A stretch of 64,000 nt of DNA from Azolla caroliniana. Taxonomy: Eukaryota; Plantae; Polypodiophyta. Of this stretch, positions 1 through 64,000 are shown piece by piece. The translations under genes were made by a program, and so were the position numbers. The notes beneath the pieces were generated by a model. The model did not search any database, was not told the origin of the DNA, and saw only the letters and a program-made list of their open reading frames with translations. Where the stretch lies: the NCBI GenBank assembly GCA_043228905.1, contig JBHGNT010000013.1:2666001-2730000 (forward strand), read 5' to 3'. Position 1 is the first letter of the stretch, and every line of letters begins with the position of its first letter.

Positions 1-981
1 CGCTCACGCACGAAGTGGTAGTGCACTTCAATGTGCTTTGTGCAAGCATGGAGGATGGAATACGGGGTTCTTGGCGAGCTGCATGTTGCTCATGTTGTCG
101 CAGTAGATCAGGATTGGGGATGGCACCTTGATCCGCAGGTCTTGCAGCAGTCGCCGAAACCAAATGGCTTCATAGGTGGCAATGGTAGCGCCCCGGTATT
201 CAGCCTCAGTGCTCGAAAGGGCCACCGTTGGCTGCTTTTTGCTGCTCCACGCAATCGCCATGCTACCCAAGGAAAACATATAGCCGGAGGTGGATTGATG
301 ATCCGATGCATTGACAACCCAGTCGACATCGGTGTAGCCAACTAGCTCTTAAGTTATACCATGCTGGTAGAACAGTCCCCGGTCCTTCGTGCCGCTCACA
401 TATCGCAAAATTCGATGTGCGCACAAAAGGTGCTCCACAATCAGCTTTTGCATATATTGGCTGATTATGCCGACCGGATAACTGATGTCGGGTCAGGTGA
501 TTGTCAAATATATAAGGTTTCCGACGATTTATTGGAACCGCTTCTCATCACAGGCCGATTCGGTGTGGGGACAGAGCTTTTGGTTCCGGTCTAGGGGTGA
601 GGAGATCGGTCGGCATTCCGTCATGCCGAACTTGCAAAACATATTCAACACATAGTGTCTTTGTGAGAGCAGTATGCCATCGGGGGTTCGGATCACCTCG
701 ATCCCAAGGAAATAGTGAAGGTCCCCCAGGTCCTTCATCTCAAATGCGTCCGACAGTTAGGACTTGACGCGGTTGATTTCATCGAGTCCGGGTTTGGTGA
801 TGACTAGATCATCAACATACAACAAGATGCAAACCGAAACGTCTGGACCTTGCCGGATGAACAACGAAGAGTTGGACTTGGAGACCGCAAACCCCATCTT
901 ACGCAACCGGTGCGTGATCTTCGCATTCGAAGCTCGGGGGGCTTGTTTCAGACCGTAAAGTGACTTCTTGAGCCGGCACAC
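1..981 (-). pseudogene. Copia reverse transcriptase / RNase H remnant
   Basis: ORFs 757-981, 529-738 and 28-279 carry Copia RT/RH motifs, broken by stops and frameshifts. Confidence 0.9.
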
Positions 982-2184
982 TTCTCCCTTTGCTGAACTT
1001 CATGACTCCGTTCCGGATGCTACCAGTGTAGCCTTCATCGTCTAGCCGATCGGCTGATATTAGGTTTAGTCGAACCTCTGGAACGTGTCAGACATCCTTC
1101 AACAGCAACTTGCATCCGGTTGGTGTTGCCAACCACACGTCTCCTATGCCGACAATTTGGCATGTACCTTCATTCCCTATCCGGACACAATCGTGCTCAC
1201 CGGCTGTGTAGGATGAGAAGCATTTCCGGTCCAGGGTTAGGTGGAACGAAACTCCGGAATCAACAACCCACGTTGTCTCGTCACCGGCAAGGTTCAACTC
1301 ACTCTGCTCAGTGATGAGCATCAACTTCTCTTCACTTGCTGTGATTGCCGTTGTTCCCTTTCGGTCTGGTCCTCGCCGATCCGAACCGTTTCGGTCCGGT
1401 GACTTCTTTGAATCGGTACTGTCGGTTCCCTTGTCCTTCCAGAAATGCTGACAGTTCTTCTAGAAGTGCCCCGGTTTGCCGCAATAGAAGCAAGTGGGCC
1501 TCCCCCTTGACTTTGACCGTGTCCCTAACTTTTCCCGGTTTTGGGGACTGCGGTTCCTTTGTCTTCCGCGTTCTGATTCGGTAAGGAGCACTTTGGGGTC
1601 GGAGATCACCTCTTTGTCTTTCCGACACGCCTCCTCATCTAGCAAGCTCGACTTGACTCTAGCTAGGGACAATTGTTTTCCTTTCGGCCCGGCGTTGCCC
1701 AAAATGACAACTAATGTCTCCCAGCTATCCGGGAGGGAACCGAGCAGGAGCAATGCTAGTACCTCATCAGCGAGGGGTACTTCCAACGATGTTGCCTGGT
1801 GTATCAGCCCCTGGAAGGCATTCATGTGTTTTGCCATACTGGAGCCATCTTGGTATCAGAGTCTTACTAGCTTCTGGAATATCGAAACCCGATTAACAAC
1901 ATTTTTATTCTGAAACATAATGCCGATCTTCTCTCAGAGCTCATGAGCCTTGCTCTCTTCATTGAAGTTGTTGTACAGGCTCATTCGATGAAGCACCATA
2001 TATACGCCGTTGTCTTCATGTGCATCACCTCCTATATCATGGCATTGATCTTGTCCGGTCTCTTGTCTCTGAACTGAATCGGCAACCAAAGATCTTTAAC
2101 CACGAGCATGTCCCTCATCTTCGACTTCCACATTGAATAGTTGGATCCGGTGAGCTTGAACATACTGCCAAATGAATCTTCCAT
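982..2184 (-). pseudogene. Copia gag-protease remnant
   Basis: Starts MEDSFGSMFKLTGSNYSMWK. Contains LLLLGSLPDSW, a zinc knuckle and WVVDSGVSFH. Disrupted reading frame. Confidence 0.88.
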
Positions 2185-2199
2185 TTTCTGTGTCGTTTT

Positions 2200-2211
2200 G
2201 CTCTGATACCA
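2200..2211 (-). promoter_or_regulatory. Primer-binding site for initiator tRNA-Met
   Basis: TGGTATCAGAGC, 3 nt from the LTR end. Confidence 0.9.
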
Positions 2212-2214
2212 GAT

Positions 2215-2479
2215 TGTAAAGAATATGCGGAATAATGCTCGGCCACAACCGAGTCTTCGATCACTTAGTTGAGAATTACAATCATAGAAATAGGAATGTA
2301 GAGATAGATACACGTATACACAAAAAAACTGAAAAAGAGAGTAACCCTAAATGGGAAAAACCACAGGAGTCCACAAACTCTAACTATCACTATGTAAGGA
2401 GAATACAACAGAGGAACACAGAGGCCACGACCTCTTGCTCTCAATCTCTCCTGACCGCAGTTACAACAGAGACACTCTG

Positions 2480-2524
<45 letters not shown>

Positions 2525-2780
2525 TATGCTCTGTACAATAGTTACACCAATAACTCTATACATCATCAACTACTCATAAGTGTTTGCCTTAGGTCATATT
2601 TATACTAATATGACATTTGGACTATTTACAGATATAGCCGCAATGGGCTCTCAGAAACATATTTACCTATATGTCCCTTCATCCGGTGAGAGCTTCTCAC
2701 CGGGCCTGCATCATCCGGTTCTCACCGGGTCTTCCTTGCCAGTTAATCATATCCCATCCGGAGGGACCATAATCCGAACA
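2215..2780 (-). repeat. 5' LTR of Copia A; contains a (CT)n tract; related to the solo LTR at 41983-42579
   Basis: TG..CA ends. Shares blocks such as GGTCCCTCCGGATGGG and GAGAGCCCATTG with 41983-42579. Confidence 0.85.
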
Positions 2781-3345
2781 TCATCCTTATGGCTTGTTAC
2801 AACTATTACCATCTCCAACTAAGCCATGGCAGTCTATTTCTATGGATTTCATTACGGATCTGCCACCTTCAAAAGGATTCGATACTATTTTAACAGTAGT
2901 CGATCAATTTACCAAGATGGTGCATTTTTTACCATGTGTGAAGAGCATCAGTAGTCAGGAAACTGTAGATCTCATTATGTGTGAAGTGTTTCATCATCAT
3001 GGTCTTCCAAACAATATAATTAGTGATCGTGGTCCTCAATTTATCTCTCACTTTTTGGAAGCACCTATGGGCAGGCCTCAGAATCTCATGCAAACTCTCC
3101 TCGGTTTATCATCCACAAACCGTCAGACAAACATAGTGCACAAATCAAACGCTCAAGCAGTATCTTCGTTGCTTCATTAGTTATCAACAAGATGATTGGA
3201 GTAATATTTTACATCTTGCTGAGTTTGCATACAATAACACAATACACTCTTCTACCAAGGTTATACCTTTCTTTGTCTACACTGACAACCATCCTCGATG
3301 GTGTATCGTAGACCTTCCCGAGGTCGCACGAAACCCTAGTGCTGC
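2781..3345 (+). pseudogene. Chromovirus (Tcn1-like) integrase fragment; host of Copia A
   Basis: PWQSISMDFITDLPPS and IISDRGPQF motifs; closely similar to 16050-16610. Confidence 0.88.
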
Positions 3346-3558
3346 CAGTTTTCGGTCCTCGATTGTTGCCATTGTTCGCTCTGACTGAGTTAGCTCTTCC
3401 ATTTCTGCCATTGTACGCTCAGTTCCCGCCACAGTTTGGTCCTTGATTGCTGCATTTGATCCCTCCTTATTGCTGCATAGTCAATAACCGGTTTGCATGT
3501 GGTATAGTCATTTACCTCTCGTTTTTTTTCCAATTTACTAATGAAGATGTCAAGCTAG

Positions 3559-4321
3559 ATGGAGGGGGAAGGAGGGTGTTTATCAACAACCCTCATGGAT
3601 CATGAGGATAGGGATTAGGCTATTAGTACACAACAAGTGATGCAAAAGTATTGGGCAGAAAAAGAAGAAGGAAACACGTCAAATGTTAAAGGATAAGAAT
3701 GACACATCAACGAAAGGTAAAGATAGTATTGGTTGTGATGTAGATCTTAATATCATTGAGAATGGAAGTAATGAGACTACTATCATAGAGAGAAAGGTTG
3801 TAGAGTATTTCAATGTTCTGACCAAGCACAACAACAATGAAGACAAAAAGGTAATACTTAATGGAATATTAAATGATTCATTGATAAAAGAATTAGTTGA
3901 TTTTGATGGTCTCAATGGAAACCAAACATCTGTACTAGTAAATAATCTCCATAATAGTTTAGTCAACATGAGCAAGTCAGAAGATGATATTGTCTTGAAA
4001 AGGTCTAGTCAAATGATGTTACTTAATAGTGATGTTGACGATGTTAACATTAGTATGCTATCTAAGGTAATCAGTGTTAGTAGAAAAAATGTGTACAATA
4101 CAATGAACTGGTTAATTTAATGTGGTGAAGGAAGTATTTAGCTAAAGCTAACCACAAGATGTAAGCCAGTGACACCCATAACATCACAAATCAAGGATAT
4201 AATCACCATATTTTGGACTAATGAGAGTAGGGTTTCACCCAATAAGAAGGATTTGTGCAGGAAACGTTTTGGAAGGAATCAATACGAGGAGCATGCCATT
4301 CATCTTCTTGATGTACCTCAG
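3559..4321 (+). pseudogene. Disrupted ORF of unknown type, possibly the N-terminus of a DNA-transposon-derived protein
   Basis: ORFs 3683-4120 and 4169-4321 (FWTNESRVSPNKKDLCRKR) end at a CAG|GTA splice donor followed by T-rich, intron-like sequence. No retroelement motifs. Confidence 0.4.
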
Positions 4322-4395
4322 GTATTTACATTTATTTCATCTTTTGTTTTGATTATTAACCTTATTGTCATAAGTCTATGCACTATAGTAGAACA

Positions 4396-4959
4396 TGTTC
4401 CTACATATTACAATCACTAGGTAATTAGCTGCAATAACTAGTGACTTGAGCTTCTATCTACATCAGGCATAGCTGATTAGCTACATTCAGTCGTAGTCAA
4501 GGCTAATTAGGTAAATAACTACATTAGGTATTGACCATTGCTAATTAGCAACATATGGTATTGATGCCACTTAATTAGCTACATAAGGTAGGGGCATAAC
4601 TAGTTAGCAACAACAGGTAGGGGCCTTCGGTAAATAGCTACAACAGCTAGTAGACTTAACTTAATAGCTACAACAGCTAAACTAGAAGCTAATTGTTGAT
4701 GGGTGGGGGGTGGAGCCGTTCTTGGATCCACCCCCCTCCCAAGGGGGTTTGAGCTTACGAGGAGAGAGACACACAGAGAATGAGAGGGAAAATCGAGACA
4801 GACTTCACTACTCTTCCTCTTTTCATGCCCCATGGGTGGGGTTTAATCAATACAAGATCTGATCAAGGTGGTACAAAAAGCGAAATGGGGGTAGTTACAC
4901 CTACTTACCCCACTCTCTCACATTTGTACACATGCACATAAAAAGCCAAATGTGTATGT

Positions 4960-4995
<36 letters not shown>

Positions 4996-5700
4996 CCTCA
5001 CACATTACACATTTCATGTTTACACATTACACCTTATACATTACACCTTAACCCTCCCGTACACCTATATGGGTAACACTTGGCACGCCTGTGGGATAGT
5101 TCATTGCACGTCGAACCCACATGCCCATGCCAAAAACTTCGTTAACCAGAACTCCATCAGTCTTCTCTTCTCTCATTGGTCGGAAATCCCTCGATCGGAT
5201 CACTACTCTATGATCCATAACTTTGATCAGACCTTGCTTGACACAAACCTTCTCATTTGGTAAGAATGGCATGAAAATTGTTGTGATGGGATCACACACC
5301 AATCAAAACCTATACTTGTAAGTCTCAAAATGATTTGGGTGTGGATGTGTATTTTTTTCTTCTTCTTCAGTTGTGTGAGTGGTGATGAGTTATTCTCCCC
5401 TCGGGTTTTCGAAATTCTAATTCATACTCAATTTTTTTAAATTTCATTGATTGCCCTTATAAAATTTAGGCATATGCCCTCCTATTTTCAAAATTCCTTC
5501 ATCTCTGCGGATCATCTCTGAATTCCTTCATTGTGTTCCTCTTTCTATTTGGTAATGATAATGAAGGACCCATCCCTCTCTTTCTTTCTTTCGATGTGTT
5601 GATCTCTCTCTAAAGAGACCCCACGACATCTTGATAGGTTTTCAAAGAGGACCTCTCTCTCCCATACATCGTCATCATCTACAGAGCCATGGGTTCATGA
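4396..5700 (+). mobile_element. LTR (about 4396-5078), PBS and start of the internal region of a Gypsy-type (Tat/Athila-like) element related to 51427-54650; interrupted by Copia B
   Basis: LTR ends GGGTAACA at 5078, followed by PBS TGGCACGCCTGTGGGA at 5081, which resembles a tRNA-Arg PBS. Blocks CCACCCCCCTCCCAAGGGGGTT and TTGCACGTCGA.CCCACATGCC are shared with 51427-54650. Left end uncertain. Confidence 0.65.
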
Positions 5701-8700
5701 TGATGTATTTTGTACTCAGACGTACCACAACAAATATACCGAGACAAGCAACACACAATTTTACATGGAAAACCCTGATTCTAGGGTAAAACCACGGTGA
5801 ACAAAGATTTCCACTATGAGACAAGAAAGAATACAATCATAGAATGATAGAACCTGATTTGGTATGGATATACTCCCAGGTTATTATCTGAAACCATAGT
5901 TTCAGCCGAATGCACCAAACCCTAACTCGTAGGTATCTATCTCCGTCGAATCTTTTGAAGCTTCTTTGTTCTGTTTCTGTTTCTTCTCTGTTACACTCTT
6001 CTTTCTTTGCTACCTCTAACACTCAGTTGCAGAGCTATGTCACTCACTCTCACACACAACCACCACTATGTTTGCTCTATGTAGTTTTTTCCCTTTCAAC
6101 GCATTCTCTCTTGTGCTCTCATACACAGAGTTCACTCTCATGCGCGCTTACTCACTAGGGTTCACTTTCGTGTCTCTCTCATTGTTATACACTCAGTGAG
6201 TTATCCCACGTACATGTGCAGCTAATATGACTCTCTCAACATATACTAGCTTATCTCTCACACACACATATATTACTATATATATGTATATATTCGGTTG
6301 ACTTCCATTTGACCGAATCCATTTCAACTTTTCAGCCGATTTCGGCCAACCGACTCTCATTTCGGCTTTTTGGCTGATTTCGGCCAACCCACTCTCGTTT
6401 TGGCTTTTTGGCCGACTCCCCCACAAGGAGGGACAATCTTACATAACAAACTCCGTCTTCACTCCTGTAGGGGGAGAGTCAACCAGACCTGTCCTTCGCC
6501 GGCACGTAACAAGTTTTTCAATAAACAATATTTTTGTAAGCATGTCTGATCCATTTTCGTCAGTATGGATCTTCGCTAAGACAAACTCATTTTCTTCCAC
6601 GCTCTCTCGCAACCAATGATACCTTCTTTGCATGTGCTTTGTACGAGAGTGATAGGCAACATTCGTGGCAAGATGGAGATCACTCTAATTATCACAGTGA
6701 AGTAGGAACTTTTCTTGTTTCATTCCTAGTTCACCTAGAAAATCTCTCATCCAAATTAATTCTTTTCTGGCTTCCACTGCACCCATATACTCAGCCTCCA
6801 TGGTTGACAAAGTCACAACCTTTTGGAATCTTGATTGCCATGACATAGCTCCCCCTGAATAAGTCATCACATACCCTGATGTGGATCGGTTGGAATCTAC
6901 ATCACCCGACATATCAGAATCTGCGAAACCTTAGAGCATAGGTTTCCCAGAGCCATATCTAAGGCATACACTTGAAGTAACTTTGAGGTATCTGAGTATC
7001 CATTTTACGGCAACCTAATGCTCATTTCCAGGATTACTCATGTAGCGACTAACTGTCCCAACAGCAAATGCAATGTTCGGCCTCGTCCAGACCATAGCAT
7101 ACATTAGGCTCCCGACAACCGAGGCATATGACACCCTCCTCATCTTTGCCTTATCTTTCTCAATTTTCGGACATTGTCCTGAGTTTAGCTTACAATTCAC
7201 CGACAATGGAGATCCAACAGATTTTGCATTATACATATTAAACCTTTGCAAAACCTTTGTCATATATTTTTGTTGTGACAACCATAGCATGTTTTTAGTC
7301 CTATCCTGGACTATATGATTCCCAAAATCTGTTTTGCCGATCCTAAGTCTTTCATGGCAAAAGATTTGCTCAAAACTTTCTTCAAGCTTGCAATCTTTTT
7401 AACATTTTGTCCAATAACTAACATATCATCCACATACAACAAAAGAATCAGAGAATCACCTTCATCATACCTTTTCACAAATACACAATGATCAGCTTGT
7501 GTTTTGTGGAATCCATGTTCCAACATGAAGGACTCAAACTTCTTATACCATTGTCGAGGAGCTTGTTTCTGTCCATACAAGCTCTTCCTCAACCTACATA
7601 GAAGATTTTCTTTTCCTTTCATCTCAAAGCCCTCCAGCTGTTGCATATAGATTTCCTCTTCCAACTCACAATGCAAGAATGTTGTTTTAACATCCAACTG
7701 GTCAATTTCCAGATTCATACTGGCAGCCATACTCAAAAGAGTCCTGATGGAGGTCATCTTCACTACTGGAGGAAAAATCTCATCAAAATCAACACCCTTT
7801 TTCTGTTGAAAACCTTTCACTACAATACGAGCCTTATACCTAGGTGTACTTCCATCTTCCCCAGTCTTTAGTTTGTAGACCCATTTGTTTCTGAGTGCCT
7901 TCTTTCCATTAGGCAGCTCCATCAGCTCATAGGTGTGGTTCTCATGCAAGGAATCCATTTCCCCTTGCATGACATTATACCACTTCTCCTTATGTACATC
8001 AGTCATGGCCTCTTCAGAGCATTCTGGTTCCCCTTCATGAGTCAAGAGAATATATTGACTGGCTAGATACCGAGAGGGGGTCTTCCTTTGTCTTAGTGGA
8101 TATCTTCTTCCTTCAATAACCGGCTTAGGTTTGGTTTCTTCTGCCACCTCATCTTCCGACTCAGGTTCATGTGCATCAGTTTGCTGTTGTGTGTCGGTCG
8201 ACTCAGATTCAGCTTCATCAGCCGGTTGTTGTTTGCCGACTGGTTGTGTGGAAGTGGAATCGACTAGTGCCGACTCCATAACGATAGTCGACTGGGAAGA
8301 CAACTCTGGTCTTTGTTGTTTCCAGTCTTTGATTGTTTTGTCTTCCATGAATATGATATCACGACTTCTTATCACCTTCTTATCAAGAAGATCCCACATC
8401 CTAAACCCGAATTCATCTTCTGAGTACCCCAAGAACATGCAAGGCTTGGACTTGTTGTCTAGTTTTGACCTCTGGTCTTTAGCAACATGCACATAAGACA
8501 AACATCCGAACACCCTTAAATGCTGGTAGGACACACTCCTTCTTGTCCACACCCTCTGTGGGACATCCCTCTTTAGAGGCACTGATGGGGACCTATTTAT
8601 AAGGTAGACAACTGTCAACATTGCCTCAGCCCAATACGACTTTCGCAAATTTGCATGAGACAACATGCTTCTTACCCTTTCCATTATGGTCCGATTCATT

Positions 8701-9816
8701 CTCTCTACTAGACCATTAAGCTTAGGTGTCTTCGTCACCGTATACTCAAGTTTGATGCCTTGAGTCTTGCAATATATCTCGAATTGGCCTCTATACTCAC
8801 CACCATTATCTGTTCGGACAACTTTCAACTTCTGTCCAAATTCTCTTTCTGCCCTTGCATGAAACTCTTTAAAGACCGACAACACTTGATCTTTAGAAAC
8901 CAACACAAAAGCCCAAAACTTTCTACTGAAGTCATCAATAAATTTGACGAATTATTGTCCACCACGATGTGATGGGCATCCACATAACACACATATGTGA
9001 GAACCAGTTCTAGGGCATGCTCTCTTCTCATCGGAGGCTTAGAGTGAAAGGTTGTTCTATTTTGCTTTCCAACCAAGCAGTCCACACACTTTTCAAGGTG
9101 TATTCCTTTCACTTTTGGTAGAAAATCATTTTCAGCAAGGATATGCATTCCCCTTTCGCTCATGTGCCCGAACCATTTATGCCACAACTCACCATTTGAG
9201 TCACCCACGACATTTGCTTCATCTCGACATAGTTTTGCATGCATTACATACAATGTGTTTTGCTTTTTAGCTCGAGCCACAATCAGGCGCCCTTTATAGA
9301 ACTTCCATGCACCATTACGGAAACCACCGTTGTAGCCCTCACCATTACGGAACATGGTGTACATCCTTCAACATTAACCTACAACTAGTAGATGTTAAGA
9401 AGCACACATTTCCTATGCCCATAATCTTGCATTCACCGTTGTTTGTCATCCTTACGTAGCCATAGTCACCGGCTGTTAGGTGGATGAGAAACATTCTCTT
9501 TTGGGAGTTAGGTGGAACGATGCACCGGAATCCACTACCTAGGAGCACTCAACATTTGCAAGATTCACACTAGCATGCTCACGAATAAATAACATCTCTT
9601 CTTCACTGGTTGCAATGGCTGAAGTGTTTTTGTCATCAAATTTTTTTTTGGGTTCAACCTCATCAGCCATGTCTCTGTCCTTCCTAAGGTGTTGACAATT
9701 CTTTTGGAAGTGACCAAGCTTCCCACAATAGAAGCATGTAGGTCTTCCTCTAGATTTCAACCTAGCATAAGACTTATCTCTATTTTCAGGGCTTCTATGT
9801 CTACTTCTTCCTCTAC
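5701..9816 (-). mobile_element. Ty1/Copia LTR retrotransposon B (3' LTR 5701-6448 plus pol and part of gag); interrupted at 9817
   Basis: 3' LTR with a purine-rich PPT next to 6448. Domain order gag knuckle, PR, INT, RT, RH is Copia-type. Confidence 0.9.
6449..9816 (-). pseudogene. Copia gag-pol (zinc knuckle, protease, integrase, RT, RNase H), disrupted
   Basis: 531-aa ORF 7311-8906 (RTDNGGEY, ERMNRTI, YKARIVVKG, LYVDD). Flanking fragments include CFYCGKLGHFQKNC and TMEAEY. Confidence 0.92.
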
Positions 9817-9848
9817 TGTCATGATATAGCATGGTATGGCATTAAAAA

Positions 9849-9901
9849 GATTCGAACCCATGACCTACCATCACATGGGTTGAAGCCCTACCATTGAGCT
9901 A
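9849..9901 (-). promoter_or_regulatory. tRNA-like Pol III A-box/B-box cassette in the family-2 LTR
   Basis: Minus strand reads TAGCTCAATGG, 32 nt, GGTTCGAATC, then TTTTT. Confidence 0.65.
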
Positions 9902-9969
9902 TATATTATAATACAAATTTCATTTATTTTTTCACTATAGAAAATTGATGTATATTCCAGATTTCTCTA

Positions 9970-9987
9970 GAACATTCGAGAAACTTC
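9970..9987. promoter_or_regulatory. Heat-shock element (4 alternating nGAAn units) upstream of the LTR TATA box at 10008
   Basis: GAAcaTTCgaGAAacTTC. Confidence 0.7.
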
Positions 9988-10180
9988 AGGAGTACTCCTG
10001 ACAACACTATATAAGGAGGCACAATGCATTATTTCGAACCAATTCGGTTCAACGCCAAACTTAAGCCTCCTAGCTATTCTTGTACTTTTCATATAATATA
10101 TCACCTGTTATCATCATTCTCTCTCTCTCTCTCTCTCTAACACTAATGGTTTTACATGTAGAAAACACAACAGAAATAGT

Positions 10181-11903
10181 GTGATTGACTATGTGCTACT
10201 TTCCAAAGGTATTTTGGATCATATACATAAATTCCCACTTGGTGAATGGACACTAGAATCCAATCATAGGCCTTTATGTATTGATCTCAAATGTATGCAT
10301 AGGTTTGATTGTGAGAAGGCTATTGAAGGTAATAAACAACCGCACTTGAGCATGAACCTTAAGCGAGCACCCATGTATTCCAAGATGGTTGAGGATATGT
10401 TACAAATGACAAAGATACAACATGGTGCCACACTAGAATGCAAATGGGAAGCTTTCAAGAAAGTCATTCTCTCCTGTACAAACAAATGTTTTTCGACCAA
10501 CCGCACATATTGGAAATGCATCAAGAAACTTAGGAAAAAATGGTTTGATAAAGAATGTCATGAAGCTCGAAAGTACCTTATGGTTTTGGATGTAGTTAAG
10601 GATAAAGAGAATTACCAAAAGCATTTGCATGAGTATAAAAGGCTTATTCAAAGAAAGAGAAGAATATGGGAAGTTACTCAACAATTTATCCAAACACAAG
10701 AGAAAGCACATGCATATGCTAAATTTTGGGGAAATCTAAAGGGGAAACATGTTGAGAGTTATGGTGATTTAACTCTTCACGACTTGTCTATGCATTGTAA
10801 GAATTTATATGAGTTATCTCTTGCCGGAAAGATGATGTGTTATGGTTCTCTTTCACATATGCCTGCCTTCTTTACAATTGAAGATATATGCATAAAACTT
10901 AAGAAATTGGCCTCTCGAAAGGCAAGCGATCTTCAATGTATAAAGGCTAAAATGCTCAAATGGACGGGAAAGGAAGCACATATATGGATAAGTGATATGT
11001 TTAATGATGCATTGCAACATGGTATGCCGTACGATTGGACTACAAATTGGATCAAACCTTTACATAAAGGTGGAGATATAAATAATGTAAACAACTATCG
11101 AACCATCATGGTTGGCTCATTAATGGCAAAACTATTTGGATGTATAATGGAATCAAAGATAAGTGTATGGGCTAAAAATAATGGTAAGAGAGCTTATGGA
11201 CAAGCTAGCTTTCGGAAACACCATAGCACCATTGATCACCTTATCAGCCTTCGAGTATTAATGGAGGAAAGTCGCCTTAGAGGTAAAGGTTTATATTGTT
11301 GCTTTGTAGACTTCAAGAAAGCTTTTCATATGGTACCTCGTGAGCATCTTTGGAGGCGAATGGAAGAGCTTGAGGTACCAAGTGAATATATGCTTGCAAT
11401 TTCCCGAATTTATGAGAAGGTTATATGTTGTGTGCGCATGAGAGATAAACTTTCAGATTTTTTCAAAAGCACTATTGGTGTTAAGCAAGGATGCCCACTC
11501 TCACCAACACTATTTGGTCTATGCATTGATGAATTGGAAGAAATGGTTACCAAGTTTGCAAAGGAAGAATGTGTTGAAGAAGTTGCCATTGGGAATGTTG
11601 TGATTATGCTTTTGCTATATGTAGATGATGTAGTGCTTTTTGCAAATACTTTAGGAGATGCACAAAAGCTTATGAAGGCATTGGAAAATTTTTGCATGCA
11701 TACTAAATTAAGTGTCAATAGCTCTAAAACAAAGATTATTCTTGCGAAGAGCCAAAAAAGAGATAAACCATGCATTATGTACAACAATGAGCCACTTGAA
11801 TGTGTGGAAAGCTTCAAATATCTTGGCCTTGAAGTTCCTTCAAATCATAGATAGAATGAATGTGCTACACGCCACTTAGAGGCGGGTAAGCGAGCATACT
11901 ATG
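10181..11903 (+). pseudogene. LINE endonuclease-reverse transcriptase ORF (N-terminal part; continues at 17350-18280)
   Basis: 557-aa ORF with non-LTR RT motifs. Confidence 0.9.
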
Positions 11904-12061
11904 TATCATGAACACATGACCATTATGGCGTCACTCAGACTTGAACCTCGAACCTTGTAATTCATACTTGAAAACCTCAACCATTAAGATAGCTTATTGT
12001 TTTATGAAACAATAAAAGCTACTTCTTGTATTACATTGATTATTGTAAAAACTCTAGATTA

Positions 12062-12125
12062 TTCTAGAATGTTCTAGAATGTCCTAGAGCATTCTAGGTC
12101 TAGAACATTCTAGAACATTCTAGAA
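12062..12125. promoter_or_regulatory. Heat-shock element array in the family-1 LTR
   Basis: TTCtaGAAtgTTCtaGAA and GAAcaTTCtaGAAcaTTCtaGAA, about 25-90 bp upstream of TATAAA at 12151. Present in all complete family-1 LTRs. Confidence 0.75.
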
Positions 12126-12321
12126 ATCTCTAAGCTATCCTATAGGAACCTATAAATAAGCGCATACATGTATTCTCAAATCAATTCGAATCAACACCAG
12201 TCTTTAGCTTTCATTACATATCTTGTATCCATTCTCTTTCTTTCTCTATCTTATACATACATTCTTCTCTATCCTTCTTCCATCACTCTATCTTTTATCC
12301 TTGGTTCTGACAGTTTGATTC

Positions 12322-12371
<50 letters not shown>

Positions 12372-12396
12372 CCTCCTTTGTAACCATCCTGAAACC

Positions 12397-13560
12397 ATGG
12401 CTGCCATTAACTCAGAAGAATATCTCACCCTTGTTGCAGAAATGGAGAACCTTAAATCCAAGTTCGCATCTCTTGAAGTAGAGAATCAACGTCTACTTGG
12501 GGATCTACAGAAGGTTACTATAGAGAAGCAACAACAACAAGAGGAGTTCACGCGACGAGTGCAACAGTTAGAGTCGACAATCGTCGTGTTACAACAACAA
12601 AGGGTTGAAGGTTAGGGACTTATCAAGGAGCCCAAAATTAGCCTCCCAGCTAAATTTGATGGGTCGAGGGCGCATTTCCGAGGTTTTTTGAATCAAGTAC
12701 GGTTGGTGATTCAAATGCATCCCGCACGTTATCCAACAGATGCATCACGAGTCGGGCTAGTGGGCACTTTATTGACTGGCATAACGTTGTCGTGGTTTGC
12801 TCCATTGCTAGAGACCAATTCTCCTCTACTGAATAATTTCGAGGAATTTATCAAGGAATTTAAGGCTTGTTTCGGAGATACTGATGGGGCGAGAACAACT
12901 ATCAACAAGATTCGTACACTTCGTCAAGGTGATCAACCAGCTTCAACATATGCTGCCAATTTCCGTCTCATCGCAAGTGATATTCCTTGGGATGAACAAG
13001 CCCTAATGGAGCAATTCCGTTCAGGCCTTCGTAGTGATGTCAAAGACTTACTTCTTACCTTCCCTGAGGATCCAAGGTCACTTACAGAAGCTATTAGTCG
13101 AGCAATACGGTGTGATAATTGCCTTTTTGAGCGTCGATGTGAGCGACAACAACAAATAACAAGATCTAGATTCACACCAACTTATGCATCAGTAACGGCG
13201 CAATCATCCCCAAGGCAAATGTATAGCCCTGATCCAACTCCAAGGCAAACACGTAGTCCAGTCCTAATGGATAGTCCTACACCCATGGAGATCGATATGA
13301 CTCAACGACGAGGACCGTTGTCAGACGAAGAGAAGCAACGTCGTCGAGCAAACCATCTGTGCTTATATTGTGGAGGTCCAGGACATATAGCCATTCATTG
13401 CTCCCGTAGGCCGAGACGTCAGGTAAATCAAATTCACTATGACAATAAAAATGAGTCCAACATTTTAGAAGTAGTTAGTGAATCTAATATTATGAATAAT
13501 CCACCCTTGTCCAATAAATTTGAAGTCCTAAGCCAATTAGAAGAGGAGTCAAACGAATAA
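12397..13560 (+). pseudogene. Chromovirus gag (coiled coil, capsid, CLYCGGPGHIAIHC knuckle) with one internal stop
   Basis: ORFs 12397-12615 and 12688-13560 are in frame. An intact homologue lies at 60312-61475. Confidence 0.9.
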
Positions 13561-16500
13561 GTCCGGCCAAAATAGGAGCCATTTGGTTGGACAACCCTAG
13601 ATATGTACAACCTAGTGTGGGTTCCATTTCTTCCAAGCATGTTAGTAGAGTCTTCTCAGCCCTAGTACAAGTTAGGACACCCAGTTGTCAACTTCAAGTC
13701 CAAGCCCTCTTAGATACTGGAGCCATTTCTTGTTTCATGTATAGAGATTTTGCCCAAAAACACCAAATATCCTTGCATACACTTCCTTGTCGAGTTTCCG
13801 TAGTAGTGATTGATGGACGCCCCATAGCTTTCGGGAAGATATTTGAAGAGTCTGAGCCAATACACATACTCTTGGGTGATTTAGGATGTGTAGTTTCCTT
13901 TAACATAATCCGTAGTCCTGAGCATCCAATTGTCCTCGGTTTGCCATGGTTCGAGCTACATAACCCTAGAATCGATTGGAGGAAGCGAGAAATTAGGTGG
14001 CCTTTAGCAGAAAATATCATTGTCAAGGATCGAACTCGGGATTATCCTCCCAAAGTATATAGTTCTACCGATGCACCATATCTTTCTCATAAAATTTCAG
14101 CCATCACATTGCAACAATTGCACCAAGTGGGAGGCAAGGAGGACCTTTTCTTTTTTGCAGTATCAGTGACACCTTCTAGTGTCACTCAAGGGAATTCAGA
14201 CATCCAAATTCCCAAAAAATATCAAGACTATGCTGATGTTTTCGACAAAGTCAAAGCTAGTGTTCTTCCAAAGCATCGGCCGTACGACTGTCCTATTGAT
14301 CTCCAACCAGGAAAAGAGCCTCCATGGGGTCCGATTTACAATTTATCACCCACTGAGCTTGAGGTTCTTCGAGAATACATCGAGGAAAATCTTGCACATG
14401 GGTTTATTCGACATTCAAAGTCTCCAGCTGGTGCTCCTATCTTTTTTGTGAAGAAATAGGACGGCTCCCTTCGTTTGGTCGTGGACTATCGAGGCTTAAA
14501 TAAAGTCACCATAAGGAATAGGTATGCTTTACCTTTAATCTCCAATCTCTTAGAACGCATTGGTGGGGCAAAGCATTTTACCAAAATTGATCTAAGGGGT
14601 GCATATAATCTTGTTCGAATTCGGCCAGGAGATGAGTGGAAAACAACATTTCGTACTCGGTATGGTCATTTCGAGTATATAGTCATGCCTTTTGGGCTCA
14701 CAAATGCACCTGCCGTATTCCAACATATGGCAAATGACATCTTCCGGGATTTCTTGGATATTTTTCTAATCATCTACCTAGATGATCTATTGATTTACTC
14801 TAAAACACAGGGGGAGCATGATATACATGTGCGGCAAGTACTTGAACGCCTAAGGAAGTATGGTCTTTACGCCAAACTTGAGAAATGCAGTTTTCATTGC
14901 AAACAAGTCGAATTTTTGGGATACACTATTTCATCCTAGGGTGTTTTCATGGACCCGGCAAAAGTCCAAACAATATTGGTATGGAAACCCCCATGCTCAG
15001 TTCGGGATGTCCAGTGTTTCCTCATATTTGCGAACTTCTATCGCAAATTCATACATAATTATTCAAGCATTGTGTTGCCCCTTACTCGACTCACCAAGAA
15101 AAATCAAGCATTTTTTTGGAGTATCGAAGCAGACAAGGCTTTTACGCAGATGAAAGAGGCATTCACATCAGCGCCCATCCTAGCACATATTGATCCTGAA
15201 AAGCCATTTACTATTGAGGCGGATGCATCAGACTTTGCATTGGGGAGTATCCTATCGCAACCAGGCGAGGACGGGCAGATACATCCAGTCGCGTTTCACT
15301 CGAGAAAGTTTACTGTTTCGGAGATAAACTATGAGGTGCATGACAAGGAGTTACTAGCTGTGGTCGACTCATTCGAGCAATGGCGTCATTTTTCTAGAAG
15401 GATCACCTCATCAGATTATCATTTATAGTGATCACAAAAATCTCACATATTTTCAAACAGCTCGAGTATTAAATAGACGACAAGCTCGGTGGGCCCAATT
15501 TCTAACGCGTTTCGATTTCAAGATCATTTTTCGCCCCGGAAAACAACAAGGGAAAGCAGATGCTCTATCTCGGCGTTCGTATCTAGCACTTTGACCTGGA
15601 GATCCGGCCTTTGACAATCAAAAGCAAACTCTCCTCGGGCCATCAAAGCTACAGGTAACAACAATTTATGCCACACCACTTGATTCTACCCTTCTTGACA
15701 CTATTCGGCAACAACTTCATTCGGATGATTTTGCTAAGGATGTCTTAGCCCACTGTGGTTCAAGTCGTCCATCTTGCTCCACATTGCCAGGGTCATCTCA
15801 ACATTATCAGGACTTCAAGTGGCAAGATGGTTTTCTCTTCTACAAGAATCTCCTTTACGTCCCCGACGGATCACCCCGACTTCAAGTGTTGGAACATTGT
15901 CATGATGCCCCCATGGCTAGACATTTTGGTATTTCCAAGACCATTGAGCTGGTGAAACGTTCGTTTTGGTGGCCTCACTTGCAAAAATTTGTCGAAGATT
16001 ATGTTCGCACTTGTGACACCTGCTGTCGCGCCAAAATACCCCGGCATCACCCTTATGGCTTACTACAACCATTACCCCCTCCCAACAAGCCATGGCAGTC
16101 TATTTCTATGGATTTCATTACGGATCTGTCACCTTCCAAAGGCTTTGATACTATTTTAATAGTAGTGGATCGGTTCACCAAGATGGCACATTTTGTACCA
16201 TGTGTAAAGACCATCAATAGTGAAGAAACTGCAGATCTCATTATGTGTGAAGTGTTTCGCTATCATGGTCTCCGGAATGATATTATTAGCGATCGAGGTC
16301 CTCAATTTATCTCACACTTTTGGAAGCACCTATGGGCAGGCCTCAAAAACTCTTGCAAACTCTCTTCGGCTTATCATCCACAAACTGACGGACAAATAGA
16401 GCGCACAAATCAAACGCTCGAGCAATATCTTCGATGTTTCATTAGTTATCAACAAGATGATTGGAGTAAAATTTTACATCTTGCCGAGTTTGCGTACAAC

Positions 16501-17217
16501 AACACGGTCCACTCTTCTACCAAAGTTACACCTTTCTTTGCCTACACCGGCAACCACCCTCGATGGTGTATACTGGATCTTCCCGAGGTGTCACGAAACC
16601 CTAGTGCGGCGCATCACCTCCACCGACTACAACAAATCCAGTTCGAGTTATCTTCACATCTTCAGAAAGCGCAAGCACACCATAAGACCAATGCCGATCG
16701 ACATCGTCTTAAGTCTCCGTTTAAGGTTGGTGACGGTGTATGGTTGCTTCGTCGTCACATCAAGACTACCCGATCGTGTGCTAAGCTTGACTATCAACGC
16801 TTAGGTCCTTTTGTCATCACGGCGCAGATTAATGATGCAACATTTTGTCTTAACCTTCCTGCACATATGCGACTTCACCCTGCCTTCCATAGCTCACTTT
16901 TGGAACCTTGCCACACCTCTTTAATTCCTAATCGTGTCGTGCCACCACCGCCTTCTGTACAACTTGTGGACGACCCTGAATACGAGGTAGCTGCTATTCT
17001 CGATTCTAAGATTGTGCGCAATAAGCTTTATTATCTAGTTGATTGGCTTGGTTATCCTCCAAGTGATCGCACTTGGGAACCCATCGATAACGTTTGTAAT
17101 GCTGAAGCTCTGGTCAACGACTTCCATCGTCACTATCCAAACAAGCCCGGCCCAACAATGTTAACGCCGACTTCCACTCGGCGTTCTCGAAGGTGGGATA
17201 GTATCATGAACACATGA
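13548..17217 (+). pseudogene. Chromovirus pol (PR LLDTGA, RT YLDD, RH, INT, chromodomain) in the -1 frame relative to gag
   Basis: ORFs 13587-14459, 14475-14939, 14949-15428 and 15784-17217. C-terminal EYEVAAILDS..YLVDWLGY..TWEP. Confidence 0.93.
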
Positions 17218-18335
17218 CCATTATGGCGTCACTCAGACTTGAACCTCGAACCTTGTAATTCATACTTACATTCTTCTCTATCTTATACATACATTCTTCT
17301 CTATCCTTCTTCCATCACTCTATCTTTTATCCTTGGTTCTGACACTATGCATTTGAGAACACATGCAATCTTGGAGATATTAAGTGTTGGGTCCTCAAGA
17401 AATATCTTTTCAACACTTTGGTAGCACCAATTCTTCTCTATGGGGTGGAAGTATGGGGCGGTAGCGTCCCTAAATCTATGTGGAAAGAGTTTGAAAATGT
17501 CCAAAAACATTTTCTTACAAAGTTTCTACAAGTTAAGAAACAAACGCCCTACACCCTCCTCCTCGAGACGGGATCGCTTCCCATTGAGATCATGTCCATG
17601 GAAAGGGTTGATGAATACATGCTTAAGGTTCAAAAAAGTCCCTCAATTGACTTCCTAGAATTGTGTGGGAAGCAAGCAAAAAGATCCAAAAGACGCATAA
17701 AAGCAAAATTTTGTGTTTCGGTTGGATGCAAGATATAGAAAAATGGTTTGGTAGATGGGATGCAAGACACTTGCTTCATGATGCATCATTAGATTCCTTT
17801 GTAAATGAGGCCTTTTTGCAACACCAATGTATCATGACATGGGACAAATGTGGAGGCTCGCGCTTCACACATTATACTACACATGTTGCACCTAACTACA
17901 AAACCATATTCTTTGCGGAACAGGGAAATCGTACACATCGATACATGGTAAAACCCATATCGTTATCTGCCATTTGAACCATTGCTTCCATGCGACTTAG
18001 CTCACATGCATTGCGATGTTAAACAAGGTGTTGGGGCACAAGTGCTGAGAGTGGTCGGCTATGCACACTTTGCCCTAAACAAGTTCGCGAGTCTGAGTAT
18101 CACACTTTGATACAATGCTCTACCTTTGATCATATTCGACCATGCTTTCCACATCTCTTAGATTGAGCCCAATCTTTGCATGAATTCCTCTCACAACCAC
18201 AATGTGCCCTCTCAATTGCAACATTCATTGGAAAAGTTCTTGAACATTGAGAGTCACTACTCACTTTCCCACGTATCACGTGAAATGTAATATTTTTGGT
18301 CTCATAGATCATATTTGACCTCCGAAAACGATAAT

Positions 18336-18371
<36 letters not shown>

Positions 18372-21238
18372 GTCTTACACACTCACTTCCTCTTAGTACT
18401 AATCCTCATAGTAGTTTCCTTCTCTAGTACTAATTCTCTCTCTGTTTTTAGTACTATTCCTAACAGTTTGAACCGAATTTAGTCATCCTCTTATCCCTCG
18501 TTCCCTTCATACTAATCCTCTTATCCTCCCTAGTAAATGGCAACTGTTAGCGCTCAAGCATACCAATCTGTTTTCTCGGAGCTCCAATGCTTAAAAGATA
18601 AGTTTGTAGCACTAGAACAAGAAAATCACCGTCTGTTGGGGGATCTTCAACAAATAGCTCTAGAAAAACAACAACACGGGGAGCTGACGTTACGTGTGTA
18701 ACAACTTGAAGCGACTATTGTATCATTACAAAAACAAGGATCTGTTGGCATAAAAGGCCGACTCCTTCCACTTTGTATCCTAGTGTGAAGTCGTCCATAT
18801 AGTTAGGGCTTAGTATATAAGAGATAACCTAACATTGTAAAGAGTATGCTTGATCATCTTGTACATCGAGTCTCAAAGAGAGAGAAAACAGAAATAAAAG
18901 AGAGCTTCTAGTAAAGCTTCATCCGTGCGTGTCTATTATTTGTCTAGATCTTCTTGCCTTCCCTTTGTGTTGTTTTCTGAGTATAACCAACAGGTCCTCA
19001 CATACGTTTCCGCGCATATCTGTCCTTCAACCGGTATCAGAGCGATCCGCAGCTCGGCGACAACAAACAACAAAAAAAGCTGAAAAGAAAAAGACAAGGT
19101 TAGCAAATCTCACTTTCAAAACAATCATGGCATCAACATCTGGTACAGGAGTTGAGATTCGAAAATTCGACGGCAAAAACTTTGCCCTATGGAAGGAGAT
19201 GATGCAGGATGTACTGATTATTCGAAGACAGGTCGAGGCCATTCGACACTCTGAAAAGCCTGCTTCAATGTCAGCCGATGAGTGGAGATCAATGGAAGAA
19301 ATTGCACGCTCCACCATTCGAATGCACTTAGCCAAAAATGACTACTTCAGCATGGCAAAAGAGACGACATCGTTCGCATTATGGGAGAAGCTACAAGCCG
19401 TGTACGAGAAAAAGTCCTCATTTTCAAAATTGATCACCAGTAGTCAAGATGACCACCCTCCGACTCTTACTAGGAGTTGTGGCGACAGACGATCTAGAGC
19501 TCGAGCAAATGGACATAAAGACGACATCCCTACACGGAGATCTGGAAAAAGACATTTCCATGTCTCAACCGGTAGCCTTCACGGCGATAGAGGAGGAAAG
19601 TCACCTCGTATGTTGACTGAAGAAAAGCCTCTATGGCTTGAAACAAGTGCCTAGGATGTGGTACCAGAAGTTCGACTCCTACATCAGGTAGCTTGGATAC
19701 CGTCGATTAGACTCCGACCCATGTATGTACATTCGGCAACTCGTCGAGGAGTCTAGGATTTATCTGATCCTATATATCGACGACATGCTGATTGTAGGAA
19801 GCAATTAAGTAGAAATCGGAAAGCTTAAGCAGAGCCTTCACGACAAGTTTGTGATGAAGGAACTTGGACAAGCCCATCACATATTGGGCATGAGGATCGA
19901 GCGAAATCGGACGACAAAGACTCTCCGACTCTCCCAATCTGATTATATCCGGAAGGTGCTAAAGTGTTTCAACATGGAGAATGTGAAGCCAGTACCACAC
20001 CGTTCTTGACGTCGATTAGACTATCAGACAGAGACTCTCCTTCAACGGACAAGGAGAGAGAGCTTAATGGAAAGATGCCCTACGTATCGGCAGTAGGAAG
20101 TATCATGTATGCAATGGTGGCGACCCGACCCGATCTAGCCTATGCCATAGGGGTGGTGAACCAGTACATGTCAAACCCAAGACAAAAGTATTGGGAGGTT
20201 GTCAAGCACATCTTCAGGTACCTGAGAGGGACCGAATATACATAGCTGACTTTTGGTCTACCAACTTTAGCCAGAGTCAAAGGCTACACTGACTCCAACT
20301 ATGCCAGAAATACGGACAATCGGAAGTCCACATCAAGCTATATTTTCACCTATAGTGACGGTGCAATATCATGGAGGTCGAAGCCTCAAGAGTGCACGGC
20401 CCTGTCGACCACAGAGGCCGAATGCATAGCAACATCGGAGGCAGGGAAGGAAGAGAGCAACTGTCTGTCGACTTCTCATCTACAAGTCGAATCGACCTAC
20501 CTGCGCCGACCATCTATTGCAACTCACAGAGCGCAATTCACCTCATTAACCATCCCGTCTATCACGCAAAGACGAAGGACATTGAGGTATGGTATCCTCA
20601 CATCCAGGAGCTCATAACTGAGAAGAGGCTCGAAGTCCGGAAGATCAACACCGAGGTGAACATCGCCGATTGCATGACAAAGTCACTCCCAGATCAACGC
20701 TTCGGAGCACTAAGGACAAAGATGGGACTACGACAAGCGATCAAGCAGAAGAATGCTGAACGAGGAGCAGAATATAAGAGTCGACCGAATCAATCATGAT
20801 AATGAGCCATGCTAGGCTCGACATGGACCTAACGTATGCCGACTCGACTATATGCCAAACGATTTGTAACATAAATGTAGATTAGTATTGTAATCTAGGT
20901 TTACAAGGGAGATAACCCCAAACACATATACATGTAGGAAAGAGTAGTCCTTTTACGGAGGAGTTTGTTGGCATAAAAGGCCGAGTCCTTCCACTTTGTA
21001 TCCTAGTGTGAACTCATCCATATAGTTAGGGTTTAGTATATAAGTGATAACCTAACGTTGTAAAGAGTATGCTTGATCATCTTGTACATCGAGTCTAAGA
21101 GAGAGAGAGAGCGAGAAAACAGAAATAAAAGAGAGCTTCCATTAAAGCTTCATCCTTGTGTGTCTATTATCTGTCTACATCTTCTTGCCTTCCCTCTGTG
21201 TTGTTTGCTAAGCATAACCGACAGGTCTTCACATATGA

Positions 21239-22451
21239 TGTCGTGAAGATTTTCAGCAACGGTGTGAAAATCATGTGGAAAGGAGAAAACCGAGAAGGGT
21301 TCACTTTCGCGCTTCTCTCATTGTTTTCTTCACAGTGAGTTATTCCACATATATATGCAGCTAACATGACTCTCTCTATATAAAGACTTACTTACTTATA
21401 TATATATATATATATGACTATGTATATATATGTGTGTGTGTATATTCGTATGAACTTCTGTTCCGCCTGCTACTATTCGACCGAATCCCGTTTCGGCTTT
21501 TCAGTCGATTTTGGCCAACTGACTTTTGTTTTGGCTTTCTGACCGATTTCAGCTGTCGAATCCCATTTCGGCTTCTCGGTCGATTTCGGCCAACCGACTC
21601 TTGTTTTAGTTTTTTGACCAATTTCGACAGCCGACACCCATTTCGGTTTTTTCGGTTGATTTTGGCCAACTGACTTTTGTTTTGGCTTTCTGACCGATTT
21701 CAGCTGTCGACTCCCATTTCGGCTTCTCGGTCGATTTCGGCCAACCGACTCTTGTTTTAGTTTTTTGACCAATTTCGACAGCCGACACCCATTTCGGTTT
21801 TTTCGGTTGGTTTTGGCCAACCGACTCTCAATTCGGTTTTTCGACTGACTCCCCCCCACAAGGAGGGACAATCTTACATAACTCAATTGACTTACCTAAA
21901 AGTTGTATTTTCATCATTATACTTTTTCATATGTAAATTCTCATACATGAGAGCTTGCATGAGTGACATGGTTATCATGCATCACATTTAATGCATGAGC
22001 GCCAAATGGCAAACATGCATCGCATGAATTTCATGCATTGTATGCATGTCTTGCACCCTCACATGCATTGTCTGCATGTCTTGCACTGTCACATGCATCA
22101 TATGTATGGGGTGCCCATCTATAAAAGAGTGAAGGAAAAAGAAAAGGGGAATCAATGAATGAATGAAGCGAGCTATGTACTGATCAAGAAAATAATAATA
22201 AAAAATCTAGTTATCCTACTAGTGATGTATCTTGTCCCTCAAAATCTTTTCTCTCAATCTGTCTCATAATTGGTATCTTCTCTTTAAATCTATCTCTGAA
22301 TTAGAATCTTCGTCTCTCAATCTCTCAATCTCTTCCTCTGTACCTATCCTAAATACTTTCTCGCTAAAGCTAGTACAACCTTCGAATCCTTCCGGTCCAG
22401 GACCCCGGTGGTCCCGCTTCCTTTCGCGAACACGCAAGGATTTCCTCGACA
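21239..22451 (+). mobile_element. Chimeric Phygy-type solo LTR containing a Copia-B-type LTR fragment
   Basis: Starts TGTCGTGAAGATTTTC and ends CGACA, like the LTR at 45214-46226. About 21296-21882 matches Copia B LTR 6157-6448. Confidence 0.8.
21480..21845. repeat. Tandem array of about 38-bp units with an approximately 151-bp higher-order period
   Basis: TTGGCCAACTGACTTTTG recurs at 21511 and 21662. CGATTTCGGCCAACCGACTC-type monomers; a shorter version is at 6330-6420. Confidence 0.85.
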
Positions 22452-22482
22452 ACATTTCCACGCATATCTATCCTTCAGGATT

Positions 22483-24921
22483 GAGCGCTCAAGGGATTCA
22501 CAAAGAACCCAAGATCGCTCATCCTATGAAATTTGATGGGACCCGATCACAATTTAGAGGTTTCCTTAATTAGGTACGTTTAGTGATTCAAATGCATCCT
22601 TCTCGATATCCCACTGATGCATCACGAGTGGGACTAGTAGGCACGCTATTTAGTGGCACGGCTTTGGCATGGTTCGCCCCCCTGTTAGAGAAAAGCTCTC
22701 CCTTGTTAAATAATTTCGAAGAGTTTATTAGTGAGTTTAAAGGTTGTTTTGGAGATACCGAAAGCGTTAGGATGGCAATCAACAAAATCCGAAGATTGTG
22801 CGCCATGGTGATCGGCCAACTTCAGCTTATGCTGTGGATTTCCGTCTTCTCACCACCGATATTCCCTAGGATGACCAAGAATTAATGGAGCAATTTCGTT
22901 ATGGCCTACGTAATGATGTCAACGATTTACTCTTGACTTTTCCCGAAGAACCAAAGTCATTGATAGAAGCAATTAGTCGCGCGGTACGATGTGATAACCG
23001 CCTTTTCGAACGACTTTCGTAACGTCAATTCCAGATGCCAAGGACAATATCAGAGCCCACCTATGCCTCAGTTGTAGCAAAACCTTTTCCAAGGGAGTCA
23101 TATAATGTGTCCCCAACAATTACTCCAACTCCGATGGAAATCGACACCACACGTCGTCGCGGACCATTATAGGAAGAGGAAAAGCAACGACGTAGAGCAA
23201 ATCGACTATGTCCTTATTGTGGTGGACCGGCGCATATTGTAGTGAATTGTCCCCATAGGCCAAGAAGATAGGTAAACCAAATTGTCGCTAGTACTAATTG
23301 TACTAAACCCGAGTCTATTTCAATAGGAATATATGATAGTCCTAATAGTACTAATTGCCCAAGTCTATCGAACAAATTTGATGTCCGTAGTCAATTAGAA
23401 GAAGAGTTAAACGACTAAGTCCAACCAAAATAGGAGCCGTTTGGTTGGACAACCCTAGATCTATGCAACCCATTAGTGGTTCCATTTCCCTCTAAGCAAG
23501 TTAGCAATGTGTTCTTAGCTCAAGTAATAGTTAGTACTAAAAGTACCCCTCTAGTACATATCTTAGCACTCTTAGATTCCGGAGCTAGAACTTGCTTCAT
23601 TGATAAGAATTTTGCGCAAGCTCATCAAATAGCCCTAAGAAAAACTTCCCTGCCCATCATTTGTAGTAGTCATTGATGGTCGTCCCATTGCTTCTTGAAA
23701 TATCATAGAAGAGTCAGAGCCAATTAGTATTGTCCTAGATCATTTGGCGTGTGTAGTATCACTTAATATAACTAGTAGCCCAGAACATCCCATTGTTTTG
23801 GGGTTACCATGGTTCGAATTACACAATCTAGACATAGATTGGAGAACAAAAGAAATCAAGTATCGACAACCCCAAGAATCTACCCATAAGGTTTCAACCA
23901 TTTCACTACATCAACTACGTGAGGAAGGATACACGAAATCAATGTTTGTATTCACAATATCAGTGAAACCTTCCAACACCGCTAAGGAGGAGTCAACAAT
24001 TCAACTTCCAAAAAAGTATCATCATTATGGTGACATTTTTGATAAGGTAAAAGCTAGTACTCTTCCTCATCATCGACCGTATGATTGTCCCATTGATTTA
24101 CAACCAGGAAAAGAGCCACCGTGGGGACCAATCTACAACCTGTCACCATCAGATCTTGAAGTTCTTCGAGCTTACATTAGAGGAAAATTTGGCAAACGGG
24201 TTATTCAACATTCGAAATCTCTAGCCGGTGCACCCATTTTCTTCGTCAAGAAAAAAGATGGCTCACTTCGTCTAGTCGTGGAATACCGTGGCTTGAATAA
24301 GGTCATCATCAGGAATAGGTATGCACTTCCTGTGATCTCGTGTCTTTTAGAAATGATTAATGGCGCCATGTTTTTCACAAAAATCGACTTACGGGGGGGG
24401 AGCATATAACCTCGTACAAATTCGACCGGGATACAAATGGAAGACAACTTTCCACACCCGATATGGGCACTTCGATTATACGATTATGCTATTCGGCCTC
24501 ACCAATGCACCATCAGTCTTCCATCACATGGCAAATGATATATTTGGAGATCTTTTGGACATCTGTTTAATCATCTACTTGGATGATCTGCTAGTTTATT
24601 CAAAGACACAGGAGGAGCATGATTCTCATGTACTATTAGTACTAAGACGACTACGAGAACATGGTCTTTATGCAAAGCTGGAGAAGTACAGTTTTGATTG
24701 TAGCTAAGTGGAATTTCTCGGCTATGTCATTTCCCCGGAAGGCATCTCTATGGATCCGGCTAAAGTCCAAATTGTGCTAGAAGTGGTAAACTCCACGTTC
24801 GTTGCGAGATGTGCAATGCTTTCTAGGATTCGCAAACTTCTATCGCAAGTTTATACAAGACTACTCAAATCTTATTTTGCCGCTAACACAACTTACAAAG
24901 AAGGGTCAATCGTTTGTTTAG
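22483..24921 (+). pseudogene. Family-2 chromovirus gag-PR-RT (degenerate)
   Basis: KFDG, knuckle CPYCGGPAH, LLDSGA, PWGPIYNLS and YLDD motifs; many stops. Confidence 0.88.
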
Positions 24922-27900
24922 TGTCAGAACCAAGAATAAAAGATAGAGTGATGGAAGAAGGATATAAGGGAACACGAGAAGAAAGGAACGAAATGCTAAG
25001 AGAAGAATGGGTGTATTAAGACAGAGAAAGAAAGAGAATGGATACAAGATATGTAATGAGAGCTAAAGACTGGTGTTGATTCGAATTGATTTGAGAATAC
25101 ATGTATGCTCTTATTTATAGGTTCCTATAGAATAGCTTAGAGATTTCTATAATGTTCTAGAATGTTCTAGGACATTCTAGAACATTCTAGAATGATCTAG
25201 AGTTTTTACAATAATCATTTTAATATAAAAAATAGCTTTTATCCTCTCATATGACAATAAGCTATCTTAATGGTTGAGGTTTTCAATTATGGATTACAAG
25301 GTTCGAGGTTCAAGTCCGGGTGATGCCATAATGGTCATGTGTTCATGACACTATCCCTCCTTCGAGAACGTCGAGTGGAAGTCGGCGTTAACATTGTAGG
25401 GCCGGGTTTGTTTGGATAGTGGCGATGGAGCTCGTCGACAAGAGCTTGAGCATCACAAATGTTATCGACAGGTTCCCAAGTGTGATCACTTGAAGGATAG
25501 CCAAGCCAATCAACTAGATAATAAAGCTTATTGCACACAATCTTAGAATCGAGAATAGTAGTTACCTCGTATTCGGGGCCGTCAACCAGTTGGACAAAAG
25601 GCGGCGGTGGTTCGACACGATTAGGAATTAAAGAGGTGCGGCAAGATTCCAAAAGAGAGCTATGAAAGACTGGGTGAAGCCGCATATGTGTAGGAAGGTT
25701 AAGACGAAATGTTGCATCATTAATTCGCGTTGTTATGAGAAAATGACCTAAGCGTTGATAATCAAGCTTAGCACACGGGTGGGTAGTCTTGATTTGACGA
25801 AGAAGCAACCATACACGGTCACCGACCTTAAACGGAGACTTAAGACGATGTCGATCGGCATTGGTCTTATGGTTTGCTTGCGCTTTTTGAAGATGTGAAG
25901 ATAACTCAAACTAGATTTGTTGTAGTCAGTGGAGGTGATGCACCGCACTAGGGTTTCGCGACTCCTCAGGGAGATCCAAGATACACCATCAAGGGTGGTT
26001 GCCAGTGTAGGCAAAGAAAGGTGTAACTTTGGTAGAAAAGTGTACCATGTTGTTGTATGCAAACTCGTCAAGATGTAAAATATTGCCCCAATCATCTTAT
26101 TGATAACTGATAAAGCATCTAAGATACTGCTCGAGTGTTTGATTTGTGCGCTCAGTTTGTCCTTCAATTTGTGGATGATAAGCCGAAGAGAGTTTGCAGG
26201 AGATTTTGAGGCTTGCCCATAGGTGCTTCCAAAAATGTGAGATAAATTGAGGACCTCAATCGCCAATAATATTATTTGGCAGACCACGATGGCAAAGAAA
26301 CACCTCACGCATAATGAGATCTGCAGTTTCTTCAATACTAATGATCTTTACACACGATACAAAATGTGTCATCTTTGTGAACCGATCCACTACTGTTAAA
26401 ATACTATCAAAGCCTATGGAAGGTGGCAGATCCATAATAAAATCTATAGAAATAGATTGTCATGGCTTTCTAGGAAGTGGTAATGGTTGTAGTAAGCCAT
26501 AAGGATGATGCCTGGGTATTTTGGCGCGACAGCAGGTGTCACATGTGTGAACGTAATCTTCAACAAAGTTTTGCATGTGACGCCACCAAAATGAACGTTT
26601 CACCAGCGCAATGGTCTTGGCAATACTAAAATGTCCAGCCATGGGGGCATCATGACAATGTTCTAACACTTGAAGTCGGGATGATCCGTTAGGGACGTAA
26701 AGGAGATTCTTGTAGAAGAGTAAGCCATCTTGCCACTTGAAGTCTTGATAATGTTGAGATGATCCTTGCAATGTGGAGCAAGATGGACGGCTTGAACCAA
26801 TGTGGGCTAAGACATCATTAGCGAAATCATCAGAGTGATGTTGTTGCCGAATAGTGTCAAGAAGGCTAGAATCAAGTGGCATGGCATAAATTGTTGTTGC
26901 ATGTAGCTTTGATGGCCCGAGGAGAATCTTCTTTTGATTGTTAAAGGCTGGATCTCCAGGTCGAAGAGCTACATACAAACGCCAAGACAAAGCTTTTGAT
27001 TACCCTTGTTGTTTTCCAGGGTGAAAAATGATCTTGAAATCGAAACGCGTTAGAAATTGGGTCCACCGAGCTTGTCATCTATTTAATACTCGAGTTGTTT
27101 GAAATTATGTGAGATTTTTGTGATCACTATAAATGATAATCTGATGAGGTGATGCTTCTAGAAAATGACGTCATTGCTCGAATGAGTTGACCACAGCTAG
27201 TAACTCCTTATCATGCACCTCATAGTTTATCTCCGAAATAGTAAATTTTCTTGAGTGAAACGTGATTGGATGAGTCTGCCCGTCCTCACTCCCCAATGCG
27301 AAGTTTGACGCATCCACCTCAATAGTAAATGGCTTTTCGGGATCAATATGCGCTAGGATAGGTGCTGATGTGAATGCCTCTTTCAGTAGATTAAAAGTCT
27401 TGTCCGCTTCGATACTCCAAACAAATGCTTGATTTTTCTTGGGGAGTTAGGTGAGGGGCAACACAATGCTTGAATAATTACGTATAAATTTGCGATAGAA
27501 GTTCACAAATCCGAGGAAACACTGGACGTCCCGAACTGAGCATGGGGATTTCCATTCCTATATTGTTTGTACTTTTGCCGGATCCATGAAAATACCCTTG
27601 GATGAAATAGTGTATCCCAGAAATCTGACTTGTTTCCTATCAAAATTGCATTTCTCAAGTTTGGCATAAAGACCATACTTTCTTAGGCATTCAAGTACTT
27701 TCCGCACATGTATATCATGTTGCTCCTGTGTTTTAGAGTAAATCAACAGATCATCTAGGTAGATGATGAGAAAGATATCCAAGAAATCCCGGAAAATGTC
27801 ATTTGCCATATGTTGAAATATTGCGGGTGCATTTGTGAGCCTGAAAGGCATGACAGTATACTCGAAATGACCATACCGAGCACGAAACGCAGTTTTCCAC

Positions 27901-28738
27901 TCATCTCCCGGTCGAATTCAAACAAGATTATATGCATCCCACCAATGCGTTGTCGTGAAGAAAACCGGCCTTAGGAGGAATCGATGAATAAGACGCATGA
28001 ACCGGCCCTTACGTGCGGCCACAAGTATTGATAAGATGTAAATAATTAGGAATAGGTCGGTTGATGTAAATATACTAGGTAGTACACATTTATTAGCTAG
28101 GAAATCGATGCGTATCTCTGTCCGAAGGGACTGAGAATAAAGATGATATATTCAAGATGTGACGGCCCTCCCCAATGGCCTATAAAAGAAAAGGGGAGAT
28201 GGCTGAAAGAGGTATCGCGTTTTGGGAAGGACGAGGTGTTGTCGGACTGGGAACCAAGCTCTCTCCACCTTTATCGTTGTTCTCTACGGGTTTTGGGATG
28301 GTTGCCTCTGCTTCGAGGAAAGCCCGAGTGCTTCTGGCAGGGCTCCACCGTGTGCGTGTGTGTGTGTGGTCACCTGTGTTGGGTCTGTTGCCGGCTTGCC
28401 GGTTGTAATCTTGCAAACGCTATAATCTTTCTTATTATTGGAATCGATTCTCCTGTTTTCTATCCCTCTGTGTTTCTGTGAGTCTCTTGTTACGTCGTAC
28501 GATGAGCGTGCATCTTGACCGATCGGTGTATGCGTTCGCGATTCAGTCAACTGGTAAGCATTGTCGGTTGTAATCAGGCCTAGCCGGCTCTACGCCTGCG
28601 TACTTCTCCCTCCGTCTTCTTTCTCTTGCTCCTCAGTTCAGGGCCCCCGCAATCCTGCCTTATTTTCCTACACGTGAGCGGAACAACACGACATATTTGG
28701 TGAACCTGACGTGAAACAAGGCGACAGAGGAGTCGAAG

Positions 28739-29581
28739 ATGAGTGTATCAGAGCTAGCCGAAGCCATGGCGACAGTCGTTGATCGGATAGTAAGTGCTTG
28801 CGAGGGGACAGGCACCCTCGACAGGGCCATCGAAACGATTGTCGGCACTATAGGCCGGTTCAGCGAGAAGAACATCACGAGCTATTTAGAGGCCTACCAA
28901 GCCGAGATGGTGATGAGGGACATCCCGGAGGATAGGCGACTGGCCAGATTCCCTCAGGTGGCAACGCTGGGCATCCACGCAGAGGTGCTCAAGGTACAGG
29001 CTGGGTGCCGGGCCTGGAGAGAATTTGAAGGTCGGCTCCTCGAGAAGTACGGACTCGATGACGCGCTTCAGTTATCGAAGCGGGACTTCATGGAGTGGGT
29101 GGAGACCCCAAAAAAGGGGAGGAACGCGTTGGCGCTCCTCCGGGATTTTGAGGAACGCTTCGCACGGCTTTCGGCACTAGACAGGACCGTGCTAGACACG
29201 AGTCGTGTCTTGTTGTTCATCAAAGCGGTGGACGTGCAGGACCAGGAGCAAGTGGGTCTCTTGCTGGAGACAGATGACGGGTTGACGGCCGACTGGGCTG
29301 TGGTAAAAAGAGTCTGCAGCCGTTTCAATAAACGGAGTGAATGGGGCGATGAGGGTTCGTCGACGACAAGACCCATTCCGACAAGGAAGTTCGAGGAACC
29401 TTCGCCGGCACGAAGGGAGGAAACCCGGGTTTCGTTTGAGACAAGCTTGACCTCAACCAGCGTGGTCAAAGGCCCATCCGAATGTACGTGTGACCACAGA
29501 TGGGCCTTTGACCACGGAGGCCTGCCCGAATGTATGTGTGAAAATCGACGATGTCGAGATTGATCAACACTTCTTTGTGCA
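28739..29581 (+). pseudogene. Outer Phygy-like gag, deleted into the protease region (continues at 37738-37897 and 46231-46272)
   Basis: GRFSEKNITSYL and LLETDDGLTADW are homologous to 38986-41181. Confidence 0.85.
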
Positions 29582-29627
29582 TGTTACCCGGACAAGTATA
29601 GATACGTCGGAGTCAGAAGGATGTTCG

Positions 29628-32600
29628 AGCAAGTGATTGATAAGGCAATCGATGTGGGCCGACAGCCAATAAATGTACGGAGTATGGATATGTCAGCACT
29701 AAATCGTACATTGCCAAGGATGGAGGAGTTACAATTTCGACAAGTAGTTCAGTGTACTACTTGTTTAAATACCGGTCATTCGACGATCAAATGTAGTCTG
29801 CGAACACATTGCACAATATGTCATTCTAAACTTCATTCGGTCAAGCAATGTGAGTATAACTTGCTTAATAAGACGACAGCTCCGGTAAGATAGCTTTTTC
29901 CAAAAAACAGGTATCACAATAATCAAAATTCGTTCAATAATGGATACCAACAAAATAGTTTTCCACAAGGTCAACAAAATATTTTTCAAAAAACTCAAAC
30001 CTTTCAGCAAAATAAATTCCAGCAGAATCCAGCTTTTCAACAAAATAATCAGTCTTTCCATCAAAGTAATTTTCAGCACAATCAAGATTTTCCACAAAAT
30101 CAAGAATTCTCGATACCACCGAATATGCATCAACAATAGCAAAATGGAGGACGGTTTAAGCAGAACCGGTATAAAAATAAAAATTCTACAAGCCAAAAGC
30201 CTCACGACAGTTTCAGCAATCGCCGAATGATGGTCAACAGTTTATGCAAAATGATGGGACTAGTCAGTTTGAGCAAGGCAAGGGAAGTGGAACGTTTGTT
30301 CCTACTTGCTATATTTGCCGTCAAACTGGTCATTATGCTAATCAGTGCCCTGCTAAAGGAAAAGGACCGGCGGTTAATATGGTTATACCGGAAATACAGC
30401 AAGTAACCACTAGAAGCAAAAGTAAACAATCCGAGTGGGAGATTCAGGAAGTAGTCTGGAAAGCAGCCAAGGAATGGGAAGAGGAAGCAAACAAAAAAAA
30501 TGTAAACCGGATGCTCCAAGATAATAAAATTAACCAAGCTACTGAATTACCAGGAGTGATTGTTGTACCAAAACAAGAGGAAGCTTGGAAGCTCTTGGCA
30601 GACTGCCAAGTCTCATTACCACTGACCGGATTACTTAAGATGGTCCCTAGATTTACCGAAAAAGTGGCGACATTGATTGCCCAAAAGGGGTCAGAACAAG
30701 TATCGGTACACTATAGTCAGCCGAGCACCAGCCCTTCAATCATGGATGAGCAAAATCCATCAATTAAAGTAATAATTCCGGGTCAGGAAATCAAAAATAC
30801 AATTATCGATGGGGGCTTAGGAGTAAATGTAATTAATAAAACCACTTGTGATAGGTTGGGAATTACTAAATGGGAAGCTTGCCCATTTTGGCTCAGAATG
30901 GCGGATACCACTACGGTACGACCAATTGGTTTACTCCGCCAATTAGAGGTGGTATTGGGTGGTCATAGTTTTCTAATATCGGCAATAATACTTCATTTGG
31001 AAGCTCCTGGTGCATATCCTTTGTTATTAGGGCGACTGTGGTTAAAGACTGCAACATCAAGCAGAATTGGAATCAGAATCAACTAACATTCAGAAAAGGC
31101 AAAACGAAAATCCAGGTTTCGACACAGAACAAGGTTGCGACAAGCAAACAATGTTTGCCTGTGTATGTTGAGTCTATCAATATGTTGGAAGGATTAGAGG
31201 AGGTCGAAGAAAATCAGTATTTTGATGATAATCCGAAAATCATTCCTTTGTTCAAAGTAGATATTTTACAAGCCTTGAGGCCATATGTGGATTCCCATGA
31301 GGAATTGCCAATAGATGAGCAAGCAATGAAGGAAATACGACTCCAGCAAGAAGCTACCGATAGAGAGATGAAGGTGTCCCAACGAGTTCAAGCTTCAACA
31401 TTGGAGGAAATAAATTTGGCAGAAGAAGATGGGGACAATGAGGTGAAAACAGTACTCATTGCTAAGGATATGATAGAAGCGGACAAACAAAGGTTAACAA
31501 CATTATTAAAGCAATATAAGGATGTCTTTGCCTGGTCTTTTGAAGATATGATGGGACTAGATCCAGCTTTTTCTCACCATCAAATCAACTTGCATAAGGA
31601 TGCAAAGCCAGTTCAACAATGCAGGTACCGATAAAATCCTAATTATGCTATTAAAGTTAAAGAAGAAATAGATAAACTTTTGAAAGTAGGGTTTATTCGT
31701 CCGGTGAAAAAATCGACATGGTTAAGTCCAATCGTCGTAGTTCCGAAAAAGAATGGAAAAATTCGAGTATGTGTCGACTACCGGAAACTAAATGCGGCTA
31801 TCGTTACAGATGCGTTTCCATTACCATTTACGGATGGTATATTGGATGCGGTAGCTGGCCATGACGTATATAGTTTCCTAGATGGTTTTAGTGGTTATAA
31901 TCAGGTTTGGATGAATCCAGAAGATCAAGAAAAGACAACTTTTGTTATAGAATGGGGAGTGTTTGTAGCAGTAGTAATGATGTTTGGCTTGAAGACCGCT
32001 CCGACGACATTTCAAAGAGTGATACAGGAAATATTTGGGAATTACATTCCTGCCTTTATGCAAGTATTTTTGGATGATTTTGTTGTTTATAGTCGGAAAA
32101 CCAAACATTTTGAGCATTTACAACTATGCTTGGAGAAATCTCGGGAAGGACGGCTTAGTTTAAATCCGGCGAAATTTGCAATTGGGGATCACTAGTGGCA
32201 CATTATTAGGCCATATTGTCAGTCGGGAAGGAATTGTAGTGGACTCTGACAAGGTTAAGGCCATACTGGAAGCACCGGCACCCACAAATGCTAAAGTTCT
32301 CAGTCGGTTTTTGGGACAGATTAGATGGCACAGCCGAATGATAAGATATCTTGCGGATATCACCATTCCCTTGCATACAGCAGTACACAAAGTTCCTTTT
32401 CAGTGGACAAGCGTGGAACAGGATGCATATGATTGTCTGAAGAAAATGTTGTCCAAAGTTCCAGTTGTTCAACCACCTGACTGGAATAAGCCATTCCACG
32501 TTTTTGTCGACGCATCGGACATCGTAATCGGAAGTGCATTAATGCAGTTAACCGAACCGAATTGGTACAAGCCAGTTTACAATGCTAGTCGGAAACTCTC

Positions 32601-34271
32601 GACAACATAAAGAAATTACTCTACCACTGAGAGGGAAGCTTTAGGAATGATATATAGTGTCAATAAATTTCGACACTATCTTTTGGGGAAAAAGTTTACA
32701 TTTCATGTTGATCATTCAGCTCTTCTTTATTTGGTCTCGAAAAAAGAGTTAACTGGCAAGTTAGCAAGATGGACTCTTCTACTCCAAGAATTCGAATTCG
32801 ACATTTTACATCAGCCAGGAGTACAACATGCAGTGGCCGATTATCTCAGTCGACTGGAATCAGGAGAAGAAGGCAGAGGTGTCAAGGATGATTTTCCGGA
32901 TGGTCTGCTTTTTCGAGTGGAAGCAGTAAAGGCACAAGGTTTAAATGAAGAAAGTGAGGATGGTTGGATCTCATAAATGACAATCTTTCTTACAACAGGG
33001 TTACCACCCAAACATCTATTAGCAGACGAAAGGAAAAGGTTGGCAGTACGGAGTCATAATTTTTTTCTTTTAAACGACACTTTGTATCATAAAGGACCAG
33101 ATGGTATTTGGAGAAGAACAATACGACAATTCGAAAAATCGGTCATTCTTCGGGAATCGCATTGTGGAATTGCAAGTGGACACTATGCTAGAGAAACTAC
33201 GAGAAGAAAAATATGGAACAGTGGCTTATGGTGACCGACAGTGATGAAGGATGCAGTCAAATATTGTCGGAAATGTGATTTATGCCAACATATGGGACAA
33301 CCAACAGAAACGGACCGAATGCCGTTTCAACCTGTGTTACCTCTTGAACCTTTCCAGAAATGGGGTTTGGATTTTGTAGGCCCATTCAAATCGGCAACAA
33401 TAAGAATAGGCAATAGATATATTATAGTGGCTATTGACTACTGTGCGAAGTGGGTAGAAGCTAAAGCTCTTAGGGATAATACGGCAGCTTCAACAGCAAA
33501 AAATTTGTACGAAAGTATATGGTGTCGATTCGGCTGCCCAATAGAATTAGTGAGCAATCATGGTACGCATTTCATTAACAAACATGTTCATGAATTGTCT
33601 ACCTACTATGTAGTGGTTCATAAGAAAAGCACGCCTTACTATCCACAAGCGAATGGATTGGCAGAGTCAACAAACAAAACCCTACAGATGATACTCAAGA
33701 AGATAGTAAATTAGAATCGTACAGACTGGGATCAAAAGTTGCATAGTGCTTTATGGGCATATCACACGTCTACAAAACATCTATTAAGTCAACACCTTTC
33801 CGAATGGCTTTTGGATTAGAGGCAGTTATGCCAATCGAATTCCACATTTCGACACTCTGAATACAAGCAACCGAAAAATTAAATGAACTTCAGTCGGAGC
33901 AAATTCGGAAAGAATCTTTATTGCTATTAGAAGAGGACCGAATACAAGCTATGACAGCTTTGGAGCACAAGCAAAGACAAACGAAGGCATTTGTAAATCG
34001 ACACCAACGAAAAACCAAAGCTCAATTCGGAATCGAGAAACCAGTACTGATTTTCTAGACCAAGATGGGGGCAATGCCAAGAAAACTTCGGTATAGATGG
34101 ACGGGACCAGTTTGGATCGTGAATAGTAAAAATGGTACGTATCAACTAGGAGCCCTATCAAGTGAGATTTTACCGAAATGGGTAAATGGTTTCCGGCTTA
34201 AACCATATCATGGACACATACCGAAAAACCCTTTCAAGGCTGAATCGGAAGAAAAGTATAAAATAAAATAA
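29628..34271 (+). pseudogene. gag (three CCHC knuckles), PR, RT, RH, INT; disrupted
   Basis: IIDGG, RVCVDYRKLN, FLDGFSGYNQ, FLDD, VDASD, KWGLDFVGP and WTGP motifs. Confidence 0.9.
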
Positions 34272-34532
34272 AAAATAAAAAAAACTATAAACTTTAAAAA
34301 AAAAACTAACTATAGAATATTTTCTTGCCAAATCATAACTAACTATCACGAAGAGATTCTTGGAGTAATTTCAAAAGGCTATAAGTAAAAGTAGTGGAGG
34401 CATATTTCTATTAGTCATTATTACTATTTTTAGCCATCACTCCACTAGTACGCCTAGTCATTACAACATTAATAGTACTTTTATTCCCTAGGCATCATGC
34501 AAAAAATTAATCTCTTAAAACCTATTTCTGTA

Positions 34533-37218
34533 ATGACTGTTTCACCACAGAAGCAGAAACGCATTCGAGCTCACAAGTTTTATGATTTTAGTTGCCATAC
34601 CCATAGTGTTTCTCACAGCCACCACTGAGTGACGATCTATCAATCGACAACAACAACATGCCGATTGTTGTGTCTGACAACTTGCGTCGTTGGCTCGTTC
34701 GCAATAAGTTATAGGGTTTTTTTAAAGTCGTAGAAGCAGAGCCGCACTCGAATGCGGAAGCTCTATTGGCAGAAATCGATGTCTCGACGATCACGAATAA
34801 GAAGGTAAGAGCTATGTTGGAGATGCCAAGAGTCGGGTTCGACGTTGTCAACAAGGTCAAAGAGGATGTTTTGCGGTCCTACTTCGGTGAATACTCGCCC
34901 TCTGCCAAAGCGTATCAGACACAAGGAGGTAGGGACGTGTTTTTTCATGAAGTTGCAAAAATTTTATTGGAAGTAGGGTTTGTTAGTCTGAGATTCTACT
35001 CTATGCCCAAAAAGAGGGTCAGATTTATTATCGCCGCTTATGAAGGCGAAGATTTCGATTGGGGGCTACTATCGGCAGATGCTCTGAGAGAGCAACTGAA
35101 CGGAGTTCAAAAAGGAAAACCAATGAAGCCAATTTTTGCTCGTTGATTGTCGGTATTATTTCCAACTTCAGAGCCGGAAAACCAATCAGAGGTGCGTCGG
35201 CCACCTCAGGTACAGTCATCCCGAACCCGACGACAAGTCCAACAGGAAGAGTGGAGGGAAGAAGAATCGACGCAAGATGATACCACTCAGACCGAATTTG
35301 ACCAGCCGGATCCAAGGCACCAACAAGAATTGGAACAACAACAGTCGACGCAGTCTCAACAGTCGATACCGCAACCCGAACCTACCCAGCAACCGCCGAC
35401 TCAACCGCCGGAGTTCAACCACAGAGCATGCAACAACAAGGGACGACAAATGAGCAACCGTCACAACGGCAGGAATCGAGACGAGTCGACATTGACCAGC
35501 AACCGCCGAAGCAACGCAGGGTGAAACAACGGTCCCAAAGATACTCTAGTCTAGAGCAAGAACAACCTGTGCAGAAGAAAAAGAAAACAAACGATCAAGC
35601 CGCCCAGAGCACACAAGTACCTCGTGTCAATCTAGATGACACGTCACGAGTTCAAAAAGGGTAGGCATCAATGGCAACGGTGCAAGAGGCACTCGGTTTT
35701 TCCGACATCCCGGCAGCAGCACATGAGCTAGCTGCCATTCTGCAGTTCGGAACATCATATGAACTGGTAGAATGGTTAACTAAAAGATTTCAAGAAGTGT
35801 CGGAAAGAATGGCGCAAGAGCACAGAGATCAAATAGTGATCCAAAAGTCATTATGTGGAGCTGTCGAACCAAACGACCAAGCGGAAGTGGATAGAATTGG
35901 TCGACAGCGAAATGCTAAAAATAGAGGTGAAGCCATTCAGATGCCACCATTACATGAGGCATTGGTGGAAGTCCACCGAGAATATGAAAAGGCTAGCAGA
36001 GCGGCCAGGGATATGGCCGAATTATACAAACAGGCTACAATAGCTGCAGATGTGCTTAATGCACAGTATAAACGGACGCAGGCAGACAATCGGCAGTTGA
36101 AGAATAAACTACAAGAAGAACAGGCTCTAGAAAAAATGAGAGAACAAATATTACAACCAGAGTCACAAAGACAACCTTTGGAGACGGATTCGGAATTACA
36201 AAAGAGGTTGGACCAAGCCGAAAAAGCACGAAGGGAGGCAGAAATTAGGGCAGAAAAGACCGAGGACAGGTCCAGAGAGATGGAGCCTCGATTACAGTCG
36301 GCAAAAACGGCGGCCGATAGATCTTTGGGGGAAAAAGATAATGTAATACAAGAATTACGTCGGCAGTTAGCCCAATAGCAAGAGGCTACAAGGCAACAAG
36401 TCGAGGAACTGGAAGAGTATTTCACAACACAGTTGGCTGGTAAAGACAAACTGATAGACGAAATCAACGAAAAAATAATCCAACAACAGAACGACTGGAA
36501 TGAAGAGAATGCGAAGCTGGAAAACCAATTAACGGTCTCCAAGAAAAGGCGACTTGACCTCTTAGTGGCACAAGCTAAACTGATGCAGGCAGAAGGACAT
36601 ACCAATGTGGTAATCATTGATTTGCGGAAAACATTGGCAATAGCACAGTTTGAGGCTAGAATGACTCAGGATAGGGTTCAAGCGATCATTAGACGTTACC
36701 GAATTAACACCCTAAAATTGGTCAATGAATCGCTAGAGAAGGGTTGGCAAACATGGTCGGCGCAAGCCGCAAAGCTTCATCTATTAAGAGCCGATAGAGA
36801 AAATAGGAAAGTTCAGGACAAAGGCTTCCTCAAGATGTCGGAGGAAGCAATGGCAACAATTCAGGAATATATTGCTAAGGACCTATACAACATGGCGGCT
36901 TATTTTAAAGAAGAAACTAACTGAGTCATGCAGGAATTCGACAAGCATGATGTCGAGACATCTGTCAAGTTAGACAATATCGAAACCGAAAGAATAACCA
37001 AAACACCTAGACTCGGAGCACCGGAGTTAGCAGAGCCAAGACCATCAACTGAAGAAACCTGCCAGGTAAATGACGGGGAGGACACCGAAGATGAAGATGA
37101 AGACGACGTAGGTGTGGCAACACAGGAATCAGAACCCTCCTTATTCGACATTTTACAGGACGACGCAGACGATGATTTGGAGATGGAGGAAGATCTTTCC
37201 TCCGAGCGACAGGAGTAA
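34533..37218 (+). pseudogene. Additional 3' ORF in the env position (about 890 codons when rejoined): globular N-terminus, Q/P-rich linker, coiled coil, acidic tail
   Basis: Consecutive sense ORFs 34766-35146, 35147-35524, 35671-36378, 36433-36924 and 36928-37218 between integrase and the 3' LTR. Confidence 0.75.
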
Positions 37219-38926
37219 AGGGTTTTGTGGGTTCGCCAGACAACGTCCTGGCCCACGAGCATGCCAAGTGTTACACGGACAAGTATAGATACGTCGGAGT
37301 CGAAAGGATGTTCGAAGTCGAAGTCGAAGTCGGATCGACAGTTCGGATCGATGACTCAGCAAATAGCTGTATAAGACATAGTTAGTTACGAAGTTTTGTA
37401 ATTCTTGATAATTATAGGCAATAGGATTTCTTGATTAGAAAAAGACCTTCGGGTTACCTATAAAAGGAAACCAAAGGCATTGTAAACATCTATCGTCGTA
37501 TTTAGTAATATAAAGTTTGGTTAGGAAATCTCTGTGTACGGATTGCTTCTTGCCCTCTAGTCTTTCTGTCTAAACTATATTACATAAGTCACGATCTCGG
37601 TGTCTGTTATCACTGATAAGTTTACAGATAATTCGTATTTATTTGTTTAACCGCAACTTCTTCATAGAACGTTCGGTACGAACGTTCATCTTATACTATG
37701 TCGGCAAAATAGCAATTGTCGACCAAACAACAGTGCAGGAGACATCCTCTTACTCAGTGATACTCGGCGAACCGTACATTACGACAGCACACATGGAGAC
37801 AAAGGTGCTAGATAATGTTTCAGCGTACACACGCGTGAAGAGCCAAGATGGGCGACACTCCGTCCAATTTCTGACAATGCGACCAAACCATAAGCGTTGT
37901 CATGAAGATTTTCGGCAATAGTGTGAAAATCCCATAAAACGTACGAAATCGAGTATAAATCACGTAATACAATAATTGTGAAGATAACATTTTTAATATC
38001 TAAGTACAAAATGATGGAGGTTTCGAATGCACTTTATTACACGAGAAATGGACAACTAAATGTCAAGATATGAGGGTATAAAGTTTGTGAAAAGAAAAGA
38101 GAAAATTGTGAGATATCCCACATAGGCACGACAAATACGGCTCTCATCATATATAAGGTGGAGCAAAAGATATTATCTTTGTGTCTATGTGTGGAGCATA
38201 GAGAGTTCAAGGTAACTTGAACTAAGAGTGGAGGTGGCTAGCTACTCGTAAAGGGTTTTGGCCAACCAAAACCGGACCGGCGATGGAGCCGGTGATTTGA
38301 CGGCATCCGACCGCAATCCGGCGGCGGCACCGGTATCCGACGACGGCATCCGGCGGCATCCGGCGGCGGCACCAATATCCGGCGAGGCACCGGCGTCCGG
38401 CGACTAGATAAATAAATATATAAATATATATACATATTTACATATACAAGGAGGGCAAGTATGGATTCAAACCTTGCACCTCCAAGTTAGGAGTCAATTG
38501 GCTTACCATTAAGCCATGCTATTTAGTTAAAATTATATTTCTATCATTGTACTTTTACATGTAAATTCTCATACATGAAAGCTAAAATGAGTGACATGGT
38601 TAGCATGCACCACATGTAATACTTAAGCGCCAAATGGCAAACATGCAATTTATGCATGTCTTGTACCCTCACATGCATCATATGCATGAGAGCATCTATA
38701 AAAGAGGGAAGGGGGAGGAGAAAAAAACACGGTTTTTTTTATGAAAATTAAGAGGAAGAAATTTGTTATGAAATCAATCGTGTAATCTCAACTTCTCTCT
38801 TTCCCAATCTATCTTAAGTACTTTCTCGCCAAAGCTTGTATCGACTCTAAATCCTTCTGATCCAGAACCCCGGCGGTTCCGCCTCACGATCCGCACGTAG
38901 TGACGGATCTTCATGACATAATTAAG

Positions 38927-38943
38927 TGGTGAACCCGACGTGA
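38927..38943 (+). promoter_or_regulatory. Primer-binding site complementary to the 3' end of plant tRNA-Trp
   Basis: TGGTGAACCCGACGTGA; the outer element has a variant at 28698. Confidence 0.8.
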
Positions 38944-38985
38944 AAGAGGCGGTAGGAAGGATCAAGTCGAGATTAATACTTGGAG

Positions 38986-41181
38986 ATGGCGTCCTCAAGC
39001 AACCACGCAGGAGTGCTCGAAAGGATGATGCTAATCGTCGAGCAAATGATGAGATCTCGGGACAACGATGCGAGCGTGGAGAAGGTTGTCGATCGTGTCG
39101 TAGAGCTCGAGGGCCAATTCGATGGAAGGAACGTTACGAAGTTCCTTGATGCATATAGAAGGGAGATGAATCAAAGGGACGTGTCCAAGGCACGTCAAAT
39201 CGCAAGCTTCAAGAGAGTTGTCGCCAACAACATCCAAAGATGCGTCATCGAGCTTCAAGAAGGTAAGACAACATGGTCCGAGTTCGAGAAAATGATACTA
39301 GCGGAGTTCGTGACTGAAGACTCAACGAGGATGACTCGACATGCCCTGATGAAGTGGATAGAGAAGAAGAATAAGAAGATGAGCGTCTCGAGGGTGTACG
39401 ACGAATTCGACCAGATGTTTAGTCGTCTCCCCAATACGGACCAAGTGTTGCTTGAAGAGGACAAGACTTTGTACTTCTTGAAGGCCGTGGACATAAAGGA
39501 TAGACGGGAGTTGGGGACTCTTCTCGAAGATGATACCCAAGCAAATGGGCTCGTAGCGGACTGGATCGCGGTGAAGCGGGCATGCAATAGGCTCGACAAG
39601 CGTCGCCAATGGGTTGATGACACTGACTTGACGGGACCGACTACCACGGAGAAAGCAAGACCGCCGAAAGTAGCTGAGCCACTGAGGCAAAGTAACGTGG
39701 AAGAAAAGAAGATTGATGACGACAGCATTGAAGAGCTAGCGAAGAAGTTCGAGAAGGTCACGCTAGCCAACATGAATCGTCGGGGCCCTAAAGGAAAAGA
39801 ACCCTTTAGATACGTGTGGTGCGATAGCATGGACCACATGAGAAGGGATTGTGCGAGCCTTCGAGAGGCGATTCGACAAAATATCGTATACATAGAGGAC
39901 AACATGATCTGCTCAAGCGAGACTAGAAGACCCCTACGGGTGAATTTCGGAAGAGGAGGAATGAAGAAATCTATGGAGGATGTCGATGCGACTCATGTGG
40001 ATGCGATGCACTATGCTGCATCGGCCGGAATAAGAGTCGGGAAAGACAAGACTGAAGCTGCTAGAGCGGGAGCAAAGTTTTGGACTTCCGTTCTCGAATA
40101 TGAGAAGAAGGGAAAAGTCACATCGAACGAGGTAGAGCTTGCGGACCGAAACGTGCAAAGCATAACCGGGTGGTCGGATCCGGTGGACGACAACACCATA
40201 CTCGCAGAGGTGATGTGCGACAACCACGAGGTGTTCATCGAAGAAAAGAGAAAGAGAATAGAAGAGCAAGGCCCATCAAAAAGATATGAAACAAGGAACG
40301 CGAAAAAGAAGGACGATACGGAGACGAGTCGACCTTTACAAACGGAGGAACGAGAATCAAGCCGAAAAGGGGAGCCAAGCATACGAGTTGAAGAAATGGC
40401 TCGGCCCGTGAAGGTTGGTGTCGAAGACCCCACTCGGAGGACAAGGACTATACCTACCTATAAGCTAAGGTCGGACATAGAGCAGACGACGGACCTAAAG
40501 AAGATTCTCGAAGAACGAGTTCTTGATAGCCACGTAACTTTGTCCTTGAGGGAATTGCTTGGCATTACGAAGGAGTTCCACGACACGATCGTGGACCTTG
40601 TAAAGAGAAAGAGACAACAATCGGACGAGGAAGAAGAGAAGCCGCAAAAAGCAAAAACGAATGCTATAACGATGGCAAGAGACGAAATCGATGAAGATAT
40701 GGTGGACAGCCACTACACTCGACCTCATTGGGCACGAGCGACAACGGAGACGCCGGTGAAGATCGGGGAGAAGAAAGAGACCGTCGTAGCCTTGATCGAC
40801 CACGGCTCGGAGATCAACCTCATGTCAACCGACTTCTACAAAAAGGGAAGATGGCCAATCAATACAAACCACGGATGGAAGATTCGCGCGGCAACAAAGT
40901 CTACGGAGGACTTGTACGGAGCTTGTCCCAATGTCAAAGTCACGATCGGGGATGTGGAGATGGATCAACACTTCTTCGTACAAGAATCGGCGTCGCATCC
41001 TGTCATCCTAGGGCAACCTTATATCACATCATCTCGGATGGAGACCAGAGTGTTCGATAATGGAGCAGCCTTCGCACGAATAAAGAGTATTGACAACCAA
41101 AGATCGGTCCAATTCCTAACGGTGCGAGCCAATCATGAAAGGAATCGAGATAGTCTCGGAGACGAATCCTCGGATTTTTAG
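38986..41181 (+). CDS. Gag-protease polyprotein (open frame)
   Basis: Uninterrupted 731-codon ORF with FDGRNVTKFL, a degenerate knuckle xVWCDSMDHMRRDC and protease ALIDHGSEINLM. Confidence 0.88.
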   Translation: MASSSNHAGVLERMMLIVEQMMRSRDNDASVEKVVDRVVELEGQFDGRNVTKFLDAYRREMNQRDVSKARQIASFKRVVANNIQRCVIELQEGKTTWSEFEKMILAEFVTEDSTRMTRHALMKWIEKKNKKMSVSRVYDEFDQMFSRLPNTDQVLLEEDKTLYFLKAVDIKDRRELGTLLEDDTQANGLVADWIAVKRACNRLDKRRQWVDDTDLTGPTTTEKARPPKVAEPLRQSNVEEKKIDDDSIEELAKKFEKVTLANMNRRGPKGKEPFRYVWCDSMDHMRRDCASLREAIRQNIVYIEDNMICSSETRRPLRVNFGRGGMKKSMEDVDATHVDAMHYAASAGIRVGKDKTEAARAGAKFWTSVLEYEKKGKVTSNEVELADRNVQSITGWSDPVDDNTILAEVMCDNHEVFIEEKRKRIEEQGPSKRYETRNAKKKDDTETSRPLQTEERESSRKGEPSIRVEEMARPVKVGVEDPTRRTRTIPTYKLRSDIEQTTDLKKILEERVLDSHVTLSLRELLGITKEFHDTIVDLVKRKRQQSDEEEEKPQKAKTNAITMARDEIDEDMVDSHYTRPHWARATTETPVKIGEKKETVVALIDHGSEINLMSTDFYKKGRWPINTNHGWKIRAATKSTEDLYGACPNVKVTIGDVEMDQHFFVQESASHPVILGQPYITSSRMETRVFDNGAAFARIKSIDNQRSVQFLTVRANHERNRDSLGDESSDF

Positions 41182-44100
41182 AGCGGACTATTGAAGCATG
41201 GGGCACAAATAGTCCGAGCAATCACAAGACCCCACAAGAAAGAAGAGTGTGTGGATTGCAAGGAGAAGCAACATGTGTCACACCTAGTGGCGCATGTAAA
41301 CTAGTACTACCCGACAAGAAGCACAAGCACCGGATACAAGAATTCGAGAAGATGCTGAAAGAAGAGAACATAATAGAAGAAGGGGAGTTCGTGACTCATA
41401 TTATGGAAGAAGCCTCATTTAACGACACCATCGGCGAAATCGAGGACGTCGTGGACTTGAGCTATCTTCACAACCAATGCGTGATTTCGGTTAACTCCGT
41501 CAACATGTACGCTATCATCGATGAATACCGTCGTGGCATCTCGATGAAGGAAGCTGACATCAACACGAAATATAAAACGGTGGATAAGAAGATCAAGCCA
41601 GTTGCGGTTCCGCTACTGGAAGATAGCTGGCAAAAGATGAAGGAAGTCGCTAATGATCCAAGCTTCAGAGATCCGAAGAAGATAGGTCATGTCTTCACCA
41701 AAGAGACGAAGGGGAAGCTACGAGTTGGAAAGGAGAATTTCCTTCTCCCTGAAGAGGACCAAATGTTTCGCGATATGCTTGAGAGACATGGGAAGGCTTT
41801 CGCATTCTTCCCACGAGAAATCGGATGCGCCGACCCAAAGGTTATAGAGCCGATGGTGATCTTCACGGTGCCTCATGTGCCTTGGAACTTGAAACCGATA
41901 CCGGTTCCGAGAGCACACCTTCCGAAGCTGATCGAGCTCTTAAAGGAGAAGGTGAGTATGGGAATTCTAGAACCGTCGAATGTGTTGCGAGACAGGTCCC
42001 TCCGGATGGGAAGGGAGAAGAACGGTACGAGGAGCACCCGGCTACGGAGAGCCGGATGCCGGATGAGGAGTACCTGGCTACGGAGAGCCGGATGATACAG
42101 GCCCGGTATGAACCGGATGAAGAGACATATTCGTAAATATGTTTCTGAGAGCCCATTGTGGCTATATTTGTAAATAGCCGAAAAGTCATATTAGTATAAA
42201 TATGACTTAGGGCAAAACTAATTGTGTTGTTGTTACTTTTCTTGTTGGTGCAAGAAGAAGAGAGAGCACGTAATAGTGTACAGAGTGAGAGAGAGAGAAA
42301 GAGGTCGTTGCCTCTGTTGTAACCGCCGCCTGTGGCGAAGATCGTGAGCACGAGGTCGTTGCCTTTGTGAACTCACTGTTTTTGTACATTTCAACTTAGT
42401 GATAGTTTGCAGCCTGTGGGCTGCTGTGGTTTTTCCCTCTTTGGGTTTTCCACGTAAACATTTTGTGTACCCTTTTTTCTCTCCTTTGTGTCGCGTGTTT
42501 TCGTTTTCCTGTTTCCTGTGTATTAAAGAGGCTCGGTTGTGGCCGAGTGTTGGGTATAAGGAGCGTTGAGTTCCCGACAATGCTCCTTATTCCAATAGGT
42601 GGTTCACGGTGCCGAAGAAGAATGGATCATTGCGATTCATCCAAGATCTTCAACCCGTCAACAAGGTGACAATTCGAAATGCCGGAATCGGTCCGAGCGT
42701 GGACGAATTTGCCGAAGCGTTTGCGGGCCAGTCCATCTACTCCATTGGTGAATGCCATGAATGCCATGAATAAAGTCTTGAAGGATTGCTTTCCGGACAT
42801 CACGATGTCATTCTTGGATGATATTCCGATAAAAGGATGTTCGGATGAGGAGAAAGATGAATCGAAAGATAAGGAAGGTTGTAGAAAGTTCGTTGCGGAT
42901 CATATGAAAGATTGCAAGAAGGTGCTTCAAAGGCTCGAAGATGCGAATTTGACATTTTCGGGAGAAAAATCCGCATTCGGGCAACCGGAGATCTTGGTGG
43001 TAGGTCACTTGTGTGGAGCATACGGCCGGAAGCCCTCGCCATCCAAAGTGAACGCAATCCAAGACATGAAAGAAGAATGTGAAAACCAAACGGAGGTTCG
43101 AAGGTTCCTTGGAGCGTGCGCGTTTTATCATATATGGATTCCTCACTACGCTCATGTCGTCGAACCATTATATGGACTACTAAAGAAAAGAATAAAGTTC
43201 GAATGGCGAGACGAGCACACAGAGGCGATGCGAAGATTAAAGAAACTGCTTCTTGAAGCTCCGGCACTAAGGAAGGCCGACTATGCCGAAGGGAAACCAA
43301 TTTACGTGACCGTAGATACGAGCCCAACCGGAATCGGGTGGGTCATCAATCAAGAAGGTGAAGATAATGCGCGATATGCCGTCCAGTTCGGAGCAAAGGT
43401 TCTCAGCGAACGGCAACAAAGATATGCCCAAGTCAAGCGGGAACTTTGGGGTATTGTGTCGGCAGTGAAGACGGACAAAGATTACCTGATCGGGTCAGAA
43501 GTGATAATAGAGACAGATTGTCTTCCAATTCTCGGAATGGTCTCGGGATGTGCGACCCCAGATCTTGCTATGCTAAGGTGGATCGCCTACATCAAGTCTT
43601 TAAACCCAGAGATCCGTCACATCGCAGGGAAGAAGAACGCCATGGCTGACATGCTGTCGAGGGCAAGATTTTCAAATGGAAGTAACATGGTTTCGGAAGA
43701 TGAAGATGTCTCCCTCAACTTCTTCAAGATGGCTCGATTGTCGGCGGAAGACCAGGACACGCAAACCCTCCACGCCTTCAACGAGAACGAGTACGAAGGA
43801 GAATGGTTACTCATCGGTAGATTCCTAAGAACATTGACGACAAATGCTTCGTTGACAAAGGAGGAGACCCTACGAATCTGAAAGAAAGCTTATCGATACT
43901 TCTTGAAGGGAGGATTCCTTTGGAGACATCCAAAAAGAAGGACAGGAATACCACGTCGAGTGGTGGTAAAGAAAGAAGAGCAAGAGACGCTGATGACCGA
44001 ATTCCACGAGAGTGCTTGGGCAGGTCATAGAGGAACATGGGCGACGTTCGAAAAATTGAAGGAGAAGTACTGGTGGCCAAGCATGTACAAAGATGTACTC

Positions 44101-45141
44101 CATTTCGTGTCCACATGTGAAACTTGCCAAATATATTCAAATATACGTCATCGTGATGAGTTAAAGCCGACATACCCACTCACCATTCACTTCAAATGGA
44201 TGGTGGATCTGGTCTCGATGCCAATGGGAGTGGGACAAATGAAGTACTTAGCGCTCGCAAGGGAAGACTTGACAAATCAAGTGGAAGGACGAGCCTTGAC
44301 AAATAAGACGACTTCAGCCGTTTGTAAATTTTTACTTGAAGATGTTGTTTGCCGATATGGATGTGTAGGGAAGATAGTGGCCAACCGAGGGGAGTTGGAC
44401 GCGCACGAAGCGACGGAGCTCTTCGAAAGACTAGGCGTGAAGCTCTCCCTCACGACTGCCTACAATCCGGAAGCAAATGGGAAGATCGAGCGAGGGCATG
44501 GACCTATCGTTAAAGCCATCGTACGGGCATGCAACGGTCGAGTCGGGAATTGGCCACGACTATTACCCTATGCCTTGTGGGCCGATAGAACGACACATAG
44601 CTCGGTGACAGGGTATATGCCGACGGAGCTTATGTATGGACAAAAGCCGATTATGCCCATCGAAAGGACGATCGCCTCATGGGTAGCGATACCGTGGGAG
44701 AACGAGATGAGCCGAGAAGAGTTATTAGCGGCGCGGATAAGGCAACTTGAAAGAAGACCTGAAGATTTAGAAAAAGCGCGAAAGATGATGAAGGCAGCCC
44801 GAGTAAAGAACAAAGTTCGGTTCGACAACACGCATCGACTTCGTCCCAAGAAGATTGAAGAAGGGGATTGGGTTTTGGTTTACGACAGCACCCTTGACAA
44901 TCAACATAGTACAACAAGGAAGTTCGCAAGAAGATGGTTCGGGCCGTATGTGGTGACAAGTGCCAACGATAATGCCACATACCACCTTGCGGAACTAGAC
45001 GGATCAAGGTTGGCCGTACCCATTGTGGGAAAAAGAGTAAAGCTTTTCAAGAAAAGACAAGACAAGGATCCTGACCTCGATTACCTCGACGATGAACATA
45101 ATAGGCCGGATGAAAATGAAGACATGGAGGAATCTAATTGA
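41172..45141 (+). pseudogene. Pol (RT, RH, INT) in the -1 frame; broken by a solo LTR, an RT deletion near 42745 and a stop
   Basis: FLDD, VDTS, ETDC, GHRG..CETC, NPEANGKIERGH and WFGPY motifs. Confidence 0.9.
41983..42579 (+). mobile_element. Copia solo LTR (Copia A-related) inside the Phygy-like RT
   Basis: TG..CA ends and similarity to 2215-2780. The host frame EPSN|APYSNRW rejoins. Only an ATG duplication is visible at the flanks. Confidence 0.85.
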
Positions 45142-45771
45142 TCATCGTAGCCGAAATCTCACTTCTTCTCTTCTTGGCACGTACCGGAGGACGTGCGGTT
45201 TGGTGGGGGTGGATGTCGTGAAGATTTTCGGCAATAGTGTGAAAATCCCATAAAACGTACGAAATCGAGTATAAATCACGTAATACAATAATTGTGAAGA
45301 TAACATTTTTAATATCTAAGTACAAAATGATGGAGGTTTCGAATGCACTTTATTACACGAGAAATGGACAACTAAATGTCAAGATATGAGGGTATAAAGT
45401 TTGTGAAAAGAAAAGAGAAAATTGTGAGATATCCCACATAGGCACGACAAATACGGCTCTCACCATATATAAGGTGGAGCAAAAGATATTATCTTTGTGT
45501 CTATGTGTGGAGCATAGAGAGTTCAAGGTAACTTCAACTAAGAGTGGAGGTGGCTAGCTACTCGTAAAGGGTTTTGGCCAACCAAAACCGGACCGGCGAT
45601 GGAGCCGATGATCCGACGGCATCCGACCGCGGCATCCGGGAACCGACGGCATCCGGCATTCGGTATCCGGCGAGGCGGCGGCACCGGTATCCGGCGAACC
45701 GGCGTCCGGCGACTAGATAAATAAATATATAAATATATATACATATTTACATATACAAGGAGGGCAAGTAT

Positions 45772-45825
45772 GGATTCGAACCTTGCACCTCCAAGTTAGG
45801 AGTCAATTGGCTTACCATTAAGCCA
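45772..45825 (-). promoter_or_regulatory. tRNA-like Pol III A-box/B-box cassette in the Phygy-like LTR (second copy at about 38463-38516)
   Basis: Minus strand reads TGGCTTAATGG, 32 nt, GGTTCGAATCC; D-stem GCTT/AAGC. Confidence 0.7.
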
Positions 45826-46262
45826 TGCTATTTAGTTAAAATTATATTTCTATCATTGTACTTTTACATGTAAATTCTCATACATGAGAGCTAAAATGAG
45901 TGACATGGTTAGCATGCACCACATGTAATACTTAAGCGCCAAATGGCAAACATGCAATTTATGCATGTCTTGTACCCTCACATGCATCATATGCATGAGA
46001 GCATCTATAAAAGAGGGAAGGGGGAGGAGAAAAAACACGGTTTTTTTTATGAAAATTAAGAGGAAGAAATTCGTTATGAAATCAATCGTGTAATCTCAAC
46101 TTCTCTCTTTCCCAATCTATCTTAAATACTTTCTCGCCAAAGCTTGTATCGACTCTAAATCCTTCTGATCCAGAACCCCGGCGGTTCCGCCTCACGATCC
46201 GCGCGTAGTGACGGATCTTCACGACAACGTAACCGCGAGACTCTCGGCGGCGATAGCCGAGG

Positions 46263-49200
46263 GGATTTTTAGAGAGGGCTATCGAGGCGTGGGGCCGCGA
46301 TAGTCCGGACACTCCGGTAGAACCCCACAAGTGTACCATAGGAAGGAAGTTTTGTGCTATAGGTAGGAAGTTTTGGGTCTCCGACGACAGAAGTTGTACG
46401 ATAGCCGGCATCGGTGGCTGGGAGAAGAAGAGGGCTGAGGAGCGTTTCAGAGAGTGTGGAGTCCTCAGCCCCGACAAAGAAATTAGCAGCACCATGGAGG
46501 CGGTCTCTTTCGACGACACCCTGGGGGAAATGGGAAAGGTGATCGAAGAAGGCCTCAATGAAGACCGGGTGATTCCGGTTAACTCGGTGGAGATGTACGA
46601 AGTCATTGCTGACTTCGGGGAAAGGGTCGAGTTGGATCGAACAGCCCGCATGGGTACGATGTACAAGACTGTGGACCAGAAGGTGAGGCTAGTCGTGGCA
46701 CCCTTGCCGGAGGGTAGCGAGGAACGAATGAAAGGGGTCGCGTGGGTCCAAGTTTGCGGAATCTGGCTGGCATAGGACACCAGTTCACCGACATAACGCT
46801 ACGGGAGCTCAAGGTCGGTGGGGGTGGCTTTGTACTGCCGGCGGAGGAGGAGCGGTTTCGGAGGATGCTCGGAAGGCACGGGAAAGTCTTCGCATTCTCA
46901 CCAGAGGAGATCGGGTGCGTGGACCCAACAATCATGGAACCGATGGTGATCTTCACAGTACCACATGTGCCATGGAATCTCAAGCTGATTCCGGTACCTA
47001 GAGCTCACATCCCGAAGTTGATGGAGTTGTTGAAGCAGAAGGTGGAGATGGGCATCCTCGAGCCATCGAGTGCCCCATATTCGAATCAGTGGTTTACCAT
47101 GCCAAAGAAGAACGACACGTTGCGCTTCATTCAGGACCTACAGCCAGTCAATAAAGTGACCATTTGGAACGCAAGAATTGGACCGACCATTGACGAGTTC
47201 GCAAAGGCCTTCGTCCAAAGGTCGATCTACCTGTACCCGGGGTACGATCAGTTCAAACTAGCCGTGGAGAGCAGGGATATTACAACGATGCGGACTCCTC
47301 TCGGCTTAGTGCGGATGTGTACCCTACCACAAGGAGGGACCAACTCGGTGGCGCACATGATGAATGCAATGAATAAGCTGTTGAGGGATTGCATCCCGGG
47401 CATCACCATGCCATTCTTGGATGACATCCTAATAAAGGGGTGCCTGGTGGAAGAGAAGGATGAATCGGTTGGGTCGGACGGATGTCGAAGATTCGTAGTG
47501 GACCACATCGGTGACTGCGAGAAGGTGCTTCAAATACTTGAGAACGTGCGGCTCACCTTCTCCGAAGACAAATCGGCTTTCGAGCAATCGGAGATCCTAG
47601 TGGTCGGGCACTTGTGCGGGCCTTACGGCCGGAAATCGTCTCCGGCAAAGGTAGAAGCCATCTCTACAATGAAGGAAGAATGCAAGTCGGTTATGGAGGT
47701 GTGGAGGTTCCTAGGCGCGTGCGCATTCTACCATATCTAGATTCCGCATTACGTGCACGTCGCGGAGCCGCACTACGGGTTGCTGAAGAAGGGGCGAGGA
47801 GCATGCGGAGTCAGTTCATAGACTGAAGGAGGCGCTAACCGCGGCACCGGCGCTCCGGAAAGCGGTTTACGGCAAGGGGATCCCGATTTATGTGACCGTA
47901 GACACAAGCCCGACCAGGATAGGATGGGTGGTCAACCAGGAGAACGAAACCGGCACGAGGTTCCCCATCCAGTTCGGAGCAAAGGTGCTGAGTGAATGGC
48001 AGTGAGGATACGCCCAACTTAAATGCGAACTCTGGGGTATCGTTTCGGCAATCAAGGCCGATAAAGACTACTTGATTGGGACGGAGGTGATAATCGAGGC
48101 GGACTGCCTACCGATCCTTGGTATGGTTTCCGGATGCGCGACGCCGGACCTGGCAATGCTCAGGTGAAAGACAACACCATGGCTAACATGCGTTCTAGAG
48201 CACGGTACGACGACGAGGACGGCATGGTTTCGGAGGACGAAGAAGTCGGCGTGGACTTCTTCGATGAGATCAGGGAGCACTCCCTCGCTTAACAAGTTCA
48301 GCGAGGGCGAGTACGACGGGGAGTGGCACCAGATCGGCAGGTTCCTGAAAACGATGACGCCAGACGCGGCATGGACAAGGGAAGAGGCCAACCGGATGCG
48401 GAAGAAGGTGTACCGATTCTTCCTGCAGGACGGGAGCATACCCGAAGAAGCGAGGCGGCATCCCACTCCGGGTAGTGGCGAAGAAGGAAGAGCAAGAGGC
48501 GTTGCTAACAACGTATCACGAGAGTCCTTGGGTCGGACATTGCGGGACGTGGGCCACGTTCGAAAGGCTGAAGGAGAAGTATTGGTGGCCGGGATTGTAC
48601 TGAGACGTTCATCAGTTCATGACGACTTGTGAGAGCTGCCAAATGCATTCCGTAGTCTGGCATCAGGACGAGCTGCACCCGACTTACCCACCGACCGTCC
48701 ACTTCAAGTGGATGGTGGACTTGGTGACGATGCCGATGGGGGTAGGGCAGATGCGGTACCTAGTGCTGCCAAGAGAGGATTTGACGAACCAAGTGGAGGG
48801 TCGGGCATTGCCGAACAAGAGGACTGCAATCATGCACCGGTTCCTAATTGAGGAAGTGGTGTGCCGGTACGAGTGCGTGGGAAAGATCGTGGCTGGCCGG
48901 GGGGATTTGGATGCGTAGGAAGACGATGAGTTGTTCAGTCAACTAGGGGTTAAGCTTTCCCTCACTACGGCGTACAATTCGGAGGGGAACGGGGAGGTAG
49001 AGCGGAGGCACGGGCTGACTGTGAAGGCGGTAGTACGGGCTTGTGAAGGACAAGTCGGGAATTGGTCGCGGCTCCTACCTTACGTATTGTGAGCGGACCG
49101 AACTACGCATAGTTCGAAAACCGAGTTCAGGCCGGCAGAGCTGATGTATGGGCAGAAGCCGATCATGCCGATAGAGCGAATGATCTCCTCGTGGTCGGCG

Positions 49201-49653
49201 GTGGACGGGAGCGACAAGATGAACCGGGAAGAGCTACTAGCGAAGCAGATTCGACAGCTCGAGCGAAGACCGAAGGATGTGGAGCTGGCAAAGGCGAAGC
49301 TGCATGCGGCAAGGGAAAGGAACAAAGGCCGGTTCGATCGAACGCACCGGCTACGACCAAAGAAGATCAAGGAAGGCAATTGGGTGTTGGTGTATGACAG
49401 CAGCCTCAACAACCAGCACAAGGCGGTGCGTAAGTTCGCGAGGAGGTGGTTCAGGCCCTACATCGTAACAAGCGCAAACGACAATGGCACCTACCATCTT
49501 GCGGAGCTCGACGGGACACGAATAGCGGTGCCGGTAGTCGGGAAGAGGATCAAGGCCTTCAAGAAGTGGCATGAAGGCCAACCGGACACGGTAAGCATGG
49601 GCGACGGCAACGACTGGACCGGAGTGGACGACGGTTCGAAGAGCGACGGGTGA
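46263..49653 (+). pseudogene. Outer Phygy-like pol (RT, RH, INT); degenerate and GC-rich
   Basis: LPQGGTNS, FLDD, HFKWMVDLV and WFRPY motifs; multiple stops and frameshifts. Confidence 0.9.
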
Positions 49654-51426
49654 CCGCAAGCCGGCTTTTTCCAGTATTTGTCCCTCTCCGGTGCATACCA
49701 GTGGATGCACAGATTGGTGGGGGTGGATGTCGTGAAGAAAACCGGCCTTAGGAGGAATCGATGAATAAGACGTGTGAACATGCCCTTACGCATGGCCACA
49801 AGTATTGATAAGATGTACATAATTAGGAATAGGTCGGCTGATGTAAATATACTAGGTAGTACACATTTATTAGCTAGGAAATCGATTTGTATCTCTGTCC
49901 GAAGGGACAAAGAATAAAGTTGATGTATACAGGATGTGACGGCCCTCCCCGGCGGCCTATAAAAGAAAAGGGGAGATGGTTCAAAGAGGTATCGCGTTTT
50001 GGCAAGGACGAGGTGTTGTCGGACTGGGAACCGAGCTCTCTACTCCTTTATCATTGTTCACTGTGGGATTTGGGTCGGTTGCCTTTGCTTCGAGGAAAGC
50101 CCGAGTGCTTCAAGTAGGGCTCCATCGTGTGTGTACGTGTGTGTCTGGTCGCCTGTGTTGGGTCTATTGCCAGCTTGCCGATTGTAATCTTGCAAACGTT
50201 GTAATCTTTCTTATTATTGGAATCGATTCTCCTGTTTTCCGTCCCTCTATGTTTCTGCGAGTCTCTTGTTACGCCGTCCGGTGAGCGCATCTTGACCGAT
50301 CGGTGTACACGTTCACGATTCAGTCAGCCGGTAAGCGTTGTCGGTTGTAATCAGGCCTAGCTGGCTCTACGCCTACGTACTTCTCCCTCCGTCTTCTTTC
50401 TCTTGCTCCTCAGTTCACGGCCCCCGCAGTCCCACCTTATTTTCCTACGCATGAGCGGAACAACACGACAGCATTCTAAGAGACTAGAGATTAAAGGTAG
50501 AGCATACCTATTCCTTATGGTAACTTTATTTAAGCCTCGATAGTCCACGGCCAAACGAAGGGAACCGTCCTTTTTCTTCACAAAAAAGATAGGAGCACCA
50601 GCAGGAGACTTTGAATGTCGAATAAACCCATGTGCAAGATTTTCCTCTGTGTATTCTCAAAGAACCTCAAGCTCAGTGGGTGATAAATTGTAAATCAGAC
50701 CCCACGGTGACTCTTTTCCTGGTTGGAGATCAATAGGACAGTCCTACGGCTGATGCTTTGGAAGAACACTAGCTTTGACTTTGTCGAAAACATCAGCATA
50801 GTCTTGATATTTTTTGGGAATTTGGATGGCTGAATTCCCTTGAGTGGCACTAGAAGGTGTCACTGATACTGCAAATAAGAAAAGGTCGTCCTTGCCTCCC
50901 ATTTGGTGCAATTGTTGTAATGTGATGGTTAAAATTTAATGAAAAGGAGATGGTGCATTGGTAGTTCTATATTCTTCAAGAGAATAATCTTGAGTTCGAT
51001 CCTTGGCAATGCTATTTTTTGCTGAAGGGCACCAAATTTCTCACTTCCTCCAATCGATTCTAGGATTATGTAGCTCGAATCATGGCAAACCCAGGACAAT
51101 TGGATGCTTAGGACTACGGATTATGTTAAAGGAAACGACACATCCTAAATCACCTAAGAGTATGTGTATTGGCTCAAACTCTTCGAATATCTTCCCGGAA
51201 GCTATGGGACGTCCATCAATCACTACTACAGAAACTAGACAAGGAAGTTTATGTAAGGATATTTAGTGTTTTTGGGCAAAATCTCTATCCATGAAACAAG
51301 AATTGGCTCCAATATCTAAGAGGGCTTGGACTTGAAGTTGACAACTCGGTGCCCTAACTTGTATTTGGGCTGAGAAGACTCTACTAACATGCTTGGAAGA
51401 AATGGAACCCACACTAGGTTGTACAC

Positions 51427-54343
51427 TGTTGTAAGTTTTAGGGTTAGGGTTAAGGACGATGATGATTATCAATGACAAAGATAGACATGGCGTAATAGCG
51501 AAGATAATGGAGAGTATGATGGTAAGAGAGATTGGCATGAAGATGTTGAGAATCGTTGAGAAGCATTGTGAGGTGGGGGGTGGTGCCTAGAATGGCTCCA
51601 CCCCCCTCCCAAGGGGGTTCAACGTTGAGGGAGAGAGATAGGAAGAGAGATGACAAGAGAGAGAGAGAGAGAGAGAAATGATTCCCCCTTTTCATTCATT
51701 CCCCATAAGGCGGTTAAATAGTACAAGAGGGGGTAGATACAAAGGGGTGTAAGCCCCCTAGAGCATTCATACTGGACACTCACTCATACCTCCTCGTATC
51801 CATCCACATGCACACACGTGTGCATGTGTTCACATACGTATCGACTCACAATTACATTTATGCCCCCTACACATACACAACAACATTATGATAACATTCG
51901 ACCCTCGCTCATCACACTTGGCTCTCCGTACATCTCGTACGGGGTAACACAATATGGCATGCCCGTGGAAAAGTGCCTTGCACGTCGATCCCACATGCCT
52001 TGATGATGATATTTCTTCGACCGAAACTTCCATCGGTCCTTTCATTGATCGACTCCCTCGATCGGAGTGCTTGACTCGAACATCTTTGTCGGTCAGCAAA
52101 TCTTCCGCGACACGAACATTCTCGTTCTGTCGACTTACGAACTTCGTAAAATCATTCGGGTCGTCAAAAATATGTTGTATGTATGTGTGTTCTTCCTTTA
52201 ATTTTTGTGTGGGTTGTCGTGGTTGATCACGTGGATTTCTTTAGGTGGATAAGTTTTTAGGTATTTTTAGCCTCAAATTTTCTAAACGAATGACAATGCC
52301 CTTAGGTTTTGAAAACTGTATATGTACCCTTATGTTTTTATAAAATTATGTACCCTCAAGGCTTTTATAATTATATTTGATACCCCTATCTCCTTTTTTC
52401 CCCTCTCTTTTCTTTCTTTCTTCATTCCTTTTTTTTTTTTTTCTGTTTTGCCTCTCCCGCTCTTGTCTCTCTGTCCATGCCTTTCTCTTCTTCCATGAAT
52501 TCTTCTTTCTCTTCCTTCTCTGTTCATCAATGGCTACATCTTCTTCCACTTCTTCTTCTTCTTCTTCTTGTATATCATCTCCTTTCTTCTTCTTTCTTTG
52601 TCTCTCGTGCTCGCTTCTCCGTCTCTCCATGACTCCTTCCATTTCTCCTATCTTTCTTTCTCTTCTTCTCTGTTTGTGCTGCTCCGTGATTTCTTCTCCT
52701 TCATTCTTTTCTGTGTTTTCTTTGTTTCAGTTGGCTGCACATCTCTATCGCGTCATCCGTCTTTGTGCGGCCATTGTCCAGTGCCGACATTATTCGGTCG
52801 TCTCTATCTTCATTTCTGTCGTTGTTCAGCCGTGTCTTTCTGGCTATCCGGCTCGTCGTTTCGGTCGTTGGTTGTCCAGCCATCGCCCTCGCTTCGACAG
52901 CTATGCTGCCATTCTGGTTGGTCTGGCTATCTCCCGGCCATTCTAGCCATTTTGGCCGCTCCGACCACTGTCCGACTTTGTCTGGTCGCCGCTCCAGCCA
53001 TCGCCATCGTTGTTTGTTGCTTGTGTCGGCCGTCTGGTCCGGCCGCCTCCGGTTTGGCACCGTTCGGCCACTCTGACCGTTATGTGTCGTTGCACATTTC
53101 GGAAATCGATCCAGCAGCTGCCGCTACCACTATACGACCGCCGCTCCATTCGGTGGCTGGCGCTGTCTCTGTCCGACCGGGTCGATCTGGCCACTCCGGC
53201 CACTGGTCGGCTATTCCGGCCGCTTTGGCCGCTCCTCGGCTCTCGGTTGCTCCGGCTGCCTCCGTTGCGGACTCCATCACCGTCTCTGTCGGTTTCGTCG
53301 TCGTCCGACACCGTCCATCATCCTGGCGGCCTGTCTGCTTCCCTGACCTTGTCCGGCCCTCCGGCCACTCCGGCTGCTGTCGGTTGGTGATGACCGTTCT
53401 TGAAGCCTCTCTCATCTTTGTCGGCCCTGTCCGGCCGGCCTGCAGTCGTGTGGCCGGTCTCTTCAGTCGTCATCCGGTTGTCAGCCGTTGATATCTGACA
53501 GTTTTCTCTCCATCCGTCGCTTTTCGGCGTCACTGTTGTTTCGGCTTTGTCTACTATGACAGCCGCCCGGCCATTACGGCCGCTTTGGTGCCAACCAAAT
53601 CTTGTTCTGGTTCCAACTTTTTCCGCGTTGCTTCTCTGGAAACTGGAAACTGTGAACACGTCCCATTCCGGACCCGCACATCTTGTTGGCCCACGCTCCA
53701 CACATTGCGTCTTCCTCCGCAGTCTCCTTGGAACACGCACATGTTGCTGCTAACCGCACATTTGCACATTGTCATTTCCATTCTCGCACACTCATGTAAC
53801 GCCATCGTTTTGCAACTTGTTTTGCAACTTCCTCTCATGCATTAACACAGTTTTTGTACATCTTGGCCAACATTTCTCGGACATTTAGGGCAAAAACAAA
53901 CCACACAAAACATTCACATATAGAGATTAATTCGTTGTAGAATTGTGCAGCAGTCAATCTTGTCAATCTTCCATTTCTGATTTCTTCCGCCTTTGTTGCA
54001 TATCGCCATCATTACCCGGACATCTCTTACATATCATCATCACTATGCCTCACATTGTCGCGTATCATTCTTCGACTCCGTCTCCAAAGGGGGGTCACCT
54101 TAGTGGTCGCCAAAAGGTGTTGTAAGTTTTAGGGTTAGGGTTAAGGACGATGATGATTATCAATGACAAAGATAGACATGGTGTAATAGCGAAGATAATG
54201 GAGAGTATGATGGTAAGAGAGATTGGCATGAAGATGTTGAGAATCGTTGAGAAGCATTGTGGGGTGGGGGATGGTGCCTAGAATGGCTCCACCCCCCTCC
54301 CAAGGGGGTTCAACGTTGAGGGAGAGAGATAGGAAGAGAGATG

Positions 54344-54380
<37 letters not shown>

Positions 54381-54650
54381 GATTCCCCCTTTTCATTCAT
54401 TCCCCATAAGGGGGTTAAATAGTACAAGAGGGGGTAGATACAAAGGGGTGTAAGCCCCCTAGTGCATTCATACTGGACACTCACTCATACCACCTCGTAT
54501 CCATCCACATGCACACACGTGTGCATGTGTTCACATACGTATCGACTCACAATTACATTTATGCCCCCTACACATACACAACAACATTATGATAACATTC
54601 GACCCTCGCTCATCACACTTGACTCTCCGTACATCTTGTACGGGGTAACA
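51427..54650 (+). mobile_element. Non-autonomous LTR retrotransposon (LARD-like) with no gag or pol
   Basis: Near-identical LTRs 51427-51949 and 54118-54650. TSD TACAC/TACAC. PBS-like TGGCATGCCCGTGG at 51955. The 2.2-kb interior has no retroelement motifs. Confidence 0.9.
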
Positions 54651-54654
54651 TACA

Positions 54655-55587
54655 CATAGAACATAATATTCGTGTTCGTGCAAGCATTCAAACGTTTGAA
54701 ACTATTTGGAAACGTACACGTTTGGAAAGGGAAAAATACGTGCTCCTTTTTTATTCTTTTTTTTCTTTTATTGTTAATACAAATTTAGCTCACCCTAGTG
54801 GTAAGGAGGCATGTTATTGCTCTTTATGTCTTGGGTTTGATTCCCAATTTTCTCATCTCTCTCTCTCATTAGAATTTAGTACCATGTCATAGCAAAATTT
54901 TATGTTAGTATTATAATACTTGTTTTCTTTTCTTTTTGTATTTTTAGAATTTAGCACAACCTAGTGGTAAGTTGTCGTGCTACTATTACTTGTGTCTTGG
55001 GGTCAATTCCCAACTTTCTCATATCCTCTTGTTAGTGTCATGTTCCTTTTTCTTCTTTTTCTTTCTTTCTTTGTTATTAGAAATTAGCTCACCCTAGTGG
55101 TAAGTTGTTATGCTATTACTGCCTATATCATGGCAAATTTTTATGTTAGTGTCATGTTCCTTTTTTTTCTTTTTTTCTTTCTTTGTTTTTAGAAATTAGG
55201 TCACCCTTGTGGTAAGTTGTTATGCTACTACTGCCTATGTCATGTTTTCTGCATATTCTGATTATAATTTCTAATGACATATTTTGATTCAATCTCTATA
55301 GTTCATACTCATTTTTTTTGTAAAGTTCTAAAGTGAGGATGATAGAGATGTCTTGATTCTTAAGAAGCATCCCAAAAGTATGCATGTGATACAATGCAAA
55401 TATTGCAACCATACTTATGTTGGTGGTTCACAATGGATTAGAGTCCACTTATTAGGATTGAGAGTGAATCAATATATAATATAGACCATAGTCAATCCAT
55501 TCCAACTTTGAGATGATTTACCATAGACGTTTGATTGAATCATTCTCAAAATCAAATGCACGTATGGTACGTATGATTAATTCTATG
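54655..55587 (+). mobile_element. Non-autonomous hAT DNA transposon with a BED-finger remnant (its first base is at 51426, before the LARD insertion)
   Basis: 8-bp TSD GTTGTACA (51418-51425 and 55588-55595). TIR CATAGAA..TTCTATG. QCKYCNHTYVGGSQWIRVHLLG at about 55392-55457. Confidence 0.85.
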
Positions 55588-56657
55588 GTTGTACATATCT
55601 AGGGTTGTCCAACCAAATGACTCCTATTTTGGCCGGACTTATTCATTTGACTCCTCTTCTAATTGGCTTTGGACTTCAAACTTATTGGACAAGGGTGGAT
55701 TATTCATAATATTAGATTCACTAACTACTTCTAAAATGTTGGACTCATTTTTATTATCATAGTGAATTTGATTTACCTAACGTCTCAGCCTACAGGAGCA
55801 ATGAATGGCTATATGTCCTGGACCTCCGCAATATAAGCACAGACGGTTTGCTCGACATCGTTGCTTCTCTTTGTCCGACAACGGTCCTCGTCATTGAGTG
55901 ATATCGATCTCCATGGGTGTAGGACTATCCATTGGGACTGGAATACGTGTTTGCCTTGGAGTTAGAGTAGGGCTATATGTTTGCCTTGGGGATGATTGTG
56001 TCGTTACTGATGCATAAGTTGGTGTGAATCTTGATCTTGTTATTTGTTGTTGTCGCTCACATCGGCGCTCAAAAAGGCGATTATCACTTCATATTGCTCA
56101 ACTAATAACTTCTGTAAGTGACCTTGGATCCTCGAGGAAGGTAATAAGTAAGTCTTTGACATCACTACGAAGGCCTAAATAGAATTGCTCCATTAGGACT
56201 TGTTCATCCCAAGGAATATCACTTGCGATTGTCAGAACCAAGGATAAAAGATAGAGTGATGGAAGAAGGATATTAGAGAACACGAGAAGAAAGGAACGAA
56301 ATACTAAGAGAAGAATGGATGTATAAGATAGAGAAAGAAAGAGAATGGATACAAGATATGTAATGAGAGCTAAAGACTGGTGTTGATTCGAATTGATTTG
56401 AGAATACATGTATTTCCTTATTTATAGGTTCCTATAGAATAGCTTAGAGATTTCTAGAATGTTCTAGAATGTTCTAGACCTAGAATGTTATAGGACATTC
56501 TAGAACATTCTAGAATAATCTAGAGGTTTTACAATAATCAATGTAATACAAGAAGTAGCTTTTATTGTTTCATATAACAATAAGCTATCTTAATGGTTGA
56601 GGTTTTCAAGTATGGATTACAAGGTTCGAGGTTCAAGTCCGAGAGACACCATAATGG

Positions 56658-59600
56658 TCATGTGTTCATGACACTATCCCTCCTTCGAGAACGCCGAGTG
56701 GAAGTCGGCGTTAACATTGTTGGGCCGGGCTTGTTTGGATAGTGACGATGGAAGTCGTTGACTAGAGCTTCAGCATTACAAACGTTATCAATGGGTTCCC
56801 AAGTGCGATCACTCGGAGGATAGCCAAGCCAATCAACTAGATAATAAAGCTTATTGCGCACAATCTTAGAATCGAGAATAGCAGCTACCTCGTATTCGGG
56901 GCCGTCCACAAGTTGTACAAAAGGTGGTGGTGGCACGACACGATTAGGAATTAAAGAGGTGCGGCAAGGTTCCAAAAGAGAGCTATGAAAGACAGGGTGA
57001 AGCCGCATATGTGCAGGAAGGTTAAGACGAAATGTTGCATCATTAATCTGCGCCGTGATGACAAAAGGACCTAAGCATTGATAGTCAAGCTTCGCACACG
57101 GTCAGGTAGTCTTGATGTGACGACGAAGCAACCATACACAGTCACCAACCTTAAACGGAGACTTAAGACGATGTCGATTGGCATTGGTCTTATGGTGTGC
57201 TTGCGCTTTCTGAAGATGTGACGATAACTCGAACTAGATTTGTTGTAGTCGGTGGAGGTGATGCGCCGCACTAGGGTTTCGTGACACCTCAGGAAGATCC
57301 AGTATACACCATCGAGGGTGGTTGCCAGTGTAGGCAAAGAAAGGTGTAACTTTGGTAGAAGAGTGGACCGTGTTGTTGTATCCAAACTCGGCAAGATGTA
57401 AAATATTACTCCAATCATCTTGTTGATAACTAATGAAACATCGAAGATATTGCTCGAGCGTTTGATTTGTGTGCTCTGTTTGTCCATCAGTTTGGGGATG
57501 ATAAGCCGAAGAGAGTTTGCAAGAGATTTTGAGGCCTGCCCATAGGTGCTTCCAAAAGTGTGAGATAAATTGAGGACCTCGATCGCTAATAATATCATTC
57601 GGGAGACCATGATGGCAAAACACTTCACGCATAATGAGATCTGCAGTTTCTTCACTATTGATGGTCTTTACACATGGTACAAAATGTGCCATCTTGGTGA
57701 ACCGATCCACTACTGTTAAAATAGTATCAAAGCCTTTGGAAGGTGGCAAATCCATAATGAAATCCATAGAAATAGACTGCCATGGCTTGTTGGGATGGTG
57801 TAATGGTTGTAGTAAGCCATAAGGGTGATGCCGAGGTATTTTGGCGCGACAACAAGTGTCACAAGTGCGAACATAATCTTCGACAAATTTTTGCAAGTGA
57901 GGCCACCAAAACGAACGTTTCACCAGCTCAATGGTCTTGGAAATACCAAAATGTCCAACCATGGGGGCATCATGACAATGTTCCAACATTGAAGTCGGGG
58001 TGATCCGTCGGGGACGTAAAGGAGATTCTTGTGGAAGAGTAAGCCATCTTACCACTTGAAGTCCTAATAATGTTGAGATGACCCTGGCAATGTGGAGCAA
58101 GATGGACGACTTGAACCACAGTGGGCTAAGATGTCCTTAGCGAAATCATCTGAATGAAGTTGTTGCCGAATAGTGTCAAGAAGGCTAGAATCAAGTGGTG
58201 TGGCATAAATTGTTGTTACCTGTAGCTTTGATGGCCTGAGGAGAATTTGCTTTTGATTGTCAAAGGCCGGATATCCAGGTCAAGTGCTAGATACGAATGC
58301 CGAGACAAAGCATCTGCTTTCCCTTGTTGTTTTCCGAGGCGAAAAATGATCTTGAAATCGAAATGCGTTAGAAATTGGGCCCACCGAGCTTGGCGTCTAT
58401 TTAATACTCGAGTTGTTTGAAAATATGTGAGATTTTTGTGATCACTATAAATGATAATCTGATGAGGTGATCCTTCTAGAAAATGACGCCATTGCTTGAA
58501 TGAGTCGACCACGGCTAGTAACTCCTTGTCATGCACCTCATAGTTTATCTCCGAAATAGTAAATTTTCTCGAGTGAAACGCGACTGGATGTGTCTGCCCG
58601 TCCTCGCCTGGTTGTGATAGGATACTCCCCAATGCAAAGTCCGATGCATTTGCCTCAATAGTAAATGGCTTTTCAGGATCAATATGTGCTAGGATGGGTG
58701 CTAATGTGAATGCCTCTTTCAGTTGCGTAAAAGCCTTGTCCGCTTTGATACTCCAAAAAAATGCTTGATTTTTCTTGGTGAGTTGGGTAAGGGGCAACAC
58801 AATGCTTGAATAATTATGTATGAATTTGCGATAGAAGTTCGCAAATCCGAGGAAACACTGGACATCCCGAACTGAGCATGGGGGTTTCCATTCCAATATT
58901 GTTTGAACTTTTGCTGGGTCCATGAAAACACCCTGGGATGAAATAGTGTATCCCAAAAATTCGACTTGTTTGCAATCAAAACTACATTTCTCAAGTTTGG
59001 CATAAAGACCATACTTCCTTAGGCGTTCAAGTACTTGCCGCACATGTATATCATGGTCCCCCTGTGTTTTAGAGTAAATCAATAGATCATCTAGGTAGAT
59101 GATTAGAAATATATCCAAGAAATCCCAGAAGATGTCATTTGCCATATGTTGGAATACTGCAGGTGCATTTGTGAGCCGGAAAGGCATGATTGTATACTCA
59201 AAATGACCATACCGAGTACGAAATGTTGTTTTCCACTCATCTCCCGGCCGAATTCGAACAAGATTATATGCACCCCTTAGATCAATTTTGGTAAAATGCT
59301 TTGCCCCACCAATGCGTTCTAAGAGATTGGAGATTAAAGGTAAAGCATACCTATTCCTTATGGTGACTTTATTTAAGCCTCGATAGTTCACGACCAAACG
59401 AAGGGAGCCGTCCTTTTTCTTCACAAAAAAGATAGGAGCACCAGCTGGAGACTTTGAATGTCGAATAAACCCATGTGCAAGATTTTCTTCGATGTATTCT
59501 CGAAGAACCTCAAGCTCAGTGGGTGATAAATTGTAAATCGGACCCCACGGTGGCTCTTTTCCTGGTTGGAGATCAATAGTACAGTCGTACGGCCGATGCT

Positions 59601-60324
59601 TTGGAAGAACACTAGCTTTGACTTTGTCGAAAACATCAGCATAGTCTTGATATTTTTTGGGAATTTGGATGTCTGAATTCCCTTGAGTGACACTAGAAGG
59701 TGTCACTGATACTGCAAATAAGAAAAACTCCTCCTTGCCTCCCACTTGGCACAATTGTTGCAATGTGATGGCTGAAAATTGATGAGAAGGATATGGTGCA
59801 TCGGTAGAACTATATATTTTAGGAGGATAATCCCGAGTTCGATCCTTGACAATGATATTTTCCACTAAAGGGCACCTAATTTCTCACTTCCTCCAATCGA
59901 TTCTAGGGTTATGTAGCTCAAACCATGGCAAACCGAGGACAATTGGATGCTCAGGACTACGGATTATGTTAAAGGAAACTACACATCCTAAATCACCCAA
60001 GAGTATGTGTCTTGGCTCAGACTCTTCAAATATCTTCCCGGAAGCTATGGGGCATCCATCAATCACTACTACGGAAACTGGACAAGGAAGTGTATGCAAG
60101 GATATTTGGTGTTTTTGGGCAAAATCTCTATCCATGAAACAAGAATTGGCTCCAGTATCTAAGAGGGCTTGGACTTGAAGTTGACAACTGGGTGTCCTAA
60201 CTTGTACTAGGGCTGAGAAGACTCTACTGACATGCTTGGATGAAATGGAACCCACACTAGGTTGTACATATCTAGGGTTGTCCAACCAAATGGCTCCTAT
60301 TTTGGCCGGACTTATTCGTTTGAC
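56658..60324 (-). pseudogene. Chromovirus pol (PR, RT, RH, INT, chromodomain) with a few stops and frameshifts
   Basis: ORFs 59884-60285, 58216-59865, 57234-58100 and 56658-57008. Confidence 0.92.
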
Positions 60325-61475
60325 TCCTCTTCTAATTGGCTTAGGACTTCAAATTTATTGGACAAGGGTGGATTATTCATAATATTAGATTCACTAACTA
60401 CTTCTAAAATGTTGGACTCATTTTTATTGTCATAGTGAATTTGATTTACCTGACATCTCGGCCTACGGGAGCAATGAATGGCTATATGTCCTGGACCTCC
60501 GCAATATAAGCATAGGTGGCTTGCTCGACGACGTAGCTTCTCTTCATCTGACAACGGTCCTCGTCGTTGAGTCATATCGATCTCCATGGGTGCAGGACTA
60601 TCCATTGGAACTAGACTACGTGTTTGCCTTGGAGATGGAGTAGGGCTATACATTTGCCTCGGGGATGATTGCGCCATTACTGATGCATGAGTTGGTGTGA
60701 ATCTTGATCTTGTTATTTGTTGTTGTCGCTCACATCGACACTCAAAAAGGCGATTATCACACCATATTGCTCGGCTAATAGCTTCTGTAAGTGACCTTGG
60801 ATCCTCGGGGAAGGTAAGAAGTAAGTCTTTGACATCACTACGAAGGCCTAAACGTAATTGCTCCATTAGGGATTGTTCATCCCAAGGAATATCGCTTGCG
60901 ATGAGACGGAAATTGGCAGCATATGTCGAAGTTGGTTGATCACCTTGACGAAGTGTACGAATCTTGTTGATAGTTGTTCTCGCCCCATCAGTATCTCTGA
61001 AACAAGCCTTAAATTCCTTGATAAATTCCTCGAAATTATTCAATAGATGAGAATTGGTCTTTAGCAATGGAGCAAACCACGACAACGCTATGCTAGTCAA
61101 TAAGGTGCCCACTAGCCCGACTCGTGATGCATCTGTTGGATAACACGCAGGATGCATTTGAATCACCAACCGTACTTGATTCAAGAAACCTTGGAAATGC
61201 GCCCTCGACCCATCAAATTTAGCTGGGAGGCTAATTTTGGGCTCCTTGATAAGTCCCTGACCTTCAAGCCTTTGTTGTTGTAACACTACGATTGTCGACT
61301 CTAACTGTTGCACTCGTCGCGTGAATTCCTCTTCTTGTTGTTGCTTCTCTATAGTAACCTTTTGTAGATCCCCAAGTAGACGTTGATTCTCTACTTCAAG
61401 AGATGCGAACTTGGATTTAAGGTTCTCCATTTCTGCAACAAGGGTGAGATATTCTTCTGAGTTAATGGCAGCCAT
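60312..61475 (-). CDS. Chromovirus Gag (387 aa, intact)
   Basis: Uninterrupted ORF with coiled coil, KFDG capsid motif and CLYCGGPGHIAIHC. Confidence 0.9.
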   Translation of the reverse strand: MAAINSEEYLTLVAEMENLKSKFASLEVENQRLLGDLQKVTIEKQQQEEEFTRRVQQLESTIVVLQQQRLEGQGLIKEPKISLPAKFDGSRAHFQGFLNQVRLVIQMHPACYPTDASRVGLVGTLLTSIALSWFAPLLKTNSHLLNNFEEFIKEFKACFRDTDGARTTINKIRTLRQGDQPTSTYAANFRLIASDIPWDEQSLMEQLRLGLRSDVKDLLLTFPEDPRSLTEAISRAIWCDNRLFECRCERQQQITRSRFTPTHASVMAQSSPRQMYSPTPSPRQTRSLVPMDSPAPMEIDMTQRRGPLSDEEKLRRRASHLCLYCGGPGHIAIHCSRRPRCQVNQIHYDNKNESNILEVVSESNIMNNPPLSNKFEVLSQLEEESNE

Positions 61476-61503
61476 GGTTTCAGGATGGTTACAAAGGAGG
61501 ATA

Positions 61504-61536
<33 letters not shown>

Positions 61537-63076
61537 CAGAGAGAATTCGAATCAAACTGTCAAAACCAAGGATAAAAGATAGAGTGATGGAAGAAGGATA
61601 TTAGAGAACACGAGAAGAAAGGAATGAAATACTAAGAGAAGAATGGATGTATAAGATAGAGAAAGAAAGAGAATGGATACAAGATATGTAATGAGATCTA
61701 AAGACTGGTGTTGATTCGAATTGATTTGAGAATACATGTATTCCCTTATTTATAGGTTCCTATAGAATAGCTTAGAGATTTCTAGAATGTTCTAGAATGT
61801 TCTAGACCTAGAATGCTCTAGGACATTCTAGAACATTCTAGAATAATCTAGAGGTTTTACAATAATCAATGTAATATAAGAAGTAGCTTTTATTATTTCA
61901 TATAACAATAAGCTATCTTAATGGTTGAGGTTTTCAAGTATGGATTACAAGGTTCGAGGTTCAAGTCCGAGTGACGCCATAATGGTCATGTGTTCATGAC
62001 AGTAATGAGACAGAAATTGGCTACATATGTCGAAGCTGGCTGATCACCTTGATGTAGTGTACAAATCTTGTTGATAGTTGTTCTCAGCCCATCAGTATCT
62101 CCGAAACAAGCCTTAAATTCTTTGATAAATTCCTCAAAATTATTCAGTAAAGGAGAATATGTCTCTAGCAATGGGGCAAACCACGACAACGATATGCCAG
62201 TCAATAAGGTGCCCACTAACCCGACTCGTGATGCATCTATCGGATAATGTGTGGGATACATTTGAATCACCAATCGTACTTGATTCAAGAAACCTCGGAA
62301 ATGCGCCCTTGAACCATAAAATTTAGTTGGGAGGCTGATTTTGGGCTCCTTGATAAGTCCTTGACCTTTGACCCTTTGTTGTTGTAACACTACGATTGTC
62401 GCATCTAACTGTTGAACCCGTCGCATGAACTCCTCTTGTTGTTGTTGCTTCTCTATAGTAACCTTTTGTAGATCCCCAAATAGACGTTGATTCTCTACTT
62501 CAAGAGATGCGAACTTGGATTTAAGATTCTCCATTTCTACAACAAGGGTGAGATATTCTTCTGAGTTAATGGTGGCCATGGTTTCGTGATGGTTACAAAG
62601 GAGGATGAGAGAGAGAGGGGGGGGGGGGGATTCGAATCAAAATGTCAGAACCAAGAATAAAAGATAGAGTGATGGAAGAAGGATATAAGGGAACACGAGA
62701 AGAAAGGAACGAAATGCTAAGAGAAGAATGGGTGTATTAAGACAGAGAAAGAAAGAGAATGGATACAAGATATGTAATGAGAGCTAAAGACTGGTGTTGA
62801 TTCGAATTGATTTGAGAATACATGTATGCTCTTATTTATAGGTTCCTATAGAATAGCTTAGAGATTTCTATAATGTTCTAGAATGTTCTAGGACATTCTA
62901 GAACATTCTAGAATGATCTAGAGTTTTTACAATAATCAATCTAATACAAAAAGTAGCTTTTATCTTCTCATATGACACTAAGCTATCTTAATGGTTGAGG
63001 TTTTCAATTGTGGATTACAAGGTTCGAGGTTCAAGTCTGGGTGACGCCATAATGGTCATGTGTTCATGACATTTGG

Positions 63077-63784
63077 TCTAAGGAAGCGGGCACAGCTTTT
63101 GACGGTCTCAAGAAACCATTTACATCGGCGCCTGTTTTAGCTCATGTTGATCCGCAAAAACCATTTATCATGGAGGTAGACACGTCAGATTTCGCCCTAG
63201 GTAGTATTTTATCACAACAAGGCGACGATGAGAAGCTACATCCCTTGACATTTCACTCACGCAAATTTGACGCCGCCGAAATCAACTAGGAGATACATTA
63301 CAAGGAGCTATTAGCAATAGTGGACTCTTTTGCACAATGGAGGCATTTTTTAGAAGGATCTCCTCATCAAGTCATTGTATTCAGTGATCACAAGAATCTT
63401 GCCTACTTTCAGAATGCTCGCGTGTTAAATAAACAACAAGCTCGGTGGGCCCAATTCCTCACACATTTTGATTTTAAGATTACTTATCATCTAAGCAAGC
63501 AACAGGGGAAGGCGGATGCATTATCACGACGCTCGTATCTAGCTCCTCATCCTGGTGATCCGGGCTTCGACAATCAAAAGCAAGTAATCCTGGGACCGAT
63601 ACAACTTCAAGCAACGTGGGTCTTTGACACTCCATTGGATTCCTGCATTATTGATACCATACGTGAATATTTGAAGACGGATGTTTTTGCTCAAGCTATT
63701 CTAGATCAAATTGATTCTTCTCGGGCATCTTGTTCACGATCACAACAACCAAATATAGATTATCATTAATTTGAATGTCATAAT
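63077..63784 (+). pseudogene. Family-2 chromovirus RNase H region (continuation)
   Basis: [24 protein letters not shown] and KADALSRR motifs. Confidence 0.88.
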
Positions 63785-64000
63785 TGTTACATAACGTTGG
63801 TGAGGGTAGGTCACTAATATTTACATTAGTGAAGGGTATGTTCACTAATGTTAAAAAGGGGACTAATGATTGGATAGAAGGAATGATAGGTGCATGCACT
63901 ATCATGATTTGGACAACCAATGAATGGAGAGCCTTTTAGAAAGGCACATCTATTCAAGGGGCCTAGCAAAAGGTATAAATATGAGGCTTAGCTACCCTCA
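63785..64000. mobile_element. Start of another insertion, probably an LTR
   Basis: Coding homology stops abruptly at TGTTAC. TATAAA at about 63974. Confidence 0.4.

Follow-up and report, generated by a model that had tools for sequence, protein, structure and literature searches.

Presence and position of the cassettes

The locus raises the question of why LTR retrotransposons that have promoters of their own should carry in their LTRs, pointing the other way, the promoter unit of a tRNA gene. In the window, i.e. the whole 64-kb stretch of Azolla caroliniana DNA that was analysed, eight LTR copies possessed a cassette consisting of a tRNA-type A box, 32 or 33 nt and a B box. All eight were antisense to their own element, 107–184 bp upstream of the TATA box; counted from the first A-box base, the distance was 107 bp in family F2, 160 bp in F1 and 181 bp in F3. 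The sites were as follows.

9848..9901, minus strand: F2 cassette with a 32-nt spacer between A and B boxes and a T run behind the B box; all four D-stem positions paired
11937..11991, minus strand: F1 cassette in the 5′ LTR; 33-nt spacer; internal T4 at tRNA position 25
25263..25317, plus strand: F1 cassette in LTR 24922-25349 of a minus-strand copy
38463..38516, minus strand: F3 cassette, 5′ LTR copy; C56 lost
45772..45825, minus strand: F3 cassette of the 3′ LTR, with both boxes perfect, the D stem paired and the B box enclosed in a hairpin
56586..56640, plus strand: F1 cassette in the 3′ LTR (56230-56671) of a minus-strand copy
61914..61968, plus strand: F1 cassette in the 5′ LTR (61558-61999) of the same minus-strand copy as 56586..56640
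62984..63038, plus strand: F1 cassette in LTR 62643-63069 of a minus-strand element

Every site named in the original prediction was recovered in place, with the tRNA-type spacing, the antisense orientation and the distance to the TATA box (approximately 100–190 bp) that it had described, and three further F1 copies were found. Two small sequence corrections were required: the end of the copy at 11937-11991 reads GGTTCAAGTCT, not ...TCC, and the copy at 38463-38516 reads GGTTTGAATCC, owing to the loss of C56.

Under a fixed tRNA A-box/variable-loop/B-box score, whose variable-loop term was introduced after inspection of the data, the eight sites reached 28.7–35.4 bits, compared with at most 21.4 bits anywhere else in the window. 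Twelve block-wise shuffles of the window gave top scores of 13.1–26.2 and a mean of 0.25 matches of at least 20 bits. When each LTR was scored on the A and B boxes only, the antisense site exceeded 150 of 150 shuffles in F1, F2 and F3. Within the window, the core pattern common to the cassettes was confined to LTRs.

ARAGORN detected no tRNA in the window or in any of the six plant-clade loci supplied. The Rfam tRNA match to F2 (16.6 bits) was under the cut-off of 29, and the F3 cassette was not listed among the Rfam tRNA matches. Pairing was limited to one or two of seven positions in the acceptor stem and two or three of five in the anticodon stem, in agreement with the degenerate arms noted previously, as was the paired D stem of the Phygy-like LTR at 45772-45825. 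The proposal that the cassette was derived from a tRNA is supported.

Host elements

The cassettes were found in two Gypsy lineages, as had been proposed, one of Tcn1-type chromoviruses (F1 and F2) and the other Phygy-like (F3). The elements concerned were located as follows.

9817..10138, plus strand: first part of the F2 5′ LTR, split by a LINE and resuming at 18340-18466
18340..18480, plus strand: end of the F2 5′ LTR and self-priming site, 12 nt complementary to the start of R
18538 on, 22489-24919 and 63074 on: F2 gag/pol pieces, downstream of the self-priming site
11904..17344, plus strand: F1 Tcn1-type chromovirus, with a 5-bp TSD and a LINE as host site
37898..46226, plus strand: F3 Phygy-like Gypsy element, LTRs 37898-38918 and 45214-46226
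21239..22452, plus strand: solo LTR of F3b, a sister of F3 in which the cassette is destroyed

F1 encodes gag, protease, RT, RNase H and an integrase with a chromodomain. Its 5′ LTR (11904-12312) contains heat-shock elements at 12062-12125, and a deletion has removed the part from A box to TATA from its 3′ LTR (17201-17344); the two LTRs of the minus-strand copy with paired cassettes (56230-56671 and 61558-61999) differ at 11 of 447 bases. The F2 5′ LTR comprises the cassette, an AT tract, a heat-shock-element array (9970-9987), a TATA box at approximately 10009 and the self-primer (10041-10052). Both families self-prime through 12-nt complementarity, as do, judged by eye, the relatives L004 and L005, and their R-start and PBS pattern is that of SM-Tcn1. 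The chromodomain integrase and self-priming site identify F1 and F2 as members of Tcn1, F2 being placed by its RT because the end of its integrase lies beyond the window. Rfam microRNA matches, sited on the palindromic heat-shock-element arrays, were below threshold and were discarded.

F3 possesses a tRNA-type PBS and lacks a chromodomain, and its LTRs differ at 17 of 1003 bases. It is a compact non-chromovirus with an NCGN-type 4-bp TSD that has one mismatch, and resembles Phygy in these features; its nearest named relatives are proteins from Riccia and Ceratopteris. The F3 cassette is not at the edge of the LTR but 558 bp within it. In F3b a piece of a copia LTR stands in place of the B-box half and the A box is deleted. 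A search of prokaryote genomes yielded a Phygy-like contig (L080, 62 %), the LTR limits of which are uncertain, and one 431-bp fragment; no cassette was found in L080 or in the Phygy-like F4.

The window is a nest of elements, as might be expected if the cassette recruited TFIIIB and so turned the LTR into a landing site for Pol III-targeted elements, with copies nesting in copies. We regard this as very improbable, since all eight cassette-bearing LTRs are unbroken upstream of the A box and the LINE in F2 lies approximately 240 bp off, within a CT repeat.

Distribution and descent

Relatives of F1 and F2 were gathered by integrase homology, independently of the motif. F1, F2, L001/L002, L003 and L004 formed a clade with support of 100/99 (1.0 in a second analysis) and integrase identities of 66–82 %. 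The cassette was present in all five LTR types of this clade, always antisense and with the B box 21–39 bp from the LTR start, the distance being 30–39 bp in all but one, which has 21 bp. F1 and F2 hold it by common descent within one Tcn1-type clade, and the three LTR families consequently do not represent three independent events.

Outside this clade, a weaker copy of the cassette was found in one relative; the L008 cassette by itself was not significant (p=0.11 against shuffles). The cassette was absent from the relatives L005, L007, L013 and L021, and inspection by eye did not reveal it in the Selaginella SM-Tcn1 LTR or the initial 400 nt of P. patens RLG1. Among viral contigs, no relative was recovered with single-protein queries or the Phygy alignment, and the Tcn1 alignment recovered four distant loci, none of which had the core pattern. 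The metagenome scan covered four of 64 parts and 79 of 580 loci were kept; the sample of close families is small because most of the metagenome loci are distant (40–50 %). The cassette is thus dispensable for many relatives.

An enhancer motif of 18–19 bp is common to the F3 LTR and two Tcn1 relatives (unadjusted p=0.04 and 0.01; 21 pairs compared), a hint that, instead of the convergence first proposed, a U3 module may have been swapped between the Phygy-like and Tcn1 lineages. Only this motif aligns, and homology of the entire proximal U3 of F3 with that of Tcn1 was rejected on that ground.

Conservation of the boxes

An unanchored alignment of the U3s retained little beyond the LTR end, the B box, the variable loop and the core of the A box. 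Among five distant Tcn1 families mean identity was 0.75 in the B box, 0.92 at positions 44–48 and 0.58 in the A box, compared with 0.29 in the anticodon arm, 0.30 downstream and 0.35 upstream; the difference between boxes and anticodon arm was significant (p=0.0003, in an alignment anchored on the boxes). T-stem positions 49–51 were at background (0.27), and 15 positions, counting R57, were invariant in all seven cassettes. Across families, then, conservation is confined to the Pol III promoter residues, the variable loop and the spacing, with the anticodon arm at background. This bears out the predicted selective retention of the boxes over the rest of the tRNA-like region. F1 and L001 differ at one of 22 box bases (a consensus-compatible change) compared with eight of 27 between the boxes (p=0.03) and 57 of 378 in the remaining LTR (p=0.23, not significant). 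Variation in F3 was taken from copies in four public sequencing runs of four organisms, where the B box lay at the edge and was not fully readable. In the A box, two of 11 positions had variants of at least 5 %, both of them compatible with the consensus (R9/R15); between the boxes, 15 of 23 positions had such variants (p=0.026).

In a neutral account, the cassette is what remains of a tRNA-SINE head that entered U3 in reverse orientation and has since been carried along, and the boxes only look conserved, either because they were singled out as boxes or because of repeated captures. The occurrence is patchy, with losses; the motifs are those of plant SINE boxes (RVTGG/GTTCRA; PMC7315354) and occur 25–50 nt apart in six of the seven cassettes (L008 has ATTGG); degenerate tRNA-like heads are present outside LTRs at 54791 and 54957; and Kojima proposes that the Helenus elements arose by SINE insertion (PMC10886601). 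A relic should decay evenly, however, whereas here 15 positions have not changed and the anticodon arm has fallen to background. Position and strand are fixed over a clade of 66–82 % integrase identity, and no SINE body, tail or TSD was seen in the Tcn1 families, where 21–39 bp are left to the LTR end. We therefore consider a neutral relic improbable.

A role in tRNA pairing is more improbable still. In such a role the genomic RNA, whose U3 has complementarity to the D and T loops of tRNAs, would anneal to a tRNA of the host, bridging RNA ends or aiding packaging; orientation and location are as in Ty3, where the T and D arms of the primer tRNA pair with U3 (PMC5371799), and in the Tcn1 families the cassette lies close behind the PPT. 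Yet F1 and F2 self-prime and need no tRNA. The 3′ end of the F3 primer, read from the PBS, matches the cassette at only two of seven positions (59–65), so that the cassette is not a copy of the primer. The conserved bases, moreover, are scattered promoter positions, and the T stem at 49–51 is not among them.

RNA structure and possible antisense transcription

No RNA fold was common to the seven cassettes, and conserved RNA structure was rejected, the z-score in the tRNA sense ranging from −3.1 to +0.8. A T4 run was present at position 25, 61, 73 or 81, or was absent. With neither a shared fold nor a fixed terminator, the evidence leans towards a role at the DNA level. D stems paired at three or four of four positions in six of the seven cassettes; such pairing would be superfluous for a DNA-only role and counts against one.

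These features bear on the reading of the cassette as an active Pol III gene, selected for its product, a short antisense RNA (approximately 60–80 nt) that would be complementary to the U3 part of the genomic RNA. Its effect would be to tune the element or make it self-limiting, or else to compete with the divergent Pol II promoter. In favour of this reading, the cassettes retain both boxes together with the AT-rich tract upstream, as transcription needs, and T runs occur at positions 61 (F2), 73 (L004) and 81 (L003); in the loose ends of the matches listed, a B-box-type motif with a T5 run behind it is seen in sister subfamilies of F3. In F3 the cassette folds better than shuffles (z −3.1), with its hairpin positions 43–51 free of variants (0/9) in the four sequencing runs, and the D stems are mostly paired. 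Neither fold nor length is common to the cassettes, however; F1 has its T4 at position 25, and no T4 follows within 30 nt of the B box in F1, L001, L008 or the F3 of the window. We consider this reading unlikely, although it deserves more weight than a neutral relic. Antisense transcription into integrase over a long stretch free of terminators was considered and rejected, as the T4-free run was not upheld by a synonymous-codon control (F1, p=0.41; L001, p=0.04, unadjusted, 13 tests). A search of public sequencing runs listed no RNA data set with a match.

A proposed DNA-level site for TFIIIC and TFIIIB

Directly upstream of the cassette, AT content over 40 nt was 0.80–0.90 in all seven U3s, compared with 0.575–0.725 in six cassette-free U3s. 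The best explanation, in which we place not quite even confidence, is that the cassette may serve as a DNA-level TFIIIC/TFIIIB site, acting on the Pol II promoter of the element as a boundary or opener. TFIIIC binding is predicted because only the promoter boxes and their spacing are conserved across families.

A tRNA or tRNA-SINE head would have inserted backwards into U3 and been copied to both LTRs by reverse transcription. Host TFIIIC would bind the antisense A box/B box unit, upstream of the enhancer and TATA box, and position TFIIIB on the AT-rich tract, facing the enhancer. Together they would keep the Pol II promoter open and stop silent chromatin from entering from the flank, any Pol III transcript being a by-product.

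TFIIIC-dependent heterochromatin barriers have been described at tRNA genes and ETC sites, and a nucleosome-free region can be held by TFIIIC (PMC12409998). The available text of a review of plant barriers cites TFIIIB/TFIIIC barriers for yeasts and animals only (PMC9540200), and the AT-rich flanks of tRNA genes are reported to be weaker outside the angiosperms (PMC13437025). The existence of relatives without the cassette and the internal position of the F3 cassette count against this explanation.

More tentatively, a tRNA promoter captured by autonomous Gypsy elements of seed-free plants may have become a portable chromatin boundary in them: an outward TFIIIC/TFIIIB site that, in heterochromatin, would guard a Pol II promoter responsive to stress (with heat-shock elements or an ABRE/RY-like module); the module would have arisen twice or moved between the chromovirus and Phygy lineages. 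If TFIIIC binds, a retrotransposon that lacks an anti-silencing protein could still keep its promoter usable within silent chromatin. The portable boundary, if real, would constitute an anti-silencing device that a retrotransposon encodes in cis, and would be evidence that plants have tDNA-type insulators.

Comparison with known systems

A literature search for tRNA-like or B-box elements in LTRs, in which subscription literature and Repbase were thinly covered, returned the Helenus paper as the sole relevant match. The known LTR Pol III promoters belong to tiny non-coding TRIMs and are thought to drive the element, whereas the present cassette stands backwards in full coding elements with their own Pol II promoter and must for that reason serve another purpose.

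Helenus/TRIMp3 elements likewise have tRNA-derived sequence in both LTRs, with conservation on boxes A and B and no functional tRNA (PMC10886601). They are, however, non-coding and 311–1263 bp long, whereas the hosts described here are gag-pol elements of 5.4–8.3 kb with gag, RT, RNase H and integrase domains, and are not non-autonomous in the Helenus sense. In the Helenus entries inspected the tRNA-like part is in the sense orientation and is proposed as the element's promoter; the present cassette is antisense, in elements with a TATA box and enhancer of their own. Autonomous elements are expected to use Pol II promoters, and 'not a few' Repbase LTRs are said to resemble part of a tRNA, TRIMs alone having been followed up in that account (Kojima, 2024; PMC10886601). 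Cassandra, the precedent first suggested, also has a Pol III promoter within the LTR of a land-plant retroelement, but this is of the 5S rRNA type, in a non-autonomous element whose own transcript it drives (PMC10886601). No 5S match was obtained in the Rfam scans and the boxes here are tRNA-type, so that Helenus is the closer precedent.

F1 and F2 resemble the Tcn1 chromoviruses in chromodomain, self-priming and the R-start motif of SM-Tcn1, and F3 resembles Phygy in lacking a chromodomain and in its NCGN-type 4-bp TSD (PMC6317226; PMC2864245). They differ in the cassette, which was not seen by eye in the LTRs of SM-Tcn1 and P. patens RLG1 (first 400 nt) and is not mentioned in the available text of those two papers. 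In Ty3, U3 is similarly complementary to the D and T arms of a tRNA, but the element pairs with its own primer tRNA (PMC5371799), whereas the Tcn1 elements here self-prime and the F3 cassette mismatches its primer.

Like tDNA barriers and ETC sites, the cassette places a B box beside a Pol II unit, here with an A box at tRNA spacing in addition (PMC12409998; PMC3395662). Those barriers are host loci shown in yeasts and animals, as against a motif here, and in the literature searched no tDNA-type barrier was described as borne by an autonomous retrotransposon or shown in plants. With its short LTR, mutable 11-bp box and natural cassette-free sister LTRs, the system provides a ready test case for tDNA-type barriers in plants.

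Detection of cassettes in the window

A motif scan identified A box–32/33 nt–B box units at seven sites in the window, and a scored scan added a decayed copy at 38463, giving eight in total. All eight of these tRNA-type cassettes lay within LTRs and were antisense to the ORFs of their element. They scored 28.7–35.4 bits, compared with 21.4 for the best other site in the window and 13.1–26.2 for the top sites of 12 shuffled windows in the same scan. With only the A and B boxes scored, the antisense site outscored all 150 shuffles in each of F1 and F2 (Tcn1-type chromovirus families) and F3 (a Phygy-like Gypsy family). The original prediction had placed such cassettes in three LTR families, and its coordinates and distances were borne out after two single-base corrections. 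ARAGORN, Rfam scans and stem-pairing counts ruled out tRNA genes. Judged from sequence, the cassette is real and conserved, with a putative function. Outside the LTRs, tandem AT-rich repeats (54757-55244) with degenerate tRNA-like heads at 54791-54844 and 54957-55010 (20–21 bits) are possibly a decayed SINE array.

Host elements and U3 layout

The window comprised nested plant retroelements, the nearest named proteins being from Riccia and Ceratopteris, which points to a land plant without seeds as host.

Elements and U3 motifs (F3b, solo LTR sister to F3; L003 and L004, metagenome relatives)
11904-17344: F1 element (plus four further F1 LTRs in the window)
37898-46226: F3 element, without chromodomain, tRNA-type PBS, NCGN-type TSD
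12062-12125, 25155-25192, 56452-56515, 61780-61843, 62876-62913: nGAAn/nTTCn arrays, F1 U3
9970-9987: nGAAn/nTTCn array, F2 U3
38629, 45938 (F3) and 22001 (F3b): GCCAAATGGC-N3-CATGC composite, also in L003 and L004 U3

F1 encodes gag, RT, RNase H and an integrase with a chromodomain, has a 5 bp TSD and carries a priming site with 12 nt complementarity to its own R start. This architecture is the Tcn1 pattern, as given in the available parts of PMC6317226 and the SM-Tcn1 record in the PMC2864245 supplement. In SM-Tcn1, the sequence after the 5′ LTR appeared by eye to show the same self-priming pattern (approximately 12 nt complementary to the R start); the available text of its paper gives it no priming site (PMC2864245). 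Both LTRs of the F1 copy (11904 and 17201) begin with TA rather than TG, the TSD being clean nonetheless, and the 3′ LTR (17201) has lost approximately 270 bp containing the A box, heat-shock elements and TATA.

The F2 coding pieces were approximately 70 % identical to F1, and the two RTs formed one clade (support 100/99). The F2 LTR is interrupted by a LINE and resumes at 18340-18466, followed by F2's own self-priming site. The LINE (10139-18339) inserted within the CT microsatellite in the F2 LTR and was itself interrupted later by F1, giving the order F2, LINE, F1. F3 agrees with the description of Phygy in its TSD, tRNA-type PBS (presumably Trp) and absence of a chromodomain.

F1 and F2 have a common layout of LTR end, cassette, AT tract, heat-shock-element array and TATA. 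The nGAAn/nTTCn arrays, which we take to be heat-shock elements, were also perfect in U3 of the relatives L001 and L008, and their motifs suggest that these families are likely heat-inducible. The GCCAAATGGC-N3-CATGC composite, presumably ABRE/RY-like, is common to Phygy-like F3/F3b and two Tcn1 families; it either arose convergently or was passed from one lineage to the other in a U3 swap. The distance from A box to TATA was 158–184 bp in six of seven cassettes and 107 bp in F2, although the intervening enhancers vary (heat-shock elements in F1, F2, L001 and L008, the composite in L003, L004 and F3). An AT-rich 40-mer lay immediately upstream of the A box in 7/7 cassette U3s, compared with 0/6 cassette-free U3s; F3b retains the AT tract though its cassette is lost.

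Distribution and origins

Relatives were sought by integrase alignment, without the cassette motif, and 79 metagenome loci were retrieved (best 80 of 580, from 4 of 64 metagenome parts). The closest among these were L001/L002 (82 %), L003 (67 %) and L004 (66 %), which formed one clade with F1; all four carried an antisense cassette, its B box 21–39 bp from the LTR start. L008 (56 %) had a weaker cassette in the same place (P=0.11 alone), and its sister L005 had a short U3 and no cassette. Nor was a cassette found in L007, L013 and L021 (scored), or by eye in L009, L016, SM-Tcn1 or the first 400 nt of P. patens RLG1. Across 477 kb of loci, the shared-residue pattern matched only L001–L004, L008 and one ARAGORN-called tRNA in L040, a count that is circular for the families used to build the pattern and still shows specificity. 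This tRNA-like gene (L040 14281-14353; called as Tyr with anticodon ATA) lies 6.6 kb away from a distantly related Gypsy integrase and may represent a SINE or a unit of the Helenus type.

A single gain explains the cassettes of F1, F2 and L001–L004; to account for L008, one must assume a second gain or else an earlier one followed by several losses. In the Phygy lineage F3 carries the cassette, in F3b a deletion and a copia-LTR fragment have destroyed it, and neither another Phygy-like LTR (F4, 27951-28693) nor L080 has one. On this distribution, F3 either acquired its cassette independently or took over a U3 module from an element resembling L003/L004, for which the 18–19 bp motif in common is no more than a hint. 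In the F3b solo LTR (21239-22452), approximately 590 bp of U3 is related to the copia LTR region at ~6157-6448, and this segment, with an expanded 75 bp repeat, takes the place of the B-box half. L080 comes from a cyanobacterial genome assembly, one contig of which contains its Phygy-like integrase (62 % identical to that of F3); it is probably plant contamination.

Conservation and proposed function

Unanchored alignment of six U3 regions showed conservation of the LTR end, B box, variable loop and A-box core, and little besides. All seven cassettes kept A14, T16, G18, G19, T20, A44–T47, G53–C56, R57 and A58 (tRNA numbering), a pyrimidine at position 60 and a spacer of 32 or 33 nt. Mean identity among five distant Tcn1 families was 0.75 in the B box, 0.92 at positions 44–48 and 0.58 in the A box, with 0.29 in the anticodon arm, 0.27 in T stem 49–51, 0.30 downstream and 0.35 upstream. 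F1 and L001 differed at 1/22 box bases vs 8/27 between the boxes (P=0.03); the comparison with the rest of the LTR (57/378) was not significant. F3 variants (at least 5 %) were counted in contigs from four runs (four coded organisms, three studies). They occurred at 2/11 A-box positions, both consensus-allowed, at 15/23 between the boxes, at 0/9 of positions 43–51 and at 9/25 in the 5′ flank, counts that cover the regions other than the B box, which lay within the edge zone of the comparison (left-edge limit inferred). In a second listing of F3 variants, position 62 was the sole B-box position among the rows listed. That the cassette is a neutral SINE relic is quite improbable, being at odds with this uneven decay, although it matches the patchy distribution.

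That the promoter residues and their spacing persist while the stems are gone is what would be expected of a protein-binding DNA site. The cassettes had neither a common fold nor a fixed terminator. A functional short antisense RNA, which we consider unlikely, draws support from D-stem pairing, from the F3 hairpin and from the terminators that some families possess. TFIIIC has high affinity for the B box and positions TFIIIB on the DNA upstream of it; tRNA genes and TFIIIC-bound (ETC) sites act as barriers to heterochromatin and are able to keep DNA free of nucleosomes (PMC12409998, available parts). Host TFIIIC would bind the cassette B box and position TFIIIB upstream; because the cassette faces outwards, TFIIIB would come to lie on the AT tract next to the enhancer, with any Pol III transcript heading away from the element's start site. 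We therefore tentatively favour a boundary or promoter-opening site, given the residue retention, the TFIIIC/tDNA precedent and the outward orientation. Pairing of U3 with a tRNA, as in the available account of Ty3 (PMC5371799), agrees with the orientation but is very unlikely, as it conflicts with self-priming and the F3 cassette mismatches the F3 primer. A self-made integration target, unsupported in the window, is extremely improbable.

Comparison with known systems

By membership criteria, the cassette fell outside Helenus and Cassandra (non-coding TRIMs), tRNA genes, SINEs and the Ty3 bipartite site; in sequence it resembles a tDNA/ETC site. The nearest described case is Helenus, which in the available parts of its report is non-coding with a sense-oriented tRNA-like part, whereas the present elements are coding and their cassette antisense (PMC10886601). 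No cassette in autonomous elements was found in the literature covered on tRNA-like/B-box sequences in LTRs, coverage of which was limited. TRNA-like parts were already known in non-coding Helenus LTRs; what appears new, in the literature covered, is an antisense tRNA-type cassette in autonomous elements.
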